Positions 1 through 64,000 of a DNA stretch of 64,000 nucleotides are shown here, one piece after another (position 1 is the stretch's first letter; each line of letters begins with the position of its first letter). Both the position numbers and the translations under genes were made by a program. Where the stretch lies: positions 1 to 64,000 of IMG/VR virus record IMGVR_UViG_3300023278_002223; one strand, 5' to 3'. This DNA is from a virus. Under the pieces are notes generated by a model, which did no database searches, was not told where the DNA came from, and saw only the letters and a program-made list of their open reading frames with translations.

Positions 1-1
1 A

Positions 2-3000
2 TCAGCATCCCTTAGTGGACTTACAGATACCACCATAACAGCCCCTGCAAGTGGATCAGCACTAAAATATAATGGATCTGCATGGCTCGATGATCCAAAT
101 CTAAAAGAAGAGGAGTCCACTGGACTTCTAACCGGGGGAGTCCTATCAACCGGAGCTGGAGCTGCTGAGTATTCAATCACAGACGGAACAGGCAAGGTTA
201 CAGACAATACAGGAGTAGAGACATATGTGTCATGGACTGGATTAACAAATAACACTCCGGCAAACATCGCTACAAACCTAATCACATTCGTAGGAATTAG
301 CTCATCTGGCACCCTAGTGGAGTCAACCACCAAATGGACTCCTCAGCAGAGAAGATCTCTTATTCCACTAGGAGTTGCAGTCCACGTAAACCTAACAGCA
401 GTTGACGTGGTCAACAATGAACAGCAGACATCATACAATATTGGAAGTCAACTTACAGACCTTGCAGAGGCAATTGGCTTCTTCAATGTCGATGGTAACG
501 TTGTCAGCGCAAATGGAGCAAACCTGTCTGTAAACAAGTCCGAGGGAGACATGTTCAAGAACGGGTCAAACTACCACAATGACGCAGACAATCCAAATGT
601 CATCACCCTAGCAGCCCTAAGTGCCGCAACCTTCCAATACAGATTCAGCAATGGAGACAACGGAACAACTGGAACATCTATTGATCCAGACAACTTAGAT
701 GACGGAGCAGGCGGACACACTGCTGTTGGTAACAACAAGTGGTCAATTCAGAGATTCTACTCTTTCACCTCAAACAACCTAAAAGTACAGAAGGGGGTCG
801 CCGAGTACAACTCTTTAGACTCCGCAGTTAACGCAATCGCAACAGAGTCCTACATAACAGAGCCATCCATCGAGGCCAACGGACTCCTAAGGGGTTGGCT
901 GATCGTTGCCAAGGGAGCGACAGACCTATCAGACTCAGCAGAGGCACTATTCCTAGAGGCACCTCAGTTCCCAGGAGGAAGCAGCGCAGGAGGAGCGTCA
1001 ATCACAGACTTGCAGGCAGCGTACGACAACTCCACTGCCGAGCCAGAGATACTAACCAACACAGCAAATGGAGCAGTTGGATTCAGAAGAGGCTCAGCAG
1101 CGGACACAGATCACGTATTCCATGTTCAAAACAACGCAGGGACCACCAACTTTTCAGTTGACGGAAATGGCCTAGTCCTAGCAAGCGGAACAATTAACGG
1201 AAGAGATGTTGCTACAGACGGAACAAAGCTTGACACAATCGAGACAAGTGCGACTGCAGATCAGTCAGACGCTGAGATAAAGACCGCCTACGAGAACAAT
1301 GCGAACACCAATGCGCTTACAGACGCATACGTCACAATCCTAGGAAACACCTCAAACACAAACTCAGGAGATGAGTCCCCAGCCTCCATTACTACCTCTG
1401 GAATTGTTGAGATTGCGACACTTGCAGAAGTTGACGCAGGGACTGACGGGCTAAGGGTCGTAACACCATCCGGGCTGGCCACCATCCAGACAGACGTTGA
1501 CGCCAACACTGCGAAATCAACCAACGTTAGCACAGACTTGGGGTACAGTACGGCAGCCGCTACTGGAACAGTAACTAGCTCCGATGGAACCAATGCCACC
1601 TTGCCAGCTGCCACCACCTCTCTTGCCGGACTCCAGACTGGAGCAGACAAGACTAAGCTGGACGGAATTGAGACAAGCGCGACTGCAGACCAGTCAGACG
1701 CCGAGATAAGAGCCGCAGTAGAAGCGGCTACAGACTCAAATGTCTTCACAGACGCAGACCACACCAAGCTTAACGCCATTGAGGCCTTGGCAGATGTAAC
1801 AGATGAAGCGAATGTTGATGCAGCGGGAGGATCGATCATCACATCTCAGTCTGGAACCCCATCTACAACCCCATCAAAGGTTGGCCTAATTAACATTGAC
1901 ACAACCGGAAACCTAGTATACGTATCCACTGGAACCTCAAGCAGTGGGGATTGGGCCCTACTAAACGACGGAAGTCTTCCAGCTCTAGACCTTGGAGATC
2001 TTGGAGATGTTTCTACCACAGGGCAGGCAGACGGAAAGGGGCTATTTCACAACGGGACATCCTTCGTAATGGAGTCAGCCACACTTGGAGACCAAGTAAC
2101 TGGAGCTGCCACAAACCTGTCCGATGTTAACACAGCAGGGGCTACCGAGACAGACGTCTTGGCCCTCTCTGGATCAACATGGGTTCCATCCGGAGTGTCC
2201 GGAGGATCAGCCTCACTTAGTGGGTTGACCGATACATCGCTAACATCCCCAGCAAGCGGGGCATATCTAAAGTATGACGGATCCAATTGGATTAATGAAA
2301 ACAGTGGAACCTCCGTTGATGTTTCAATTCAAGAGATTTCAGCTGGAGCTTCTGAGATTGTCATCGACATAAGTGACACAACTGTAGACATGCACGACAT
2401 CGCCATTTCTCACTTGGCTCCTGGTACAGATAACGTTTCTCTACGAATCTACCTGTCTGATGACGGTGGGTCTACCTACAAGTCAACCTCCTATCACTAC
2501 ACAAGGTCATCTGCATCCACCGGATCAGAAGCATACGGAGGAAGCGCAGCAGGAACCTACATAGCTCCATATAACGTTAATGCGGGTAACGCGACTGGGG
2601 AATCCAACCACATTAATATTAGGGTAACAAGGCCAACAAACCCAAATAGCCTTGACTCCTACACCATCTTTGATTATAGAGGCGGTTATGTTAGAACTTC
2701 TCATACTCCTATCCACGAAGAAGGCATCTTCTACTGGGCTGGAGGAACTGGAGGAGTAGACACAATTAAGCTTTCATTCAGTGCAGGAACCATCGACACC
2801 GGGGTTGTCGTACACAGGAAGGTCTCCGAGGGGATTGGAGGAGGATCAGCAGGATCACTAAGCGGGCTAACCGACACCTCTTTATCTGCCCCAGCATCGG
2901 GCGAGATTCTTGAATACGATGGAACAGACTGGGTCAACGCAACAAACGCAGGCGGTGGTGGGCCAACTTACTCTTCAGACGTTATCTCCTCTGGAGATGT

Positions 3001-3475
3001 TTCCTACATTTGGGACGTATCTGACACTGGCCTTCTAGACGCAGAGCTAAAAATAACAGACTGTCTGCCAGCCACAGACGGAAAGAGGCTCAAGATGTCC
3101 ATAAGCGTTGACGGCGGAAGTACCTACAAGGCTGGAGCAACCGACTACTCCTACCAGAGGACAGAGTTAGCAGGAACTACAAGGAATGACTTCGGAGACC
3201 CCACAACAACGCAGCCACAGCTTATGAATGCCGGGGCAGGAAATGCAACTAACGAGGGTTTAACCTTCACGTTCAATCTCACCAACCCAGAGAGCGTAAC
3301 TGCTAGGAAGATCGTTGAGTTTCATGGGTCGTGGATAGATCTTATTGGAGGGGTAAACAAGAGTCATGGACACGTCAGTCTGGGACTTACAGCCTCTGCT
3401 GTCACTCATGTTAAGCTTTTCTGGGATTCAGGCAACTTTAAACAAGGAACAGCTCTTCTCAAGAAGAGATTTTAA
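2..3475 (+). CDS. Large fibre/spike virion protein (5'-truncated by window edge)
   Basis: Frame is open from position 2 (SASLSGLTDTTITAPASG...), so the 227 start in the ORF track is internal. Contains LSGLTD...YDG..W.N fibre repeats, KLDxIETSATADQSDAEI repeats and two paralogous C-terminal beta-rich domains. Confidence 0.75.
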   Translation, partial: SASLSGLTDTTITAPASGSALKYNGSAWLDDPNLKEEESTGLLTGGVLSTGAGAAEYSITDGTGKVTDNTGVETYVSWTGLTNNTPANIATNLITFVGISSSGTLVESTTKWTPQQRRSLIPLGVAVHVNLTAVDVVNNEQQTSYNIGSQLTDLAEAIGFFNVDGNVVSANGANLSVNKSEGDMFKNGSNYHNDADNPNVITLAALSAATFQYRFSNGDNGTTGTSIDPDNLDDGAGGHTAVGNNKWSIQRFYSFTSNNLKVQKGVAEYNSLDSAVNAIATESYITEPSIEANGLLRGWLIVAKGATDLSDSAEALFLEAPQFPGGSSAGGASITDLQAAYDNSTAEPEILTNTANGAVGFRRGSAADTDHVFHVQNNAGTTNFSVDGNGLVLASGTINGRDVATDGTKLDTIETSATADQSDAEIKTAYENNANTNALTDAYVTILGNTSNTNSGDESPASITTSGIVEIATLAEVDAGTDGLRVVTPSGLATIQTDVDANTAKSTNVSTDLGYSTAAATGTVTSSDGTNATLPAATTSLAGLQTGADKTKLDGIETSATADQSDAEIRAAVEAATDSNVFTDADHTKLNAIEALADVTDEANVDAAGGSIITSQSGTPSTTPSKVGLINIDTTGNLVYVSTGTSSSGDWALLNDGSLPALDLGDLGDVSTTGQADGKGLFHNGTSFVMESATLGDQVTGAATNLSDVNTAGATETDVLALSGSTWVPSGVSGGSASLSGLTDTSLTSPASGAYLKYDGSNWINENSGTSVDVSIQEISAGASEIVIDISDTTVDMHDIAISHLAPGTDNVSLRIYLSDDGGSTYKSTSYHYTRSSASTGSEAYGGSAAGTYIAPYNVNAGNATGESNHINIRVTRPTNPNSLDSYTIFDYRGGYVRTSHTPIHEEGIFYWAGGTGGVDTIKLSFSAGTIDTGVVVHRKVSEGIGGGSAGSLSGLTDTSLSAPASGEILEYDGTDWVNATNAGGGGPTYSSDVISSGDVSYIWDVSDTGLLDAELKITDCLPATDGKRLKMSISVDGGSTYKAGATDYSYQRTELAGTTRNDFGDPTTTQPQLMNAGAGNATNEGLTFTFNLTNPESVTARKIVEFHGSWIDLIGGVNKSHGHVSLGLTASAVTHVKLFWDSGNFKQGTALLKKRF

Positions 3476-3483
3476 TAATTAAT

Positions 3484-3493
3484 TTCGTATAAT
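3484..3493 (+). promoter_or_regulatory. Putative phage late promoter TTCGTATAAT
   Basis: One of 8 intergenic + strand copies of (T/A)(T/A)CGTATA(A/T)(T/A) upstream of genes. Confidence 0.7.
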
Positions 3494-3546
3494 ACAATGG
3501 ACCAGATGGATCCACAGCACAATAACCATATTTAGAAAGTGTCAAA

Positions 3547-4458
3547 ATGGCAGATTTCAATCTATTTCAGTTCGGGCCTCAGGGTAGAGACATTTATGTC
3601 GATGCGAGTGGTGCGCTACAAATCACAACAGACCCAAGCGCAAGCGGATTCATCATGGGATACGGAGAGGCCGGATACGCCCTTCTCGTAGACGCTAGCG
3701 GAAGAATCCTAGCCACCGACAACAACGCTGTCTCTGGTATAAACGATCTAACAGACGTAAACACAGCAGGATCCACTGAGACTGACGTTCTAGCACTATC
3801 TGGATCAACCTGGGTTCCATCAGGAGTGTCCGCAGGATCAGCCTCACTAAGCGGATTAACCGACACCTCTCTATCTGCGCCAGCCTCAGGAGAGATTCTT
3901 GAATACAATGGAACAAACTGGGTCAACGCAACAAACGCAGGGGGCGGTGGGCCAACCTACAGCTCAACAACAATAGCCTCAGGAGCCTCAGAGTACATCT
4001 GGGACGTAAGCTCTGGAGCAAAGCAGTACGAGATCATTATCGACAACTGTCTGCCAGATACAGACGGCAAAAGATTCAAAGTCTCCATAAGTGATGATGG
4101 TGGAAGCACTTACGAGTCTGGAGCAACTTCTTACTTCTTCCAGAGATCAGAGGACGAGGGAACCGACGCCTACTTCAGTGACGGAACAACCACACAGCCT
4201 CAGCTATTCAACTCCGGAATCGGAAATGCCGCCGGAGAAGGTGGCAAGATCATGATGCAGGTGGGGGATTGTGCTAGCACTGATGTTGTCTCAGTAGTTT
4301 CCTATCAGGGAGCGTGGATCAACCTCATCGGCGGACCATTGACCAACAGAGGGATGTTCGGTCTAGGCGGCACCGCAGCTGCCATCACTCATATCAAGGT
4401 TTTCTGGGATTCAGGAAACTTCCGAAAGGGAGACGTCCTCCTTATGGAAAGATCATAA
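3547..4458 (+). CDS. Short fibre protein; N-terminus shared with 12782 gene, C-terminal domain paralogous to the end of the 2..3475 gene
   Basis: MADFNLFQFGP..IYVDASGALQI anchor, LTD/YNG-W repeats, C-terminal ...THIKVFWDSGNF domain. Confidence 0.7.
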   Translation: MADFNLFQFGPQGRDIYVDASGALQITTDPSASGFIMGYGEAGYALLVDASGRILATDNNAVSGINDLTDVNTAGSTETDVLALSGSTWVPSGVSAGSASLSGLTDTSLSAPASGEILEYNGTNWVNATNAGGGGPTYSSTTIASGASEYIWDVSSGAKQYEIIIDNCLPDTDGKRFKVSISDDGGSTYESGATSYFFQRSEDEGTDAYFSDGTTTQPQLFNSGIGNAAGEGGKIMMQVGDCASTDVVSVVSYQGAWINLIGGPLTNRGMFGLGGTAAAITHIKVFWDSGNFRKGDVLLMERS

Positions 4459-4507
4459 GGCAAGACCAGATAAGTACTTGGCTATATCTGAAATAAAATA
4501 AAAGATT

Positions 4508-4531
4508 TTTAGGGGACGTAAGTCCCCTAAA
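4508..4531 (+). terminator. Perfect 10-bp hairpin TTTAGGGGAC-GTAA-GTCCCCTAAA directly upstream of promoter motif
   Basis: Inverted repeat with GNRA loop in the intergenic region; no long U-tract, so termination role is uncertain. Confidence 0.45.
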
Positions 4532-4541
4532 TTCGTATAAT
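4532..4541 (+). promoter_or_regulatory. Putative late promoter TTCGTATAAT
   Basis: Exact motif copy upstream of the head operon. Confidence 0.7.
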
Positions 4542-4584
4542 AATATGAGCATTAAACTTATGACATATGAGGAGATCGAAGAGT

Positions 4585-6360
4585 ATGAAGCATAAGCTTA
4601 ACCTGTTTACACAGGCCCACTTAAGTGACTTTACACAGTCAGACCTACAAAACATCATTGAGACAGATAGCGACGAGGGCTTTTCCGATTGGGCAAAGTC
4701 CGTTGCTTCCGTGTTCGATGGTGCCAACCAAGAAGATCAGCCAGATCTACTCAAAATGCGATCAATCCTCGTATCTGAGGGAATGAACTTAAACGACGAT
4801 GTCTTCCTAAGAGAAGAGCTAATGCAGGCTCGCTCAACTGGCGCACACAAGCCAGTAAACCTAGAGCACCAGGATGCAGACATCGTGGGCCACATGGTCC
4901 GAACATACGCCTCAGACAAGCAAGGTCATCTAATCGAAGGTGAAGCCCTCCCACAAGAGCCAGTCGACATCATAAACGACGCTGTGGTTTACTCTTACAT
5001 CTTCCCAGAAGTAGCAGCAAAAGTCAAAAGCATGGCAGGCAGGAATGAGCTATTCGTTTCTGTTGAGGCGTGGTTTGAAAGCTACGACTATCTAGTAGGA
5101 AACAAGATCGTAAGAAGGACAGATCAAACCTCCCCAATCTTTGACCCAACCCTAAGAATGATGGGTGGAGAAGGATACTACCAGGGAGAGAAGCTAGGAA
5201 GAGTTCTAAGGAACATCAGATTCGGTGGAATCGGCATCGTCGCTGTTCCTGCCAACCCAGAGTCCCTCATCCTAGAGGCCGGAACCACAACAAACGAAGA
5301 AGCTAAATCAGTAGAAAAACCAGCACTATGTAGTGCTCTAGATAACGACATTCAGCGCGTAATTGCAGAGAATACCCTAGGCTATCTAGAGAATCAGGAC
5401 AAGGAGGCATGTATGGAAGACAATTCAAACGCAGATGCCCTCCAGGCAAGCAATGTACAGGCTAACGACGTACAAACCGACGAAGCAGGAAGTGACAACA
5501 GTTGCTCCTCTGAGTCAGTAGAGTCATGTAATGAAGCCGACAGTAATTGTTGTCAGGAGTCAGCAAAGGCAAAGTTAGAAGCAAAAGAAGGAGCTTTCAA
5601 CTCTGTTGTTGGAGGAATCGCGGCCCTTTTAGAAGACACTGTAGCAGAGATGCAAGAGGTTGATAAGCAAATCGTCCTCCTCCAGAACGAATCTCTTGTT
5701 ATTGCTCGAAAGCAGAGTCTTGTTAAAGCGGGTCTAAAGGCAGATTCAATCAATAAGAGAATTGAAAAAGTCGTTTCCATGAGTGATGAGCAATTTGGAG
5801 AATACGTTGAAGAGGTCAAAGACATCCTCGACGCAAGCTCTGAAGAGGTTAACTCTGAGGAAGGCCAGGAAAACAATAAGGAAGAGGTTGCTGAGGGTAC
5901 ACAGCCAGACACTCTAGTAGAAGAAGTCGCTGAGGAAGTTGCTGAAGTCGTTGAGACCGAAGTTTCTGCCGAGGAGACAGACGATACAGAAGAGCTAAGC
6001 GCTGTGGAAACCGAAGCTGTTCAAGAGACTGCTGAAGTTGTAGTTGAAGAAGTTGTTGTCGAAGAGACTGCCCCAGAGGTAGCTCAAGTTGCCACTGAAG
6101 ATATTGTCGAAGAGACAGTTGAGGTTGCAGTCGAGACACCAGCAGAGGAAGCTACAGTGGAGACAGAGATTCTTGACGAAGTATCTGAGGAAGTAGTTGA
6201 AGTCCAGCAGGACGAAAGCGAAGAGGTGCTTGATCTCGACCTAGAGACCATTGTTCCTGTTTCCCCAGAGATCGCTCTACCAAGCGACATTGCCCCAACG
6301 TTTAATGACAAGCTTGAAGAAGCTATTCTCGATATTTTTAAACAAAGACGTGGTAGATAA
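4585..6360 (+). CDS. Prohead protease fused to acidic scaffold
   Basis: N-terminal NLNDDVF/KPVNLEH..IVGH/VSVEAWF/FGGIGIV..PAN protease-like motifs, long E/V-rich C-terminus, position upstream of decoration and capsid genes. Start at 4585 (GAGGAG upstream) or 4567. Confidence 0.7.
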   Translation: MKHKLNLFTQAHLSDFTQSDLQNIIETDSDEGFSDWAKSVASVFDGANQEDQPDLLKMRSILVSEGMNLNDDVFLREELMQARSTGAHKPVNLEHQDADIVGHMVRTYASDKQGHLIEGEALPQEPVDIINDAVVYSYIFPEVAAKVKSMAGRNELFVSVEAWFESYDYLVGNKIVRRTDQTSPIFDPTLRMMGGEGYYQGEKLGRVLRNIRFGGIGIVAVPANPESLILEAGTTTNEEAKSVEKPALCSALDNDIQRVIAENTLGYLENQDKEACMEDNSNADALQASNVQANDVQTDEAGSDNSCSSESVESCNEADSNCCQESAKAKLEAKEGAFNSVVGGIAALLEDTVAEMQEVDKQIVLLQNESLVIARKQSLVKAGLKADSINKRIEKVVSMSDEQFGEYVEEVKDILDASSEEVNSEEGQENNKEEVAEGTQPDTLVEEVAEEVAEVVETEVSAEETDDTEELSAVETEAVQETAEVVVEEVVVEETAPEVAQVATEDIVEETVEVAVETPAEEATVETEILDEVSEEVVEVQQDESEEVLDLDLETIVPVSPEIALPSDIAPTFNDKLEEAILDIFKQRRGR

Positions 6361-6390
6361 TTCTACCAATTTTTAATAAGGAGTTTTACA

Positions 6391-6855
6391 ATGGCACTTA
6401 AGTCCCATCAGAAAATCGTCTCTGACGATGTAAACTTTCGACTCGATGCCCTCGCAACCCGTGGTGAACTCTGCTGTGTAAGCAGCACCGCTGGCGAGTG
6501 CGAAGTAGTCGCAACCGCAATCAGTGGCGCTCGCGTTGCTGGTATCCTACTCATGGACGTCGTAGCAACTGGTCGCCCAGCTAACCTCGACACCGACAGT
6601 GACCTCGACACAGGTACCTCTACTGCTAACCGCAACTTCAACAAGAACGAGACCTACAAGGGTGGCGTCGTTCGCCTCGCTCGTAAGGGTGAGCTAAGCG
6701 TTTCTTGTTCAACTGCTGTTTCTGCAGGAGACACCCTCTACATCGCCAACTCAGGCGCAATCTCTGCCACTCAGGCAACCGGCGCTCAGGAAGTCGGTTT
6801 CGCTCTAGAGGCAAAAGACAGCGATGGCTACGTAAAGATGTTCCTCGACTGCTAA
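6391..6855 (+). CDS. Capsid decoration/cement protein
   Basis: 154 aa between scaffold and capsid; AGDTLYIANSGAIS...VGFALEAKDSDGYVK pattern typical of cement proteins; AAGGAG SD. Confidence 0.7.
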   Translation: MALKSHQKIVSDDVNFRLDALATRGELCCVSSTAGECEVVATAISGARVAGILLMDVVATGRPANLDTDSDLDTGTSTANRNFNKNETYKGGVVRLARKGELSVSCSTAVSAGDTLYIANSGAISATQATGAQEVGFALEAKDSDGYVKMFLDC

Positions 6856-6929
6856 TACCAGTCAACTGTGTTTAGTATTTTATAACGTAATTTTTTTCAG
6901 AAATTCAATAAAGAAAGCAGGTTTCTAAA

Positions 6930-7889
6930 ATGGAAAACCGCGAGCTACTAAGAGCAACCGCTGGAAGCGATGCTCAGTCCCTAGAGAACCGCAAGGCTCT
7001 CGCACAAGTCCTAGCAAACGTGTGGAAGCAAGGCGTCCTAGAGCCAACTCTCATCGGCGACATCTTCTCCCGCATTGACGTTGAGGCTGGCATTGACGCC
7101 AAGTTCCCTCTCGACTTCTACACCCCAGCTGATTCTGATGGTACTGAGTTCGACGCATTCGTAATCGCCCGTGAGGGTGCCGTTCCTAACCGCGTCATCG
7201 ATGGTGACGAAGTACACGTACCTACATACAAGATTGCTAATAGCATCTCTTGGAACCTCGATTACGCCCGTGACGCCCGTTGGGATGTCATTGCACGCGC
7301 AATCGAAGTCTTCACTAACGGTTTCACCCGTAAGATGAACGACGATGGTCTACACACCCTCCTCGCAGCAGGCGGAACTACTGAGACCGTTGACACAGCA
7401 GCATCTGCTGGTTCATTCACCAAGAAGCTCGTTACCGATCTTCAGGTCGCAATGAAGCGCCAAGCTGGTGGTCGTGACGCACGTTTGACCAACCTACTCG
7501 TTTCACCAGAGGCAATCGCTGACATTCGTCTCTTCGCAGAGACCCAAGTTGATGACGGAACTCTCCGTAGCCTCATCAACAGCGATGGCAACCCAGCTCC
7601 AAGCCTATTCGGCGTAGAGCTCAATGAGCTAATCGACCTCGGTGCTTCCCAAGCACTCACCACCTACTGGACTGGTACCATCGGTGGAACACTCGATAAC
7701 TCAGACGAAGAGATCGTCATCGGCCTCGACCTCAGTACTCGTGACAGCTTTGTCATGCCAGTACGCGAGGACATGCAGATGTTCGACGACGCCACCCTCC
7801 ACCGTTCCGGTAAAGCCGGAGTCTACGGATGGATGGAGCTCGGCTTCGCTTGTCTCGACACCCGTCGCGTCATCACAGGTGCATTCTAA
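6930..7889 (+). CDS. Major capsid protein (HK97-like fold inferred)
   Basis: 319 aa, position after scaffold and decoration genes, high-expression codon style, followed by a terminator; C-terminal GVYGWMELGFACLD motif. Confidence 0.8.
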   Translation: MENRELLRATAGSDAQSLENRKALAQVLANVWKQGVLEPTLIGDIFSRIDVEAGIDAKFPLDFYTPADSDGTEFDAFVIAREGAVPNRVIDGDEVHVPTYKIANSISWNLDYARDARWDVIARAIEVFTNGFTRKMNDDGLHTLLAAGGTTETVDTAASAGSFTKKLVTDLQVAMKRQAGGRDARLTNLLVSPEAIADIRLFAETQVDDGTLRSLINSDGNPAPSLFGVELNELIDLGASQALTTYWTGTIGGTLDNSDEEIVIGLDLSTRDSFVMPVREDMQMFDDATLHRSGKAGVYGWMELGFACLDTRRVITGAF

Positions 7890-7939
7890 AGACGAGTCTT
7901 TAGTTACACTTTGTGTGGTTTGTACAGTTTGATGATTAG

Positions 7940-7974
7940 GGGGCAGGGTTCAACGGCCCTGCCCCATTTTCTTT
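7940..7974 (+). terminator. Rho-independent terminator after capsid gene
   Basis: GGGGCAGGG-loop-CCCTGCCCC followed by ATTTTCTTT. Confidence 0.8.
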
Positions 7975-7993
7975 ATACAGAAGAAGGTTAACA

Positions 7994-8392
7994 ATGTCAG
8001 CTAATTTTGATCCAGCACAAACAACAGTGCCAGTAGACTTCGGTCTATTCGTAAATGGAGTCCCAGTTAGCGGGCAGTCACCAACGGTTGCTTTTTACGA
8101 CATATCAGGGAAGATCTTAGATCACTCCACAAGCACGTTCGTTACCCAGGGAACTGAGGTATCCGGAACCGCCAGCTTGACAGAAATCGGCTCAGGACTA
8201 GGGGTTTATCAGTATGACTTTACATGGGGTGGCTTTGGCCTGTCAGCTCCATTCACACTAACTTGCTACTTTGACGTTACTATCCCATCGGGATATAGCG
8301 TTGATTTTACTTCAGCGGAAACACATAATGCCGTTGAACAGTTGAATATTACAAAAGACGAAAACAGGCCCTTCAGCCTAACACTTGAATAG
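7994..8392 (+). CDS. Virion protein, probable Ig-like beta-sandwich
   Basis: 132 aa beta-rich ORF in structural operon. Confidence 0.5.
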   Translation: MSANFDPAQTTVPVDFGLFVNGVPVSGQSPTVAFYDISGKILDHSTSTFVTQGTEVSGTASLTEIGSGLGVYQYDFTWGGFGLSAPFTLTCYFDVTIPSGYSVDFTSAETHNAVEQLNITKDENRPFSLTLE

Positions 8393-8400
8393 GAAAAACA

Positions 8401-9261
8401 ATGGCAACATTAGGAATAGGTAACACCCCAACAATCCTTGACATATTCGTCAGAGATGCAAACGGGGCACTAACCGACACAGACTCCTTGCCAACATTCG
8501 TTATCAAGGACAGCGCAGCCGTCGTAGTTTCCGGCTCGTCCACCTCGGGCTACAAGAGCTCAACAGGAACCTACGATGCGAGAAGCTTCGGTGCGATCCC
8601 AAGCGGATACACCGCCGGAGACTGGACTATCAAGTGGACAGCAACCTTGAATAGCGTTGTTAAGACAATCACTGAGACCTTCACAGTATCAGCTTTCACA
8701 ATCACCGTGGAGTCAGACGCAATAACGTCTGTGTCTGGGATCAAGGAGAGAGCAGAGATCGATCTAGGTCTAGCGACAACAGACTACACTGACGCACAGT
8801 GGGGAAGCCTAACAGAGAGAGCTGTGACCAGAACAAACAGAAGACTGGCTTTGGCTGGCACAGATGTGGAGCTAATTTACTCCCCATCAACCTTGACATA
8901 CGCCAGAACAGACGCAGCATCAGTTTCAGACTCCCTAGCGGACATCGTGTTGATGCAGGTTGAGTGCATTGCTATCAAGCAGCTAATGAGAACAGCAGTC
9001 AACAAGGGAATCAAGGTTAAGGACGGAGACTCCTCAATTGATACAACAGCGGGCTTCGGAGGACACGACTCCTTGGTATCCAACGTTTGTTCAGAGCTAG
9101 ATCAGGCTATCTTGGACTACAAGATCAATGAAGCAGACGGAAGCGCCACCAAGAGTGGAGCACTTGTTACATACGATGACCAACAGCTATTCGTTGATTT
9201 CGATCACGATGGAGACGCATACGGGCTAAGGGACTACCAGTCCCCATTTGACCACTCTTAA
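8401..9261 (+). CDS. Head-tail adaptor with N-terminal Ig-like domain
   Basis: Synteny after capsid; helical C-terminal half with KVKDGDSSIDT beta-hairpin typical of adaptors. Confidence 0.55.
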   Translation: MATLGIGNTPTILDIFVRDANGALTDTDSLPTFVIKDSAAVVVSGSSTSGYKSSTGTYDARSFGAIPSGYTAGDWTIKWTATLNSVVKTITETFTVSAFTITVESDAITSVSGIKERAEIDLGLATTDYTDAQWGSLTERAVTRTNRRLALAGTDVELIYSPSTLTYARTDAASVSDSLADIVLMQVECIAIKQLMRTAVNKGIKVKDGDSSIDTTAGFGGHDSLVSNVCSELDQAILDYKINEADGSATKSGALVTYDDQQLFVDFDHDGDAYGLRDYQSPFDHS

Positions 9262-9272
9262 GGAGAGCAAGC

Positions 9273-9800
9273 ATGGCAGAATCACTACCTTCCCAGGGCG
9301 GCTATTTTGATGCCAACCTACAACAGCTATACGAAGACAGCATAGATCAGCTAATTGCTGACCTAGGCTATCAGGTAGTATTGTACCTAGAGCCAACTGT
9401 GGAAGAGTGCCCAAACTGTGGAGTCGGCCCAGACCTAAAGTCTGATGGGGTTTACGACACAGGGAACGCTGAGACCTTGAATGGTCCAAAAAACAGATAC
9501 TTCCCAGCTGGAGCTAGGTGCCCAGTGTGCCAAGGCACACACGAGCTTCTAACAGAGGCCACCTCTCAATACACAGCTTTGCTTAAGTACACCCCAGAAG
9601 ACTGGGATATGGGAGAGACAGGAATCAGCAGGACTGAGGTGGTTAGGCTTAAGACAAAGCTTAGCGCCCTTGAGGACGTAAACAATGCAACAAAGGTTTT
9701 GGTCGAGGGCTCACTTTTCAAGAAAGTGGCAGACCCAATCAGAACCGGACTTCAGACCAGAAGCTACTTGCAGTCCTATTGGCAGAGAATCGATGGCTAG
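9273..9800 (+). CDS. Head closure/stopper protein with CxxC...CxxC insertion
   Basis: CPNC and CPVC motifs; synteny. Confidence 0.5.
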   Translation: MAESLPSQGGYFDANLQQLYEDSIDQLIADLGYQVVLYLEPTVEECPNCGVGPDLKSDGVYDTGNAETLNGPKNRYFPAGARCPVCQGTHELLTEATSQYTALLKYTPEDWDMGETGISRTEVVRLKTKLSALEDVNNATKVLVEGSLFKKVADPIRTGLQTRSYLQSYWQRIDG

Positions 9801-10392
9801 CGCCTACTTCAACGAGACAGCCTTTGATAAGGCAGTTAAAAAAGCAGTAGCCAAGAAGGCTTCTATTGTTCTCGATAGAGCCAAAGAACTGCTAGTTAAA
9901 CAGAACGACATACTGTCGGACAAATTCGCTTCGTCTGCGGCCTTCATTGACCTAAAGACGAATCTAAGGGGTGAGTTCGGTTTTACCGACGAAGAGGTTC
10001 GAGGTTTGGATAGGATCATTTCAGCAATGAAGTCGGATCCATCTGTAACCAAGATTAGGTCAGACAAGGATCAGGTGATACTGGAGTGGGTCGACTATGA
10101 CGCCCTCAAGAATCACGAGCTGGCACAGCACGAGCTAACCAACTCAAGCTCATTCGGGACACCAGAGATTGTTTCCTGGGTTGAGTGGATGGAAGAAGGG
10201 GTTACGGTTCACGGCTATATCTTTGATGAAAGCTCTAAGAGCAAGTTCTCAAGATCTGGAGAAGGACTGATGAAGAAGCAGTCAGGTGGACTGTTTAAGA
10301 TAGCCCCAAGTAAGATTTTAAACAAACTAGGAAAAAGCGTCAAACCAGCTGAATTTAAGCGTGGCTTGGCAGCAATCCTCAAGAGGAGATAG
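9793..10392 (+). CDS. Neck/tail completion protein
   Basis: ATG at 9793 overlaps the previous stop; WVEWMEEG and SRSGEGLM motifs; synteny. Confidence 0.45.
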   Translation: MASAYFNETAFDKAVKKAVAKKASIVLDRAKELLVKQNDILSDKFASSAAFIDLKTNLRGEFGFTDEEVRGLDRIISAMKSDPSVTKIRSDKDQVILEWVDYDALKNHELAQHELTNSSSFGTPEIVSWVEWMEEGVTVHGYIFDESSKSKFSRSGEGLMKKQSGGLFKIAPSKILNKLGKSVKPAEFKRGLAAILKRR

Positions 10393-10394
10393 AG

Positions 10395-11288
10395 ATGTCA
10401 ACAGCAAGCTTTAAGAGATATGAGAGCTCTGATTTGCTTGGCCTAAACGTCGAGCAGCATCTAGACATCAAGTTCCTTGAGAACGGAATGTATTCCAACG
10501 TTGCCTCAGGGCAGGGCTGGTATACAGATAGCTCCAGAATTGACACTTTGACAAGAAAGACTGCCACTGTTTACGAGTCAAGCTTTGACAACTGGGTTAT
10601 TGAGGGAGACGTAACGGGGCCATCTGGCTACGCTGTTACAGTAGCCTCAGGGATCTATGTAGACGGTGTTTTCTCTCTCTGGGGCAGCGGGGCATTAGCT
10701 CCTAAGATCGATTACAATAGAGGCAGAGTTATTTTCGCGTCAGACCCAGGGTCTTCAGCAGTGATCTCTGCTGAATTCTCATACAAGAGGGTTGCAGTAA
10801 CAGACGCAGACTCAAGTGCTTCACAGAACGTATTTTCACTATATAAAGATAACGTTGACGCAACTGTCCACGGGGCACCATCCGGCATGGTGAACCAACT
10901 TCCTTTGGTTGCTATTGACTTCCAGGGAAGGGAATTGGGCGCTAGACAGCTTGGAGGAGGGTCTACCGTCGATCAGGATGTAGTGTTCCATATTGTGGCA
11001 AACACAAAGCAGGACGCTAATAAGATCGTTGACGTTTTGAGCACCAAGTCTTACAGGAAGGTTATTCAGGGTGTAGATTTTAATGATACACCGACCTTGT
11101 TCGACAGATACGGTGGGAAAGCCGGAACTTACGCTGATTATACTACACTACAAGCTAACAGCTCATACCAATGGGAGAAGCTTTATGTGGAGGATACTAA
11201 GGTAAAACAGGGGCCAAAAGAAAACCTGGGCCTTTATACAGCCAGGGTTGACTGGACTTTGAGATTTTATCTACCAGCAGGAGGGTAA
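10395..11288 (+). CDS. Tail terminator-like protein
   Basis: QLPLVAID...RQLGG..DVVFHIVA C-terminal pattern; immediately upstream of tail tube. Confidence 0.55.
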   Translation: MSTASFKRYESSDLLGLNVEQHLDIKFLENGMYSNVASGQGWYTDSSRIDTLTRKTATVYESSFDNWVIEGDVTGPSGYAVTVASGIYVDGVFSLWGSGALAPKIDYNRGRVIFASDPGSSAVISAEFSYKRVAVTDADSSASQNVFSLYKDNVDATVHGAPSGMVNQLPLVAIDFQGRELGARQLGGGSTVDQDVVFHIVANTKQDANKIVDVLSTKSYRKVIQGVDFNDTPTLFDRYGGKAGTYADYTTLQANSSYQWEKLYVEDTKVKQGPKENLGLYTARVDWTLRFYLPAGG

Positions 11289-11310
11289 CAAACAGATTTT
11301 ATCACTAGAT

Positions 11311-11320
11311 TTCGTATATT
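11311..11320 (+). promoter_or_regulatory. Putative late promoter TTCGTATATT
   Basis: One-mismatch motif copy upstream of tail tube gene. Confidence 0.6.
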
Positions 11321-11440
11321 AAGTTGGAGGACGGTACACATCACTAGTGAACCAAATGTGTGTTTTTAAGTGTTTTTTTTCAGTGTTTTACAATAGTTAA
11401 CTAATTTTCATAATTCGTTGCAGCGAAGGGACTTATAAAG

Positions 11441-12685
11441 ATGGCTAATAACAGAATTACATACGCCACAGCCCAGCTTGCGATCAAAGACAACCGCTTG
11501 TCCACCACCAACCTCATCCACGGCATGTACTCAGGTACAACTGCCAGTGGAGCCATGAGCACTGGTGGATCAACCATCGACCTCAACGCCGACATCAGTT
11601 CAAACTGGCCAGCAACTGGTACTGTCGTAATTGATGGATCTGGTACAAACGAGCGCGAGTACTGCACCTACACAGGCATCACTGCCGCACAGCTCACCGG
11701 GGTTACCCGTGGTGCTGACGGAACTACCGATGCAGTCCATGTGAACGGTGCTAAGATTGAAGTCGCAGGATGGGAGATTCCACTAGGAGTACAGTCAGTA
11801 TCAATTGGTACTGCTTTCTCTCTAGAGGATGTCTTCACCCTAGGTCAGCTAGACTCCTACGAGAACGTAGAAGGAATTCCAGAGATCGAAATGACCGTTG
11901 AGCGCGTCATGGATGGCACAAAGCCACTATGGCTCATGGTTTCAGACTCTGACTACTCTACCCTCAAAGGGCGTACAGCAAACTACAAGGTTGACGCAGC
12001 TGTTTCTGTCTTCCCAGACACTCAAGATAGTGCAACTGGTACAGCGGACAGCACAGTCACATGCTCAGGTATGGTTACCTCTGCTCTTTCATACTCAATG
12101 ACAACTGATGGCAACTTCACCGAGTCAGTAACCCTAACAGGTTCTGACAAAAGTTGGACCAACATCGAGGGTATTCCAGCAGGAGTATTCGATGTAGCAG
12201 CAGCATACAGCGCCACCAGCGTTGGCTCTGGAGTACTACGCTCCGAAGAGTTCAACAAGGCAGGCTCAACATTGCCAGCAGACATCGATAGCACCAACGA
12301 CCATATTCAGTCAATCGACGTTTCAGTAGACATCTCTCGTGAGGAGATCTTCGAGCTAGGAACCAAAGCAGCATACTTCAAAGCTGTATCATTCCCAGTG
12401 ACAGTATCTACCACATTCGAGGTTGTTACCGATGACGGCGATGGAGTTGAAGCAGATTCAACCGTTGATAACCTAACTGCTCGCCAGATCACACTCTTGA
12501 CTACAGACGGGTTGACCATCAACCTCGGTGCTAACAACAAGCTAGCATCTGTAGACTTCAGTGGGTTCGACGCAAGTGGTGGTAACGGTGCGGTTTCATA
12601 CGAGTACACAAACTCAAACAGCATCACCATTACTCACTCCGGCTACTCAACAGCTGTAGACACTAACGCTCTTCTAGAGAACTAA
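11441..12685 (+). CDS. Major tail (tube) protein
   Basis: MANNRITYA start, GVQSVSI..FTLGQLDSYEN and HIQSIDVSVDISREEIFELG motifs, own promoter and downstream hairpin, high-expression codon style. Confidence 0.7.
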   Translation: MANNRITYATAQLAIKDNRLSTTNLIHGMYSGTTASGAMSTGGSTIDLNADISSNWPATGTVVIDGSGTNEREYCTYTGITAAQLTGVTRGADGTTDAVHVNGAKIEVAGWEIPLGVQSVSIGTAFSLEDVFTLGQLDSYENVEGIPEIEMTVERVMDGTKPLWLMVSDSDYSTLKGRTANYKVDAAVSVFPDTQDSATGTADSTVTCSGMVTSALSYSMTTDGNFTESVTLTGSDKSWTNIEGIPAGVFDVAAAYSATSVGSGVLRSEEFNKAGSTLPADIDSTNDHIQSIDVSVDISREEIFELGTKAAYFKAVSFPVTVSTTFEVVTDDGDGVEADSTVDNLTARQITLLTTDGLTINLGANNKLASVDFSGFDASGGNGAVSYEYTNSNSITITHSGYSTAVDTNALLEN

Positions 12686-12708
12686 GTGGATAAGATGATC
12701 TAAATGGG

Positions 12709-12738
12709 TGGGGGTGAGTCATTGGCGGCTCACCCCCA
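12709..12738 (+). terminator. Strong hairpin after tail tube gene
   Basis: TGGGGGTGAGTC-loop-GGCTCACCCCCA; no clear U-tract. Confidence 0.55.
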
Positions 12739-12781
12739 ACAGCATTAAGTTAAAAGGCACCACACTACAAGGATTAGACAC

Positions 12782-13549
12782 ATGGCAGACCTATTTCAGT
12801 TTGGACCAACAGGCAGAGGGATTTATGTAGACGCCAGTGGTGCGTTGCAGATTAATACAAGCCCTTCTGCAAGTGGCTTTATCTTTGGGTATGGAACAGA
12901 GGGATTCCCTCTTTTGGTTGACGCAAGTGGAAACCTAAAGGTTAACGACGCAAATCCTACACCACACGCAACCGCACTAAACGAACTAACAGACGTTAGC
13001 ACATCCGGAGCAATATCCGGACAGTTTCTTGAGTACAATGGGGCTAGCTGGCTCCCAGGTGACCTCATCGTAGGTTTCGATGAACTTCTTGACGTAATAG
13101 TTACCTCAGCAACATCAGGACAGAGTGTCGAATTCGACGGTTCCGTATGGAGAAACGTCAATGCAGCAGCAGCTACCAACCTATCGGGCCTTTCGGACAC
13201 AACAATCACAACCCCAGCAAGCGGCGAATTCCTTGAATACAACGGAAGCGCGTGGGTAAACAAGGCAGACGTGTTCACAACAGTGAGCGGAAGCCTAACA
13301 CTAAACAAGACAACTCACAGGTATATCAAAGTAGATACGAGCGGAGGAGACGTCACACTAACTCTTCCACTTAGTTCGGATGGACTTCACCTCTACGACC
13401 TATGGAAAACAACAAGTGACACAAATGACGTGATCATCTCCAGAGCTGGAAGTGACACAATCATCGGAGAGACCACCTTTACATTTAACACACAGTGGGC
13501 TCATTATGAACTAGTGGCAGACACCGGGACAGGGTGGCTAATCAAGTAA
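12782..13549 (+). CDS. Short fibre protein (paralogous N-terminus to 3547 gene)
   Basis: MADLFQFGP..IYVDASGALQI, three LxDV/Y(N/D)G..W repeats, C-terminal VDTSGGDVTLTLP domain. Confidence 0.7.
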   Translation: MADLFQFGPTGRGIYVDASGALQINTSPSASGFIFGYGTEGFPLLVDASGNLKVNDANPTPHATALNELTDVSTSGAISGQFLEYNGASWLPGDLIVGFDELLDVIVTSATSGQSVEFDGSVWRNVNAAAATNLSGLSDTTITTPASGEFLEYNGSAWVNKADVFTTVSGSLTLNKTTHRYIKVDTSGGDVTLTLPLSSDGLHLYDLWKTTSDTNDVIISRAGSDTIIGETTFTFNTQWAHYELVADTGTGWLIK

Positions 13550-13589
13550 CCACTCTTGAATAGCAGGAACAAAAGAAAGAGAAAGCAAA

Positions 13590-15266
13590 ATGGCATTTGA
13601 ACCAAATAGGCTACGCGGACACGTTATCAGCACAGCCAACAGCACCACAACCCCATTGGCTTCCGGTGCAACCTTCACAGGAACATGGGAAGATGTAACA
13701 GACTACTCATGTGTAGCGACTTCTATCCTAGGGTCCGTGTCGACAAATGGAAACCTATACTTTGACCTCTCCACAGACGGAGGATCAACTTATACATCAG
13801 TACCTTCCACAGTATCTGACACGACTTTTTGTGTTCCAAGAATCCTAAACGTAGTAGAGACCCATTACAGGATTCGCTATGTGAACGGTAGCACTGCGAT
13901 GACGGGGACTTTCTCCATCCAGTCCAAGCATTCCAATGCACAGCCTATCTCTCTGCTATCCTCTGCGGATGGAACAGTTAGATCAGAAACCCCAGTACAG
14001 GTGATGAAGACTATTATCGCTGGAAAAACACACGGTGGAACATTCAAAAACGTACCAGTAGACCATGACGGACACCTCGCCACCGATGTTCCTCTGACAG
14101 CATTCGGAGACTTAAGAACTGCCGAGCTAAGCCCGGTGTTCCAGACGTCCTTCGAGTACACTGTTGACAATACTGAAATCGGAACCTCAGACAACGCAGT
14201 CAGTGGAACTACAACACAGGCAGATGCTATGTGTGTCGTTTCAACAGTTGGATCAACAAGCGGATCTCATGCACAGTGGAGATCTGCTCACAACGAGAAG
14301 TATCGTGCCGGACTAGGTGGCCTCTTTCGTGGAACAGCAATGTTCTCAGCAGGGGTATCTGGAACAGAACAGGCAATTGGCCTCATGGACGAAGATGGAG
14401 TCTCAGCTTCCCACAAGAACGGCTATGCAATCGGATACAACGGAACAGAGTTCGGGTTCTTCAACTGGTCCAACGACTCACTGAACTTCACAGCCATGAC
14501 AACTTGGGACGATCCACTAGACGGAACTGGCGAAAGTGGGATGACGCTCGATCCGACCATGCTGAACGTATATTTTATTGAATTCCAATACCTAGGTGCT
14601 GGAGCAATTAAGATTTGGGTCGAGAGTGATTTAACTGGCAAGATGTTCGCAGCGCACACTATTCAGTACGCAAACAGCTTCACAGTCCCGTCCTGCTATA
14701 ATCCAAACTTTCACATCAATCTACACATCCAAAACGGGCAGACTACGGAAAACATCACGGCGAAGACAGCATCTGTGGCTTACTTCGTTGAAGGCAAGAC
14801 TAAGCACACAGAGGTACAGCAGCCTCACTTCTCCTCTGACAAAGTAGAAACCACTACTGTCACTAGTGAGGTAGCATTGTTCACGATTAGGAATAAGACC
14901 ACCTATGCTAGCAAGACCAACTTCATTGATATCGTACTTGAGCACATGACATCTGCAATCGAAGCTGGCGCAACGAACAACCTTGGATTCGTAAAATTAG
15001 TAAAGAATGCCACACTAGGGGGAAGTCCTTCTTACAGTGACATCAATGCAACAAACAGCGTTGTCGAGATTGACACATCTGGAACAACAGTAACAGGTGG
15101 AACGAACCTTGTTGGATCATCTCTAGCTGGAAAGAATGACAAGGATAGTGTAAATATCAAAGACTTCGACTTCATTCTGTCCCCAGGTGACACAATCACG
15201 TTCGCTGGATCTAGCGCAAACTCGGCTACTATCCACGCAGACTTGCTCTGGAAGGAACTTTTCTAG
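13590..15266 (+). CDS. Virion structural protein, beta-rich
   Basis: 558 aa, T/S/G rich, in structural cluster. Confidence 0.5.
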   Translation: MAFEPNRLRGHVISTANSTTTPLASGATFTGTWEDVTDYSCVATSILGSVSTNGNLYFDLSTDGGSTYTSVPSTVSDTTFCVPRILNVVETHYRIRYVNGSTAMTGTFSIQSKHSNAQPISLLSSADGTVRSETPVQVMKTIIAGKTHGGTFKNVPVDHDGHLATDVPLTAFGDLRTAELSPVFQTSFEYTVDNTEIGTSDNAVSGTTTQADAMCVVSTVGSTSGSHAQWRSAHNEKYRAGLGGLFRGTAMFSAGVSGTEQAIGLMDEDGVSASHKNGYAIGYNGTEFGFFNWSNDSLNFTAMTTWDDPLDGTGESGMTLDPTMLNVYFIEFQYLGAGAIKIWVESDLTGKMFAAHTIQYANSFTVPSCYNPNFHINLHIQNGQTTENITAKTASVAYFVEGKTKHTEVQQPHFSSDKVETTTVTSEVALFTIRNKTTYASKTNFIDIVLEHMTSAIEAGATNNLGFVKLVKNATLGGSPSYSDINATNSVVEIDTSGTTVTGGTNLVGSSLAGKNDKDSVNIKDFDFILSPGDTITFAGSSANSATIHADLLWKELF

Positions 15267-15279
15267 AGAGCAACTTAAA

Positions 15280-15289
15280 AACGTATAAT
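15280..15289 (+). promoter_or_regulatory. Putative late promoter AACGTATAAT
   Basis: CGTATAAT core in intergenic region. Confidence 0.6.
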
Positions 15290-15332
15290 AGTGTGAGGCG
15301 GCACAATCAGCTCTCTTAGAAGGGCGGGCAGC

Positions 15333-16355
15333 ATGGATTCGGACAAGGTGATAAACAAAATACTATGGGGCAAGTCAATATGCCGCGTAGAGGACGGAGA
15401 GGGAACCCAGAGGACATATATCCTCAGGGCTCTTTCCATATCAGAACAAAACAAGATAGACTTCATCTACGAGAATGCTCTAGAGGAGTCTAAAGAGGCT
15501 GGAATCCTAACAGAGAGCCAGTTAAAAGAGGAATACGACAAAGCAGGAGCCTGGACAGCAGAAGACGAACAGGGACTAGAGGATACTAAGGTTGAAATTC
15601 GTCGTCTTAAGCATCAGATCAAGGACTCCGAATTCCATGCATCCAGAAAGAGGCTGCTGGAGAGAAAGCTAAAGCAAGCAGACGCTAAGGTCACAGACTA
15701 CAGAGAACAAAAGGATAAACTTTTTAGCGTCAGTGCGGAAGCAAGAGCAGAAGAGGTAGCTAGGCGTCATATGGTGGCAAAGTCCACCCTAGACGAGAAC
15801 GAAGCCCCAATATGGGATTCAGAGCGATCTTTTCTTGCAGAACCAGACACAACATTAATACTAAATTTGGCAATAGCCTACCTCAGAAACAATCTCCTGT
15901 CGGAGGCTGATGTGAGGAAGGTCGCACGAAGTGGGGCCTGGAGATACCGCTGGAGCGCATCCAAGAATGGCGAGAGCCTGTTCGGATGCTCAATTTCAGA
16001 GTGGTCAGAACTCCAGAACACCCTAGTCTACTGGTCTCAGTATTACGATTACGTATTTGAGAACCCAGACAGGCCTAGCGATTTCATCATCAACGATGAT
16101 GGGGCCCTAGATGCGTGGGTAGAATCCGACGTCAAGAAGGGCGCAGGGGCAGCCAGCAACGGAACAAAGAACAACGGACACCAAGAAAACTTCATAATGG
16201 TGCCCGATGCAAACAAGGACACAATAGGCAGGGTTCAAGATATGAACTCTGACAAGGTAAAAAGGCAGCTAAGCGAGGAGCGCGAAGCTATTAAACAAGA
16301 AGGAACCATTTCAGAATGGAACCTAAGGAAGGGCAAGAAGGATGGAACAGGATAA
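15333..16355 (+). CDS. Putative tail assembly chaperone
   Basis: Charged coiled-coil protein upstream of tape measure; similar to 16574 gene. Confidence 0.45.
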   Translation: MDSDKVINKILWGKSICRVEDGEGTQRTYILRALSISEQNKIDFIYENALEESKEAGILTESQLKEEYDKAGAWTAEDEQGLEDTKVEIRRLKHQIKDSEFHASRKRLLERKLKQADAKVTDYREQKDKLFSVSAEARAEEVARRHMVAKSTLDENEAPIWDSERSFLAEPDTTLILNLAIAYLRNNLLSEADVRKVARSGAWRYRWSASKNGESLFGCSISEWSELQNTLVYWSQYYDYVFENPDRPSDFIINDDGALDAWVESDVKKGAGAASNGTKNNGHQENFIMVPDANKDTIGRVQDMNSDKVKRQLSEEREAIKQEGTISEWNLRKGKKDGTG

Positions 16356-16581
16356 GCACAGCAGAGAGGAAGCCAAGAGGTACATCGAAAGCAACATCAA
16401 AAGCGTTTACAAGCAATGCTTGGAGGCAATTGAGATGCGCTTCGGTCGTGACTTTGAGGGCTTTTCCTCCATTAGGTCAAAGATCTTGAGATCAGGGAAC
16501 GACGCAATTAGAAAGATGAAGACATTTCTAGATGCAACTGACACAGGGGCAAGCAGCAGTGAGGAGAGTCAAGATGTCTAA
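16342..16581 (+). CDS. Hypothetical protein
   Basis: 79 aa ORF overlapping both neighbours. Confidence 0.6.
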   Translation: MEQDKHSREEAKRYIESNIKSVYKQCLEAIEMRFGRDFEGFSSIRSKILRSGNDAIRKMKTFLDATDTGASSSEESQDV

Positions 16582-17251
16582 AAGCAGAGAATTCGTAGTA
16601 TCCGTAGATGGAGAAGACAAGACTCTTCTGTTCTCATCTCCAAACCAAGAAAACATGTTCGAGATCGACAAGCACTATAGAAAAATCTACTCTGAGGCAA
16701 TCAGAGAGGGAATCATGACAGAGGCAGAAGCAAGGAAGAGATTTCAAGCTTCAGAAGCCTGGACCAAGCTAGACGAGTCATCAATCAACACTCAGTCCAA
16801 CATGGTGGCTGAGCTAGAGCTATTCCTAGAGGCAGAGAAGGATCCAGACAAGGCTTCAGAGATCGCAGCTAATCTTGCGGAGATCAGAGCGGACCTTCTT
16901 GAGTCTCTAACAATGAAGAATGAGATCTTTGCCATGACTGCAGAGATGATCGCCCTTGAGCAAAAGATGCACAAGTTTTGCGAGCTTTGTTGCACAGACG
17001 ACAAGGGAGACAGGTTGTTCTCAGATTCAAAGTCCTATCAGGAGTTCTCAGAGACAAACCCATCTGCTCTTTCAACAGTGTTCGCAGAGGCTCATATCTT
17101 TGAGTTTGAGATCCCAGAAGACATGACCTCTGACTGGGGTGAAGTTAAATTCGTACAGAACCTAGTCAAAGAGGCTGAAGCCAAAGAGGCCAAGAAGTCA
17201 GCAAAAAAGACTAGAGCAAGAAAAACAAAAACAAAGACTACAAAGAAGTAG
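16574..17251 (+). CDS. Putative tail assembly chaperone
   Basis: GAGGAG SD before ATG 16574; directly upstream of tape measure. Confidence 0.5.
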   Translation: MSKSREFVVSVDGEDKTLLFSSPNQENMFEIDKHYRKIYSEAIREGIMTEAEARKRFQASEAWTKLDESSINTQSNMVAELELFLEAEKDPDKASEIAANLAEIRADLLESLTMKNEIFAMTAEMIALEQKMHKFCELCCTDDKGDRLFSDSKSYQEFSETNPSALSTVFAEAHIFEFEIPEDMTSDWGEVKFVQNLVKEAEAKEAKKSAKKTRARKTKTKTTKK

Positions 17252-17272
17252 TTCTGATCGGGGAGATAGACT

Positions 17273-20200
17273 GTGGCAGCAAACGACTTTATTCTAAATC
17301 TTGGGGTTAAGTTTAGCCCAAAAGACGTGGATACAAAGGCAATCAAATTAGCAATAGCCAAGGCGGCTGCTGCTTCTAAGGTTGTTATTTCCAAAGCCTC
17401 ATTGAGCAAAACAGCGCAAGAAGGAATCAAGAAGTCCTTGGCTGGCGCATCTATCTCCCTGTCAAACGTTAAGATTGACACCAAAGGAAAGGCAACAATA
17501 CAGGCCGCCTTTGGTAAGATGGCACTAAGGTTGAACAACGTTCAGCTATCAAGAGCCGGAGCCTCAAAAATGCAGGCCCAGGTTAAGGCAATGCCATTCT
17601 TTATTGGCAACATCAGGATAAACGCAGCAGCACAGAGGCAACTACAGGCCCAGCTCGGAACACTCAGAGTTTCAGCCCAACCAGCGTCAAGACAGGCAGC
17701 CAATGCAGCCGCAAGACCTGGAGGGGGGTCAGGAGGCGGAACTGGCCCGCTCAACGAGCAAGACACAGCATCTAGAGTTCAGCAGATCAAGAACAACAAT
17801 AAGGTATTGGCTCAGTACGCCAGGACAGCAACTGGGGCAGAGAAAGCCGAAGTGGCCCTCAACAGGGTTGTAGCCAACTCAGGAAGAAGCTGGCAGCTAG
17901 CCGGAGCAAGAATCGGAGCAGTAGTAAAGAGGTTCGGGGAATACACAATCGCCGCCTCTCTCGTGCTAAACCTAACCAAGGGATTCAGGAGCGCAGCTCA
18001 GGGACTCACAGAGTTCGACAACGCGCTACAAGACCTCTCTAAGATTGCTGCGGTAACCGACAAGATAGATCAGGCAGGAAGAGGACTAACCAACGTAGCT
18101 CTAAGCACTGGTAAAAGCGTAACTGACGTATCCACAGCCCTTAACGACTTCGCTCGTCAGGGACTGGGCCTACAGGATGCTCTAAACAAAACAGAACAAT
18201 CACTAAGACTAACCAACATCTCACAGTTGTCGGCTGCCGACTCTGCGAAGATCGTTACCGCATCATATAAGGTCTTCGGCCTAACAAATGAATCACTGTC
18301 TGAGTCGCTAGATAAGCTATCCGTGTTCGCGGATAAGAGCGCGACAAACGTAACCGAGATTGGTAAAGCGTTCTTGAGGTCAGCTTCGTCAGCAGCCTCT
18401 GCTGGGCTAGAGATTGACCAATTCCAGGCGATCCTAGCTGCCACATTGGAAGCGACTCGACTAAACTCAAGTCAGATTGGTACCGCGTTCAAGACAATTC
18501 TAGCCAGAATCCAGAGAGACGCGCCAAAGCTAAGAAAGCTTGCTAACGGATTCTTGGACCTAAACGACGCACTGAGACTCAACGCTTCAGACACAGTATT
18601 CGAGACCTTCCAGAAGGTTGCGGGAATCTTCCCTAAGCTAAACGGACAGCAGAAGAACATGATCTCACTACAGATCGCTGGTGTTCGTCAGGCTAACATT
18701 ATATCAGCAGCATTCAGCAACTTCGGCAAAGTGAACGAGTTGCTAGATCCTCAACTACAGACAACAGGAAAAGCCCTAGAGAAGAATGCAGAGCAGCTAC
18801 AGAAGCTAAGCGTTAGATCTCAGAACTTCCAAACATCCATCAAGGCTTTGGCTGCCGAGGTTGTTGGGTTTAACAAGGGTGCAGACGAACGAGGATTCGG
18901 AGCTACCGCCATAGTCGGTGCAGTAGATGCAGCAACAGATTTCGTTAACATTATAAGAGATGTAAACAAGGGCTTCGACTCTCTTGTTGCTGGCGCTGGA
19001 GCTTTCGGAAAAGTGTTCAATATCGCCGCGATTGCAGCATTCTTCACAGTTACAAACGTTGCCATCAGGAAGGTCGTTGCCGGAACAAAGCTATTCCTTG
19101 GATCAACCCAGCAGGCCGCTGGGGTTGTCGGGCAGCTTAACACGCAGCTGAGTGGGACTGTCAATGCAGAGAGGCTCGTTACAAACGAGCTAAGAACCCA
19201 GAACGCACTAAGAAAAGGCGGTCTAGCTATCGGTGGAGCCGGAGCTGGGAAAGCTGCTACAGGTGGAGTTGGAAAAGCCGGAAGCGCACTTAAGGCTGGA
19301 GGATCAGCACTCGCTGTCTTCGGTCTGCTTGAGGTTCTAGGCTCACAGTCACAAAAGCTAACCGCCAGGATAGAGGAGACAACAGAGGAGGTCGGAGAGC
19401 TCGGAGCAGTAAGCGCCACAGCGTCTGACCAGACAAAGCTCCTATTGGCTAACTTCACAAAGACAGCCCTAATAGCGGGATTCGTAGGAAAGTCTCTTCT
19501 CGGACTAAGCACCAAGGCCACAGCGCTAGGCGCTGGGCTTATTGCAGCTGTTTCATTCGCAGCAGCCGCCAGAGAGCAGGCAAAGAAAGCATCAGAGCTA
19601 AGCCAAGCGCAAACAGACGTATCAAACCTACTACAGGACTCAGCCAGGTCAGCAGAAGCAGTAGCGTCGGCTCTAGCAAGTGTGAGCCAGGATGTCCTTA
19701 AAACCAACATCGGTGCGAACATCGAAGCCCTAGGGGCAAAAACAGCAGGGTCTCTAGACGCGAACATCCAGAAGCTATTTGGAGACATCGGGCTAAACGA
19801 CAGAAACCTTGGAAACCTATCAGCCAAGTTCGAGACACTAACAAGAACAATCTCAAAAACAACAGACAGCCTTCAGAATGCTTTCGACTTCGAGTCAACA
19901 GTAAAGTCAGCAGCATCCACAAGACAGGAAGCCCTGGCCACAGAGAAGCTAATAACAGAGGGAATAACAAGGGACACAGCCGGACTCTTGGCAAAAGTCA
20001 ACACCATTGGAGAAGAGTTCTCGTTCACAATAGCCGGAGCTGGAGAAAGCTTCCTTGCTGACACCCTAAGGGCAGTTCAGGCAGCTGAACAAGGCGGATC
20101 CTTTGATGGGGCAATCGCCTCAGAGGGGTTCGAGAGAATTAGCGCAGAGATAGACAAGCAAACAGAGGCTGCCGAAAACCTAAATAGGCAGTACAGAATA

Positions 20201-22381
20201 TTCGACGCAGCCGTAAAGGTTGCAGGTGGATCTTTGGACGTGCTACTTGGTGACCTGGAAGCACAGGGGACTGCAGCAGCACAGACTGTGAAGGAGTTGG
20301 TCTTACAAAAGGGAACACAGAAGGCCCTAAACGACCTAACCGAAGATCACAAAAAAACCAATTCAGAGCTAGCCAACCTATACCAAGTGAGAGAGAAGAT
20401 CTCAGCGGTAGAGGTGTCACAGGCAAAGAAGCTGTTGACAGCTGGTAAAGAATACTTGGTCGTCCTGAACGGAACAGCCCAGAAGATTTCAAAGTCAGTA
20501 AGTGACGAGAGAAAGAAGAGGGAGACAATCCTAGCTGAGGCCAGGATTCAACAGGTAGTCAATAAGCTAGCTGCAGACGGACAAGCATCAAGGGCCAAAG
20601 AGGTGGAAGCGCTCCTAAGAGGAAGACTTGAGGGAGAGAAGACTCTAAAGATCGCGCAGCAGAGAGTTCAAGCCCTAAGAGAGGCTGTAGAGCTAACAAA
20701 GGGAGCACAGCAGATAGAGCTTCAGTCAACACTAGAGGGAGCAGAAGTAGAGCTAAGCAACCTTAAGGCAGAGCTGGAAGAGGGGGCACTCTTCAACGTT
20801 GCCGTACAGATAAGGAAAGCCTCACTTGAGCAGTTTGAGGCTACAAAAAGCAAACTTGACACAATCATCGAAGACTCAGTAGCCAAGGTCACCGGGTCAG
20901 AGAAGGATTTGGCAGAAGCCAGAAAAGAAGTACAAAAGCTAAACCAGAAGCTAATAAGCGACCAAAGGGCACTGTCATCCGCGAGGTCAGCAGAGCTTGA
21001 CGCAAACAGCAATGTGATCTCAGCAATGAGAACAGCGGCAGACGCCCAGTACAACCTAGCCATATCAACAAACAGAGCCAAGAGAAGAGTCTTGGAGCAG
21101 GTTGGGGCGGTCAGCACTTTCTCAGAAAAGATTGCATCAATAAGCTCAGACCTAAACATAAAACTAATCGGAAGCGAAAAAGAAGTCCTAAAGGTGAGAT
21201 CAGAAGCAGCAGGAGAGATGTTGAACATCTTCCAGCAGCAGTTCAGCTCTATCCAAAGCCTAGGAAAGTCAGCAGCAACCGCAGGGGTTCAGTCTGTAGC
21301 AGACATATCAAGAGGACTCGGGGTGGCTCAATCAATCGCAGGAGGAGCAGACGTTGGCAGCTTCAATGCTGACCAGCTAAAATCAGCCCTCCAGTTTGAA
21401 AGCCTGTTCCCTGAAATCGGGAAAGCTGTAGCGGACTTTGGGTTGGCTCAGCTTGGAGTAGATCCAGCAGTAATGGAGAGCATCGAGGACAAGATGTTAA
21501 CCCTAGCCGAGATCACAGCGGAGCAGGGCAAAGCCAATGTTTCTACTGCCCAAGACCAGTTGGCAGCAGCCAGGGTTCAGGCAGAAGAGTCAGTAAAGGC
21601 CACAAAAGCAGCAGCCCAACAGCTTGAGACAACAAAGGCCCAAAAGAACGTAGCCCTCCAGTCGTTCGCAGTCACAAGATCACACCTAAATCTCGCTACA
21701 AGGGATTTGGCAGAGCAGAGAGATCAGGCGAGCAGAAGGCTTGGAGCTCTTGGCAAGGTTATTGAGGTTAACGAGAAAAACCAGACAACACAGCATGACC
21801 AGTTGAAGTCCATCAACGCCACAGTAGACGAGCTTAAGAGGCTAAATGGAATCATGGGAAGCTTTGCTAACGCCAGAGCGGCAGCATTCAGTGCAACTAA
21901 CATAGATAACAACGCCCACGGAAGCCTCTCCTCTGGAGAGCTAAACGGACTCGCCTTGGCTGCCAAGAGGGAGAAATCTCAAATGCCAGCTGGCTCCAAG
22001 CTAATGTTGGCCAACACATCCGAAGTCGTCCTAAACAGGAGACAAGCCGGAAGACTTGGAATGACACCAAGAAGACAGGCCAACGCAGCCAATGGAAATG
22101 GCAACGCAGAGGGAATGATCGCAGCAGTCGGAGGGCTCAGAAATGAAGTCAGAGCACTAAGATCAGACATAAGCACCGGAGGCGTCAAGAACGTTAGCGT
22201 TCAGGTTGACACCAACAAGAGCGTGAATGTCAAGGGGATCCAGGGCCTTGGCGCAGAACTAGAGAGAAGCCTTGCTGGCAAGTTCGCATCGAACCAAGAC
22301 CAAGAGGCAATAAGAAGCGCCCTTATGGATATCGTAAACAAACTAGGAGAAGACGGCTTCCTAGATTCACTAGGAAGATAA
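17273..22381 (+). CDS. Tail tape measure protein (TP901-type core)
   Basis: 1702 aa, Ala-rich helical; EFDNALQDLSK..FARQGL..TRLNSSQIGTAFKTILARI core. Confidence 0.9.
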   Translation: MAANDFILNLGVKFSPKDVDTKAIKLAIAKAAAASKVVISKASLSKTAQEGIKKSLAGASISLSNVKIDTKGKATIQAAFGKMALRLNNVQLSRAGASKMQAQVKAMPFFIGNIRINAAAQRQLQAQLGTLRVSAQPASRQAANAAARPGGGSGGGTGPLNEQDTASRVQQIKNNNKVLAQYARTATGAEKAEVALNRVVANSGRSWQLAGARIGAVVKRFGEYTIAASLVLNLTKGFRSAAQGLTEFDNALQDLSKIAAVTDKIDQAGRGLTNVALSTGKSVTDVSTALNDFARQGLGLQDALNKTEQSLRLTNISQLSAADSAKIVTASYKVFGLTNESLSESLDKLSVFADKSATNVTEIGKAFLRSASSAASAGLEIDQFQAILAATLEATRLNSSQIGTAFKTILARIQRDAPKLRKLANGFLDLNDALRLNASDTVFETFQKVAGIFPKLNGQQKNMISLQIAGVRQANIISAAFSNFGKVNELLDPQLQTTGKALEKNAEQLQKLSVRSQNFQTSIKALAAEVVGFNKGADERGFGATAIVGAVDAATDFVNIIRDVNKGFDSLVAGAGAFGKVFNIAAIAAFFTVTNVAIRKVVAGTKLFLGSTQQAAGVVGQLNTQLSGTVNAERLVTNELRTQNALRKGGLAIGGAGAGKAATGGVGKAGSALKAGGSALAVFGLLEVLGSQSQKLTARIEETTEEVGELGAVSATASDQTKLLLANFTKTALIAGFVGKSLLGLSTKATALGAGLIAAVSFAAAAREQAKKASELSQAQTDVSNLLQDSARSAEAVASALASVSQDVLKTNIGANIEALGAKTAGSLDANIQKLFGDIGLNDRNLGNLSAKFETLTRTISKTTDSLQNAFDFESTVKSAASTRQEALATEKLITEGITRDTAGLLAKVNTIGEEFSFTIAGAGESFLADTLRAVQAAEQGGSFDGAIASEGFERISAEIDKQTEAAENLNRQYRIFDAAVKVAGGSLDVLLGDLEAQGTAAAQTVKELVLQKGTQKALNDLTEDHKKTNSELANLYQVREKISAVEVSQAKKLLTAGKEYLVVLNGTAQKISKSVSDERKKRETILAEARIQQVVNKLAADGQASRAKEVEALLRGRLEGEKTLKIAQQRVQALREAVELTKGAQQIELQSTLEGAEVELSNLKAELEEGALFNVAVQIRKASLEQFEATKSKLDTIIEDSVAKVTGSEKDLAEARKEVQKLNQKLISDQRALSSARSAELDANSNVISAMRTAADAQYNLAISTNRAKRRVLEQVGAVSTFSEKIASISSDLNIKLIGSEKEVLKVRSEAAGEMLNIFQQQFSSIQSLGKSAATAGVQSVADISRGLGVAQSIAGGADVGSFNADQLKSALQFESLFPEIGKAVADFGLAQLGVDPAVMESIEDKMLTLAEITAEQGKANVSTAQDQLAAARVQAEESVKATKAAAQQLETTKAQKNVALQSFAVTRSHLNLATRDLAEQRDQASRRLGALGKVIEVNEKNQTTQHDQLKSINATVDELKRLNGIMGSFANARAAAFSATNIDNNAHGSLSSGELNGLALAAKREKSQMPAGSKLMLANTSEVVLNRRQAGRLGMTPRRQANAANGNGNAEGMIAAVGGLRNEVRALRSDISTGGVKNVSVQVDTNKSVNVKGIQGLGAELERSLAGKFASNQDQEAIRSALMDIVNKLGEDGFLDSLGR

Positions 22382-22391
22382 GGAGAAAACA

Positions 22392-23732
22392 ATGGCAGTA
22401 CAAATGTTTTATGGGGCATACGAGTTTACCCCAGTTCCTTTGTTCTCTTGGAGTTCTGACTTGCTCAGAGACTCAAAGGGCTCAGGTGTGGCTATAACAA
22501 ACTCTCTTGATTTCACAGGCCACTTTCTCCAAACAACCGGAGATAATGACCAGATCGACCTACTGTTTACAGACAGGTCTTCTCTCCTTACAGCTTTAAG
22601 TAGCGATATGGACGAATTTAAAATCCTTGATAACTCGTCTGGGATTTTGTCTGGCGTATACCCAAGAGTTGAGAACCTCTCCATCCAAGAGGGGGTTTGG
22701 GCCGATAGATCTCAGTACACCTTTACGCTTTCTTGGGATGAGGCTCTGAACAGCTCTAACATCGTAGACTTCTCAGAGAACTGGGACTACACCGAAAACG
22801 AAGACAGAAGAAGCGTATCCCTAACGCACAACATGAGCGCAGTTGGACTAAACACAGCAACAAGCGGGAATAACGCTCTATCTAACGCTAAGACTTTCGT
22901 AAACGCAAGAACTGGGTCGTCTTTCCAGCAAGCCAGCCACCCTGCCTTTGTTGCAGTGAGCGGGTCAAACACAGCCTACGAGAACCTAAGAACAGAGAGC
23001 CTAGATACAACAGCTGGTTCGTACTCAGTAACAGAGAACTTTACATTGGCGTCTGGGGCATACACCCACACACAAAATGCGACACTCTCAACATCAGACG
23101 GAATCTCAGAGGTTAGCCTTCAGGGAGAGATCCAGGGCTTGGGAAGAGGAGATGGGGCATACACTAGCGCCTTGAGTGGGTGGGATAACGAGATTAGCTC
23201 AGCCCTAGCAAGTGACGCCTCTGGAGTATACTCTTCATTGGGCGGCGGAGCCACCCTTTATACTGCTACACCTGCCAGTGAGTCAATCAGCAAGAACGCA
23301 TTCGCTGGAACACTCGGGTATAGCTACTCATACACAGACTCAGCAGACGAGAACATTCCTTCTGGTGTGGCGTCTTTCGACATAAACATTAGCGATCAGC
23401 AGCCAACAACACTCATGGCCTCATTGCCAGTGTTTGGAAGAACTCTAGGAAATGTGGTCCAAGACATTGGAACATCAACAGAGGGAACCTTTTCAATAAC
23501 AGGATCAGCCAAGGGAGACCAAGGCTACTCAAATGCAAGCCTTTTGACATACTGCGAGACAAGAATCAACGCAATAAGACCACTATCAGGAAACTATGCG
23601 ACACTAAGACTTGAGTCACAGAGTGTCAACAAGGATACAGATGCCAATGAGATTTCATTCAGTCTCAGTTGGAAATACACTAAGACCCTGTCAGCAGCCA
23701 AAGTAGACGGCGCTGTAGACCTAGGAAGCTAA
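22392..23732 (+). CDS. Distal tail/tail tip protein
   Basis: Immediately follows tape measure; beta-rich. Confidence 0.55.
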   Translation: MAVQMFYGAYEFTPVPLFSWSSDLLRDSKGSGVAITNSLDFTGHFLQTTGDNDQIDLLFTDRSSLLTALSSDMDEFKILDNSSGILSGVYPRVENLSIQEGVWADRSQYTFTLSWDEALNSSNIVDFSENWDYTENEDRRSVSLTHNMSAVGLNTATSGNNALSNAKTFVNARTGSSFQQASHPAFVAVSGSNTAYENLRTESLDTTAGSYSVTENFTLASGAYTHTQNATLSTSDGISEVSLQGEIQGLGRGDGAYTSALSGWDNEISSALASDASGVYSSLGGGATLYTATPASESISKNAFAGTLGYSYSYTDSADENIPSGVASFDINISDQQPTTLMASLPVFGRTLGNVVQDIGTSTEGTFSITGSAKGDQGYSNASLLTYCETRINAIRPLSGNYATLRLESQSVNKDTDANEISFSLSWKYTKTLSAAKVDGAVDLGS

Positions 23733-23736
23733 GAAG

Positions 23737-24279
23737 ATGGCAGTACCAGTAATCGAGTTCAACGTGTTCACCGTTGACAACTCAACTCCAGCCACATCAG
23801 GTAGGCACCTTGAGACTGCTCTTAATTGGAGTCAAAAGGCTGACGCTACAACAAGTGGATACTTGGACATGGGGACCGTGAACAACACCTCAGCCAAGGT
23901 CTCAACAAGCACAGTTGCGGTCGTTCCTTTCTGCTCTAATTTAAACGGAGCAACAACTGTCAGCGATATGAAGTTTTGGATGCCAACACAGACAGCCATC
24001 ACAACTGGAACCGTTACATTTAACGAGCAAATCCAGACAGCTTGGCAGTCAGGCATAGCCCTAACAGATGCGAGTGGAAGCTATGCAAGCTCATCCCTGC
24101 CATCTGTTCAAAACGTAAACAGGCAAGATGGAACTACAACAGTCACTGGGGCCAACTCAGACTCACAGGCAATGGAGTTCATCTACGTTAGCACAACCGT
24201 AGACACAGACGTTCCAGCCGGAGAATATGGGGTTGCACCAGGGGCAATGAAGTTTAGACTAACTTTCGACTTCAGCTAG
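23737..24279 (+). CDS. Tail tip protein, paralog 1 of 3
   Basis: Shares SG(x)RH[LI][ED], [FM]W, W..[GS][IL].L motifs with the next two genes. Confidence 0.55.
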   Translation: MAVPVIEFNVFTVDNSTPATSGRHLETALNWSQKADATTSGYLDMGTVNNTSAKVSTSTVAVVPFCSNLNGATTVSDMKFWMPTQTAITTGTVTFNEQIQTAWQSGIALTDASGSYASSSLPSVQNVNRQDGTTTVTGANSDSQAMEFIYVSTTVDTDVPAGEYGVAPGAMKFRLTFDFS

Positions 24280-24296
24280 GTTAAAGGGGTTTTGAA

Positions 24297-24851
24297 ATGG
24301 CAACAATAATCGTAAAAGAGTGGGATGTGACAGGTACCGACCCTAGTGGTTCAAGGCACCTCGAAAGTCACGCATCCTTCGTATCAGTGGTTGCCTCTGG
24401 GACTAGCCCAACTGGAACCATTGACCTCGGGAGCTTGGCCATTACAGACGGAAACGACATTGGGGCAACAAAGTGCTTCACAGTCCAGTTCTCAGGCTTC
24501 GCTGACGCCAATGAGACCGTGGACTCCTGCGAGTTTTGGGCCAGCGGTTCCGACCTATCAGGAACATCATCAAAGATCGTTTACTCAGGGACGGGCTCTT
24601 GGACACAGTCACTGTCCTTAGCCGAGGACGGGAACGAGATAGTTCCTACTACATCTGGGACAGCGTCAGGGGTGCTAAGAAACGATGGAGGCTTAACCTT
24701 CTTCGCAACTACAGATGCTCACACGTCTCAGTACAACTACATTGCACTTCAGGCATCGGGAGACATGCCAGTGGGAGCCTATGGGGGGACCACAGGGCTA
24801 GACCTTAAGTTTAATTATTCAGTAAATACTGCGAATACGAACAGAGACTAA
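24297..24851 (+). CDS. Tail tip protein, paralog 2 of 3
   Basis: DPSGSRHLE motif and shared downstream motifs. Confidence 0.55.
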   Translation: MATIIVKEWDVTGTDPSGSRHLESHASFVSVVASGTSPTGTIDLGSLAITDGNDIGATKCFTVQFSGFADANETVDSCEFWASGSDLSGTSSKIVYSGTGSWTQSLSLAEDGNEIVPTTSGTASGVLRNDGGLTFFATTDAHTSQYNYIALQASGDMPVGAYGGTTGLDLKFNYSVNTANTNRD

Positions 24852-24852
24852 T

Positions 24853-25503
24853 ATGGCAACCTCAGGAACTATAACAATAGCTACTCCGCCAGTGTTGGTC
24901 TGGTCTTGGGATACATCCAAGGTGGACCCTTCCGGGTATCGCCACATAGACTCCGGGGTCTACAAGCCAGGAGCAAAGTCTGACCTAATAGGGGGCTTTG
25001 ACTCCAATCAGTCAAGCGGGGTGGCACTAAACGTGTTGACCCAGACAGACCTAACTCCGTCAGCCACAGTTGTTGGTGGGACCAAGGCTCTAACAGTAAG
25101 CTTGGGATTGCCAGCAGACTCGCACTTCTCTTCAGCAAACGCTGGAGCCGTTGGCAGTAGTCTTAGAATCTACAACATAAAGATGTGGCTAAACGACAAG
25201 TCAGACCTAACAGCATCAGGAGTGACCCCGACTCTGTACTACAGGTCAGACTCAAGCTGGACCAAGGGGATAGCCCTAACAAGCGCATCTTCTGGAGTAG
25301 CAGCCTTCCCAGAGACCGAGGGATCAGGAATCTCCCTAGGCGTTGTTAATTCAGGCAACGCAGACCTAGAGATTACAAACTACGTGTACACATTCCTAGA
25401 GCTACCTTCTGGAACATACGAACAAGGGGTGTTGGGTGGCCTCGGGGGTGGATACGAGATAAGAGTTTCCTACGACTTCACCGCAGAGGGGGAGTTGCTG
25501 TGA
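24853..25503 (+). CDS. Tail tip protein, paralog 3 of 3
   Basis: DPSGYRHID motif and shared downstream motifs. Confidence 0.55.
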   Translation: MATSGTITIATPPVLVWSWDTSKVDPSGYRHIDSGVYKPGAKSDLIGGFDSNQSSGVALNVLTQTDLTPSATVVGGTKALTVSLGLPADSHFSSANAGAVGSSLRIYNIKMWLNDKSDLTASGVTPTLYYRSDSSWTKGIALTSASSGVAAFPETEGSGISLGVVNSGNADLEITNYVYTFLELPSGTYEQGVLGGLGGGYEIRVSYDFTAEGELL

Positions 25504-25901
25504 GCCTCTATAGCTTGGATAAAACTGGTGAGACACTTGTAGTCAAAGTCCCAACAGTCGGTGGAGAGATGTCCATTGACACAGGCTTAGACTGTGACTC
25601 ATACATAACCTTCACGGCAACCACAGACATGCAGCAGGCTGTAGGCAAAGTGGCTGATGGGGGGATAAGGACTGTTTGGGACGGATCCCTAAAAGAGATA
25701 ACAAACGCTAGATATATTGGCGAAATCTCAGTTGGAGATAGGGTCTGGTTGACCGAACACCTAACACTGTCTGGCAAGATGGAGCTTGTTGCCAGCAAGA
25801 GGCAACCAGCATGTGGAGACATAAACTTCATAAACGTTATTTCTTCTAAGACAAGAAAAAAAAGAGTAAAGATAGACATAATAACAGGAGAGGTTGGATA
25901 A
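25500..25901 (+). CDS. Hypothetical protein
   Basis: GTGA overlap with upstream stop; 133 aa. Confidence 0.55.
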   Translation: MSLYSLDKTGETLVVKVPTVGGEMSIDTGLDCDSYITFTATTDMQQAVGKVADGGIRTVWDGSLKEITNARYIGEISVGDRVWLTEHLTLSGKMELVASKRQPACGDINFINVISSKTRKKRVKIDIITGEVG

Positions 25902-25902
25902 A

Positions 25903-26733
25903 ATGGCAATAACAGTAAAGACATCAACTGTCAACATGGAAACAGTTGTGTACGCCAACTCTCAGAACATGCCAAGCGGAACGCAGAACACTCACCTTGA
26001 GCTCAGCTTCCAGCCAACCAGCTCTGGAGATTACGACCAACAGCTAGTGGTAAACAAGACAACCCAGGCCGCATTTGGTAGCAAGCTAACAGTCGCCCAG
26101 TCCATATCTGCCACCAACGGAACCATAGACTCAGTAAAGGTCGGGTCAGATGTGTTCACAGAGGCTAGCGGAGTGGTCTATGCCTCAGCATCCGGATCAG
26201 TTGTTGTAGTGTCAGGGAGTGTGCCAAGCGGCTCAGACATCCACACTGCATCAATCAACTTCAACGAGGGACCAAGGACAGTCTCTGGAGGGTTGACAGT
26301 GTCAGACGCGGGTCTTTTCTCTGCCACCCACACCTACTCTTACCCAGGGATCTACCACATCCTCACAAGGGTTCAGGACTCTGAGGGCGCTGTTGACATG
26401 GATTCATTCCGTCTCAACTTGGCCTCTGACCTAACCGGAAGTGACTTGGGGAACTTGACAGTAACAGCAACCCCAGAAGGGGGAGACACCAGCAGCACCT
26501 CCTCTTTGTCTATAAGCTGTACAACAACTGGAGCGTCTGGCTTATCCATTAGTTCAGTAGAGGATGACGATTTGTCCTGGAACTTCGGCAACCACGAAAC
26601 AAGCAACAAGACAGCCCCATCAACAAGATATTCTGAGCCTGGGACATTTATCCCATCGGCCAGCTTCTTGTACCCAAGCCCATCTGGCAGTCTATATCTT
26701 ACAGATATTATCGACCTAGGGGCGAACACTTAA
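25903..26733 (+). CDS. PKD/Ig-domain virion protein
   Basis: HTYSYPGIY and WNFGN..S...PS.RYSEPGTF PKD signatures. Confidence 0.65.
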   Translation: MAITVKTSTVNMETVVYANSQNMPSGTQNTHLELSFQPTSSGDYDQQLVVNKTTQAAFGSKLTVAQSISATNGTIDSVKVGSDVFTEASGVVYASASGSVVVVSGSVPSGSDIHTASINFNEGPRTVSGGLTVSDAGLFSATHTYSYPGIYHILTRVQDSEGAVDMDSFRLNLASDLTGSDLGNLTVTATPEGGDTSSTSSLSISCTTTGASGLSISSVEDDDLSWNFGNHETSNKTAPSTRYSEPGTFIPSASFLYPSPSGSLYLTDIIDLGANT

Positions 26734-26742
26734 TCGTATAAT
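26733..26742 (+). promoter_or_regulatory. Putative late promoter ATCGTATAAT
   Basis: Motif copy at gene boundary upstream of 26786. Confidence 0.65.
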
Positions 26743-26785
26743 AGAGAGTAAACAACTGTGGGGCAACACAGGCTAGGAGTTTAAA

Positions 26786-29700
26786 ATGGTAAGCGGACAC
26801 ATCAATGTAAGTGGAATAAACACCACATATCAGCCAGAGCTAGTAAGCTCGCCGGACGGACTCTTTGGAGCCTCTGGCGCGTTTCTTTCTGCCGTTAATG
26901 CCACATTTGGTTTCGGATCATCTCCCCACACATTCAGCCTGTCTTACGCACCAAGATCCTTTGGGCACGAGACCCTCCCAACAATCGGCACAGCCGTAGA
27001 CTTCTCAATTGACAACTTCCTCGTCAAGGGAAGCGTAACCCACGCAGACTACTCCAAAGACTCAAAGGGGAACCTTCTAAACGTCGTGATTCAAGACGAC
27101 AGGGTTGATCTAGACTCATTCTTCCTAGACACAGTTGGTCTGTTCGGAAGAAACGACACACCTTCTGACGATACAGTGGATGTCTACAATTGGTACAGCA
27201 AGACAAGCGTCAGCATAGCAACGTCCGGGAGATCATCCCAAGTAAAAGAGCTTGAGAGCATCAAGAACAATGGTGCAACATACAGGCAGATCTATGATGC
27301 AACAGAGTACTATGAAAACACAATCGGGTCAGTCACTGGGCTTCTTTCCTCACTACCAGCTCCAGACGTAGTAGAGAGCCAGCTTCCAGGAAACGTAGAC
27401 GGATACAGGTGGAAGTTCGAGGCAGAGGGCTTCTTGTCCGCTATGGTCAGGATCCTGTCAGATGTCAGCTATGACTGCTATTGGGATATGGCTGATGCCA
27501 AACTTTCAGTTGTCAACAGGAAGTACAGTGTAACAGTCACAAGAGATGACATCCCTTACGCAGGAGACACCTCCGAAACATTGCACCTAAAGTATGGAAA
27601 CGACGAGTCTGACAAGCCAAACAAGGTTAGAGTCTTCGGTCCAAACATGGAGGGGATCGTTGGAAGTGGGCGACTAATCCCAACCTCCGGAGCCTTCGCC
27701 GCATCCTATGACATGGGAATTACAGTTGGAGCACCTTCGTTCGAGCCAGGGTGGAGAAACGTAAACATCAAGTACTTCGGTCCAGATGGAAACCTCGCCA
27801 CTGACATCCCAACAGATGCAGAGCTTAGCGCAGCACTCAAATCAATCGAGTACTGGGCTCATGAGAAAGACCTAGAGAACAGAATCAGCAGCTCGGGCTT
27901 CGTTCCTGCCTCTGGATCTAACGTTGGACAGAACAGCCCAACATCCTACCTATCAGAGATGACCAGCAGATACAACTCTTCAAAGAGTTGGGTCGTAGCG
28001 TGGTACAACAAGGTTAAGACCTTTGCAGACTCCCACTATGGTAAGACATACACCCTAAAAGAGACCGATCCCCTATATGGTTTCATTGATGACTTTGAGG
28101 TCGTTGGTGAAGCATGGAGCAACCTTGAGAATCAGGCCAGCGGCCTATTCGAGGATGGATACCAGATCGACGGCACTTACTCTATGCTAGCCCCTTTCTA
28201 CAACGCCGCAACAAACAAGCTAAAGGCGTACTGCGTAATGGACACCACTACAAAGTGGGGGATCACAGGAGAGGGAGTTCCAACTAAGTTCGAGAGCTGG
28301 AATGAGGACGAGCTAAACCAATTTGTACCAATCAAGGTTCAGATGTGGAAATCTTCCAAGACAAGGTTTGACTCTCCAGCGTTTGAGTGGGACAGCTCAG
28401 AGAAGGGAATTGCTATAACATTCCCCAACTTCTGTTTCGACCCAACAACAGCAAGAAACACAGCGCTACTAACAGCCTCTTCAGGAATCACAACAGCCAA
28501 TAGTGGATTCCTAACTGGAGACTGGGGCGACGATTTCGTCGACCCACTACTAAACCCAGTCCCATACGAAGAGATCAACCCTGCTTCAGGGCAGAGCGTT
28601 GCTCTTCCTGTTAGAGTGAGCAGAAGATATGGATACGCATACCCTTCAGTCTGGACAAGCGGGACAGGGAGCAAGCTGGAGGTTGTTGTAGAAGACAAGT
28701 TCTCCCCATGGAACTACGAGCCAAGAGGGACAGACACCTCTGTCGAAAGGCTAACAGCAGACGTCAACGCCTTCATGAGCTCTCAGAAGATTGACGCCAC
28801 AGCGTCTACTCACGCGGAAGTGACCAAGATCGGTCTACCTGGGGTTAGCTTTGACGACTTCTCAGACCAGACTCTTCAGTCAAGTGGCTATGGGTTGATT
28901 TCAAACGGGATAACCTCCATCAACGTTGGTAGGGGATCCAGCGACTACTGGAAAACAAAGTACTCAGTAAAAGCCCACTTCCCACAGCTAGTAAAAGCAA
29001 AGCCAACCTTTACAAGACTAGACGAAGACTTTTCTTTCGTAATCAAGAAGATTGAGACAAGGATTACAGACCTAGAGCTCGATCTCGACATCCCAGAAGT
29101 GTTCGCCCCTATTGACGACACAAGGATAACAAGAATTGGGGTTGGCACAGCGGAAGAGAAAAGATCTATCCCTGTGACTATCACTACCGTTTACGATAGA
29201 ACATCTGGAGACCCTTACTACCTCTCAACAGACTCCAGAGGAAAGAGCTGGCCAAGAAACCTGGACCTAAACGCAGGAAGCCAGGCATCCCAAAGAGCAA
29301 GAGGCGCAGACGGGCTATTTGACGTTAACATGTCAGCAGTGTACCACTACGAGAGGCTAGAGGATGGAACATTCCAGCACTGGTACACAGGTGGTGTAGA
29401 CTTGGTTAACGCCAAAGTCATGACAGTAACGTCAGCAATAAAGACCGCTGGAGGCAGCAGCGTTGTTGACCTTCAGACACTAGCCCCAGTCGGGGGTGTT
29501 GCGATTGACATAACAAACGTTCCTCTTATCGACCAAGCAAACACCGACAGTGTCACAAGTGGAGCAAAGGTATCAGTCTCCTCCCCAATGAGCGACACCA
29601 ACATTAGGAACTACGACTTTACGCCTTCAGCTGGCCTCTCTGAGCTCTATGTGGTAAATGCCGCAGCAGGAGGAGGAGGGTCAGGAACCACCAACTTCGT

Positions 29701-29974
29701 AGAAGTGACAACGGCTCCAACATCTGGAGCTGGTGTATCTGGGATCGTTAGAACTTTCGCCGTAGGAAACATCTCGGCAATAACATACGATGACTCTGCC
29801 TCAGGAACAAAGGTCTCATTCGTTGGTATCGATCCAAGGATTGTAGCATCTGGAGACTTCGGAATTATCTCAATCCAGAGCGACACTGAGATCCAGGGAA
29901 GCGGATCAGTGGCCATCGACCATGTCCTTTGTCACATCGTCAAGCCTACCTTCATAAACTATGGATTGATTTAA
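26786..29974 (+). CDS. Tail hub/baseplate-like protein
   Basis: 1062 aa; N-terminal hub-like organisation (FGSSPHTFSL, VVIQDDR, YDCYWD, YGNDESD.PNKVRVFG). Confidence 0.55.
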   Translation: MVSGHINVSGINTTYQPELVSSPDGLFGASGAFLSAVNATFGFGSSPHTFSLSYAPRSFGHETLPTIGTAVDFSIDNFLVKGSVTHADYSKDSKGNLLNVVIQDDRVDLDSFFLDTVGLFGRNDTPSDDTVDVYNWYSKTSVSIATSGRSSQVKELESIKNNGATYRQIYDATEYYENTIGSVTGLLSSLPAPDVVESQLPGNVDGYRWKFEAEGFLSAMVRILSDVSYDCYWDMADAKLSVVNRKYSVTVTRDDIPYAGDTSETLHLKYGNDESDKPNKVRVFGPNMEGIVGSGRLIPTSGAFAASYDMGITVGAPSFEPGWRNVNIKYFGPDGNLATDIPTDAELSAALKSIEYWAHEKDLENRISSSGFVPASGSNVGQNSPTSYLSEMTSRYNSSKSWVVAWYNKVKTFADSHYGKTYTLKETDPLYGFIDDFEVVGEAWSNLENQASGLFEDGYQIDGTYSMLAPFYNAATNKLKAYCVMDTTTKWGITGEGVPTKFESWNEDELNQFVPIKVQMWKSSKTRFDSPAFEWDSSEKGIAITFPNFCFDPTTARNTALLTASSGITTANSGFLTGDWGDDFVDPLLNPVPYEEINPASGQSVALPVRVSRRYGYAYPSVWTSGTGSKLEVVVEDKFSPWNYEPRGTDTSVERLTADVNAFMSSQKIDATASTHAEVTKIGLPGVSFDDFSDQTLQSSGYGLISNGITSINVGRGSSDYWKTKYSVKAHFPQLVKAKPTFTRLDEDFSFVIKKIETRITDLELDLDIPEVFAPIDDTRITRIGVGTAEEKRSIPVTITTVYDRTSGDPYYLSTDSRGKSWPRNLDLNAGSQASQRARGADGLFDVNMSAVYHYERLEDGTFQHWYTGGVDLVNAKVMTVTSAIKTAGGSSVVDLQTLAPVGGVAIDITNVPLIDQANTDSVTSGAKVSVSSPMSDTNIRNYDFTPSAGLSELYVVNAAAGGGGSGTTNFVEVTTAPTSGAGVSGIVRTFAVGNISAITYDDSASGTKVSFVGIDPRIVASGDFGIISIQSDTEIQGSGSVAIDHVLCHIVKPTFINYGLI

Positions 29975-29975
29975 A

Positions 29976-32618
29976 ATGGCTAGCAGCGGCTACGTCTATC
30001 CTTCCAGTATGTGGTCTGGCGGCATGACGCTCCCAGTCAGTGGTGACATAGGTTACGTCCAACCTTTCGATACCGCGTCCGGAAACCTGGCCAACGGGAC
30101 CGGGATATATCCACTTGCAGTGCCAAGGATTGACGCTGCAGCCACCACGGGTATCACTGGAAACTCCCACATCCTACCATATAGCGCTCAACTATTCTAC
30201 ACTGCTCTTGAGTCAATCAAGCTTGAGTACACCGCAAGAGGTGCTACCGAGCCAGACTTTCACGTCTTCTACGATTATGCCAAGACAGACACAGAGATCC
30301 TAGCAAGCCACAGCGGCCTGCTAGAGATGCCTCTGCAGAACTTCCCACACCTAGTTGAAGAAGCCCAAGAGGCAATCAGCGGACTCGTATGCATGTCCGG
30401 CTGGAGCGACAGCATGGGCGACTACATGAACAGGGTGTTCGACTATAGGATTCTCCTTGCAGACGTTCCTTCTGGAAACAGACTCCAAGACGGAGTTACA
30501 TACAGGAACATAGCAACAGGGCAAGATGAAACTATCAACTGTCTGACAAGAGCAAGATCTGGTCTCTTCCCATTGGACTTCAATGCCATTAAAAACCTCA
30601 GCTCAACCTGGGGAGTGATGGCGAGCGGGACAAGGCTATACACCGCTGGGGGAGAGTTCTCTGGAGTAGGTCAGCCTATTGGAGACAGGACAACAAGAGA
30701 GCCTGAATTCCAGCAGTTCTCGTTCATGGGTCACTTTGACTGGTTGGCCCAAAGCCTACTCTGGAGACCACCAGTAGTAGAGAGCTTCAAGAATTCCACA
30801 GACACAAACACCCATAGTCTAATTACTCACGAGAGAGACAGATGGGAGTCCGCCTCTGGGTTCTACTACGATGACCCAGACGACGTGTGGTGGCATGCAA
30901 GCGGAACCTCCCCATCGGGAGTACCAAGCAAGTCTTCCAATTACGACACCGCCGCCCTTGTCTCTGCCCCAGCCCCTTCCTCACTAATCTATGGTGACTT
31001 GGGGTACTGGAGAGTTAATAAGCAGAGGTCAACCAAGTGTACGCCAATCGGCACATATGTTACAGGAGAGTCAAGCGGAACAACCTGGGAACTTGACACC
31101 CCAGACCTTCCCAGTCTGTATGAGCAGGTTGCTCTCAATAATACCGGATCTGGCCTCGATGTAAACACAAAGGACTACTACAAGAGTGACAACTTTAGTG
31201 GATACGTTTACAATTCTGGAACCGGAAGCGGTGGGTATAACGGAGACTACGTAGACATTAACACCAAGATATACTCCGAAAGACCTCAAGACTTCTCAAC
31301 ATACAATCAGGTCGGATATGTAGACCCAGACCCTTCCGCTAGCGGAGCGTACCTTGGTCAGCCTGGACAAGCGACCACTGCCGGTGCATTTGAAGCTGGC
31401 CCAGAGATCTTTGAGACATCGGTGTCTTGGATCTCCCCTGGTGCTAGTGGCAGATGGGAAATCAGCAATTCTGTAGTAGAAGCTGGTTCTGGAATCTCCT
31501 ACCCCCTAGGCAGTGGCTCTGCAATTGTTGTAGACATGAATATCGATAGTCACAATGCTGCCAGTGGAGAATGGACATCCCATACAGGTAGAAACGACTT
31601 TGAGGGTGTACACGTTTGCTTGCAGACAAACAAGCACATTCCTCACATAATTGAAAAAGACTCCAACTCAAGGACAGCAGACCTAATCTGGACTATGGAA
31701 AAGCAGATGGTGGTCTTTGATGACTTCATTCTGTTCGATTATGTTGAAGGAGCTCAAAACGAACAGTACCAACTGTTGACGTATGACACCAACAGCATAT
31801 CCAATAGCTACAACTCAGACCTGAATGCCGCATTCGGTTCCGATGGAGTTCTGGCCTCAGGGTATAGCTTCATAAGAAAAGCCCCAACACTCATGGGGCT
31901 ATATTTCTCAAGTACGGGGCTTCAAGAGTCCCAAACCCTAGTGTCCGATGGAACGTTTTATAACGGAGGAGAAGAAGTTCTTGAGACTGTATTCAGTGGA
32001 TCTTGGAGTATGTTCGGAGACCTGCCAACAAATAGGTCAAACAGATATGGATCTCTGGGAGGAATCAACTGGAGACAGGGAGGCGGAACGCTAATCTCTG
32101 ACTCAGACCTAACAGCTGACACTGAGTGGGACTGGGGGCTTGAGGAGAGCATAGGAGCCACCTCATACCCATCAGGAGCCGTTGCCAGCATATACAGCCT
32201 AAGCGACACAACACCAACATCCGGAACAGCCTCTGGAACCCTGTACACCGTAGACCTGTGGGACAAGTACATAGCAGACATGGACAGGCTTGCAACCCAC
32301 TGGCCATCAGGAGCAGTCGGCTCTTATGATGTTGATCCAGACCTCCTTCCATCAGGAAACGATTGGGAGAGATTTGAAGATAGTACAGATTCAGGCGTGT
32401 CCGGGTGGCACAACGCCGTAGCCCGCACATCTGGAGTAGCAACAGCCCAATTTGGGCAGCTAGAGGATGACGGCGGAACCACCATTGACGCCTTGAGCTT
32501 CAATCAGCTCATATCCAACGGAGCAAGCACATTCGCTCCATCTGGAGGAGTTGGCTACAACATCAATAGCATCTGGTTGAAATACCCAGTAATATTAGGC
32601 CCAAGTGGTCTAAACTAA
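29976..32618 (+). CDS. Large Ser-Gly-rich virion protein
   Basis: 880 aa, last gene of structural operon; about 36 SG dipeptides by hand count. Confidence 0.55.
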   Translation: MASSGYVYPSSMWSGGMTLPVSGDIGYVQPFDTASGNLANGTGIYPLAVPRIDAAATTGITGNSHILPYSAQLFYTALESIKLEYTARGATEPDFHVFYDYAKTDTEILASHSGLLEMPLQNFPHLVEEAQEAISGLVCMSGWSDSMGDYMNRVFDYRILLADVPSGNRLQDGVTYRNIATGQDETINCLTRARSGLFPLDFNAIKNLSSTWGVMASGTRLYTAGGEFSGVGQPIGDRTTREPEFQQFSFMGHFDWLAQSLLWRPPVVESFKNSTDTNTHSLITHERDRWESASGFYYDDPDDVWWHASGTSPSGVPSKSSNYDTAALVSAPAPSSLIYGDLGYWRVNKQRSTKCTPIGTYVTGESSGTTWELDTPDLPSLYEQVALNNTGSGLDVNTKDYYKSDNFSGYVYNSGTGSGGYNGDYVDINTKIYSERPQDFSTYNQVGYVDPDPSASGAYLGQPGQATTAGAFEAGPEIFETSVSWISPGASGRWEISNSVVEAGSGISYPLGSGSAIVVDMNIDSHNAASGEWTSHTGRNDFEGVHVCLQTNKHIPHIIEKDSNSRTADLIWTMEKQMVVFDDFILFDYVEGAQNEQYQLLTYDTNSISNSYNSDLNAAFGSDGVLASGYSFIRKAPTLMGLYFSSTGLQESQTLVSDGTFYNGGEEVLETVFSGSWSMFGDLPTNRSNRYGSLGGINWRQGGGTLISDSDLTADTEWDWGLEESIGATSYPSGAVASIYSLSDTTPTSGTASGTLYTVDLWDKYIADMDRLATHWPSGAVGSYDVDPDLLPSGNDWERFEDSTDSGVSGWHNAVARTSGVATAQFGQLEDDGGTTIDALSFNQLISNGASTFAPSGGVGYNINSIWLKYPVILGPSGLN

Positions 32619-32619
32619 A

Positions 32620-32629
32620 TTCGTATAAT
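32620..32629 (+). promoter_or_regulatory. Putative late promoter TTCGTATAAT
   Basis: Exact motif copy upstream of a ~280 nt unit with no long ORF. Confidence 0.7.
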
Positions 32630-32698
32630 AGGATACACTAAAGAGGGCTTCGTCCGAGCCCCCTGTTTCTGTCAGTACCCCCTGAAAGGTGGTTAAAC

Positions 32699-32794
32699 AT
32701 GAGGAATTCTAGCCGACTGGTTAGATTGCTTCTGTTGTCAGCGTCTCTTGGCGCTCTCCTCCTTGCCGCTCGCATGCTTGGACTACTAGCTTAA
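32699..32794 (+). CDS. 31-aa hydrophobic peptide MRNSSRLVRLLLLSASLGALLLAARMLGLLA
   Basis: AAAGGTGG SD-like sequence upstream, TAATAA double stop; below ORF track cutoff. Confidence 0.45.
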   Translation: MRNSSRLVRLLLLSASLGALLLAARMLGLLA

Positions 32795-32883
32795 TAAGTT
32801 GCCCCACTTATATTGCTATATGTGTTGAGACCAATGTCTCCAGACAAGCAGGCTTGAAGCCGTAAGTGAGGACCAGAAACTCT

Positions 32884-32917
32884 TAGACACACGCTAATAC
32901 CGTGTGTCTATTTTTTT
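32884..32917 (+). terminator. Rho-independent terminator
   Basis: TAGACACACG-loop-CGTGTGTCTA followed by T7. Confidence 0.85.
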
Positions 32918-32943
32918 GTCTAATCTAAGTCGTCGGGGTATAA

Positions 32944-32953
32944 TTCGTATAAT
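32944..32953 (+). promoter_or_regulatory. Putative late promoter TTCGTATAAT
   Basis: Exact motif copy upstream of 32975 gene. Confidence 0.7.
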
Positions 32954-32974
32954 ATCCTGAAGGAGATATAAACT

Positions 32975-33367
32975 ATGAATAGCAGAATAGTCATTCCAGA
33001 GAACCTAGTAGTTGGCGGCATGTCCCTAACTCTCTCTATCGAGATTGTGGCCAGAAACCTCGAAACCCAAGAAGAGCAGACGTTTGACACCCCTGGACAG
33101 GGGAATCAGGCGTTAGCCCTAATTGAGGCAGAGTGGAGATCAGGATCCCAGGGAGGTAGGGCCAGAGATATTGCCAACTTCAAGGAGGATGAGAATCACG
33201 CCCAAAACAACGAGTTCGTATCTAGAACCCTCCTATTGGACCCAGTCCTTGGACACGAGTACTACGGACAAATAACAACATCAGTAACAGCCAGAGAAGT
33301 AAACATCCCAGTCGCCCCACCAGGAGACGCTGAGCCAGGAATTGGCTTAGGCATAGAAATAGAATAA
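32975..33367 (+). CDS. Hypothetical protein
   Basis: AAGGAG SD, own promoter motif, 130 aa. Confidence 0.7.
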   Translation: MNSRIVIPENLVVGGMSLTLSIEIVARNLETQEEQTFDTPGQGNQALALIEAEWRSGSQGGRARDIANFKEDENHAQNNEFVSRTLLLDPVLGHEYYGQITTSVTAREVNIPVAPPGDAEPGIGLGIEIE

Positions 33368-33440
33368 GTCGCAGGGGTCCAACTGGTCGTCGGGGCCTAA
33401 CTCACCTCTGCCCCCCAAACCCACTTGCATGTCCGGTGAG

Positions 33441-33740
33441 GTCACTAGGGCAAGCCCTAGAACCGAGCGCACCATACGCAACTCACAAGGGCTACCCCCT
33501 TGAACCCGTGGCCTAAGCCCTCTGCAAGAGCACCATACGGGTACCCCCTTGGACCCATGGCGTTAGCCCTAGACAATATCTGCCCTTAGGTTCCCTAAGG
33601 AGCAGGAAACCCCACCAACCACCATACGGCTCCACAAAGAACAAGGGAATCTGTCCAAACTCCAAGGGCCCTCTGCAAGAGCCCTTGAACCCTTACAGGT
33701 TCGTTGGACATTCACAATGGGCAAGCCCCTTGAACCCTCT
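33441..33740. repeat. Non-coding array of degenerate hairpin repeats
   Basis: CCCTTG(A/G)ACCC at 33497, 33546, 33682, 33727; CACCATACG at 33470, 33531, 33620; GCCCTCTGCAAGAG twice. Confidence 0.75.
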
Positions 33741-33976
33741 CAGACCCAGATTTTAGTAGTCCCCAACAACTATACCTGACGACCATGCCAGGATCCCCGA
33801 GAAGGGGTCCAGCAGGCTCTCTAATGCGTTCGGATATGGGGGTGACTATGATGGTAAGCAGATAAAATAAAATGGGCTGAGAATGGATGCCAGGGGGCTA
33901 CAGTCCAATTTACCAAAATAAGGTCATCGGAAGGAGGTATTCCGAGAACCCGAAGTAGGTATTTTGGGTGCAGAAT

Positions 33977-33986
33977 ATCGTATATA
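33977..33986 (+). promoter_or_regulatory. Degenerate late promoter ATCGTATATA
   Basis: Variant motif upstream of 34056 gene. Confidence 0.45.
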
Positions 33987-34055
33987 GAGGTAGCAGGGGG
34001 CTAGTCTAACGTTAGGCTGGTACGGTCGTTACACTCTAAATCTCAGAAACCAATC

Positions 34056-34472
34056 ATGAAGATTTATGACGCGGACACAGTTGCTGAAATGATGCCTCTT
34101 CTTCACTCATACAGTAGGAGCATTGAGAAGCTCTATCTGGAAGTTGAAGAGATTACCAATAACATTAATGAGCTTGAATCCCTTGAGGACGCTCAAAGTC
34201 ATGCTGGTGAGATAGAAGTCCAAGAACACCACTTTAGGCTTAAAAGCAGGAGACTTATCGATACAGCTGACGAACTTAAGAAGGATTTTGGCATAGGCGT
34301 TTGCAATCCCGTATTCGGGACACTAGACGTAGGAATTATGTCGAAATCAGGCTCCATGCACCTCATGCTTTGTGTAGATTATACATGCACAGCGGACCCA
34401 GACACCTGGCTCTGCCATGAGACATACATGGGATCGAAACAACCTAGACTCTCCAAATGGAGCGATGTCTAG
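34056..34472 (+). CDS. DUF2203-like protein
   Basis: Y..DTVAEMMPLL N-terminus, coiled coil, GTLDV...LMLC..W..H C-terminus resemble DUF2203. Confidence 0.5.
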   Translation: MKIYDADTVAEMMPLLHSYSRSIEKLYLEVEEITNNINELESLEDAQSHAGEIEVQEHHFRLKSRRLIDTADELKKDFGIGVCNPVFGTLDVGIMSKSGSMHLMLCVDYTCTADPDTWLCHETYMGSKQPRLSKWSDV

Positions 34473-34520
34473 AAAGTAAGAGTACACATAAAGAGATTAT
34501 AGTGGATTCTATAGAAATTG

Positions 34521-34559
34521 AGATCTAGCCTCTTGGTCGGGGCTAGGTCTTGTTTTTTT
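34521..34559 (+). terminator. Terminator at end of + strand arm
   Basis: AGATCTAGCC...GGCTAGGTCT followed by TGTTTTTTT. Confidence 0.8.
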
Positions 34560-34634
34560 GTAAACATAGTGCGGGTCAATACTTACAAAAATATAAAAAA
34601 AATCGCGGCGCACTCTTCGACCTATTTTCTTGCC

Positions 34635-35342
34635 CTACCCCTGTTCTCCGCAGCCCTCGCAACCGCCACATCCGTCCTCGGTCCCACAGCTGGAGCCACA
34701 GGCTCTAGGAGAAGTGTCTAGCTCTCGGATCTCCCTAGTGGCTAGATCGATGAGGTAAACAGAGTCCTGATTGTGACTTAGGGCAGGGATCTGCTCAACA
34801 GGAACGCCCTCAACTAGGCCTCGGATAGTCTTAGAGACCATCTCGTGAGTCACTACGACAGAGATATCATTGCTAGATATCAAGTTGAGAAAGTGGTCAT
34901 TGACTCTTTCGGCAATGTCCCTGTAGCTCTCGCCTCCTGGGAAGGCGTTGCTCCACTTGTTCCCCTGACGATAGGCTGTCTCCACTGGGAAGAACTGGTC
35001 CCACTCGCCTCGCTCTAGGCCCGCCACACAGCCCATATCTCCCTCTTTTAGAGCATCGTGGGTGTGAATGTTCTGAAAGTCAGACTCGATTACGTCAGAG
35101 ACGATAGTGGAGGTCTGCATTGCTCTACCCAGAGGAGAGGAGTAGAACATAAAGTCCTCACCCCCCTCCAGGGAGTCTAGAAGGAAAGAGACCATGACAC
35201 CCATTAGGAATGCCTGCTGGCAGCCCTTGGCTGTTAGGGGTGAATCAAGTCGACCTTGGGCCTTGGAAATTCTGTTCCAGGCGGTTTGACCGTGTCTGCA
35301 CAGGATGATCTTGCCCATCCCTGGCTTGCTCTTAAACTTCAT
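34635..35342 (-). CDS. Histidine phosphatase (phosphoglycerate mutase family) with Cys-rich tail
   Basis: RHGQT, SSPLGRAMQT, FPGGES, VVTH motifs. Confidence 0.85.
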   Translation of the reverse strand: MKFKSKPGMGKIILCRHGQTAWNRISKAQGRLDSPLTAKGCQQAFLMGVMVSFLLDSLEGGEDFMFYSSPLGRAMQTSTIVSDVIESDFQNIHTHDALKEGDMGCVAGLERGEWDQFFPVETAYRQGNKWSNAFPGGESYRDIAERVNDHFLNLISSNDISVVVTHEMVSKTIRGLVEGVPVEQIPALSHNQDSVYLIDLATREIRELDTSPRACGSSCGTEDGCGGCEGCGEQG

Positions 35343-35372
35343 GTTACGCTCCTAGTCTTCCTGGGGTCATGA

Positions 35373-37448
35373 TTACTTATTCTTGGCTTCTTGATCGGCT
35401 TTGTATTCGGCGATCAATTCTTCTTTGATGTCGCCTGGGGCTGCCTTGTAGTTTGCAAGCTCCATGGTGTAGGAGCTCATTCCACGGGTTGCGCTTCGGA
35501 GATCAGTTGAGAATCCAAACATCTCAGCCAGTGGGGTCTCTGCAATAATAACAGCGTCTGTTCCTTGCTGGGTGGTGTCTACTAGAATCCCGCGTCGGGC
35601 CAACATTAGGCCCACCATGTCTCCCTGGAACTCTGAAGGACCAGAGATCTCAACCTTCATGATTGGCTCTAGAATCTGTGGCTTTCCTTTGGAGTAGAAC
35701 TCTCGGAAGCATGCACGAGCGGCTGCCATAAAGGCCATGTCACTTGAGTCTACGGCGTGAGCCTTACCGTCCTGAAGCTCAACTGCTAGCCCATCGATTG
35801 GTGCGCCAACTAGTAGACCTTTAACTACGGCCTGAGCGAAACCCTTCTCAACAGATGGGATGTATTCGCGAGGAACGTTACCACCAGTGACAGTGCTTGT
35901 GAACTCCAGATCTTCTCCTTCAGCGGGGCCCATCTTTCCGATAATCCTACCGAACTGACCTGAGCCACCAGTCTGCTTCTTATGGGTGTAATCGAATTTA
36001 ACTTCGCGGGTCAAAGCCTCGCGGTATGCAACTGTTGGCTTACCAACCTCAACCTCAGCACCAAACTCACGCTTCATGCGCTCGATGTAGACCTCCAAGT
36101 GGAGCTCTCCCATTCCTGAGATTAGGGTGTCACCAGTCTTATCGTCCTGGGCGACCTTGAAGGTTGGGTCTTCTCGTGTGAAGCGACCAAGAGCCTTTGA
36201 AAGGTTGGCCTGCTTCTTACGGTCCACACACTTGATGGATAGCTGAATTACTGGCTCAGGAACGTGCATGGATGTGCAGAGTAGATCGACTCCAGGGGCA
36301 CGGAAGGTGTCACCAGAAGCACAATCGATTCCGAACAGTGCTACAATGTCACCGGCCTCTGCTCTCTCGATGTCTTCCATCTGGTCAGAGTGCATTCTCA
36401 CAAGGCGGCCAATCTTAACTACCTTGCCTGTGCGGGCGTTCTCAATCTGCTCACCCTTGACGAGTGCTCCCTGGTAAACTCGGATGTAGGTAAGCTGTCC
36501 ATACTGTCCGTCCTCAAGCTTGAAGGCGTATGCTAGGGTGTCAGCACTCTCGTCCATTTGGACCTCTTCCCCAGTCTTAGCATCAAGAGCCACGTTGGTA
36601 ACATCGCCCGGTGCAGGGAGGTATCGAGTGACTGCGTCTAGGAGGGGCTGGACCCCTTTGTTTTTGTATGCTGAACCACAGAAGACTGGGCAGAGCTCAA
36701 GAGAGATGATTCCAGCACGGGCTGCACGGTGGATTTGCTCTTCAGTAGCAGCGTCCTCTAGGACGGCCTCCATTAGCTCATCATCGAACATAGAGAGAGT
36801 GTCTAGGAGCTCCTCACGAGCAACCATAGCATCGGCCTCCATGGAAGAGGGGATCTCTTCGATTCGGATGTCCTGACCATTATCACCGTCGAAGTAGTAA
36901 GCCTTCATTGTGACGAGATCTACGAGCCCCTCAAGGTCAAGGCCCAGTCCGATAGGAAGCTGAAACATTGCCGAGTTTAGCCCCAGTTTGTCTTTTAGGT
37001 CAGAGCAGACCTGGATTGGGTCAGCACCAGTGGTGTCGCACTTGTTAACAAAGGCGAGGCGAGGTACGTTGTATCGACGCATCTGACGGTCAACGGTAAT
37101 TGACTGAGACTGAACACCAGCAACACCGCAGAGGACAAGAACAGCGCCATCTAGAACACGAAGAGAGCGCTCAACCTCAACAGTGAAGTCAACGTGCCCT
37201 GGAGTGTCAATGATATTAATAGGGTTCTTACCCCACTCAACGTGGGTGGCCGCTGAGGCGATAGTAATACCACGCTCTCGCTCTAGCTCCATTGAGTCCA
37301 TTGTGGCACCAACGCCATCCTTGCCTCGGACTTCGTGGATGGAGTGAATTCTGTCACAGTAGAATAGAATGCGCTCAGTTAGAGTCGTCTTACCGCTATC
37401 TACGTGGGCCGAAATTCCAATGTTTCTCATATCTGGATTGCTGGGCAT
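35373..37448 (-). CDS. fusA: Translation elongation factor G (spdEFG1/mtEFG1-like)
   Basis: [58 protein letters not shown]; full length 691 aa. Confidence 0.97.
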
Positions 37449-37567
37449 TATGCTATTTTCCTTGTACTGTCTCTGCGAGCATACGACTCACAAAGCTTGC
37501 AGACTAGTGATTGGCTGCGAAAGTCAACCTTTTTGACTTGCTTGCGGCACTTCTTACATGTTTCCAT
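37448..37567 (-). CDS. 39-aa CxxC...CxxC microprotein [39 protein letters not shown]
   Basis: Fills the gap between promoter and fusA; TAATG stop-start overlap with fusA. Confidence 0.6.
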
Positions 37568-37573
37568 ACCATT

Positions 37574-37602
37574 ATATTAGCACACAATGTGTAGCGTTTC
37601 AA
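37574..37602 (-). promoter_or_regulatory. Sigma70-type promoter TTGAAA-17-TAATAT with extended -10 TG
   Basis: Same architecture as the 41209-41237 site. Confidence 0.7.
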
Positions 37603-37612
37603 CTTTTATTTT

Positions 37613-37642
37613 AAAAAAGGCCACGCCAATTAAGGCGTGACC
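37613..37642 (-). terminator. Rho-independent terminator ending the neu operon
   Basis: GGTCACGCC-loop-GGCGTGGCC followed by T6 on the - strand. Confidence 0.85.
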
Positions 37643-37673
37643 AATGAAAGGAGAAGTGTCGTTCTCTTTAAGT

Positions 37674-38480
37674 CTATCGTAGTTCTGGGTTTGCATCGAT
37701 CCAGTCTTTAATCATACTAACGCCGACGCCCTTTAGTCCCATCTTCTTAGCAACCTCTGGGGTCACTGACTTGCTTAGCCATACGATTTCCCAACCAACA
37801 GGGTTGAGGAACTGGTCGGCAAGAATTACCTTCTTACCTCTGGCCTCTGATCTATAGAGACAGAGGTTGGCGGACTCATGCCACCATGCAAAGCTAGCGA
37901 CCTCTGTGCAGGAGAATGCTGGGTCATAGCCTCTAAGGTGTTCAACTCCATCTAGGAGAGTGGTTCTTTGGTATCCGAGATAGGAGTCTGGGCCAGTAAA
38001 GAACTCGACCTCCTTCTCAATGTCGAAGTCGAAGTCTACATCGTAGTTCTCTCCGATGATCCTCATGGCCTTATCGACTGCCACCTTCACTCCCTCTGGG
38101 CGGTGCTTGATGGTCTTGGGTCTGACAATAATAGCGTAGTCAGTCTTTAGGGGGACGATGGCGTTTACATGGCGGACGCCTTCTCCAACTGCCTCTACAA
38201 TCTTAGGCGCAGTACCGTCATCCCTAAGAGGCTCGACGTGAACCCAGGCATGCTTCATGAATCCAGGAATAGCCACATTGGACAAATACCCCTCATCTCG
38301 ATGCAGCCCGACATCTCCTGGCTTAATCAGGTACTTCAAAGCATACAAAACTTCGTCCAAATCGACTTTATAGTCATGAGGTGGAGCCCAGGTAACCCAC
38401 GGAAACCCGTTTAGGCTCCTGATGTCTCCAACGAAATCGACGAGTTTTTTCCAAAAGTATTTTTTCAAATCCCTAAACAT
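37674..38480 (-). CDS. Permuted papain-like NlpC/P60 (YiiX/YebB-like) enzyme
   Basis: KPGD, GFMKHAW, IVEAVGEGV, YDVDF, FSCTE motifs; likely start MFRDLK. Confidence 0.75.
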   Translation of the reverse strand: MFRDLKKYFWKKLVDFVGDIRSLNGFPWVTWAPPHDYKVDLDEVLYALKYLIKPGDVGLHRDEGYLSNVAIPGFMKHAWVHVEPLRDDGTAPKIVEAVGEGVRHVNAIVPLKTDYAIIVRPKTIKHRPEGVKVAVDKAMRIIGENYDVDFDFDIEKEVEFFTGPDSYLGYQRTTLLDGVEHLRGYDPAFSCTEVASFAWWHESANLCLYRSEARGKKVILADQFLNPVGWEIVWLSKSVTPEVAKKMGLKGVGVSMIKDWIDANPELR

Positions 38481-38491
38481 GTTATCCCCCT

Positions 38492-38896
38492 TCAACGGAG
38501 TGACCATCCCTGGCCCTCTGTCCACTTTAGTGGCTGAATGTGTGAAAGTGTATCGAACCAATTTGTAAATCTAACCGCTTTGTCATCAATGTAGTAGCAG
38601 GCTCTTGGCTTTTCTGCTGTGATTTCATCTATGTACTGAAGTAGTCCGTGACTGTCAAGCCAAGCACTAACAAGCTCAGTCCCAGTAGTCCCATCAACTA
38701 GGGGACGATCAGAGCGAGCCTTGCATGTGTATAGGACAAGCCTGTACTCCCCAGAGAGAGCCTTGATGGCCTCTGCTGAGCCAGGGATGAGGTCGCCCTC
38801 AACGTAACCACCGTTCCAGTCTGTTTGGGCGTGTAGGACTCCATCGAAGTCTATGGCGATGGTCTTTGCTGCCTCTGCGTCGTAATCTCTAGCCAC
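38492..38896 (-). CDS. HAD-superfamily phosphatase
   Basis: IAIDFDGVL, YT, KP..YYIDD motifs. Confidence 0.85.
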   Translation of the reverse strand: MARDYDAEAAKTIAIDFDGVLHAQTDWNGGYVEGDLIPGSAEAIKALSGEYRLVLYTCKARSDRPLVDGTTGTELVSAWLDSHGLLQYIDEITAEKPRACYYIDDKAVRFTNWFDTLSHIQPLKWTEGQGWSLR

Positions 38897-39716
38897 CGTA
38901 ATCTCTCTTTTCTAGGAAGTCCTTCTCCCCCTCTGAAATGTCAGACGCTGTCTTTGATTCTAGAACAACACCTTTAACCGAGGACACCATGGCTGCAAAC
39001 TCTTCAGGCAGCAAGGCACATTCGAGGTGGTGAATCTTTAGATCTCTGGACAGAGAGAAGTGTCTCTCGATCATACCAGCCCCATTGAGAGCTGCAACGA
39101 GGGTGGCGTCGTAGCCAACTTCGTGTCCAGAATAGCCGATAGTAACCTTGGGGCTTGAGACCTCTTCGATCATCTTCCTAATGTATCCAGTGTTAGATAG
39201 CCCATCAGGGGTGGGATAGATAGAGACACAGTGAAGAATGTACGCCTCTATGTCCTTCTCCTCAATCCTCCTTAGGGCTTCTATGTAGAAGTCGTGAGTC
39301 TTTCCCCCCATGCTGTACACAAACGGGATGCCAAGCTCTTTACACTTGTCTGAGACCAAATCAAACAGCTCAGACTTGGCTGCATCCATAGAAGCTATCT
39401 TTAGGGCAGAAGGCCCGAAGGGGACAACGAAGTCTAGGGACTCCTTGTCATGGACGGTGGTGCTCCACTCTATGCCAACATCCCTACAGTGGTCAACAAT
39501 CTTCTGCATATCGGCCCTGTCGATCTCTAGAGACTTTCTGTAGTCTGAGAACGGCATATGTCTCCACCTCTTAGAGGGGTCAGTGTAGTATGAGTCCACG
39601 TTCTTAAACTTGAACTTAACCTGCGTTGCACCTGACTTCTTCGCTTCGCTAATCATAGCGCAAAGAATGTTGGTGCTCCCTAAGTGGTTAATTGTACATT
39701 CGCATACGAATTTCAA
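38889..39716 (-). CDS. neuB: NeuB-family nonulosonic acid (-9-phosphate) synthase, no SAF domain
   Basis: ECTINHLG, VKF, KIAS, LHCVSIYP, GYSGHE, IERHF motifs; probable TTG start with GGAGG SD. Confidence 0.9.
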   Translation of the reverse strand: MKFVCECTINHLGSTNILCAMISEAKKSGATQVKFKFKNVDSYYTDPSKRWRHMPFSDYRKSLEIDRADMQKIVDHCRDVGIEWSTTVHDKESLDFVVPFGPSALKIASMDAAKSELFDLVSDKCKELGIPFVYSMGGKTHDFYIEALRRIEEKDIEAYILHCVSIYPTPDGLSNTGYIRKMIEEVSSPKVTIGYSGHEVGYDATLVAALNGAGMIERHFSLSRDLKIHHLECALLPEEFAAMVSSVKGVVLESKTASDISEGEKDFLEKRDYGG

Positions 39717-39717
39717 T

Positions 39718-40365
39718 CTACCACCTCCCATTATCAGACAGAATGTCATCTAGAGGCTTATCCATCATGATCTGACTTCTGATGCTTCTTTCTTTCTCAA
39801 TGATAGTGTAGAACTTGCCCCAGTAAAACCCCAAGAGCTCCTTAGGAACAACAATGGCCCCATCTCTATCCATGGCAATGTAGTCACCGGAGTTAATGGT
39901 AACACCTTCGATTTTAATCTCACAGTCGTACTTCGTCAAAGCCCAATGCCCGATTGCGTCAATGGGGTTGTTGTCTTTTGAGAAAACTGGGAAGCCAATG
40001 TCATCAATTATGTCGGCATCTCTGGTTATGCCATCTGTTAGCATCCCCTGTGCTCCCATCTTCTTGTAGATAAGAGAGGTGATATCTCCAGTATGGGCAA
40101 CCTTGTTGTCATTAGCCTGCAAACACACGATGGGGTTCATGTGGCGGAAATAGTCCTGGTGGTCCCTATAAATGCCCATCCTGATGCGGTCAAGCTCTTC
40201 ATAGTTGGCAATGGTGACTTTCTGTCCATAGGTGGTGAAGGCTGGCCCATGCACGAACTTGCTATAGCCAGCTGTGGGCTTGATGTTGATGTAGAAGTCA
40301 TCAGCTTTTTGGCCAACGATCTTCCTAAGGGCATCGTATGCTGCGCCTAGGTACAGGTGTTTCAT
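39718..40365 (-). CDS. RraA/HMG aldolase family protein
   Basis: GPAFT, AHTGDI, DGITRD, PVFS, GD.I.MD.DG.IVVP motifs. Confidence 0.85.
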   Translation of the reverse strand: MKHLYLGAAYDALRKIVGQKADDFYINIKPTAGYSKFVHGPAFTTYGQKVTIANYEELDRIRMGIYRDHQDYFRHMNPIVCLQANDNKVAHTGDITSLIYKKMGAQGMLTDGITRDADIIDDIGFPVFSKDNNPIDAIGHWALTKYDCEIKIEGVTINSGDYIAMDRDGAIVVPKELLGFYWGKFYTIIEKERSIRSQIMMDKPLDDILSDNGRW

Positions 40366-40502
40366 TGCTTTTCATCCTTAGTAATAAAGTATCCACCAAA
40401 AACCAAAACCAAAGTGAACGCTATTAGACTAACGTTAACTAGTGCAATTAGGCCCGCCCAAACGCTTGCTGCGATAAAGAACCTCTTAATGCTACCCAGC
40501 AT
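40362..40502 (-). CDS. 46-aa single-pass membrane peptide
   Basis: MLGSIKRFFIAASVWAGLIALVNVSLIAFTLVLVFGGYFITKDEKQ; overlaps both neighbours (ATGA coupling). Confidence 0.55.
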   Translation of the reverse strand: MLGSIKRFFIAASVWAGLIALVNVSLIAFTLVLVFGGYFITKDEKQ

Positions 40503-41169
40503 CTTTCTCTCTTTTCTCAATTATTGCTCTTACAATCTCAAGATCCTCATTGTCATCTACGTCTAATGCCTCGATCTTGTTTACTGGGTATAGAAATGGA
40601 TTGCTACCCACTCTCTTTTTTCCCTTAACGAGGGCCTCTACTGTCACACCATACAGGCCGTGGGTCTCCATCAGCATGGGATCTAAGTCCTGTGAGTTTG
40701 GCAAAACCTCTGGACAGAAGTTGATAGGATTAGCTCTGTCGGACCAGAAGTACTCCTTCACATTGTTGATAGTGAAGAATGAATCAAAGTTTCCGAAGTT
40801 TTTAAAGGCCCTAATGGCCTTGTCCATAGTCTTGGATGTTATCAGTGGGGAAGTGGCAAAGGTTTGACAGATAAGGTCTACGTCCTCTACGGAGTGTAGA
40901 GCCCAGATCAAGAGATCATTGGCGTTGCAGGAGTTGCTGGCCAGGGCTTGCGGCCTGTCGATGATCCTAAGACCCTTGTTAATGAGGTCTGATACATCGG
41001 CCTTAATTGCCTCACACTCAGTGTCCAGGTAGACAAAGTCCACCTCTTTGCATTTAAGAGACTTCTCACAAGCCCTGTAGACAAGAGACTTTCCGTTGAT
41101 GCGGATAAGGTTCTTGCCTAAGACTCTCTCGGAAGTCCCCTTGGCTGGGATTACTAGTGCTGTTCTCAT
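40492..41169 (-). CDS. neuA: Acylneuraminate cytidylyltransferase
   Basis: IPAKGTSERVLGKN, ATSPL, ETHGLY, EALDVD motifs. Confidence 0.9.
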   Translation of the reverse strand: MRTALVIPAKGTSERVLGKNLIRINGKSLVYRACEKSLKCKEVDFVYLDTECEAIKADVSDLINKGLRIIDRPQALASNSCNANDLLIWALHSVEDVDLICQTFATSPLITSKTMDKAIRAFKNFGNFDSFFTINNVKEYFWSDRANPINFCPEVLPNSQDLDPMLMETHGLYGVTVEALVKGKKRVGSNPFLYPVNKIEALDVDDNEDLEIVRAIIEKREKDAG

Positions 41170-41208
41170 TTGTTGTCTCCGGGGTTCTTAAAGGTTGTAC
41201 TTATAGAT

Positions 41209-41237
41209 ATAATAGCACAAGATGGAGACTGTTTCAA
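41209..41237 (-). promoter_or_regulatory. Sigma70-type promoter TTGAAA-17-TATTAT with extended -10 TG
   Basis: AAAAGTTGAAAC...TGTGCTA(T/A)TAT shared with the fusA promoter. Confidence 0.7.
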
Positions 41238-41240
41238 CTT

Positions 41241-42065
41241 TTAATTCAAGTCTTCGTACAGCCAGAGGTCTCTTGGAACTTCTTCGGGGATGTAACTGCC
41301 CTTGCTGCAAATGTTTAGAGAGACACCCTTTGTGGCTAGGTATTCGTTCCAATCGAACATCCCAGAGAGGGAAAGAGCCGACTCTCCTTGGAATAGTTGC
41401 CCAGCAGCCCCCTGTCTTGCCAGAAGCTCACTGTCATTTCCGTCATAGAAGTGGTCGATCTTGTCTGTGTGGCCAAAGTCAGCAGGATAAAGGTCTACCC
41501 CAATGAGGTTTATAGACTTTGCGCCAGCATGTAAGGCTGTGAACAAAACGGTTTCTTTGATCGTACCCGGACCCCATGGCTTAACGATAGGCTGTGCATC
41601 TAGAGTCCAGTCATCGTGATTCCTGGTAACACAGAGGCATCTCTCTTGCTTGCCTGGGTCACTAATTCTAAAGAATAGGCTTGGGTTGGTGTCTCCCCAC
41701 AAGCCGCCCTTCATGGACTCTAAGGACTGACCTGCGGACCCCACGGATGTCACACCTCTGAGGTTATATGGTGTAAAGTTGTTACAATTGAAGAAGTGGA
41801 TGTCCACTCTTGGATGCATTGCAGCGAAAGCCTGCTTGATTGTGAATACGACCTTGCCGTCTAGCTTTTCAGACAAGTACCCTGAAGGGAAGTCAGACAG
41901 GGATGGGCCGCATGACACAACATAGATGTCCTCGCCCTCATACATGCCCCTGAGAAGAGCTATTCTGTCCACCTGGCTCTCAATACCTTCAACCATATTG
42001 GAGTACAAGATACCCCTGTCGCTGACATGATACTTAGACCAGTCAAAGTTGACTAGGCTAGCCAC
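41241..42065 (-). CDS. Maf/DUF115-like protein, candidate nonulosonate transferase
   Basis: IYVVSCGPSL and ALHAGAKSINLIGVD motifs resemble Maf and GT42 sialyltransferases; adjacent to neuA. Confidence 0.6.
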   Translation of the reverse strand: MASLVNFDWSKYHVSDRGILYSNMVEGIESQVDRIALLRGMYEGEDIYVVSCGPSLSDFPSGYLSEKLDGKVVFTIKQAFAAMHPRVDIHFFNCNNFTPYNLRGVTSVGSAGQSLESMKGGLWGDTNPSLFFRISDPGKQERCLCVTRNHDDWTLDAQPIVKPWGPGTIKETVLFTALHAGAKSINLIGVDLYPADFGHTDKIDHFYDGNDSELLARQGAAGQLFQGESALSLSGMFDWNEYLATKGVSLNICSKGSYIPEEVPRDLWLYEDLN

Positions 42066-42873
42066 TGGAGTCCCTCGCTTCTTCTGCCAACCTGCGCCTC
42101 TCGGCCCACGGAGCGAAATTATCAGTGTTCATGAAGTGTAGAAGAGGCACATTCTTTAGTAGATAGATTCTTCCGAAACCAGCATCCCTAAAGCCCTCAC
42201 AGATACTAACGTGCTCTACGTCAGTCTCCTGGTGTTTGCTAGAAGAGGAGAACCTTAGACCGTCAATAAATGGCTGGGCTTTGTAGGCACACAGACCATT
42301 GAAGGTGGAGTAGACTGGAGCTTCATCTTTTAAGAACTTGAATGGAGTGCATGTCCACCAGATGTCAAGCTCCTCTCCCCTAGTAGCCCACTTATCAAAG
42401 AGCTCCATGTGAGGTCTCTGGATGTCGGCGTGTAAGGAGTATCCAGAAGCCATGTCCGCAAAGCCACCTTCTCCAACAGCCCCTAGGAGCTTGGATAGAG
42501 CGGTTGCCTCCCACACGTAGTCAGCATCGAACCAGACTACATAGTCATAGGAGTCTAGGTCGCTAACCTGATCCATTGCGGCATTCCTAAATGCTGCCAT
42601 TTGGTTGATTCTCTCTTTTGACACAACGCTAGGGAAGTGAACCTTGTCTGTGATTTCAAATGCCGTAAACATTGATCCAAAATTAGATGGCTTCTCCCAC
42701 CCCTCTATGGCCTCTTTGGTGGAGTCCGATGAGTCGTTCTCGTAGAAGGACGCACTGAACTCATACTTGTCTGACAGGGCCTCCATTTGGGCAGTAGCCG
42801 CAACTAGAACCGATGGGAGCATTTTGGCTGAGTCCCTGCAAATCATGCAGAGCAATACTTTTTCTCTAGACAT
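42058..42873 (-). CDS. GT-A glycosyltransferase, CAP59/GT69-like
   Basis: YENDSSDST, RI..MA.FRN, FDAD (DxD), FDKWATR, VYSTFNG...Y, EH motifs. Confidence 0.75.
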   Translation of the reverse strand: MSREKVLLCMICRDSAKMLPSVLVAATAQMEALSDKYEFSASFYENDSSDSTKEAIEGWEKPSNFGSMFTAFEITDKVHFPSVVSKERINQMAAFRNAAMDQVSDLDSYDYVVWFDADYVWEATALSKLLGAVGEGGFADMASGYSLHADIQRPHMELFDKWATRGEELDIWWTCTPFKFLKDEAPVYSTFNGLCAYKAQPFIDGLRFSSSSKHQETDVEHVSICEGFRDAGFGRIYLLKNVPLLHFMNTDNFAPWAERRRLAEEARDSSG

Positions 42874-44998
42874 CGGTCCTCCTTCGGATGATATAACAAA
42901 CACTGTTTGTAAGTTGGTCCAAGTGAAGAGCGGTGTTGCAGTAGTTAGACTTTAAGCCCTCCACGTTAGAATTCTTAACTAGCTGATTGTGGGTGTTAAT
43001 AACGTTGGCGGTGTCTTCGGATAGGGCAAGCATGAGGCTGCTCTCTTTGCCAACCACCTCTCTTCGACACAGAAGCCTAGGGCTACTGATAGTTCTATTA
43101 AGATCCAGTCCCCAGGAGTTTTCAGCCAGGGTAACCAGTGTCATAGATCTAGCCACACCGTTGTTGGAGTTTATATCTTTGTTTATGTCAGAGCCGGAGG
43201 GAACAAATTCTTCACCTCCATATAGAAGTAGGGCCCAGTCGTTGTTTGCATGAGCCCTGGCTTCTTCTAGCGCCAGATTCATGTCTGAAGAATGGACGGT
43301 CCTAACATGGTCTGGGACATCCAGGTTCAAAGAGTCTGTTACTACAATAATCTCTGAAGCGTGAGGGAGAAGGCTGTTTAGGGAGAGATCTAAGCCATCA
43401 TTCCACTCCTCAGCCTGTGTTACGATAAGCCCAGTTAGAGACTGCTCGTCCCAGAGGGTTGGGTCTTTAAGCTCTGCATTTAGAACAACTGCTTCCCACT
43501 TCTTGGCACACAAATCCCAAGTATAATGATCTACGGCTGTTTTTCTGGCAGCATTGGCCAACCTGGAGAGCTCTAGGGAGCCATTCTTAGATAGCAACCT
43601 TGAGAATGTTTTCTCCAGATCTGCTCTTGAGAACAGGGCTCTATTCTGCATTGTTTCACACTCGGTGTACATGGAGGCAACCTTTAGAGGAACCCCTCCT
43701 CCATTTCTATTCTTTTCGTACAGAGAGCTGTAGTCTGTGCAAACGATTGGAACTCCACACGCCTTAGCTTCAGTGGCGGGCATTCCGTCCCCCTCACAAA
43801 TGGAAGCTTGGACGTATAGGTCCATTATGTTGTAAACCTTATTGAACTGCTCGTCATTTAGGCCGTTGGCAGTTGATGGGGTGGCAAGGGCGGGAACTCC
43901 GCAGGCTGGGCAAGACTGATTGCCGAAGCCCCAAACGCTAACCCCGTGGTGGTCGCAGTTCTTGCACTTGTATGAGAACAGAACTCTTTGGTTAACCCCA
44001 TACCTATGAATTGATTCTGGGATGTCGAATCCAACATCTGGAATTCCAGTATGAAGAAGAAGCCTAGTGTTCTCTGCATTCTTTGGATCGTTAACGCAGA
44101 AGTTGGCATAGGTTTCGATTAGTCTTGTAAAGAGCTTTCTTGGCTGGTTTCTCATGACTGTGCCAATAATCTTAATACCTGGGTGGATACCCATAGAAGC
44201 CTTTACCTCGGCTTTGTCTAGGGGCTTATACACATCGGTGTCCACTCCGGCCTGACAGACCATTGGTACGTCGATTTCTGGAATGCTGTGCCTCTTTGCC
44301 AGCTCGGTTCTTGATTGGTCCTCAATGACCTTTTTGCCAAAGTGAGAATAGGACATGACCGTATCGACCTCTGAGTATGAACCTAGCCAACTCCACTGCT
44401 GTGGATAGCTGTCAACACAGGCCATCCACACAATGTGAGCCCTCTTCGCGGCTGGTGTCTCAAGAACAAACTTGTCCATCCACCAGTCCCTGTGCATGAG
44501 GATGACGTGTGGTCTGACTTCCTCTAGAACTGCGTCTACTTTAAACTTGCCGAACTGATTGTCCTTGTATTCTGCCTGATACGCCCTGTTCTCTTCGTCA
44601 TTGTCTGGCATGTTGTGGAAGTATGTCCACTCGATTTCAGCCGCCTTCTTCTCTCTTCGAGGGGACTGACCGTAGGCACCTAGCTCAAAGCAGCTAATGT
44701 TTGGGTTCTTGTTTAGCCTCTTGAGGACGTTGTTCATATATGTGCCGAAGCCAGTATGGAGATAGGAGGCTTCTGATATGAATAGGACTCGAAGCTTCTC
44801 CTCCGTGCCATTAACCCCGTTGGCGTGAACACCCTCTGCGATCATCTTGTCCAGAGTCTCGATATCATCAAGACTTGGGTCAAATGTCGCTCCCATGATG
44901 TTGTGTGGGATTTGAAGCCCAGACAGCAAAGATGAGCCGTCCACCTTTTTGATAGAGGGCTTGTTCTTCTTCTTCTTGTTGTTTCTTTTCTTTGACAT
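42866..44998 (-). CDS. GT4 (GT-B) glycosyltransferase with Zn-ribbon insert and degenerate C-terminal GT2-like domain
   Basis: TGFG, GVDTDVYKP, RNQPRK, YNIMDLYV..S..EG.GMP..EA.ACGVP motifs. Confidence 0.85.
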   Translation of the reverse strand: MSKKRNNKKKKNKPSIKKVDGSSLLSGLQIPHNIMGATFDPSLDDIETLDKMIAEGVHANGVNGTEEKLRVLFISEASYLHTGFGTYMNNVLKRLNKNPNISCFELGAYGQSPRREKKAAEIEWTYFHNMPDNDEENRAYQAEYKDNQFGKFKVDAVLEEVRPHVILMHRDWWMDKFVLETPAAKRAHIVWMACVDSYPQQWSWLGSYSEVDTVMSYSHFGKKVIEDQSRTELAKRHSIPEIDVPMVCQAGVDTDVYKPLDKAEVKASMGIHPGIKIIGTVMRNQPRKLFTRLIETYANFCVNDPKNAENTRLLLHTGIPDVGFDIPESIHRYGVNQRVLFSYKCKNCDHHGVSVWGFGNQSCPACGVPALATPSTANGLNDEQFNKVYNIMDLYVQASICEGDGMPATEAKACGVPIVCTDYSSLYEKNRNGGGVPLKVASMYTECETMQNRALFSRADLEKTFSRLLSKNGSLELSRLANAARKTAVDHYTWDLCAKKWEAVVLNAELKDPTLWDEQSLTGLIVTQAEEWNDGLDLSLNSLLPHASEIIVVTDSLNLDVPDHVRTVHSSDMNLALEEARAHANNDWALLLYGGEEFVPSGSDINKDINSNNGVARSMTLVTLAENSWGLDLNRTISSPRLLCRREVVGKESSLMLALSEDTANVINTHNQLVKNSNVEGLKSNYCNTALHLDQLTNSVCYIIRRRTDV

Positions 44999-45014
44999 TT
45001 TTGATCTTTCACAA

Positions 45015-45046
45015 AGAGTGCCCCCCAGACATAAGTCCAGGGGGCA
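45015..45046 (-). terminator. Hairpin after ssb
   Basis: TGCCCCCTGGAC-TTAT-GTCTGGGGGGCA then CTCTTT on the - strand. Confidence 0.6.
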
Positions 45047-45067
45047 TACACTGCGGGGTTATTTAGA

Positions 45068-45514
45068 CTAAGCGAATGGGTCTTGGTCACCACCGAATGG
45101 ATCAGATCCACCGAAGGCGTTGTCAGTTGCCTCTACGCGAGGGACTCCTGGTGCTGCCACTGGAGCAACGTCCTGCTCAGAACCGCCATTGTCAGCACTG
45201 TCAGTCTCAAGGGAGACCTGGAAGGTGTTGACGCGGTAGGTGGTGCGCTTGATGTCGTTCTTGTCTGTGAACTGAGAAACCTTGAGATTTCCTCGGACCA
45301 AAATGTAGTCATCAGCTTCAACTAGAGCAAGCTGCTCTTCGGTTGCATTCCACATCTCGCACTGGAAGAAAGACTTCTTTCCGCGCTTGTCGGTGTGCTG
45401 AAGGCTCCATGAGGTGACGGTCCTTGGGGTTCCATCATCATTTTGTCCTGCTTGGTTGGTCTTAACGAAGCGGGTTGTTCCCACTAGGTATACGCTGTTT
45501 GTAGTAAGTGCCAT
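45068..45514 (-). CDS. ssb: Single-stranded DNA-binding protein
   Basis: NSVYLVG, FFQCEMW, ILVRGNL OB-fold pattern, acidic DPF tail; GGAG SD before MALTT. Confidence 0.85.
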   Translation of the reverse strand: MALTTNSVYLVGTTRFVKTNQAGQNDDGTPRTVTSWSLQHTDKRGKKSFFQCEMWNATEEQLALVEADDYILVRGNLKVSQFTDKNDIKRTTYRVNTFQVSLETDSADNGGSEQDVAPVAAPGVPRVEATDNAFGGSDPFGGDQDPFA

Positions 45515-45549
45515 TAAAGCACTCCTCTCCGTTTGCCCGACTTGGGCTG

Positions 45550-46032
45550 TTAAAGTTTGTCTGGATCGGTCTTGAATGACTTCCAGATTAAGTAAGAAAA
45601 CTTGTCGCAAATAAATTCTTCAAGCTCATCTGTCCTCTTAGACTTCCTTGCTGCCTTTGGTAGGGCAGTGAAGGGGGCGCTGACTAGGACGTGAATTAGC
45701 TCATGTATTACTAGTGTATCCAGGTTGATCTGAAACCCGAAGTGAATTGGTGCATCTCTCAAGAATACGATGGTGGCGCACTGCTCAACTGGGTGGCATT
45801 CTACAACGCAACCCAAGATAATCTCATCCTCTTCCCTCTTGCTACCTGTGGTTGCGAGAATTACTTCGTCCAACCTCTTCTGGTTGGCTAGGATGATCTT
45901 AATATCATACCCATTGAGACCAAGAACCTTCTTCCACTTCCTGACGATTGGCATCAGGACTTTCTTGGTTAGCTTCTTGGGGCCCTCAAATGGGTTGTTG
46001 ACCTCTAGGTGCTCTTTGTTGTCATCAGACAT
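45550..46032 (-). CDS. HExxH metallopeptidase-like protein
   Basis: TLVIHELIH ... EE motif. Confidence 0.55.
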   Translation of the reverse strand: MSDDNKEHLEVNNPFEGPKKLTKKVLMPIVRKWKKVLGLNGYDIKIILANQKRLDEVILATTGSKREEDEIILGCVVECHPVEQCATIVFLRDAPIHFGFQINLDTLVIHELIHVLVSAPFTALPKAARKSKRTDELEEFICDKFSYLIWKSFKTDPDKL

Positions 46033-46043
46033 TTAAGTTGTTC

Positions 46044-49000
46044 CTAAATCTTTTGCATAATATTAATTAGAGGAGTCCCATCTCTGGACATTTTGCCCTC
46101 AACGTAGACTACAGAGCCAGCAGTGGCGGCCTGCTTGTACTTGGAAAACGCCTCATGGAACATAATAGCATCTATCATATAGGTTTTATCAGTTAAACTT
46201 ACGAAAGCCATCTGATTGCCATTTCTATCCTGCTTAAGGGAAACCCTAGATAGTACAGCAATTGTGGCAAACCTCTTGTTGGCCATCTCCCTCTTGATGT
46301 TGATAACCTCGTGAGTCTTCCTCACGTCATCATAAACGTCTACCTCGCAGTAGGTTAGGGGGATGCCAAGATACATAAGCTCCCTAGCAGCCATTGTTCT
46401 TTCACTGGTCGCAGGGTCCGTGAGGTCTTTTAGGTCAGATACGATGCCCTGAATCTTTTCGATCCTCTTTGCTGCTACAACCTTATCGGTGATATTTCCT
46501 TCGGTGAGCCACTTCTGGAAGCAGCTGAACGCTCCAAAGATGTCGTCTGAACCCGGAACACTGATAACCTTTTTGGATCTAGCCGTAGACAGATCAACAT
46601 CCCCGCCACCTCGACACATTACAGATAGGACTTTTAGCTCCTTTGGAGTCATAGCCTTGACGCTTGAGAGCACCATGAACAGCTTGGTTCTTTCAACTCC
46701 CATGAAGTCGAAAGCCCCCGCGAAGCACAGAGCCTCTACTACATCCTTCTTGGCCTTCTTGAGCCCGATCACGAACTCAGCAAGATCGTTGGACTCTTTG
46801 TAAATGTCCTTGACGGTTTTTAGAGACGCCTTGCCAACCTTCTTAATGCTCTGTAGCCCAAAGTAAATGTCTCCGTTGTTTACAGTAAAGTCATGTTCAG
46901 AGTGAGCAATAGAGGGAGGTAGAACCTCAACCCCTCTTAGTTTTGAGTCATAGAAGATCTCCGCGATCTCCTCCTGGGGCTTCTGTTCATTGGAAGAGAG
47001 CTGCAGCAGCGCACAGTAAAACTCTAGTGGGTACTCAAGCTTGGCGAAAGCTGTGGTGTAGGACATCATTGCGTAGGTTAGAGCGTGTGACTTGTTGAAG
47101 CCGTACTCAGCACCCTTCTCAATCCAACCCCATAGCTCCTCGGCAAGAGCGCTGTTCTTGGTCTTCTCGATGCACCCATCTAGGAATCTGTTTTTAAACT
47201 GAGCCATAAGCTTAGGGATCTTCTTACCCACAGCTTTTCTAAGCATGTCCGCCTCCTTGAGGTCGAACCCACCGAAGACCCTCACAACTTCAAGCATTTG
47301 CTCCTGATAAAGCATCACCCCGTAGGTTGTCTCGAAGATTGGTCTAAGCTCTTCGTGCAGAACGTCCCACTCACCCTTGTTCTTGTTCTCAAGGTATTCG
47401 GCAGCCAGACCTGATTCAAGGACAGCTGGTCGGATTAGAGAGATTAGAGCTGCAAGCTCCTCAATGTTAGAAGGTTTAACCTTCCTAGCCCAAGACTCAC
47501 CTAGCTTTGATTCAAGCTGGAAGACGCCCTTGTTGTTTCCTTTGGTTATTAGGTCGTAGACCTTGGAGTTATCGAAGTCACCAACGTTGTCCATGAAGTC
47601 TGGAAGAGCCCTGGAAACCACAGAAAGGGTCTTTAGCCCAAGCACGTCCAACTTCATGTATCCCATCTTTTCGACATCATACATGTCAAACCCAGTGAGT
47701 AGAGACTTCTTCTTTGCGTCCCACACACAGGGCATTTTGCCAAACAGACCCTCGTCAGCGATTAGAACAGCACAAGCGTGGGTCGATCTATTCCTGTTAA
47801 CCCCCTCCAACTTGAAGGCAATCTCGAAGGTTTTCTTCAACATCCTCCTTCTGTCATTGGCGTCAGAGATTAGCTGGTTCTTCTTCCAGGTGTCTTTTGT
47901 CTTTTCGGCTTCGTGTTCCCAGGCTGCAACGTCTTCGTCAACACCCTGTTCGGCTTTCTTTAGGATGGAAGAGCTGTTAATGGCATCCTGCAGCCCGTTG
48001 TTCTTATCTTTAACGTTCTTTGTGAGCCTATTGAGGTACTCATGAGAGAGCCCCAAAACCTTACCCACGTCCTTGATAACGCCCTTGGCGGTCATTGTGG
48101 TGATAGTGATCATTGGCAGAACTCGGTCTTTACCAAACTCTTCTCTTAGATACTGGATCACCTCTTCCCTGCGGTCAATCTGGATGTCAAGATCCACGTC
48201 TGGCATGGACCCTTTTCTCCCGTGATTCCAGAATCTCTCCCAGATCAATCCGTAGCGGATTGGGTCTGCCTTGATCGTAACCTGTAGGAGATACAACACC
48301 AAAGATCCGGCGCATGACCCCCTTCCGTAGTTTCGGATTATTCCGTTGTCATCGCAAAATTTGCAAACATCGGCCACAATCATAAAGTAGTGCTGGAGCC
48401 CAGCGTCCTCGACTTCGGCCAATTCCCTCTGAACACGCTCAACGTACTCATCGCGATTGTCTAGTGTATCAATCCCAAAGTCCTCCCAGTGGGCTCTACA
48501 CCTGTCCTTAAGGGCTCTCATGCATTCTGAATCAGAAAGTCCTTTATATTTTGGGGTCTTCATTCCGCCAAGTTTGATGGTTACATTAACACTGTCAGCA
48601 ATATCCTGAGAGGTCTGAACTTCCTCAGGAGAGAACTTCTGCAGCATCTCCTCCTTGGATTTGTTGTAATAGTCGAAGCCATTGAATACTAGGCGACCCT
48701 TTGTTACACCTTTTGAATGGTCCACTACTGGGGTTTTTAGTGTAGCACGGGCGTCGATGGCCTTCAAGACCTCGTGAGCGAACGTGTCACTTGCGTTAAC
48801 GTAGTGGGAGTCATTACTTGCGACAGATCGCAGCCCAAGCTCCTGGGCCACCTGTCGGCAGTTGTTTAGGATGAGCTCTTGCTCTGGGATGTATATGTTA
48901 TTCTGGTCATTTACGTTCTGGAGCTCTACAAAAGTCCTCTTCTCTCCGAAGATATCCACCATATGCTTGACGTGATCCTTGCCATCTTCGTAAGAATCGT

Positions 49001-49505
49001 GGACAAATGCATGGTTAGATGGGCTGTTCATGCAGCCAGTAAGACATAGGAGCCCCTCGCTGAACTTTCGGAGCATGCTCCAGTCGATCCTTGGGCGATA
49101 GAAGAAGCCCCCATCTTTGTCCACAGGGACGTTAGCCCAGGTGGTGAGCTTGTATAGATTGGATAGGCCCACATTGTTCTGAGCAATGATGGTGATATGG
49201 CGAGACTTGCGCTCTTTCTCCTTATGGTCGTTAGTGAAGTAGAACTCACACCCAGGGATGAACTTAATCCCCTGCTTCTGAGCGGCTTCGTAGCCACGAA
49301 CCAATCCGTGAAGGTTGCCGTGATCGGTGATTGAATATGCATTCTGACCCATCTCAGCAAGCCTAACAACGGCCTCCTCTGGCTTGGCGAGGGCGTCTAG
49401 CAGACTAAAGTGAGTGTGGTTGTGCAGAGAAATATACCCCGTAACGTCCTCAGGGCCGTTCGTGGGAGTTGTCTTGATTTCGCAGTCATGAGGCTTATCG
49501 CACAT
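46044..49505 (-). CDS. dnaE: DNA polymerase III alpha subunit
   Basis: PHP domain (LHNHTHFSLLD, ITDHG), GRGS.AGSL, MPDVDLD, GVFQLES, YGFNKSHA, C-terminal OB fold. Confidence 0.97.
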   Translation of the reverse strand: MCDKPHDCEIKTTPTNGPEDVTGYISLHNHTHFSLLDALAKPEEAVVRLAEMGQNAYSITDHGNLHGLVRGYEAAQKQGIKFIPGCEFYFTNDHKEKERKSRHITIIAQNNVGLSNLYKLTTWANVPVDKDGGFFYRPRIDWSMLRKFSEGLLCLTGCMNSPSNHAFVHDSYEDGKDHVKHMVDIFGEKRTFVELQNVNDQNNIYIPEQELILNNCRQVAQELGLRSVASNDSHYVNASDTFAHEVLKAIDARATLKTPVVDHSKGVTKGRLVFNGFDYYNKSKEEMLQKFSPEEVQTSQDIADSVNVTIKLGGMKTPKYKGLSDSECMRALKDRCRAHWEDFGIDTLDNRDEYVERVQRELAEVEDAGLQHYFMIVADVCKFCDDNGIIRNYGRGSCAGSLVLYLLQVTIKADPIRYGLIWERFWNHGRKGSMPDVDLDIQIDRREEVIQYLREEFGKDRVLPMITITTMTAKGVIKDVGKVLGLSHEYLNRLTKNVKDKNNGLQDAINSSSILKKAEQGVDEDVAAWEHEAEKTKDTWKKNQLISDANDRRRMLKKTFEIAFKLEGVNRNRSTHACAVLIADEGLFGKMPCVWDAKKKSLLTGFDMYDVEKMGYMKLDVLGLKTLSVVSRALPDFMDNVGDFDNSKVYDLITKGNNKGVFQLESKLGESWARKVKPSNIEELAALISLIRPAVLESGLAAEYLENKNKGEWDVLHEELRPIFETTYGVMLYQEQMLEVVRVFGGFDLKEADMLRKAVGKKIPKLMAQFKNRFLDGCIEKTKNSALAEELWGWIEKGAEYGFNKSHALTYAMMSYTTAFAKLEYPLEFYCALLQLSSNEQKPQEEIAEIFYDSKLRGVEVLPPSIAHSEHDFTVNNGDIYFGLQSIKKVGKASLKTVKDIYKESNDLAEFVIGLKKAKKDVVEALCFAGAFDFMGVERTKLFMVLSSVKAMTPKELKVLSVMCRGGGDVDLSTARSKKVISVPGSDDIFGAFSCFQKWLTEGNITDKVVAAKRIEKIQGIVSDLKDLTDPATSERTMAARELMYLGIPLTYCEVDVYDDVRKTHEVINIKREMANKRFATIAVLSRVSLKQDRNGNQMAFVSLTDKTYMIDAIMFHEAFSKYKQAATAGSVVYVEGKMSRDGTPLINIMQKI

Positions 49506-49896
49506 CTTTAGACCTTCCGTCTGTCTCATCTCTGTCTACAGGTACCCATCTCTTGAGTTTCTTGCAGTACTCTAGACCCAAGTCATTCCTAACTCGGATC
49601 TTGGCCGCTCCCTTTGCTCTACCCCTGCCCAACAAGGCAGTAATCTGGTCTGGGGTGTGGGGCTTTGGCTTTCTTTCGGCTGGTCTCACCTGGGTTGGGT
49701 TCATAATCTTCTTTCTCCAGATATTTGTTACAAGTCTGGTGTAGATTACGCAGAAACCCTTTCTTCTCCCCCTGGAGAGCTCCCTGTATTTCCAGCCATA
49801 ACACCAACCTCCATCGTAAAAGCTTACGAATTCGGATTCAGCTAGGTCTACTGGAGGCTTCGACCAATGTGATGGAAATTCTTGCATTAGATCCAC
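49495..49896 (-). CDS. Hypothetical basic protein
   Basis: Overlaps both neighbours in operon. Confidence 0.55.
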   Translation of the reverse strand: MDLMQEFPSHWSKPPVDLAESEFVSFYDGGWCYGWKYRELSRGRRKGFCVIYTRLVTNIWRKKIMNPTQVRPAERKPKPHTPDQITALLGRGRAKGAAKIRVRNDLGLEYCKKLKRWVPVDRDETDGRSKDVR

Positions 49897-50105
49897 ATTC
49901 CTTGGTTAAGTGATCTTTTGAATGTAAGCTGTGTTTCGTAGGCTTCTTGAAAGGTCTCAAAGTTCCCTAGGAACTCCCCATTGTATGTGGACGCCCACCT
50001 GTTTCTACCGAGCCTATCGTCGGTAAGGTTTAGGATTCCTTTTACCTTCATGATCTGTGGGTGCCTGACATAGTAGATGTCAGCCCTAAAATCTGGGTTA
50101 AACAT
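49887..50105 (-). CDS. Hypothetical protein
   Basis: Short ORF coupled to neighbours; likely start MFNPDF. Confidence 0.5.
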   Translation of the reverse strand: MFNPDFRADIYYVRHPQIMKVKGILNLTDDRLGRNRWASTYNGEFLGNFETFQEAYETQLTFKRSLNQGMWI

Positions 50106-50700
50106 TTTTATTAATCTTTCTAGAAATAAGTGCCCATTTATCGTTTTCGTTCCCATAAACCCAGTTGTTGTCGCCCAAATATGAGCCTTCTGGGTATTCG
50201 CTCCTTAAGATGTCGTCCTCTCTGAGGTCGTCACCTTGCCATATCTCTACAACCACAACGTCTTCGTTGGTGTTGTTGTAGGCCGCATGCTTCTCCATCT
50301 TTCCTACAAACACCTCTTGTCCCTCTTCTAGGGTCAAGTCCTCCCCTTCTAATAGCATAGAAAGGGTTCCTTTTTGAACAGACCAGTGCTCAATTCTATG
50401 TTCATGCTGCTGGTAGGACATGGTGCAGCTTGGTTTTACTGTTAGCTCTTTGATTATGTACCCGTCGCCACTTGCAATGTGTCTGAATGAGCCCCATGCG
50501 CTGTCGACGGACCTCCTGCCCCTACTCCAAACCCACTCGTGTACGAAGTACGCACCCAGGGTAGCTGGAACGTGAATAACCAACCAGGAGACTGTGAACA
50601 ATAGCCCTCCAGTGAGGAGGTAGACGATTGCTGCGCCCATTATTGTTGAAAGCGTCTTCCACGTAATGGCCTTATATAGCCATCTTTTGTATGATGTCAT
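50098..50700 (-). CDS. DUF2061-like membrane domain fused to mannose-6-phosphate isomerase (type II) cupin
   Basis: KAITWK..YFVHEWVW N-terminus; WGSF, SYQQHEHRIEHW, VEIWQGD.LREDDI.R cupin. Confidence 0.75.
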   Translation of the reverse strand: MTSYKRWLYKAITWKTLSTIMGAAIVYLLTGGLLFTVSWLVIHVPATLGAYFVHEWVWSRGRRSVDSAWGSFRHIASGDGYIIKELTVKPSCTMSYQQHEHRIEHWSVQKGTLSMLLEGEDLTLEEGQEVFVGKMEKHAAYNNTNEDVVVVEIWQGDDLREDDILRSEYPEGSYLGDNNWVYGNENDKWALISRKINKNV

Positions 50701-51722
50701 TACGACCTCTCGCTGTCATCTTCGTCTACAAGGTGTTCGAGACCCAGATCGGCTAGGCTGTTAATCTCGTTGATTTCTCCGCCTTGCTCGATGTGTTTCT
50801 TTACTGAGGGGTGAATGGCCCTACACATCTCGACGTCGCACATGAATCGACAAATATGGTTAGGGCGCTCATGTCCGCTTGGCTTGTCCATGATTCTCTT
50901 TGGCATCTCGTCCTCTGTGATGTCGTCCCAAATCTTGGATAGCCTCTCCATAATCTGGGTCTCTGTAGAGGCTCCAAATGCTGGGGTTAGCTGCTTGATT
51001 CCCCCCTGAACGTACATAATGGTAACAAAGACGTTTTTGTACTGTGGATACATCCTGCGAGCAGCAAGGTAGTACAGCATCAGCTGTATGTCTTTTTGCG
51101 ACTCATTGAAGGACATCTTGTATCGGCCTGTTTTGTAATCAATGATCTCGACGGTGTCTTCGTCAAGCTCGATCACCAAGTCAATGATCCCGTTGATATT
51201 GTAGGTCTTGCCTTTGTACTCAATGTCCTGATTAAACTTGTCCTCAGTGGCCAGAAGCTTTTTGCTTGGCACAAAGATCCCGGCCTCGCTATTGTCGGCA
51301 AGAACCCTGGAGACCATTGCTTTGGCCTCTTCCCACGCATTCCATGGACACCCGTTAAAAGAGTTTACATCGCTGTTGACGATTTGGCAAGTCCCTTTTT
51401 TGAATGCTGGGCAGTTTTCACAATCCTTCTCTACCTTGCCCACATGACGACAGTCTCTCCAGGAGTCCAGGCCTCTGAAGCCAGTCTCTAGAAGCATGTC
51501 TTTCCAGTTCTTCTCTAGGTCTTCTAGAGAATTCCCTTCTTCATCCTTGCCGTCTAGGGCAGCCTGGGCCCATAGCTCGTAAATCCTGTGCAGAGCAGAA
51601 CCTAGCTCAGCAGCGAATCCGGCTTTTCCCCGTACGAAGAGCTGGTATTGCATAAAATATTTGAACGCGCACATCTCATACGTCTTTAGCTTGCTTGCAC
51701 TTACACGCTTAGGTTCCTGCAT
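50700..51722 (-). CDS. PD-(D/E)XK exonuclease (RecB/Cas4-like)
   Basis: SASKL..Y..C, GSALH, GIIDLV, IIDYKTG, QL..Y, C-terminal Cys cluster. Confidence 0.85.
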   Translation of the reverse strand: MQEPKRVSASKLKTYEMCAFKYFMQYQLFVRGKAGFAAELGSALHRIYELWAQAALDGKDEEGNSLEDLEKNWKDMLLETGFRGLDSWRDCRHVGKVEKDCENCPAFKKGTCQIVNSDVNSFNGCPWNAWEEAKAMVSRVLADNSEAGIFVPSKKLLATEDKFNQDIEYKGKTYNINGIIDLVIELDEDTVEIIDYKTGRYKMSFNESQKDIQLMLYYLAARRMYPQYKNVFVTIMYVQGGIKQLTPAFGASTETQIMERLSKIWDDITEDEMPKRIMDKPSGHERPNHICRFMCDVEMCRAIHPSVKKHIEQGGEINEINSLADLGLEHLVDEDDSERS

Positions 51723-51835
51723 TAGCTGTCTCCATAACCGTCAGACAGCATCCAGACCGCAAAGGCCCCGATGGTTGTCATAGACATGGTTAGTAGTAGT
51801 ATTTCGATTGTACTTATATCCACAGGTATTTCCAT
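51722..51835 (-). CDS. 37-aa hydrophobic peptide
   Basis: MEIPVDISTIEILLLTMSMTTIGAFAVWMLSDGYGDS; TAATG overlap with nuclease start. Confidence 0.45.
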   Translation of the reverse strand: MEIPVDISTIEILLLTMSMTTIGAFAVWMLSDGYGDS

Positions 51836-51871
51836 AAAAAAGAGAGAAAGACCAATCCGGCCTCTCTCCCT
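51836..51871 (-). terminator. Terminator after membrane module
   Basis: AGGGAGAGAGG-loop-CTTTCTCTCT followed by a T-tract on the - strand. Confidence 0.65.
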
Positions 51872-51900
51872 AATAGCATGTATATCAACGTATTTTATTA

Positions 51901-52422
51901 TTATTTAGGAGGAAGGGTTCCTGGAACCACAACTGAGCCCCTGCTCTGTATCTGATAGTTCCAACCACCACCGCCATCGCCGCCTCCACCTTCTCCGTCT
52001 CCGTCTCCGTCTCCGTCTCCCTCACCTCCCTCGCCCTCCCCTTGCCCACCAGTTGTCTCAAAGGTAGACGGCTCACCATCTCCCATAGACTCTCTTTCGC
52101 CCTCCAGGGCGTCCTCAGCTGCGTCTAGCCAGGGAAGCTGGACAATTCGAGTTGTGTCATCCTCTTTTAGGAACAGGGTTATACTTACGTCATGATCAAG
52201 ATCGAAGTATATGACAGTAATAGTGCTTGGGAGCTCATTCCACTCTAACTCTACTGGGTAACCAAGCAAGTCGTCATAGGAAATATAGCAGTTCGCTGCT
52301 GCTATTGCAATAACTGGAACAAATAGAACCAGTACTAGCTTCTCAGTGTTGAACGCCTGGATTAGACAGGCAAGAACAACCAGACCAAGAACCACTAGGG
52401 CCACTCCGAATGTTGAAAACAT
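51901..52422 (-). CDS. Two-TM membrane protein with Gly/Asp-rich tail
   Basis: Two hydrophobic helices, DLLGYP motif, GDGDGDG tract. Confidence 0.7.
   Translation of the reverse strand: MFSTFGVALVVLGLVVLACLIQAFNTEKLVLVLFVPVIAIAAANCYISYDDLLGYPVELEWNELPSTITVIYFDLDHDVSITLFLKEDDTTRIVQLPWLDAAEDALEGERESMGDGEPSTFETTGGQGEGEGGEGDGDGDGDGEGGGGDGGGGWNYQIQSRGSVVVPGTLPPK
51992..52020. repeat. (TCTCCG)x4.8 microsatellite encoding Gly-Asp
   Basis: Direct hexamer repeat. Confidence 0.8.
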
Positions 52423-52424
52423 GA

Positions 52425-53030
52425 CTACCTTCCTACCACATACTCGGTGCGAGACGTTGTTACATCTTCTATTCTAAACCTCTGCTCATCATTGACTACA
52501 ACGGTCTCCACAACTGTGAACTTAACAAAGTGCTTTTCAGAGCCCTGATCGGAGAACGTCTGCTTTCCAGCCCAGATGATTCTTCGGTGATCGATGTCTC
52601 TAATTACAACTTCCACCTCAAAAGGCTCTGCCTGAGCTCTCTTGGAGAAGTAGTGGCCGTTGACCACATACTCACCAGCAAGAACGCCTCGAACTGTTAC
52701 AATCTCTTCATTGTTGTCGATTGTGTGCCAGGTTCCATCCGGGTTCCTGTAGGTGCCGAAAGACACGATGTCAAGGTCCAGGAAGAGGGGATCCTCTTGC
52801 CTGTTGCCGTAGTACACCTTTCTCCCATCGGGAAGCTTAACCCACAGGTCAACATCGGTGTCCGTACTCCAATTCATGGAAATCAAGATCCTGTTTCTGT
52901 TATCGGTTGTGGCCTCGTCTTCAGTAGGGTCATTCACAAGGATGAAAGACAGGAAGAACAGGGCTACGAACGTCAACAGCAAGTTGAACAGCAGGTCGGT
53001 CATTGCGCTAGTGGTTGACTTGCTAGACAC
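52425..53030 (-). CDS. MotB/ExbD-like TM helix fused to YfaP-like soluble domain
   Basis: AMTDLLFNLLLTF (conserved Asp) and ISMNW..DTDVDLWV..PDG motif; probable GTG start. Confidence 0.7.
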   Translation of the reverse strand: MSSKSTTSAMTDLLFNLLLTFVALFFLSFILVNDPTEDEATTDNRNRILISMNWSTDTDVDLWVKLPDGRKVYYGNRQEDPLFLDLDIVSFGTYRNPDGTWHTIDNNEEIVTVRGVLAGEYVVNGHYFSKRAQAEPFEVEVVIRDIDHRRIIWAGKQTFSDQGSEKHFVKFTVVETVVVNDEQRFRIEDVTTSRTEYVVGR

Positions 53031-53031
53031 C

Positions 53032-53481
53032 TTAGCCTCTCCACTTCTGCTCAATTAGGGCGACATGCGCCTGAAGGTTCAGAGAACAGATTAGGCCGAC
53101 TAGCGTTGTCACAAGAGCCGTTCCAATTCCACCAGACATTGATGTCAGTGCGGACTTAAGGCTCTCTGGGTCGCTTACGTCAAGACCAGAGAAAGTTCCC
53201 AACAGCATGAGGATAAGCCCAATAATGGTACCCATGAGCCCAAGAGAGGTGCATACCTCTGACGCCCACTTTGTTACCCCCAGGTTTGCCTCTTTACCCC
53301 ATGTCCTTAGGATGTACCCAAGGTGCAGGGTTGCGGCAAAGAGAATACCAAAGATGACCCAGGAGATACCTGTGCTGTCAGCTTGGCTAATAGATGAGCC
53401 CAGCCCTACAACCATAGAGTAGATAAATACAATCAGGGTCACTGAGGCCAGAGACCACCATCTTACCATTAGACTAGCCAT
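53032..53481 (-). CDS. MotA/TolQ/ExbB proton channel family protein
   Basis: LGLMGTIIGL...GIGTALVTTLVGL signature. Confidence 0.85.
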   Translation of the reverse strand: MASLMVRWWSLASVTLIVFIYSMVVGLGSSISQADSTGISWVIFGILFAATLHLGYILRTWGKEANLGVTKWASEVCTSLGLMGTIIGLILMLLGTFSGLDVSDPESLKSALTSMSGGIGTALVTTLVGLICSLNLQAHVALIEQKWRG

Positions 53482-53785
53482 TGTTGAACTGTGTTCCCTC
53501 GGTAAGAGCTGCAATCTCTTCTGCCAACTTTTGTGCAGCGATATCTTCTTCGGTAACCTGTGATGCAACGTATGTGAATGATAGGAGTTTTCCTACCCCT
53601 TTGAACTTAGAGCAGTCGATATCGGTTCCTTCGATCTTCACGCTGAAGTGCTGCTGCTTCTTGTCAAAGGATGCGCGAGTTAGCTCTACGCTGTCAACCA
53701 CAATTCCCTTGGAGATGAAACGGTCCTTGCACTGCTGCTCACTTCCGATACAGCTATAAATTGAGTATCCAGTTACCTTAGTCAT
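53474..53785 (-). CDS. Hypothetical protein
   Basis: Coupled ORF, 103 aa. Confidence 0.6.
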   Translation of the reverse strand: MTKVTGYSIYSCIGSEQQCKDRFISKGIVVDSVELTRASFDKKQQHFSVKIEGTDIDCSKFKGVGKLLSFTYVASQVTEEDIAAQKLAEEIAALTEGTQFNNG

Positions 53786-54116
53786 TGTCTCTATCTTCCT
53801 TTGTCTTGAACTCGAACCCCTCTGGGATCAAGCCATTGCTTTTTAGGTGGTTCCATAGGACTGTATCTGTCCCTCTTGCTGAAACCCACGATACTGACGA
53901 CATGCACATTGAGATCCAGTCTTCTTCGACTACGGTCTCATTTAGATCCACAACCTCTCTCAAGAACATAACCCTCTGGCCCCCGTCGTGAGAGTGGCCA
54001 AGGACGACGCCTTCTGCGTCCTCAATCTCCGCCTCTGTAACACAGACTAGTTCCCCAGCCTCCCAGAGATCTTTTCCTCTGCCGTCCAAAGTGTCTATTA
54101 GATCCTTAAACTTCAT
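53778..54116 (-). CDS. Hypothetical protein
   Basis: GGAGG SD, ATGA overlap. Confidence 0.6.
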   Translation of the reverse strand: MKFKDLIDTLDGRGKDLWEAGELVCVTEAEIEDAEGVVLGHSHDGGQRVMFLREVVDLNETVVEEDWISMCMSSVSWVSARGTDTVLWNHLKSNGLIPEGFEFKTKEDRDND

Positions 54117-54775
54117 AGAGTTCCTCCTACTTCAAGGTCAAAGACGCCATTTTGCTGCAAGACCCTAAAGACATTCTCTTTAAGATTGTCTAGACCCTCG
54201 ATAGAAGGGCCCTCAAGAATCTCGTCAAACAGCGTCTCGTCGATTTCATCGACACAAGCTTCAGAGTCATGATTGTCTGAATACTGCTGTCTTTCAATCT
54301 TTACTACATACCCCCCAAGACTCTTAACGGCCTCAACCTCATTCTGGAAGCGAATGTCGGTCACAAAGACTACGTCCGGGGTGCTGCTTGTATCTGTGTC
54401 GTATGTCTCTCTGCCCATTCTTAGTTTGAAAACATTAACCCAGAAGTTCAAAGACATCTTCCTAAACACATCTGTGCCAATGACTTGCAGAAGGTCTCTG
54501 ACGCTTGCTTCATCCTCTGTGGACTTTCCTGACTTGCTGCAGATCTCCTCGTTGAAGAAGTGGCCCCAGTCTCCCATGATGGCATCTTTGTCATCATTAG
54601 ACCCAAATGGCAGTTCGGAAGGAACGCCCAGGTAGTCTACTACAAACCTCTTGAGTGGGTAGGCGAAAGAGGTGTTAGCGGCTGTCTTGCCGGACAGCTC
54701 GACCATCTCAGTGCCAAATTTGGCGAATGAATCTTTGCCAACCTGTTTTCTTCCACAAAGTCCAATTATTAGCAT
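54113..54775 (-). CDS. Deoxynucleoside monophosphate kinase
   Basis: IIGLCGRKQVGKD, FA.PLK, RDLLQ.IGT, DIRFQNE, HDSE. Confidence 0.9.
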   Translation of the reverse strand: MLIIGLCGRKQVGKDSFAKFGTEMVELSGKTAANTSFAYPLKRFVVDYLGVPSELPFGSNDDKDAIMGDWGHFFNEEICSKSGKSTEDEASVRDLLQVIGTDVFRKMSLNFWVNVFKLRMGRETYDTDTSSTPDVVFVTDIRFQNEVEAVKSLGGYVVKIERQQYSDNHDSEACVDEIDETLFDEILEGPSIEGLDNLKENVFRVLQQNGVFDLEVGGTL

Positions 54776-54784
54776 TTTATTCCT

Positions 54785-55768
54785 TTATCTTCTGCCTCTA
54801 AGAAGCTTCTTTAGGTCAACTTCGGACATGTCTCCTGCATCAGACCCCTCTTCTGGTGGATAAACAACCTCCACGTCGATTAGGGCTCTTTCTAACTTGT
54901 TGACGTTCCCGGCTTCAGCATTGCGTCCACCTGAGTCATTGTCCAGTAACGTAATAGCCTTGTTGACGCCCATATTTTTAAGAATTTCTACCTGTCCATT
55001 GGTTAGAGAGGATCCCATTATTGCCATTGAGTTCCAAAACCCTGTCTGGCAAAGCTTTACGACATCCCATGGGCCCTCAACAAGCACAACTGTTGACATA
55101 TCCCATCGGTCCATGGCCTCCTTGCACTTGTCAATGTTGAATAGGTTGATGGACTTCTTGAACCTTGAGTGCCTCCACTTTGGGCCATCGTCGACCAGAG
55201 CTCTTCCGCTAAAGCCAACTACGTTGCCCTCTATGTTCTTTACTGGAAACACTAGCCTGCCATCCATTACCCCATAGTTTGAGATACCAACCCCCATCCT
55301 GGCAAGCACTCCAGCGTTAAACCCTCTCCCTGTGGCATATGAGTAGTCTTTCCTTAGTCGGTCAAGGATGCTCTCATGATATGTCTCCTGCTCAAGATGA
55401 AGCTTTGTGTGGTCCACAACCTCCCTCTTCGGCTTCTTGGTCGCCTTGATGACCTCGATACCCTTTAGGTCCACCTCGATGTACTTTCTGCCCAACTTGA
55501 TGGCCTCGATTCGGCTTACGTCCTTCATGGTGGCTATAAGGCCAATCATGTCAGACCCCAGCTTCTCATGGCAATTTGCTGTCCAGCAAAACCAAGCGTT
55601 TGGCTCTTCGTAATACGTGAACCCCGTTGGGTTGTCTCCCCCATGACAGCAGGTGGGGCCCCTAAGGCCCTCCACTGTCTCTACGTACTCTGAAGAGTCG
55701 ACCTCAAGAATCTCCAAGAGATCAGAGAAGTTGTTCCCGAGAGTAAGGTTAATTGTATCAACGTTCAT
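54785..55768 (-). CDS. dnaG: DNA primase
   Basis: CH..DN..CW..C zinc domain, VVGFSGR, VEGPWD, LDND..G TOPRIM. Confidence 0.9.
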   Translation of the reverse strand: MNVDTINLTLGNNFSDLLEILEVDSSEYVETVEGLRGPTCCHGGDNPTGFTYYEEPNAWFCWTANCHEKLGSDMIGLIATMKDVSRIEAIKLGRKYIEVDLKGIEVIKATKKPKREVVDHTKLHLEQETYHESILDRLRKDYSYATGRGFNAGVLARMGVGISNYGVMDGRLVFPVKNIEGNVVGFSGRALVDDGPKWRHSRFKKSINLFNIDKCKEAMDRWDMSTVVLVEGPWDVVKLCQTGFWNSMAIMGSSLTNGQVEILKNMGVNKAITLLDNDSGGRNAEAGNVNKLERALIDVEVVYPPEEGSDAGDMSEVDLKKLLRGRR

Positions 55769-57249
55769 CAGTTCGCTGTTCCATGTCCTGCTTCGTCCCA
55801 GGGCATCTCTAGGTTTTTCTCAATTAGCCTACATGTGACTTGTTCTTTTTTGACCCTTGGGTCTTTGGCATCGACATAGATGCCAATATATCTACCCTGG
55901 GTTCCTGGTCCGTGTCTACACTCGGCTACGATTAGCTTCATGTTCGTCATACTGTCGTTTGTCTCCGGGTTGACGGCAACATTGTTTAGGCTTGCCTGAA
56001 TCTCTGCATCAGTCTTCTTTGCTAGAATGCTGAAGTTGTCGCAAAGCCAGATGATTCTGTCTGAACCTGAGATGGTTGTTGCATCCTCAGCTTCAACACC
56101 AGACCTGTTCTGCTGGGCTAGTGCCAACATTGGTGAATCATAGTCGCGCATAAGGTCGTGTAGAGAAGACATCATGTAGCCAAGGGCCTCATATTCCTTC
56201 TCTCCTCTTTTGTCGCTTGCGTTCATAAGCTTTAGGTAGTCTAGGACGACTACTGCTTGGTTCCACTTGCCTTCAGCATTCTTTCCAACTCGACGGGCGA
56301 ACCACCTTCTGATGACTGAAACCTGCTGCTCGATACCCCAGCCAGCAATCTGCACGTAGTCAAGTGGCATCTTCTCTACTAGGGGCATAATGTTCTTGAT
56401 CTTCTCGGCATTCTCAGGCTCAGTAACGAAGCTCCCTGATTCAATAGAGTTAAGGGGGACGTCCGCCATCATTGCTGTCATTCTTGACATCTGAAGGTCA
56501 GTCGATAGCTCTGTATCCAAGTAGAGGACCGGGATGCCCTGTAGGGCGACGTTCTTTGCAATGGTTAGGGCAAGGAAAGACTTGTGCCTCTTTGGGCGGG
56601 CCGCAATCACGTTGATGGTACCTTTTCTTAGTCCTCCGCCAATTGCGTCGTCGAATAGCTCGAACCCCGTTGCGATTCCCTTTTCGATCTTTGAGTCTAG
56701 AGCGTTCTTTGCGAGGTCGTTGAGCCAGGATGCGTACTCTTCACCAAGGTCAACAATGTCTTCCGACTTGAAGAGGGTGCTTGTGAACTCGTATGTCCCT
56801 CTCTCGATATTCTCGATCATCTTGTGGGCGCTTTTGCTGTCGCTAATTTCACCCTTCATGTCCTCTAGGTGCCCAAGGATCTTTCCCCTGTAAGACTCAG
56901 TAACTACAGACTTTACGTGCTGCTTTATTGCTGACTTAGTTGGGACTGGGGCGCTATAGATCTGCTCGATTGCATCTCTGTAGGTGTCTGCATATCTATC
57001 GTAGTCAACGGGCCAGTTGCTTGCGACCCTCTCTTCCAGTAGAACTCTGTCTACAATGGATCCGTCTGTAGCCTGAGCAGACTCAGTACAAAGCTCTTTT
57101 GTCGCCTTGTACAGGTTTGTTGACACGCTTGAGCTGAAGTCTCCTCCGTCGATGGAGTGTCCGTCAATCTCGAAGATATTGTCAGAACTCCTGGTCACAT
57201 AGGACAGGATAGCAAGCTCTGATTTTTTGTAAAGCCTATTCTTAGCCAT
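55768..57249 (-). CDS. dnaB: Replicative DnaB-like helicase
   Basis: TGF..FD...GG, AARPKRHKS, YLDTE, VVLDYLKL, AQQNR, R.GP. Confidence 0.9.
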   Translation of the reverse strand: MAKNRLYKKSELAILSYVTRSSDNIFEIDGHSIDGGDFSSSVSTNLYKATKELCTESAQATDGSIVDRVLLEERVASNWPVDYDRYADTYRDAIEQIYSAPVPTKSAIKQHVKSVVTESYRGKILGHLEDMKGEISDSKSAHKMIENIERGTYEFTSTLFKSEDIVDLGEEYASWLNDLAKNALDSKIEKGIATGFELFDDAIGGGLRKGTINVIAARPKRHKSFLALTIAKNVALQGIPVLYLDTELSTDLQMSRMTAMMADVPLNSIESGSFVTEPENAEKIKNIMPLVEKMPLDYVQIAGWGIEQQVSVIRRWFARRVGKNAEGKWNQAVVVLDYLKLMNASDKRGEKEYEALGYMMSSLHDLMRDYDSPMLALAQQNRSGVEAEDATTISGSDRIIWLCDNFSILAKKTDAEIQASLNNVAVNPETNDSMTNMKLIVAECRHGPGTQGRYIGIYVDAKDPRVKKEQVTCRLIEKNLEMPWDEAGHGTAN

Positions 57250-57697
57250 TGCGTCTTCTCATTCTGTTCTCTAGGGATCTTAGTGTCGAGTCGATTCCCT
57301 CTGGCAGCTCTGAGATCTTGTCGAGCTGCATCTTTGCCATGTTTAGTTTTGAATTAATGGAAATCATGTCTGGGTCTACTGACAGAATCAACTCTCTCTT
57401 CATTGGAAATGGTAGAAACTTGTCCACCCCACCCAGCCCCCTGGCTACATAGGAGTCGACTAGTCCGTCTAGCCCTCTGACAAACGCCCTGAGAGAAGAC
57501 CTCTTGCTCTTCAGCAGAGTGTTGAAGGAGTGAGCCTTAAACACAAACTCTTCTATCTCCTCAGAGGACTTACCTACGAGACCCCTCTTCTGGAACTCTA
57601 TGATATCTTCGATTGTAAGAGATGGGTTGTCCTCAACGTAAGACAGTCCGAACTGCTCACAGAAGGCTTTCATCTCAAAGATAAGGCTATCTATCAT
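57242..57697 (-). CDS. Hypothetical coiled-coil protein
   Basis: Coupled ORF between endonuclease and helicase. Confidence 0.6.
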   Translation of the reverse strand: MIDSLIFEMKAFCEQFGLSYVEDNPSLTIEDIIEFQKRGLVGKSSEEIEEFVFKAHSFNTLLKSKRSSLRAFVRGLDGLVDSYVARGLGGVDKFLPFPMKRELILSVDPDMISINSKLNMAKMQLDKISELPEGIDSTLRSLENRMRRRNG

Positions 57698-58097
57698 TTA
57701 TTGTCTCCGCAAGGTTGTCTATGTCGTCCTCTGATTCAACTCGAATCAGTGTGATCGAATTAGCTAGACACCATTTGTCTTTGTTTAGGTCGTTAATCTT
57801 GGCTCTGGCGAAGTTAGCCCTAGTTCCATGGAAGAAGGGTGTAAACTTCTTGTGTTGCCTTCCGTCTGCCTCAAAAGCAATCCTAAGCCCAGCCCCCATT
57901 ATTAGGAAGTCTAGATGCAGAACTGGCCTAAGGCCGACGCATGGGAACTCTTCAAGGACAGTGTATCCTGGGAAAAGTTCAGAGACCTTAAGATACAAGG
58001 AGTGGGCCAGCTTCGACCTAGAAGACTCGTCTCTTGTGTGGCTTCTATAGTCAATGTGCTTGGCGTGCTCTCTGCCATTTAGGTCTACGAATTTCAT
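57687..58097 (-). CDS. DUF559/Vsr-like endonuclease
   Basis: EE..C, LDF, AFEADGRQH, D..K..WC...I.LIR motifs. Confidence 0.75.
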   Translation of the reverse strand: MKFVDLNGREHAKHIDYRSHTRDESSRSKLAHSLYLKVSELFPGYTVLEEFPCVGLRPVLHLDFLIMGAGLRIAFEADGRQHKKFTPFFHGTRANFARAKINDLNKDKWCLANSITLIRVESEDDIDNLAETINDR

Positions 58098-58098
58098 A

Positions 58099-59109
58099 TT
58101 AGGTCAACAATTCTGTAATCTGAGAGGCTAGGTCGTCACGAATGTCGGCGTTCTCGTCCAGGTAATTAATGGCGTTAAGAACCCCTTGGAACTTGTTCTC
58201 ACCAATTGTGATCCAGGCTCCCTTCTTGTCAACCAATCCGAACTGCAGGGCCATGTCGAAGATATCGTAAGACTTTGAGAATCCCTTTCCATAGATTAGG
58301 GTGCTCGAGGCCTTCTTTCCCTTTCCCTGGAATCTGTTCTTCATAGTCTCAGCTTCAACAGTGTGTCCGATGACATCTTCTCCTGCTGAAATCTTGCCCT
58401 TGACCTTGAACCTTACGATTAGGTCACAGTTGTGCTTAATTGCATTTCCTCCAGGAAGAACGTCCTGGAATGAATACATGCTCAAGTTCTCCCTCTTTTG
58501 GTTAACAAGGAGCAGAACGCTCTGGTTGTCAAAACACAGGTTCTTTGCGTCTACTACGAACGGAGTAAACATCTTAGCCAATGGAGCCATGTGGCTCTTG
58601 CCTGCATCTGCTTCAAGGACGGCCTTAGGCATGCATGCTGGGATTGAATCCAGTACGACGAATGCCTTTGGGACAGTTCTTAGAACGTGCTTAATGGCAT
58701 TGAGGCAGGCCTCTCCGTCTGGAGCTGTCACCCAGTTGATCTTGGTTGCATCAAGCTCTGGAAAACAATTGATTAGACTCTGGTTTACTGCTCTCTCCTG
58801 GTTGAAGTAAAAGCAGTCCAAGCCCTGCTTCTGAGCAGAGATTAGAGCCTGAAGGGCCACAGTTGTCTTACCGGAGTTTTCTCCTCCGTAGTACATAACT
58901 AGCCCAGCAGGAATTCCCGGCTCATCTCCCAGGATATAGTTAACAGAGAACATGCCACTGTCTACATAGTAAGGAGACTTAAAGTTACTAATGTCATTGG
59001 TGAGGTTTACCCCCATGCCATCCAGAGCCTTGGCCACATCTAAGATGCCACCAACTGCTGACTCTTTCTTCTTTGCTGGCCTACCACGCTTCTTCTTAGG
59101 TGCTGCCAT
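58099..59109 (-). CDS. recA: RecA-like recombinase
   Basis: YGGENSGKTT, E.A, VLDSIPA, NQ.RE, PGGNAIK, KKGAW; likely start MAAPKK. Confidence 0.9.
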   Translation of the reverse strand: MAAPKKKRGRPAKKKESAVGGILDVAKALDGMGVNLTNDISNFKSPYYVDSGMFSVNYILGDEPGIPAGLVMYYGGENSGKTTVALQALISAQKQGLDCFYFNQERAVNQSLINCFPELDATKINWVTAPDGEACLNAIKHVLRTVPKAFVVLDSIPACMPKAVLEADAGKSHMAPLAKMFTPFVVDAKNLCFDNQSVLLLVNQKRENLSMYSFQDVLPGGNAIKHNCDLIVRFKVKGKISAGEDVIGHTVEAETMKNRFQGKGKKASSTLIYGKGFSKSYDIFDMALQFGLVDKKGAWITIGENKFQGVLNAINYLDENADIRDDLASQITELLT

Positions 59110-59689
59110 CGTCATCCAACCCTTCTGTAACGTCAAGGTCGTGAAGACCCTGTCTTTTGTTTGTCTTCTTAATAGCGCTATTGTCAGGAGTAAAGAATAC
59201 ATCCTTTTCTGAAATAGGTGTGTCGTCTTTCTTTAAGACTTCCTCTTTCTTAATAGCCACCGCATTGTGAATGTTTCTCATTTTCTCATCATTGGCGTAT
59301 CTGGTCACCAGATACCAAAGCATCTTCTGGAACACCTTCACTGGGTTATTTCCGAAAGTTGGCTCTGGGTAGTTTTTGAACTTCCACTTCTTGGCACCCA
59401 TCATCACAGTCTTGTAATGGCTTTTGATCTTTGGGTTTACAGCAACGTTCTTTCTCCAAAAATACGGAGGGAGGTTGCCAAATATCATTATGCATGACAT
59501 CTCTGCTAGAATGTGTGGAACTCCAAAGTACTGCCCCTGCGTTGTCAGTGATGGGAATAGGCCGCCCTTGGCTCTCTCTAGCTCTTGTCTACGAGAGAAT
59601 ATGGCTTTGCAGCCTGAGCAGTCCCGCTTTGTTGGTTTGATTCCTTTGTAATTTGGGTGCTTTTCACACCTGTTAACAAAGTCGCTCAT
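59096..59689 (-). CDS. Hypothetical protein with N-terminal C/H metal-binding motif
   Basis: CEKH...CSGC. Confidence 0.55.
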   Translation of the reverse strand: MSDFVNRCEKHPNYKGIKPTKRDCSGCKAIFSRRQELERAKGGLFPSLTTQGQYFGVPHILAEMSCIMIFGNLPPYFWRKNVAVNPKIKSHYKTVMMGAKKWKFKNYPEPTFGNNPVKVFQKMLWYLVTRYANDEKMRNIHNAVAIKKEEVLKKDDTPISEKDVFFTPDNSAIKKTNKRQGLHDLDVTEGLDDDGST

Positions 59690-60573
59690 TGGTTCCTCTT
59701 TGCTTCTTCCTCAAGAAACGACGCTAAGTCCTTCTTGGGCTTATACTTGGTTCTCTTAGTTCCCTGTCCTGGGACTGACTGTCTGGAGTGGACGAACCTC
59801 CTATGTCCCTCCACTATCCTAATAGCACTGCCAGTTGCCTTTTTAACCAAGTTGGCAACCTCCTTGGCTGTTAGGACATCTTTACCGGGAAGCTCATACA
59901 CACTAAACGAGTCAAGCTTAACTTCTTCCATTATCTCAAGACACATCTCTACGAAGTCATCAACATGAAGGTATGACCTAGTCTGCCCGGCCTCCTTGAA
60001 GACCTCTAGGTTGATCCCAGACCTGCATAAGCCCAAGAACTTGCTAACAATCTGCTTTGACTTCTGTCCAGGACCATAAACGCTGGGCATCCTCACTATT
60101 GCTGAACCCAGCTGAGTCTTCTCGTAGCTAGCTCTAACCATAGTCTCTCCGTAAGACCTGCTTAGATAATAGTCAGACGAAAGGTGAGACCCCTCTATGG
60201 GGCCTGTGGCCCTCTGTGTGCTTCCATAGACCATCCTTGTGATGTTTGTCTCACAGTAGTCTAGACAGCGCCTTAGGCCCTCTATCTGAGTCCTGTATAC
60301 CTGATTGTGGTCTGAGGTGTTTGGGCGTGGCAAGAAGAAGATTGTGCCGACCCCGGTGGGGATGTCGAGGTCGGTCACGTCCGATTTAATAAATTGGAAG
60401 TTGTCTAGGTTGTACATGTCCTCGATGTTAGCGAGGTTGCCCATAGATAGATTGTCCACAACCAAGACACTGTGCCCAATACTGCACAGCTCCCTGCTTA
60501 ACTTAGACCCTGTGAAGCCTGCGCCTCCTACGACGAGCACTTTCTGTTTATTGCCTCCATGACGTTTGACCAT
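59686..60573 (-). CDS. NAD-dependent sugar epimerase/dehydratase (divergent)
   Basis: VLVVGGAGFTG, VDNLS.G, R...VYGPGQ, RSYLHVDD; YxxxK appears as YYLSR. Confidence 0.75.
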   Translation of the reverse strand: MVKRHGGNKQKVLVVGGAGFTGSKLSRELCSIGHSVLVVDNLSMGNLANIEDMYNLDNFQFIKSDVTDLDIPTGVGTIFFLPRPNTSDHNQVYRTQIEGLRRCLDYCETNITRMVYGSTQRATGPIEGSHLSSDYYLSRSYGETMVRASYEKTQLGSAIVRMPSVYGPGQKSKQIVSKFLGLCRSGINLEVFKEAGQTRSYLHVDDFVEMCLEIMEEVKLDSFSVYELPGKDVLTAKEVANLVKKATGSAIRIVEGHRRFVHSRQSVPGQGTKRTKYKPKKDLASFLEEEAKRNQ

Positions 60574-60896
60574 CCTGGGAATCCTCCAAGTACTCTGTCA
60601 TCAATATAAATATCAGCAGCAACCTTACGAGGGTCATTGCCCCACTCATCAATCTCAGCTTTACAATTAACGTTAACCCAGTCGAAATGAATGCCACGAT
60701 CTGCAAGCCAGTTCACGGCGTTCTTTAGGGGCTCTCCGCCTCTACATGTCCACAAGATAAGGGTGTGTCCCTGTAGCTGCAAGTCCATGAGAGACTTAAT
60801 ACAGCCCGGCATCTCTTTTCCAATGCCCGGATATCTCTCTTCAACACAGGTGCCGTCAAAATCAACGGCAATACGAAGTCTTCTTTTTAAAGTCAA
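60528..60896 (-). CDS. HAD-superfamily phosphatase (BT0820-like)
   Basis: IAVDFDGT, LILWTCR, RKVAADIYIDDR. Confidence 0.85.
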   Translation of the reverse strand: MTLKRRLRIAVDFDGTCVEERYPGIGKEMPGCIKSLMDLQLQGHTLILWTCRGGEPLKNAVNWLADRGIHFDWVNVNCKAEIDEWGNDPRKVAADIYIDDRVLGGFPGWSNVMEAINRKCSS

Positions 60897-60908
60897 CTTG
60901 TACCTTCT

Positions 60909-61793
60909 CTAGCTAATGAACAAACCAAGTAGATCTGGGTCATCGATGATAAAAGGCAGAACGTGTTCGAGTCCCGAATACGCTCCAAAGTCATCACCAA
61001 GCCTCAGGGTTACAACCCCTACTAGTTTGCCATCCTCGGTATACACCCCTCCGCCACTATTTCCTCCTGTGAGAACACGGGAAACCATGTGACCGATAAA
61101 AGGATACCAAGTGAAGCTTAATTCGACCATGTCCTTCTGAACAAGACGATTCCTAAACACGATTGGGTCAACGACCATTGGGCAGCCAGCGATGAGCAAG
61201 CCTGTTCCAATCTTCATCTCCCTGATCTCTTGAAAAGAAGCTCTTAGGCCGGGGGTAATCCCCTTTAAAATTTTGGATCTAGCCTTAAAGTCAATAATAA
61301 CAAAAGCAATATCGACTTCTCGACTTCTAACAATTCTATAACTCATAACATCTTCGCTTCGGCTGACATTGAAGGACTTCTCCGACGAAATGTTCCCTAC
61401 CGAATCTCTAACGTAATTGACAAACCTATACTCTGTAGCTGGAACCATTCTCCATGTAGGACTGTCATCGGTGTTGCTTGGGCTCAACTTCTTGAGCAAC
61501 AGAGCATGATCAATCTCAGGCTTCATTGTTTCGTCTAGCACATGGTTGGCGGTAATGATTGTTACTCGCCTAACGGGACCAAGTACTTCGTGGTCGATTA
61601 GCTCATTCTGGATGACTGTGGCGCTCCCGGCGGACAGGGTTCTAGTTGTGTTTCCGCTGTCAACTACCAGTACTTTTAGCGTTGAGTCCAGAAGGGCGCT
61701 CTGTACTGAGGAATCAATGTCATCTGCTGTTGCGACAACTCCTGATGCAAGTCCCAGTACGATCAGTGCTGATGCTAGAATGTGTTTTCTCAT
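60909..61793 (-). CDS. Secreted trypsin-like serine protease
   Basis: Signal peptide MRKHILASALIVLGLASGVVATA; TANHV, DIA, GGNSGGG triad. Confidence 0.85.
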   Translation of the reverse strand: MRKHILASALIVLGLASGVVATADDIDSSVQSALLDSTLKVLVVDSGNTTRTLSAGSATVIQNELIDHEVLGPVRRVTIITANHVLDETMKPEIDHALLLKKLSPSNTDDSPTWRMVPATEYRFVNYVRDSVGNISSEKSFNVSRSEDVMSYRIVRSREVDIAFVIIDFKARSKILKGITPGLRASFQEIREMKIGTGLLIAGCPMVVDPIVFRNRLVQKDMVELSFTWYPFIGHMVSRVLTGGNSGGGVYTEDGKLVGVVTLRLGDDFGAYSGLEHVLPFIIDDPDLLGLFIS

Positions 61794-61833
61794 CAGTATT
61801 TGGGCCTCTCTACTATATGTTGTTTTATAAATG

Positions 61834-61862
61834 TATGGGGCCGACCCTAAGGCCGACCCCAT
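61834..61862 (-). terminator. Hairpin after holin-like gene
   Basis: ATGGGGTCGGCC-TTAG-GGTCGGCCCCAT (G-U pairs) on the - strand. Confidence 0.55.
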
Positions 61863-61881
61863 TCCAAAAGGAGCAAGAGAA

Positions 61882-62250
61882 TTAGGCGATTAGGCCCTCA
61901 GCTTTTGCTTGACCGAGAGCCGCTTCGACGCGAGCAATAAGTGCCTCACGAGCGATAGCTCCAACACCAAGAGTACTAAGAGCGGTCACGATGAAGTCGA
62001 TAGCTACGAATAGCTTCTCGGAGCCGTGAATCTCTCTGCCCTCAGCTGCCTTCTGACTAGCAATCTGCTCAGCGTAAATTACGCCTTTTGCGACTACTGC
62101 GTCTAGAAGACCCTCAAGGATATCAGCCTGCTCGATACTGAGCCCAACCTTAGTTGCCGCACGCTTTGCAATAATTGCAACAGCAACGTAGACAACAGGG
62201 ACGAGAACGGTAAGTGCGAACGGGCCAAACTGCCATAGTAGATCTTCCAT
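61882..62250 (-). CDS. Holin-like protein (LL-H type)
   Basis: N-terminal TM, V.YAEQ, G.EK...A, VEAAL pattern. Confidence 0.6.
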   Translation of the reverse strand: MEDLLWQFGPFALTVLVPVVYVAVAIIAKRAATKVGLSIEQADILEGLLDAVVAKGVIYAEQIASQKAAEGREIHGSEKLFVAIDFIVTALSTLGVGAIAREALIARVEAALGQAKAEGLIA

Positions 62251-62864
62251 TAAGATCTCCTTCCTTTGCGGTTCTTCCGCTTGTTGAGCTCTTTGAATAA
62301 CTCCACGGCACCATGCCTTGTCAACTCCTCAAGATACTCAACACCTGAAATCTCCTGGATTTCTTCCAATTTAAAGCCGTACTGGTTCATATACTTAGAC
62401 TTAAGAATAGCTAGCTGATTCTCTTCAGCCAGCTCATCCTGATCCTGAGAACCCATGCTGTCAATGTTAGCAATCTCTTCTGCAGAACAGATGTCTACAC
62501 CCAACGCGAACCTCAGCGCTCTTGCGCTGGCCCTTGTTTCAGCCATAGCTGTTGTGTAGCTGTCGAAGCCATCCTTGGAGGTTGACTTCCTGCAATCTCC
62601 AGCACAAGAGAATGTGCTATCGTCACCGAACTTATATGTGACCGTGACAGTGGCAGACCACTCATTCCCCTTGTCTGGGGTCTGATTGACCTGGACGTTT
62701 TTACCCTTGATGCCCAAAACCGCCTTAGCGACTCTGAGCAGTGGGTCATGTCGAACGAAAGGCTGACCCTTGTCTGTCAAGACAAAATCTTTGGAGGCGA
62801 AGTGGTCCTTGAGGACAAACTCCTTGCCGTTGATTGGGTTAGCTTTTTTCTTTAGAAAGTCCAT
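62250..62864 (-). CDS. Rad52/Sak-like ssDNA annealing protein (tentative)
   Basis: AMAETRASARALRFALG motif. Confidence 0.45.
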   Translation of the reverse strand: MDFLKKKANPINGKEFVLKDHFASKDFVLTDKGQPFVRHDPLLRVAKAVLGIKGKNVQVNQTPDKGNEWSATVTVTYKFGDDSTFSCAGDCRKSTSKDGFDSYTTAMAETRASARALRFALGVDICSAEEIANIDSMGSQDQDELAEENQLAILKSKYMNQYGFKLEEIQEISGVEYLEELTRHGAVELFKELNKRKNRKGRRS

Positions 62865-63194
62865 TTAGGAAATCCACTCATCGTTTTCGTCTTCATCGTT
62901 GGTGAAGACTGGATCATCATCAAAGTTAATAACGCCGTTTGCCCTTTGGAGCCCGTCATTGCTTGCCTTTGCCGCTTCAGTAGAATTATCTACGTCTTTG
63001 CGGCGCAGGTGGTGAAGGGTCATTGCAGTTGAGATATTTCTAATCTCTACACCCATCTTAATTAGTCGGCGCTTAATGGTCATAACGGGAATCTCATACT
63101 CCCTACTTAGAGACCTTAGGCTCACCTTGTCTTCCTGATACTTACGTGCAATCTCGCTGTCATGCTCGTGAGTGTACTTAGTTGGTCGTGCCAT
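62865..63194 (-). CDS. HTH DNA-binding protein
   Basis: Y....SLRSLSREY.I...TIKRRL...GV; likely start MARPTK. Confidence 0.7.
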   Translation of the reverse strand: MARPTKYTHEHDSEIARKYQEDKVSLRSLSREYEIPVMTIKRRLIKMGVEIRNISTAMTLHHLRRKDVDNSTEAAKASNDGLQRANGVINFDDDPVFTNDEDENDEWIS

Positions 63195-63207
63195 ATCTTG
63201 TCCTTTC

Positions 63208-63732
63208 TTAGAACGGCAAAGAGAACAGGTACTCTGAAACAATATCTGTAATCTTTACAGGGCCTATACTTCTTGAATCTAGTGATGCGGGGCGATTGTC
63301 TCCCCCTACGAAGACTTCGTCGTCGCCTAGGATTAGAGTGTACTCCCAAATGGTGGAGTAGTCGCTCCTAGGATACATTTCTTCCATCAGAGGGAAGTCT
63401 CCTGCCTCTGTGGTGATAGAATTTGCTCTGATTGTAACCGTCTCTCCTGGCAAACCGATGATTCTCTTAATCAAAAGCCTTGAACCAGGAACCCCGTTTG
63501 CGTTGTCTTCTTTTAGAACCACAATGTCAAACCTGTCTAGGTTGAACTTAGTGGTAACCAAAGTCATGGAGCCATCCTCGATAGACGGCATCATGCTGGT
63601 TCCCTGAACCTCCATCAGCTCGATACCTATAGGGCCCTTTAGAACAAGCAGGACGACCATTCCAATGGCAACGCCCCTTAGAACCTGAAAGGCTGACTCT
63701 AGGCTGAATAACTTTTTAATGAGGGAGTTCAT
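63208..63732 (-). CDS. lepB: Signal peptidase I (S26)
   Basis: TM, VQGTSMMP, RFDIVV, IKRIIGLPGE, GDNR..SLDSR..G. Confidence 0.92.
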   Translation of the reverse strand: MNSLIKKLFSLESAFQVLRGVAIGMVVLLVLKGPIGIELMEVQGTSMMPSIEDGSMTLVTTKFNLDRFDIVVLKEDNANGVPGSRLLIKRIIGLPGETVTIRANSITTEAGDFPLMEEMYPRSDYSTIWEYTLILGDDEVFVGGDNRPASLDSRSIGPVKITDIVSEYLFSLPF

Positions 63733-64000
63733 ACTATTCCATCTTTCGCAAAGTGTGTTTTTTCTGGCCCAGGTCCGTTGCCAATGAGGGACACAGGGAC
63801 GCCCACGTACGCTTCTAGCCTTGCAAGAAACTGGTCGTAGTTCTCTTCTTCGCCCCAGCCTGCCCAGTTCTCAAAGACTGGCTCGCACTTGTAGGACTCA
63901 GCGCCAACAGGAAAGTCTCTAAGCTCTGTTAGAGTCTCTCTCCTGTAAGTATACCCCACACAAACAGGAATTTCAACCATTGTATTTAAAATATCCATCT
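63729..64000 (-). CDS. Adenylosuccinate synthetase family (PurA/PurZ), C-terminal fragment
   Basis: MDIL..IPVCVGY, P.FE...GW, LE...GVPVSLIG.GP motifs; truncated by window edge. Confidence 0.8.
   Translation of the reverse strand, partial: MDILNTMVEIPVCVGYTYRRETLTELRDFPVGAESYKCEPVFENWAGWGEEENYDQFLARLEAYVGVPVSLIGNGPGPEKTHFAKDGIV

What the first reader, a model, noticed from the sequence alone, without database searches (positions are those of the whole stretch)
2..32618. Ser-Gly dipeptide enriched across predicted outer virion proteins: candidate glycosylation sequon
Hand counts of SG: about 36 in the 880-aa protein at 29976 (against about 9 GS, so not just composition), 13/303 aa (3547), 10/255 (12782), 9/184 (24297), 9/216 (24853), 9/276 (25903), about 22/1062 (26786) and 8/414 (tail tube). 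The context is usually [A/P/T/S/V]-S-G. Controls: major capsid about 1/319, the Ser/Gly/Ala-rich internal tape measure about 4/1702, DnaE about 1/1154. Unrelated folds converging on one directional dipeptide, mainly in proteins predicted to be surface-exposed, suggests a modification target. Ser-Gly is the established acceptor for proteoglycan O-xylosylation. Inference: the phage glycosyltransferases at 41.2-45 kb O-glycosylate these serines to build a glycan coat on tail and fibres.
Basis: partly seen in the sequence, partly recalled or inferred. Interest (0 to 1): 0.88.

Follow-up and report, generated by a model that had tools for sequence, protein, structure and literature searches.

The report
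Ser-Gly excess on phage tail proteins
The outer tail, baseplate and fibre proteins of this uncultured phage carry more than twice as many Ser-Gly pairs as chance allows, a pattern shared by its whole clade along with one conserved sugar-transferase gene, so the serines may be sugar-attachment sites, but no chemistry shows it.

Summary
Over the 24 plus-strand ORFs at 2-32618, SG occurs 181 times against 98.4 expected, with GS at 105. It is the only outlier among 400 dipeptides. The other 80 ORFs of the 89-kb record show 93 against 100.6. The motif is [P/A]-S-G-hydrophobic and Ser-only; TG is not enriched.

The excess is not special to this phage. All 53 related loci from public viral contigs show it, with a median ratio of 2.02. 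T4 baseplate and fibre proteins (1.02) and P2 (0.99) do not show it.

NeuB, the Maf-like protein and the CAP59/GT2-like transferase are each absent from 10 of 10 near-complete relatives that keep the excess. The GT4 enzyme at 42866-44998 is present in 10 of 10.

My best reading, at about 45%, is that this clade-wide GT4 O-glycosylates the SG serines and that this lineage adds a nonulosonic-acid elaboration. A purely structural loop-to-strand motif is nearly as likely. No relative lacking the GT4 was found.

This scan has noted the same phenomenon on other phage DNA before.

The parts
2..3475 (+). Tail fibre protein, open at the 5' end (1157 aa). SG excess is only weak.
   Evidence: PHROG tail-fibre families, E 3e-22 to 3e-18. 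SG 19, GS 18, expected 14.5.
3547..4458 (+). Fibre-like protein (303 aa), SG-rich. Its N-terminus is paralogous to the protein at 12782.
   Evidence: SG 13 against 5.0, shuffle z 4.2. PHROG fibre-type repeat hits. Sequence contexts.
6930..7889 (+). Major capsid protein, an internal control without SG excess.
   Evidence: phrog_3922 major head protein. 25% identity to the phage G major head protein. SG 1 against 1.4.
7994..8392 (+). 132-aa virion-module protein of unknown role, SG-rich.
   Evidence: SG 5 against 1.4, z 3.4. No PHROG hit.
11441..12685 (+). 414-aa structural protein with mild SG excess.
   Evidence: SG 8 against 4.2, z 2.1. No Pfam or PHROG hit. Homologue in G042 at 37771-39177.
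12782..13549 (+). Fibre-like protein (255 aa), SG-rich, with repeats of the type P-A-S-G-E-x-L-E-Y-N-G.
   Evidence: SG 10 against 2.6, z 5.1. PHROG tail-fibre repeat hits. Contexts.
17273..22381 (+). Tape measure protein (1702 aa), an internal tail component depleted in SG.
   Evidence: PHROG tape-measure families. SG 4 against 11.4, z -2.3, GS 14.
22392..24279 (+). Two proteins after the tape measure (446 and 180 aa) with moderate SG excess.
   Evidence: SG 10 against 5.8 and 4 against 1.3.
24297..25503 (+). Two small baseplate-region proteins (184 and 216 aa), SG-rich.
   Evidence: SG 9 against 2.9 (z 4.1) and 9 against 3.6 (z 3.2). No family hits.
25894..26733 (+). 279-aa protein with a PKD domain, SG-rich.
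   Evidence: PF18911 PKD_4, E 1.2e-6. SG 9 against 4.2.
26786..29974 (+). Baseplate hub or central spike (VgrG/gp27-like), 1062 aa, SG-rich.
   Evidence: SG 22 against 10.3. Model pLDDT 78. Foldseek hits to contractile-injection-system baseplate spikes, VgrG1 and Mu gp44. 16 of 22 SG serines lie in coil, and for 15 of 22 a strand starts within 3 residues after the Gly.
29976..32618 (+). 880-aa distal tail protein of unknown fold, with the strongest SG excess.
   Evidence: SG 36, GS 9, expected 11.3, z 8.4. Its family has 22 representatives. All 16 closer ones (P0002-P0014, P0016-P0018) have positive z (2.5-9.1). Of the 6 scorable distant ones, P0015 gives 0.9 and P0019-P0023 and P0025 give -1.6 to 1.7.
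42866..44998 (-). GT4-type GT-B glycosyltransferase (710 aa) with an invariant Cys4 insertion and an extra C-terminal domain. It is the only transferase here that is conserved across the clade.
   Evidence: PF00534, E 1e-9. Model pLDDT 91.5. Best PDB match 3oy2_A, Z 31.9, rmsd 2.7, 373 residues aligned. C345, C348, C363 and C366 are invariant in 52 sequences. Homologues in 40 of 50 related records and 10 of 10 near-complete ones.
42058..42903 (-). CAP59/GT2-like transferase (281 aa), specific to this lineage.
   Evidence: PF11735, E 3.7e-16. Homologues in 2 of 50 related records and 0 of 10 near-complete ones.
41241..42065 (-). MptE/Maf-like protein (274 aa), a putative nonulosonic-acid transferase, specific to this lineage.
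   Evidence: PF01973 at 26.4 bits, below the 34.6 cut-off. Nearest Atlas clusters are viral MptE-like proteins, score 0.94. Homologues in 2 of 50 related records and 0 of 10 near-complete ones.
38889..41169 (-). Nonulosonic-acid supply genes: NeuB, an RraA-like aldolase and a CMP-sugar cytidylyltransferase.
   Evidence: PF03102 E 3.9e-40, PF03737 E 1.4e-18, PF02348 E 9.8e-14. NeuB is found in 1 of 50 related records.

Best explanation
The SG serines are proposed acceptor sites for cytoplasmic O-glycosylation of tail-tip, baseplate and fibre proteins by a phage-encoded GT4 enzyme (42866-44998) that the whole uncultured clade conserves.

The enzyme would recognise a short loop that enters a beta-strand, with the local pattern hydrophobic-x-[Pro/Ala]-Ser-Gly-[Val/Ile/Leu/Thr/Tyr]-aromatic. 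It would use Ser but not Thr.

Lineage-specific enzymes would then build on the first sugar. Elsewhere in the clade these are GT2 and GT9 domains fused to the GT4. In this phage they are the CAP59/GT2-like and MptE/Maf-like transferases, fed by NeuB and a CMP-sugar synthetase, so the glycan would end in a nonulosonic acid.

What is shown: the SG excess, its motif, its restriction to post-tape-measure and fibre proteins, its presence across the clade, its absence from T4 and P2 tail proteins (lambda shows a milder 1.45-1.54-fold excess), and the co-occurrence with the GT4.

What is inferred: that the GT4 acts on protein, that SG is its site, and that the other enzymes extend the glycan.
For: 1. 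SG is the single outlier dipeptide in the tail set. It occurs 141 times against 61.6 expected, while DG (1.02), NG (0.74) and TG (0.89) are not enriched. The same holds in the complete relative G042 (102 against 42.2). T4 baseplate and fibre proteins give 66 against 65.4.

2. The extended motif is sharp. [PA]SG occurs 56 times against 7.6, and [PA]SG[VILTYFA] 34 times against 3.3. [PA]TG occurs 5 times against 6.5. D, E and K are depleted close to the site (at -1 in the window: D 0.3, E 0.2, K 0.1; K 0.2-0.3 at -3 to +2 in relatives).

3. The excess tracks location. The capsid, portal, tape measure and all non-structural ORFs sit at or below expectation. In G042 the main excess lies in the post-tape-measure block at 47.7-63.4 kb, with weaker ones at 100-110 kb (ratio 1.79, z 4.5) and 30-40 kb (1.71, z 2.6).

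4. The fold does not demand it. Hub orthologues carry a mean of 19.2, 8.8 and 20.5 SG in three clades. The two SG-rich clades use mostly different alignment columns: 15 and 23 majority columns, of which 3 are common to both (2 also shared with the third clade), with 11 and 18 private. Distant homologues of the 880-aa protein are SG-neutral.

5. The Ser of SG is under stronger constraint than other Ser. It is kept in 0.44 of pairs at 35-50% identity, against 0.17-0.25 for other Ser.

6. The GT4 is present in 40 of 50 related records and 10 of 10 near-complete ones, and in 7 of 9 further MCP-defined relatives. In 8 of those 10 near-complete records it lies on the hub gene's strand, 3.1-13.0 kb beyond the end of the fetched hub locus (5.2-5.5 kb in five); in G004 and G046 it is on the opposite strand. 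T4, lambda, P2 and phage G have no match.

7. DNA glycosylation through a hydroxymethylase is unlikely for the clade. PF00303 is found in 1 of 10 near-complete relatives and not in this record.

8. There is precedent. [quoted passage not shown] TibC modifies serine and not threonine, one mapped site being the Ser of N-S-G-G, and it uses a Cys4 'iron finger' for substrate recognition (PMC4358343, passages). The phage GT4 carries an invariant Cys4 insertion.
Against: There is no chemical evidence of any kind.

No relative lacking the GT4 was found, so co-occurrence is clade-wide and not an independent correlation. The 10 of 50 records without a hit are fragments of 11-59% estimated completeness.

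The GT4 fold is generic. After a chlorovirus putative GT of unknown acceptor, its best matches act on small molecules, lipids or polysaccharides: BshA, MshA, PimA, WaaG and sucrose-phosphate synthase.

SG sites are positionally conserved and sit at loop-to-strand entries, which a structural motif would also predict.

Middle-clade phages have the GT4, yet their hub and their homologue of the 880-aa protein are SG-neutral.

When the Ser of SG is replaced, Thr is barely favoured (0.19 against 0.15 for other Ser).

In this window the GT4 lies on the opposite strand, among replication and sugar-metabolism genes.

Lambda, which has no such GT, still shows a 1.45-1.54-fold SG excess, and a block of T4 early genes shows 1.67.
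Confidence: 0.45

Rival explanations
1. SG is a structural motif and not a modification site. In this reading [P/A]-S-G-hydrophobic is a favoured way for this clade's beta-rich tail proteins to close a loop and start a strand. It spread by common descent and by local convergence. The conserved GT4 serves something else, such as host envelope remodelling, a glycan receptor decoy or a metabolite.
For: In the hub model, 16 of 22 SG serines are in coil and 15 of 22 are followed by a strand within 3 residues. The background is about half.

SG sites are positionally conserved about as well as DG and TG. Both residues are kept in 0.35 of pairs for SG, 0.47 for DG and 0.30 for TG at 35-50% identity.

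The replacement spectrum of the SG serine is ordinary.

The closest folds to the GT4 are not known protein glycosyltransferases.

Lambda shows a milder SG excess without the GT.

An earlier scan note on another genome preferred this reading (e1-5952079; unchecked).
Against: The classical turn formers DG and NG are not enriched, and Thr is excluded.

T4 and P2 baseplate and fibre proteins show no excess.

Orthologous hubs range from SG-neutral to SG-rich, and two SG-rich clades use mostly different columns.

Unrelated proteins are all affected (a PKD-domain protein, the VgrG-like hub, fibre repeats and small proteins without family hits), while the capsid, portal and tape measure are not.
Confidence: 0.33
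2. SG marks a different Ser-directed event or partner. Candidates are another covalent modification (phosphorylation, acylation, or dehydration and cross-linking) or recognition by an assembly chaperone or protease. Any link to the glycosyltransferases would then be coincidental.
For: The data show only that Ser before Gly is selected in exposed tail parts. They do not identify the agent.

The record also encodes a trypsin-like peptidase (60909-61862) and a subtilase (genome 77784-79808).
Against: No kinase, acyltransferase or dehydratase conserved across the clade was seen. This was not searched for systematically.

The GT4 is the one enzyme shown here to be conserved next to the tail module.

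SG does not fall at plausible maturation boundaries. It is scattered through the proteins.
Confidence: 0.12
3. The excess is an artefact of composition, repeats or a DNA-level word.
For: Ser and Gly are both abundant in these proteins. The proteins at 3547 and 12782 share paralogous N-termini and repeats.
Against: Expectations were computed per protein and checked by within-protein shuffles. GS is at expectation, which rules out Ser/Gly-rich patches as the cause.

All six Ser codons and all four Gly codons are used.

The contexts are diverse.

The pattern recurs in 53 of 53 related loci.
Confidence: 0.02

Closest known systems
Virion glycosylation of mycobacteriophages (Che8, Corndog, Myrna; Freeman et al. 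2023)
   Same: Phage-encoded glycosyltransferases put glycans on structural virion proteins in the infected cell. The glycans are reported to shield the particle.
   Different: There the glycans sit at the C-termini of the capsid and tail-tube subunits. Here the candidate sites are dispersed [P/A]-S-G motifs in tail-tip, baseplate and fibre proteins, and the capsid has none. That system has mass-spectrometric proof and this one has none. I know that paper only through a passage in PMC12619734; the paper itself is not held.
Bacterial autotransporter heptosyltransferases (Aah/AIDA-I, TibC/TibA)
   Same: These are cytoplasmic GT-B enzymes that decorate many serines of a beta-rich surface protein. 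[quoted passage not shown] One mapped TibA site is the Ser of N-S-G-G. A Cys4 finger inserted in the catalytic domain takes part in substrate recognition (PMC3835316 and PMC4358343, passages). The phage GT4 has an invariant Cys4 insertion. Some family members are fused to a GT9 heptosyltransferase-type domain, PF01075.
   Different: The phage enzyme is GT4-like by Pfam and by fold, not GT9-like. No BAHT chain appears among the 50 best structural matches. The donor sugar is unknown and no oligomeric state is known. The substrates are virion proteins, not autotransporters.
Maf flagellin nonulosonic-acid glycosyltransferases
   Same: This phage has NeuB, a CMP-sugar synthetase and a small MptE/Maf_flag10-like protein. 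Maf enzymes put nonulosonic acids directly on surface Ser/Thr flanked by apolar residues, and have no sequon (PMC11339370, passages).
   Different: The phage protein has 274 aa and scores below the Pfam cut-off (26.4 against 34.6 bits). Maf accepts Thr as well. The Maf-like gene and NeuB are absent from 10 of 10 near-complete relatives that keep the SG excess. At most they cap a glycan in this lineage.
Chlorovirus-encoded glycosylation machinery (structure 3oy2, putative GT of PBCV NY2A)
   Same: It is the best structural match of the phage GT4 (Z 31.9, rmsd 2.7, 373 residues). It is a virus-encoded GT4-type enzyme. That chloroviruses glycosylate their capsid protein with their own enzymes is recalled here and comes from no call.
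   Different: Identity is 16%. The PDB title calls it only 'putative', and its acceptor is not given in any output I saw. Chlorovirus capsid glycans are N-linked (recalled).
Proteoglycan O-xylosylation at Ser-Gly (eukaryotic xylosyltransferases)
   Same: A Ser-specific acceptor followed by Gly.
   Different: That sequon is flanked by acidic residues (recalled). Here D, E and K are depleted around SG (at -1 in the window: D 0.3, E 0.2, K 0.1). None of the three transferases matched a xylosyltransferase family in Pfam.

Membership tests
GT4 retaining GT-B glycosyltransferases (protein at 42866-44998) | Glycos_transf_1 C-terminal domain with an E-x7-E-type motif | tested here: met
   PF00534 E 1.1e-9 and PF13692 E 4.1e-6. 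The consensus 'SIAEGDGMPxxEAKACGVPV' is conserved in 52 sequences. Calling it E-x7-E is my recalled label.
GT4 retaining GT-B glycosyltransferases (protein at 42866-44998) | Two-Rossmann-lobe GT-B fold | tested here: met
   Model pLDDT 91.5, pTM 0.88. 973 of 1000 re-aligned chains reach Z >= 8. The top 50 are all GT-B glycosyltransferases (mostly GT4-type by my recall) at Z 23.9-31.9 over residues about 59-512.
Bacterial autotransporter heptosyltransferases (BAHT: TibC, Aah) | GT9-like heptosyltransferase catalytic domain | tested here: inconclusive
   Pfam gives GT1/GT4 families for this protein, not PF01075. No BAHT chain is among the 50 rows shown, and a family that is not listed is not excluded. 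PF01075 domains occur fused to homologues in other phages.
Bacterial autotransporter heptosyltransferases (BAHT: TibC, Aah) | Four-cysteine metal finger inserted in the catalytic domain | tested here: inconclusive
   C345, C348, C363 and C366 are invariant in 52 sequences and lie in a hairpin region of the C-terminal lobe (DSSP). TibC uses C339, C342, C358 and C370 (PMC4358343). Homology of the two insertions and metal binding were not tested.
Bacterial autotransporter heptosyltransferases (BAHT: TibC, Aah) | Ser-only acceptors at the start of a loop between strands | tested here: inconclusive
   The candidate motif is Ser-only (TG 0.89). 15 of 22 SG in the hub model precede a strand by 3 residues or fewer. 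That these serines are acceptors is not shown.
Maf flagellin glycosyltransferases (protein at 41241-42065) | PF01973 (MptE-like/Maf_flag10) domain above the curated cut-off, flanked by N- and C-terminal domains (about 600 aa in all) | tested here: not met
   26.4 bits against a cut-off of 34.6, over profile positions 13-64 only. The protein has 274 aa. Atlas neighbours are small viral MptE-like proteins. The 600-aa figure is recalled.
Mycobacteriophage-type virion glycosylation | Phage-encoded glycosyltransferases present | tested here: met
   Three transferase-like genes lie at 41241-44998.
Mycobacteriophage-type virion glycosylation | Glycans on C-terminal tails of the capsid and tail-tube subunits | tested here: not met
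   The capsid protein has 1 SG in 319 aa. Candidate sites are dispersed through tail-tip proteins. The feature is as quoted in PMC12619734.
Mycobacteriophage-type virion glycosylation | Glycan demonstrated on virion proteins | not testable with these tools
   The phage is uncultured and no proteomic data were available.
Proteoglycan xylosylation sequon | Acidic residues flanking Ser-Gly | tested here: not met
   In the window, at -1: D 0.3, E 0.2, K 0.1. In 10 relatives: D 0.2 at -1 and 0.3 at +3, E 0.4 at -3 and +3. The defining feature itself is recalled.

The most novel reading that the evidence does not exclude
[Pro/Ala]-Ser-Gly-hydrophobic is a true, Ser-specific O-glycosylation sequon. 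It is read by a clade-wide, Cys4-finger-bearing GT4 enzyme of a large group of uncultured phages of 90-180 kb. The enzyme coats the tail tip, baseplate and fibres with a glycan whose outer sugars differ by lineage. Here that would be a nonulosonic acid, which would make this a sialic-acid-like coated phage tail. Sites are gained and lost like the glycan-shield sequons of animal viruses.
Probability: 0.4. Interest if true: 0.85.

Novelty: new variant of a known kind. Interest (0 to 1): 0.62.

Why it matters
Virion glycosylation by phage enzymes has, as far as I could see, been shown only for mycobacteriophages. There it involves C-terminal tails and no sequon.

A short, countable Ser-Gly motif tied to one conserved transferase would be new in two ways. 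It would be the first sequence rule for predicting glycosylated phage proteins from sequence alone. It would also make an abundant uncultured clade testable without cultivation: express the GT4 together with a 184-aa SG-rich protein and weigh the product.

A glycan coat on receptor-binding parts would bear on host recognition, on stability in water and on evasion of host or grazer defences. A compact Ser-specific sequon would also be useful for glyco-engineering.

If instead the motif is structural, it is a clade-specific design rule for beta-rich tail proteins. It would then be a warning against reading dipeptide biases as modification sites.

Tried and rejected
A DNA-level word was rejected. 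SG uses all six Ser codons and all four Gly codons. There is only a modest shift towards T-ending Ser codons (p 0.002), and Gly codons do not differ (p 0.19).

Ser/Gly-rich patches were rejected, because GS is at expectation.

A general property of tail proteins was rejected. T4 gives 1.02 and P2 0.99. Lambda gives 1.45-1.54 and the strands of S-EIVl give 1.00-1.49, so these are milder.

Dependence on the nonulosonic-acid pathway, the Maf-like protein or the CAP59/GT2-like protein was rejected.

DNA glycosylation through a thymidylate-synthase-type hydroxymethylase is unlikely. Other DNA-modification routes were not examined.

The search for a negative control, meaning a relative without the GT4, failed by every route tried:
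- The distant SG-poor homologues of the 880-aa protein turned out to lie in GT4-bearing phages G004 and G005.
- MCP-based relatives all belong to GT4-bearing lineages, or are fragments.
- The sister lineage G052 has the GT4 and a 1.86-fold excess (54 against 29.0) in its post-tape-measure block.
- The genome-contig scans gave nothing with A1. With A4 they gave one 155-kb contig filed under an Omnitrophota MAG; I did not search that contig for the GT4, and a 1023-aa GT4 homologue is listed with a longest contig of the same length.
- Phage G, the only cultured phage with a detectable capsid relative, has neither the hub nor the GT4. Its tail genes were not located.

Searches of the 'phages' collection gave nothing for the 880-aa protein or the Maf-like protein, 3 weak hits for NeuB, and 1 weak hit for the GT4.

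Sequence searches of the PDB with the Maf-like protein and the GT4 were uninformative.

No paper linking Ser-Gly to phage virion glycosylation was found. Searches were. One search listed 12 papers, none relevant by title or abstract. Supplementary files were not consulted.

Solvent exposure of the SG serines could not be computed, because the fold tool returns only secondary structure and confidence.


Full report
**What the window is.** The window is the first 64 kb of a single 89,248-base virus record, which CheckV rates as about 49% complete. The plus-strand arm from 2 to 32618 is a head-and-tail module. It contains the following:
- a tail fibre that runs off the 5' end (PHROG tail-fibre families);
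- a scaffold protein and a major capsid protein (phrog_673, phrog_3922). The capsid is 25% identical to that of Bacillus phage G, its only cultured relative;
- a 1702-aa tape measure;
- a block of baseplate and distal tail genes.

The 1062-aa protein in that block is a VgrG/gp27-like hub or spike by predicted fold. The model has pLDDT 78, and it gives Foldseek hits to contractile-injection-system spikes, VgrG1 and Mu gp44.

The minus-strand arm holds EF-G, a histidine phosphatase, NeuB, an RraA-like aldolase, a CMP-sugar cytidylyltransferase, an MptE/Maf-like protein, a CAP59/GT2-like transferase, a 710-aa GT4 protein, SSB, DnaE, a mannose-6-phosphate-isomerase-type cupin, an NAD-dependent sugar epimerase and replication genes.

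**The observation.** The 880-aa protein has 36 SG and 9 GS, against 11.3 expected from its own composition. In 2000 within-protein shuffles none reached 36 (z 8.4).

Six further proteins have shuffle z of 3.2 to 5.1. They are those at 3547, 7994, 12782, 24297, 24853 and 26786. Four more, at 11441, 22392, 23737 and 25894, have z of 2.0 to 2.7.

Pooled over the 24 plus-strand ORFs, SG is 181 against 98.4 and GS is 105. Among all dipeptides with an expectation above 5, SG stands alone at z about 8.3; the next is PS at 3.7. In the other 80 ORFs of the record SG is 93 against 100.6.

The capsid (1 against 1.4), the 597-aa protein at 4567 (0 against 2.1) and DnaE (1 against 4.4) are not enriched. 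The tape measure is depleted (4 against 11.4).

In the subset made of the post-tape-measure proteins and the three fibre-like proteins (4962 aa), SG is 141 against 61.7 (z 11.8). There, 27% of all glycines are preceded by Ser, against 7% in the rest of the genome.

**It is a protein-level, Ser-specific, directional motif.** SG is encoded by all six Ser codons (AGY 38%, TCN 62%) and all four Gly codons. TG (47 against 52.7), GS (67 against 61.7), DG (1.02) and NG (0.74) are not enriched.

The context is sharper than the dipeptide:
- At -1, Pro is 4.2-fold and Ala 2.5-fold enriched.
- At -3, Val, Ile and Pro are favoured.
- Directly after the Gly, Val, Ile, Leu, Thr and Tyr are favoured, followed by aromatics.
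- K, D and E are depleted near the site, and R too in relatives.

The same logo comes from 1043 sites in ten relatives. [PA]SG occurs 56 times against 7.6 (z 17), and [PA]SG[VILTYFA] 34 times against 3.3. [PA]TG occurs 5 times against 6.5.

**It belongs to a whole clade.** The hub protein has a family of 38 cluster representatives at 27-100% identity. A pattern scan of IMG/VR with their alignment returned 53 loci of about 8-23 kb, from contigs of up to 183 kb. Some of these contigs are near-duplicates of each other.

With one blind pipeline (ORFs of 80 aa or more on the hub's strand), every one of the 53 loci has more SG than expected. The ratio runs from 1.26 to 2.57 with a median of 2.02, and 50 of 53 reach 1.7 or more. 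The median z is 7.1. GS has a median of 1.08.

In the complete 147,927-base relative G042 the main excess lies in the post-tape-measure block at 47.7-63.4 kb (102 against 42.2), with weaker ones at 100-110 kb (ratio 1.79, z 4.5) and 30-40 kb (1.71, z 2.6). Its tape measure is depleted (6 against 10.8). The remaining 10-kb bins run from 0.55 to 1.47.

A sister lineage reached through the capsid protein (G052, 177 kb, complete) has a divergent hub. It still shows 54 against 29.0 in its post-tape-measure block.

**Controls outside the clade.**
- Twenty T4 baseplate, tail and fibre proteins give SG 71, GS 71 and expected 69.8.
- With the blind pipeline, P2 gives 0.99 and the first 50 kb of phage G 0.99.
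- T4 late regions give 1.11 and 0.92.
- S-EIVl's strands give 1.00 to 1.49.
- Lambda gives 1.54.
- One T4 early-gene strand gives 1.67.

So a mild SG surplus occurs elsewhere. A two- to three-fold, single-dipeptide outlier confined to tail-tip proteins does not.

**The fold does not require it, but selection keeps it.** In the hub alignment the three clades carry a mean of 19.2, 8.8 and 20.5 SG per sequence. Columns with SG in at least half of a clade number 15, 6 and 23. Only 2 are shared by all three, while 11 are private to the window's clade and 18 to the far clade. Alignment error in loops at 27-30% identity is a caveat here.

Middle-clade phages have an SG-neutral hub and an SG-neutral homologue of the 880-aa protein. 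Their neighbouring baseplate proteins are nevertheless SG-rich.

The Ser of SG is also kept far more often than other Ser. It is kept in 0.44 of pairs at 35-50% identity, against 0.17-0.25. For comparison, the D of DG is kept in 0.61 and the T of TG in 0.36. When the Ser is replaced, the spectrum is ordinary (T 0.19 against 0.15).

In the hub model, 16 of 22 SG serines are in coil, against 49% of other Ser. For 15 of 22, a strand starts within three residues after the Gly, against about half in the background. Exposure could not be measured.

**Which enzyme travels with it.** I searched 50 of the 53 related records; L011, L022 and L058 were left out because of a size limit. Results for all records and for the 10 that are at least 90% complete were:

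| Query | All records | Near-complete records |
|---|---|---|
| NeuB | 1 of 50 | 0 of 10 |
| Maf-like protein | 2 of 50 | 0 of 10 |
| CAP59/GT2-like protein | 2 of 50 | 0 of 10 |
| GT4 protein | 40 of 50 | 10 of 10 |

The GT4 matches have E-values of 1e-24 to 1e-194 and cover query residues about 60-518. The ten records without a GT4 hit are fragments of 11-59% estimated completeness.

In 8 of the 10 near-complete records the GT4 lies on the same strand as the hub, 3.1-13.0 kb beyond the end of the fetched hub locus (5.2-5.5 kb in five). In G004 and G046 it is on the opposite strand (coordinates). Seven of nine further capsid-defined relatives also have it, including 2 of 2 near-complete ones. 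T4, lambda, P2 and phage G have no match, and S-EIVl has a distant one.

So the SG excess does not depend on the nonulosonic-acid genes. It co-occurs with the GT4 everywhere I could look. This is clade-wide co-occurrence without a negative control, not an independent correlation.

The window's own sublineage has the extra transferases. It also has Ser-richer tail proteins and 25-27 SG per 1000 aa, against a median of 14.5 elsewhere. That is a single lineage, so the point is anecdotal.

**What the GT4 is.** With 52 homologues the model is confident (pLDDT 91.5, pTM 0.88). Residues about 59-512 form a GT-B fold. The best match is 3oy2_A, a putative glycosyltransferase of chlorovirus NY2A (Z 31.9, rmsd 2.7, 373 residues, 16% identity). 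It is followed by BshA, MshA, sucrose-phosphate synthase, HepE, PimA, PglA, WaaG and TarM at Z 27-31. The fold therefore does not name the acceptor.

The family has an invariant C-x2-C...C-x2-C set (C345, C348, C363, C366) inserted in the C-terminal lobe. It has more than 400 members at E of 0.001 or better. Many are on contigs of 100-180 kb. Some are fused to GT2 and GT9-type domains, and some are interrupted by intein or homing-endonuclease domains.

A thymidylate-synthase-type hydroxymethylase, which would point to sugar on DNA bases, is present in only 1 of 10 near-complete relatives and absent from this record.

Passages of PMC4358343 state that TibC modifies serines and not threonines. 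One mapped site is the Ser of N-S-G-G. Four cysteines form an iron finger needed for assembly and substrate recognition.

Passages of PMC11339370 state that no sequon is known for Maf enzymes and that their sites are flanked by small apolar residues.

Phage virion glycosylation itself is known from mycobacteriophages, at the C-termini of the capsid and tail tube. I saw this only as cited in PMC12619734.

The present case works most like the autotransporter system but is not a member of it: the enzyme is GT4-like. It also differs from the mycobacteriophage case in targets and in having a countable motif. The proteoglycan analogy fails on the flanking residues.

I found no paper describing a Ser-Gly bias in phage tail proteins.

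**Earlier notes of this scan.** Word look-ups returned many notes on other genomes describing the same SG or [S/T]-G excess on tail proteins of uncultured aquatic phages, with the same two competing readings. They are unchecked AI notes and I do not count them as support. One gave me the identifier PMC4358343. Another reports a sister phage that lacks both the transferase module and the excess, which is the test I could not reproduce here.

**Verdict.** The conserved GT4 is the candidate that fits, not the Maf-like, GT2-like or NeuB genes, which can at most be lineage-specific elaboration.

I put O-glycosylation at [P/A]-S-G at about 45%. A structural loop-to-strand motif with an unrelated GT4 gets about 33%, another Ser-directed process about 12%, and an artefact about 2%.

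Noticed in passing
window 42866-44998 (-): The GT4 family has an invariant C-x2-C...C-x2-C set (C345, C348, C363, C366) inserted in the C-terminal lobe. This protein also has an extra alpha/beta domain at about 520-705 that only the closest relatives share. Some homologues in other phages carry intein or LAGLIDADG/Hint domains, or are fused to GT2 and GT9 domains (about 1200 aa).
   Followed up: partly
window 17273-22381 (+); G042 42419-47743: The tape measure protein is depleted in SG (4 against 11.4 here; 6 against 10.8 in G042), while GS is not (14 in both). This is the opposite of the neighbouring baseplate proteins.
   Followed up: no
whole record (G000): The 89,248-base record is rated only 49% complete by CheckV. 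Near-complete relatives are 148-183 kb, so genes 'absent' from this phage may simply lie off the contig.
   Followed up: no
L011-L013 against L014-L063: The window's sublineage has markedly Ser-richer tail-module proteins (10.7-12.2% Ser, 25-27 SG per 1000 aa) than the rest of the clade (6.2-8.5% Ser, median 14.5 SG per 1000 aa). It is the only sublineage with the Maf-like and CAP59-like transferases.
   Followed up: partly
window 3547-4458 and 12782-13549 (+): These two fibre-like proteins share a nearly identical N-terminal 50 residues and carry repeats of the type L-S-D-T-x-I-x-x-P-A-S-G-E-x-L-E-Y-N-G-x-x-W-V-N. One lies before the head genes and one after the 414-aa protein.
   Followed up: no
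window 50098-50700 (-), 59686-60573 (-): There are further sugar-nucleotide genes away from the transferase cluster: a mannose-6-phosphate-isomerase-type cupin with an N-terminal DUF2061 membrane segment, and an NAD-dependent epimerase/dehydratase.
   Followed up: no
window 60909-61862 (-); genome 77784-79808 (-) and 75691-76575 (-): The replication arm encodes a trypsin-like peptidase, a 674-aa subtilase and a second PKD-domain protein. Their roles are unknown.
   Followed up: no
L066 (T4 125-169 kb), minus strand: T4 early genes on this strand show an SG ratio of 1.67 (51 against 30.5, z 3.7), while T4 baseplate and fibre proteins show none. This is unexplained, and it is a reminder that mild SG surpluses occur without any link to virions.
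   Followed up: no
L083 (JAJDCA010000037.1, 154,790 bases): A contig filed under a Candidatus Omnitrophota MAG carries a 41%-identical hub. Its length equals the longest contig listed for a 1023-aa GT4 homologue (P0094); I did not confirm that gene lies on it. It is probably a phage of this clade binned with a bacterium.
   Followed up: no
window 35373-37448 (-), 34635-35342 (-): A full-length EF-G with all five domains lies next to a histidine-phosphatase-family gene, between the tail module and the sugar cluster.
   Followed up: no

Follow-up and report, generated by a model that had tools for sequence, protein, structure and literature searches.

REP/BIME palindromes are dispersed over E. 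coli operons in hundreds of copies with alternating orientations and act as 3'-end stabilisers, and the RNase III sites of phage T7 (R0.3, R1.1), which occur one per junction between many genes and carry an internal loop, define and protect transcript ends. In the sponge RNAs CsrB and RsmZ conservation lies in the loop (GGA), lambda nut sites consist of a linear boxA plus a boxB hairpin, and classical iterons typically measure 17-22 bp. GOLLD, ROOL and HEARO are large phage-associated structured RNAs represented in Rfam.

The locus described here, an array of short hairpins at 33441-33740 of a 64,000-nt window (the whole stretch analysed, positions 1 to 64,000 of IMG/VR record IMGVR_UViG_3300023278_002223), shares single traits with each of these. 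Short GC-rich imperfect palindromes clustered in an intergenic untranslated stretch, with no U-tract, recall REP/BIME elements, but the motifs are confined to one locus and all point in one orientation. Like the T7 sites these are phage intergenic hairpins of maintained structure, presumably within polycistronic transcripts; unlike them, a single stretch of 300 nt holds four to six short perfect hairpins. As in CsrB/RsmZ, many similar hairpins stand in a row, and close relatives seem to differ in how many units they carry, but here stems and flanks are conserved while loops vary, and the partner protein is hypothetical. As in lambda nut, a linear word (CCATACGG) precedes a short hairpin, at a distance of 1-7 nt; this holds for two of its three copies and for the related lineage L045. 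For the third copy, however, the distance to the hairpin is 34 nt, an N-like gene is absent, and only one downstream gene remains before the arm ends. Same-orientation repeats at one non-coding locus and copy-number instability are shared with iteron origins (lambda ori, plasmid oriV), from which the array differs by repeats of 9-10 nt, irregular spacing and the lack of an adjacent AT-rich stretch, initiator gene or skew extremum. With GOLLD, ROOL and HEARO it shares its length, high GC, wealth of hairpins and non-coding nature within a phage genome, but Rfam 15 gave no match at the gathering threshold in the window or in the related lineages L045 and L052, and described Rfam families were rejected for this reason. 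At E<=10, six sub-threshold rows of chance level were obtained, the best within 33200-34200 (E 0.57) lying outside the array. Among the literature matches listed, titles and abstract beginnings contained no description of such an element.

The gap and its hairpins

The array lies within a gene-free gap of 688 bp (33368-34055, GC 0.53) with counterparts of 595 bp in L045 and 554 bp in L052. The gap is flanked on the left by an orphan 130-aa ORF (32975-33367, + strand) and on the right by a 138-aa DUF2203-like gene (34056-34472, + strand), the last of the + arm. All six reading frames of the gap are closed, with 7-14 stops per frame, and tblastx against the relatives' gaps revealed no conserved reading frame (best E 0.25-1.4), on which grounds a hidden coding sequence was rejected. 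The array had been placed in the earlier note in a non-coding region at the junction of the gene arms; the non-coding gap is confirmed, but the arms converge only at 34473-34634, about 0.75 kb further right, where a strong terminator hairpin is predicted on the + strand (34519-34552). Genome GC is about 48%; among 19 gaps listed, with values from 0.32 to 0.53, this one ranks highest at 0.53. The array itself has a GC of 0.52-0.61 and contains no AT-rich stretch, the closest stretch of lower GC being 33850-34050 (0.44).

All features named in the earlier note (hairpins, the words TGTCCAA and TTGGACA, repeats) were found in the sequence, and three further ones were added; all coordinates refer to the + strand. 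Hairpin U1 (33445-33460, CTAGGG-CAAG-CCCTAG) is of the type termed H1 and has counterparts in L045 and L052. It is followed by the first of three copies of CACCATACG located by repeat search (33470-33478), by hairpin U2 (33486-33502, CAAGGG-CTACC-CCCTTG, then AACCC), and by the first copy of GCCCTCTGCAAGAGC (33517-33531), an exact 15-nt repeat that contains a mini-hairpin CTCT-GCA-AGAG. A block shared with L045 by local alignment (33530-33557) comprises the second copy of CACCATACG, GGG-TACC-CCC and TTGGACCC, whose L045 counterpart is GCTCCATACGGAGCTACCTCCTGGACCC; within it lies the first addition, a half-unit GGG-TACC-CCC+TTGGACC (33539-33555). The second addition, hairpin H2 (33584-33600, CCTTAGG-TTC-CCTAAGG), forms in the folds of both strands. 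Beyond the third copy of CACCATACG (33620-33628), an outer stem TGTCCAA (33652)...TTGGACA (33704), spanning 33652-33710, encloses hairpin U4 (33663-33687, CAAGGGC-CCTCTGCAAGA-GCCCTTG), whose loop holds the second copy of the 15-nt repeat (33668-33682), and the third addition, hairpin GAACC-CTTACA-GGTTC (33687-33702). The imperfect hairpin U5 (33715-33732, CAATGGG-CAAG-CCCCTTG, one T.C mismatch, then AACCC) completes the array.

Uniqueness was counted over both strands of the whole 89,248-bp contig. All copies of CACCATACG (3/3), CCCTTG[AG]ACC (4/4), CCCT[AT]GAACC (4/4) and GCCCTCTGCAAGAGC (2/2) lie inside the array, as do two of the three copies of TCAC[AT]AGGG (the third at 26363), and the motif is absent from the other gaps of the contig. 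CCCTWGRACC matches the 64-kb window five times, always on the + strand and between 33455 and 33736, against a chance expectation of 0.71; five matches were reached in 0 of 100 shuffles. Perfect stems of at least 6 bp number six in 33425-33760 (four distinct hairpins; shuffle mean 0.88), a number reached by a fraction of 0.004 of 2000 shuffles. The array is real, local and above chance, and not a chance cluster.

The longest repeat pair measures 32 nt at 84% identity, exact repeats do not exceed 15 nt, copies are 84-92% alike and start-to-start spacing varies from 41 to 181 nt; Tandem Repeats Finder called no array, which marks the repeats as irregular. The flanks TCAC and GAACC are repeated within this phage only and may reflect recent duplication, not selection. 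With irregular spacing and no near-identical regular repeats of at least 24 nt, the array is not CRISPR-like, as the earlier note had held, and no Cas domain was found in the seven neighbouring proteins scanned. A guide array, which it had also considered, found no support: the variable parts (4-13 nt) are too short and no effector gene is adjacent. The same goes for a TIGR-type guide array, with no adjacent Nop-domain gene and variable parts too short. ARAGORN returned no tRNA or tmRNA gene in the window, L045, L051 or L052, and tRNA-like units were rejected accordingly. Complements of at least 8 nt to the + RNA occur in 9 of 95 translation-start regions (shuffle mean 5.72, maximum 14) and to the - RNA in 13 of 95 (mean 6.61, maximum 13); these share no box, and, judged against mononucleotide shuffles only, we attribute them to composition and not to loops or spacers acting as antisense.

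Relatives and paired stem changes

A profile search with the 138-aa protein gathered 28 family members, and further lineages (P0015, P0016, P0018, P0041, P0042, P0045-47) were located on JGI, Logan or ENA contigs. Single-protein scans of IMG/VR (138-aa, 130-aa and 880-aa proteins, EF-G), a scan of JGI metagenomes with the 138-aa protein, and blastn/tblastn against 50,697 phage records (region, 880-aa protein, and P0001 and P0025 of the 138-aa family) detected no relatives; a DnaE search of phage records gave only matches below 31% identity, and genome contigs scanned with the 880-aa alignment and the L045/L052 H1 pattern gave nothing. A two-unit DNA pattern matched 43 stretches in IMG/VR, none related to the phage; L019 is the sole one among them that shares a tail-fibre-like segment.

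The label "DUF2203-like" given in the earlier note to the 138-aa neighbour is supported only through its family: the protein itself has no Pfam match at E<=1, while 19 of 24 profile-gathered members match DUF2203 (PF09969; best E 1.2e-08). VIA-align of its model returned helical-hairpin matches only (Z <=7.1) and no informative structural match, and a sequence search of solved structures found nothing below E 0.03. A Gre-factor-like fold amounts to no more than a resemblance, GreB appearing only at Foldseek rank 46 (E 3.5). The 130-aa ORF has a sole match, P0048 (99% identical), and is not similar to the ORFs that take its place in L045 and L052; its AF2 model (pLDDT 45.7) was unusable. Neither neighbour contains a detectable DNA-binding domain, and no candidate RNA-binding protein was identified among the neighbours examined.

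Three distant lineages of uncultured large marine/brine phages (this phage, L045 and L052) keep the gap at the same place in a common gene order: a 1062-1075-aa gene, an 848-880-aa gene, a small gene, the 554-688-bp gap, the DUF2203-like gene, and then the opposite arm. Identity of the L045 and L052 neighbours is 35-45% to the 880-aa protein and 29-30% to the 138-aa protein. Both relatives' gaps contain a hairpin NTARGG-(A)CAAG-CCYTAN with the stem changed on both sides (AATAGGG-ACAAG-CCCTATT in L045, GATAAGG-ACAAG-CCTTATC in L052), followed by a second hairpin, like H2 here (CCTCTC-TTC-GAGAGG in L045, GCTCC-TCT-GGAGC in L052), the loop of which is always 3 nt and the stem sequence of which is unrelated between the three lineages. 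The five perfect copies of H1 in three lineages (CTAGGG/CCCTAG, CAAGGG/CCCTTG twice, ATAGGG/CCCTAT, ATAAGG/CCTTAT) show three of six stem positions changed on both sides and no broken pair. The swap between CTAGGG/CCCTAG and CAAGGG/CCCTTG had been taken as compensatory in the earlier note. Absence of conservation and covariation in relatives had been named there as grounds against the proposal; the gap and the two-sided H1 changes are in fact kept. Stem pairs were read directly, as the MAFFT alignments did not bring the copies of the hairpin into a common register, and the covariation comes from three lineages, in one of which five loci are almost identical, so that very few events are independent. 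Symmetric changes in perfect palindromes are also expected from co-evolving dimeric DNA-binding proteins.

Around H1, L045 and L052 align with a score of 32, reached by 0 of 300 shuffles (opposite strand 19). This window and L045 align over CCATACGG...TGGACCC with a score of 27, reached by 2 of 300 shuffles (opposite strand 19), while against L052 the score of 19 is not above noise (shuffle mean 19.3). The sequence motifs common across lineages are CCATACGG, TGGACCC and (A)CAAGCCC. Judged by synteny and these alignments, the gap is a conserved non-coding element with its position kept in three lineages; the array appears to be a multiplication, in this phage, of modules found in the relatives' gaps.

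Close relatives were compared on contigs of four brine DNA runs. One brine-metagenome relative, with 88% amino acid identity in the 138-aa protein, has a contig spanning 33433-34345 with 75 substitutions and 72 gap letters, this whole stretch being about as conserved as the neighbouring coding DNA (85-93% identical); one low-depth brine contig skips 33465-33579. The five near-identical L045-type gaps differ mainly in a patch of shuffled 13-nt GGGG units. Degenerate, irregular repeats (84-92%; no tandem array called), flanks common to the copies of this phage alone and the seemingly variable unit number would all fit neutral duplication debris, that is, of a short ancestral spacer duplicated and then scrambled by slippage or recombination into functionless hairpins and repeats. 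We regard this as improbable: phage genomes are compact, yet a gap of 550-690 bp persists in three lineages with neighbours only 29-45% identical, H1 survives with paired changes, and conservation in the close brine relative is about the same here as in genes.

The same instability (the 13-nt patch of L045, the 72 gap letters and the contig skipping 33465-33579) also suits a DNA element, in which a phage protein would bind the palindromes and short direct repeats on double-stranded DNA, or as extruded or single-stranded hairpins. It might act as an operator or enhancer cluster for the late promoter of the DUF2203-like gene, as a replication origin of the iteron type, or in packaging or partition. 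We rate such a site as a strong competitor, somewhat less probable than the RNA reading set out below. Short repeats, all in one orientation, are found at this locus alone, with at least three direct repeats unique to it (CACCATACG three times, CCCTWGRACC five times), as in iteron arrays, and the perfect 5-7-bp inverted repeats with 3-5-bp spacers of the relatives' H1 and H2 have the size of dimer operators. Symmetric half-site changes would be expected if the sites co-evolved with a binding protein that changes quickly, and the small genes upstream of the gap bear no relation to one another across the three lineages. Read directly from the sequence, CGTATGGTG (the reverse complement of CACCATACG) is similar to the promoter word CGTATAAT. 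Near 33790 there is a local flip in GC skew, from -0.3 to +0.4. Against fixed sites, identical half-sites in this phage are separated by spacers of different length: the loops on one stem measure 4, 5 and 11 nt by maximal stems, the third being 13 nt when 6 bp are counted, and this variation fits a folded hairpin better than a dimer site of fixed spacing. Centre-to-centre spacings of 41.5, 48.5, 49.5, 83 and 48.5 nt are not in helical phase. The origin or packaging site suggested in the earlier note gained no support, since the GC-rich array lacks an internal AT-rich unwinding stretch and no genome-scale switch of strand composition coincides with it; cumulative GC skew has its maximum at 25,906, with no contig-scale extremum at the locus, and the AT-skew peak at 34,496 only marks the strand switch of the genes. 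The DnaE, DnaB-like and UvsX-like genes are 12-25 kb away on the other arm, and the two neighbouring proteins, as described above, show no DNA-binding domain.

Strand, folding and transcription

Folding of both strands, which the earlier note had proposed as a check, gave z-scores of -3.17 (+) and -2.17 (-), a signal that is present but modest for the whole region. The corresponding values in the relatives are -2.30/-1.99 and -1.65/-1.32, the + strand being slightly lower in all three lineages. In the global minimum-energy fold U1 and U2 are not formed locally. The multi-way junction said to be closed by TGTCCAA/TTGGACA appears as a three-way junction in the - strand fold only; in the + fold the same words form a plain extended stem round one hairpin. 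A hint at RNA from the - strand had been drawn from g(CUUG)c tetraloops and G-U pairs, but that loop occurs in only two copies of this phage and is not conserved, the relatives' H1 loop being a pentaloop (ACAAG on the +, CUUGU on the - strand), and no G-U pair that would tell RNA from DNA, or one strand from the other, was found.

The + strand is favoured instead by promoter-like words, by terminators and by the A>T bias. CGTATA[AT][TA] occurs nine times on the + and once on the - strand, eight of the + copies preceding + arm genes, and TCGTATA[AT][TA] seven times on the + and never on the - strand (shuffle mean 1.49). The promoter-like word TCGTATAAT is found on the + strand only, ahead of + arm genes, and also in L045 and L052. 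By word counts, ATTCGTATAATA (32946-32957, + strand), before the 130-aa ORF, is the probable start of a rightward late transcript running into the array; a sigma-70-type match lies at 32916-32944. A second word, ATCGTATATAGA (33979-33990, + strand), precedes the 138-aa gene and has equivalents before the homologous gene at 14269 of L045 and 10320 of L052. Terminators on the + strand are predicted only at 32884 and 34519, and none of the intrinsic type between the stop of the 130-aa ORF and the next promoter word. In A>T skew the array (+0.07 to +0.47) agrees in sign with the + arm genes. Taken together, the promoter-like words, the missing terminators and the A>T bias suggest rightward late transcription across the array.

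That stretch without an intrinsic terminator, combined with a C>G skew of -0.21 to -0.34 over 33400-33800, would also suit a simple transcript end, in which a Rho-dependent terminator acts in C-rich, G-poor RNA after the 130-aa ORF and the hairpins block 3' exonucleases with no specific partner, like REP or terminator stems. L045 and L052 have a classical intrinsic terminator at this position, after the small gene, so that a terminator function would be expected here too. The terminator of the relatives, however, stands ahead of the hairpins (followed in L052 by a sigma-70-type promoter with 10/12 matches, also ahead of them), so the idea that the hairpins simply form the 3' end of the upstream gene does not extend to L045 and L052, where H1 and H2 lie downstream of the terminator and are not needed for this. 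The C-rich skew, moreover, is absent from the relatives, and the conserved motifs CCATACGG, TGGACCC and (A)CAAGCCC are not required of generic stabilisers. We give this explanation little credence.

A candidate structured RNA and its significance

Synteny, paired changes, repeats and the signals of direction lead us to prefer, tentatively, a structured RNA segment with repeated hairpins for protein binding or processing. The array would then be a locally multiplied small set of hairpins, H0 (loop CTAC(C), then TGRACCC), H1 (loop (A)CAAG) and H2 (3-nt loop), within a non-coding segment that is conserved and separates the two final genes of the rightward late arm. Late in infection, this segment would be transcribed rightward from the word at 32946 through the 130-aa ORF and, with no terminator predicted ahead of the array, the transcript would enter it. 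As RNA, the segment would form local hairpins in a C- and A-rich, G-poor backbone, each of which may be recognised by an RNA-binding or RNA-cutting protein. In this way the array would determine where the late transcript ends, how stable it is or how it is used, or would do so for the leader of the DUF2203-like gene. The RNA form, the + strand, the protein binding and the effect on the transcript are each what we infer from the signals above. A more specific version is doubtful, namely a new family of late structured phage RNA across a marine and hypersaline clade, in which H0, H1 and H2 dock a protein, possibly the adjacent DUF2203-like coiled-coil, and have been multiplied here as a multivalent scaffold or decoy with room for several protein copies at a time.

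Annotation of large uncultured phages mostly proceeds one gene at a time and passes over their long non-coding gaps. DUF2203 is, to our knowledge, a protein family without known function, and the literature matches listed for it concern unrelated work only. Were the element a DNA site, it would mark a point of control, origin or packaging in a phage clade without a cultured member; if it is an RNA, it would represent a new family of phage RNA linked to DUF2203 and offer a first handle on that protein family.

Genome setting of the array

The record comprises 89,248 bp, with a CheckV completeness estimate of 49%, and the window is its first 64 kb. The rightward gene arm, with tail-fibre-like and virion proteins and very large ORFs, extends to 34472; the leftward arm starts at 34635 and encodes a histidine phosphatase, EF-G, glycosyltransferases, a DnaE-type polymerase, a DnaB-like helicase and a UvsX-like recombinase. 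The phosphatase gene (34635-35342) adjoins that of the phage EF-G (35373-37448), which is full length with five domains (GTP_EFTU, E 5.5e-60; EFG_II, III, IV and C). The arms converge at 34473-34634, at a strong terminator (34519-34552). As the array of hairpins and short repeats (33441-33740) lies ~0.75 kb to the left of this point, its placement at the arm junction in the earlier note is approximate only. It is contained in a gene-free gap of 688 bp (33368-34055) flanked by two + strand ORFs of 130 and 138 aa. Each frame of the gap has 7-14 stops, no tRNA was found in it, and Rfam yielded no gathering-score match there, with all rows at E<=10 at chance level.

All array features named in the earlier note were found in the sequence. 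Across both strands of the whole contig, all three copies of CACCATACG, all four matches each to CCCTTG[AG]ACC and CCCT[AT]GAACC, and both copies of the 15-mer GCCCTCTGCAAGAGC fall within 33441-33740, as do two of the three matches to TCAC[AT]AGGG. CCCTWGRACC has five matches in the window versus 0.71 expected, and at least five were obtained in 0/100 shuffles. For perfect stems of at least 6 bp, 33425-33760 gave six hits, representing four distinct hairpins, with a shuffle mean of 0.88 (n=2000; fraction 0.004). Also present are a TTC-loop hairpin of 7 bp (33584), a GAACC/GGTTC hairpin (33687) and a half-unit (33539-33555). The repeat copies are degenerate, their layout is irregular, and no array was called by Tandem Repeats Finder. 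Folding of the whole region on both strands gave z-scores of -3.17 (+) and -2.17 (-), only moderately better than shuffles; in the global fold, some local hairpins give way to long-range pairs between copies of the repeats, and whether the proposed multi-way junction forms depends on the strand folded. In the G-rich half of the gap, CAGGGGGCTA occurs twice (33891, 33994) and GAAGGAGGTATT/GAAGTAGGTATT at 33930 and 33952.

Conservation in three lineages

Close relatives were found neither among cultured phages nor in IMG/VR. Brine-metagenome runs contained relatives at ~85-93% identity, with contigs of the DNA runs X1, X2, X3 and X5 over most of 28001-40000; coverage was nearly absent over the 130-aa ORF (32801-33200), and the array and the 138-aa gene were covered. 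Against the window, a 1083-nt brine contig over 33433-34345 shows 75 substitutions plus 72 gap letters; the 138-aa protein that it encodes is 88% identical to that of the window. By this comparison, the non-coding part is about as conserved as the neighbouring genes, with length changes.

Two further lineages were obtained by alignment of homologues of the upstream 880-aa protein (45% and 35% identity), namely the L045-type loci (L045, L046, L050 and L051, with L047 added via the 138-aa family) and L052, so that conservation was compared over three independent lineages. The relatives keep the gene order of the window, with genes for 1062-1075-aa, 848-880-aa, 219-222-aa and 130-146-aa proteins followed by a gap (554-595 bp), a 138-aa gene homologue (E 6e-20 and 7e-23, 29-30% identity) and the opposite arm; of these, the 219-222-aa gene is absent from the window. 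The small upstream genes of the three lineages have no detectable relation to one another, and no reading frame is conserved between the lineages' gaps. The five L045-type gaps are nearly identical, differing chiefly at a single patch in which 13-nt GGGG units are shuffled, with a few single-base differences elsewhere. This patch lies at L045 13937-13999 and in the same place in L046, L047, L050 and L051 (alignment A4, columns 178-230); its units, which end in GGGG (GCCAGCGTGGGGG, GCCAGCTAGGGGA, GACCATCGTGGGGA), vary in order and number. The IMG/VR contig of L047 has its first base exactly within the T-run of the pre-gap terminator, 519 nt before the DUF2203-like gene; either a break in assembly or a physical end may account for this.

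The gaps of L045 and L052 have a common block, CTAAGACYGA-ATARGGACAAGCCYTAT (local alignment score 32, reached in 0/300 shuffles; opposite strand 19). Its core is a hairpin with an (A)CAAG loop, H1, with the sequence AATAGGG-ACAAG-CCCTATT in L045 and GATAAGG-ACAAG-CCTTATC in L052, in whose stem a G-C pair of one is an A-T pair of the other. Hairpin U1 of the window (33445), CTAGGG-CAAG-CCCTAG, equals H1 minus one loop base and with a C-G outer pair; the stems of U2 (33486) and U4 (33663) are CAAGGG/CCCTTG. Over the five perfect copies from the three lineages, two-sided changes occur at three of six stem positions and none is broken, while the imperfect copy U5 (33715) has one mismatch. Directly 3' of H1 follows H2, CCTCTC-TTC-GAGAGG in L045 and GCTCC-TCT-GGAGC in L052, to which CCTTAGG-TTC-CCTAAGG at 33584 is the window's counterpart; the H2 stem sequences are unrelated across lineages, and the loop is 3 nt in all. 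A second block, GCACCATACGG-G-TACCCCCTTGGACCC / GCTCCATACGGAGCTACCTCC-TGGACCC, is common to the window and L045 (score 27, reached in 2/300 shuffles; opposite strand 19), and in both, direct inspection of the sequence shows that its middle could fold into a short (C)TAC(C)-loop hairpin. Alignment of the window and L052 gaps gave no similarity above noise.

The gap is kept in place over wide divergence and its hairpins are maintained via paired changes, which argues for function and makes neutral debris improbable. Within this phage one stem carries loops of 4, 5 and 11 nt (the last being 13 by the 6-bp stem count used earlier), which folded hairpins fit better than duplex sites of fixed spacing. 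A DNA element, that is an operator cluster, origin or packaging site, is less likely but a serious rival. The evidence is compatible with RNA and DNA alike: no wobble pair is informative, symmetric changes in perfect palindromes would also be expected where a dimeric binder co-evolves with its sites, and copy number shows hints of the instability usual for repeat-based DNA sites. The minus-strand CUUG tetraloop, previously taken to hint at RNA, is not conserved.

Predicted transcription and composition

The promoter-like word (A/T)TTCGTATAAT precedes + arm genes on the + strand at 3486, 4534, 11313, 15282, 26735, 32622, 32946 and 33979; TCGTATA[AT][TA] occurs seven times on the + strand and never on the - strand, and 200 shuffles average 1.49 per strand. 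In L045 (6715, 12549, 13753, 14269) and, in the form CGTATAGT, in L052 (2757, 8613, 9811, 10320), the promoter-like word likewise lies before + arm genes, the DUF2203-like gene included. It is found only before rightward structural-arm genes, with no -35 element evident, and looks like a late promoter of the phage clade, common to the three lineages. As no + strand terminator was predicted in the window at 32910-34519, a transcript starting at 32946 should cross the 130-aa ORF and enter the array. Behind the upstream gene, L045 and L052 have the word, ~80-100 nt and an intrinsic terminator, in this order; a sigma-70-type promoter match (10/12) then precedes the hairpins in L052, and L045 lacks one. 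These units (L045 13753-13848, L052 9811-9921) lie immediately at the small upstream gene's stop codon, both start with ATATC and contain CATAAGAC, and could each be a short stand-alone RNA; the comparable unit of the window is 32622-32910, upstream of the 130-aa ORF.

On its + strand the array is rich in C and A (GC skew -0.21 to -0.34, AT skew up to +0.47), with the A>T sign of the + arm genes. GC skew flips sharply at 33750-33850, from ~-0.3 (33400-33800) to +0.3/+0.44 (33800-34050). The C-rich bias is not common to the relatives; a plain Rho-type or 3'-end-protecting role is considered doubtful at best. Cumulative skew, proposed earlier as a check, did not single out the array at contig scale: the GC-skew maximum lies at 25,906, and the AT-skew maximum (34,496) reflects no more than the gene strand switch. 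Together, high GC, the arrangement of promoter words and terminators and the A>T bias speak for a late RNA transcribed rightward.

On the - strand, the reverse complement of CACCATACG, CGTATGGTG (33470-33478, 33531-33539, 33620-33628), has CGTAT and the pattern TAnnnT in common with the late promoter word; by this likeness, the three copies could be weak leftward promoters or decoys for a late transcription factor. Minus-strand RNA of the array would have perfect complements of at least 8 nt in 13 of 95 translation-start regions (200 mononucleotide shuffles: mean 6.61, maximum 13), belonging to leftward genes (e.g. 87041, 85141, 84748, 84304, 79808); no box is shared by the matches, and base composition probably accounts for them.

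Neighbouring proteins and reading of the array

The 138-aa protein (34056-34472) is one of a small family, for which a search of 1.84 billion proteins gave 28 representatives (E<=0.001). Its earlier description as DUF2203-like is right by family, with Pfam DUF2203 in 19 of 24 aligned members and no match for the protein itself. The AlphaFold model (pLDDT 96.9) consists of a long antiparallel helical hairpin and a small five-stranded beta domain that bears conserved Cys and His residues; C83, C106 and H121 are nearly invariant in the 24 sequences. Neither Foldseek and VIA-align searches with the model nor comparison of the sequence with solved structures gave an informative match, and a literature search for DUF2203 gave nothing related. 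The architecture recalls Gre/DksA-type factors, although no structural match backs this likeness. The 130-aa protein is an orphan in homologue searches, and its single-sequence structure model was unusable.

Systems for comparison are REP elements, T7 RNase III sites, Csr sponges, nut sites, iterons and TIGR arrays. We tentatively favour, as the most likely reading, a structured RNA segment with repeated hairpins that would serve as putative protein-binding or processing sites. The H1 word occurs once per record in the two relatives' records searched (75.8 kb and 42.9 kb); the window's array therefore looks like a lineage-specific multiplication of modules present in single copy in the relatives.
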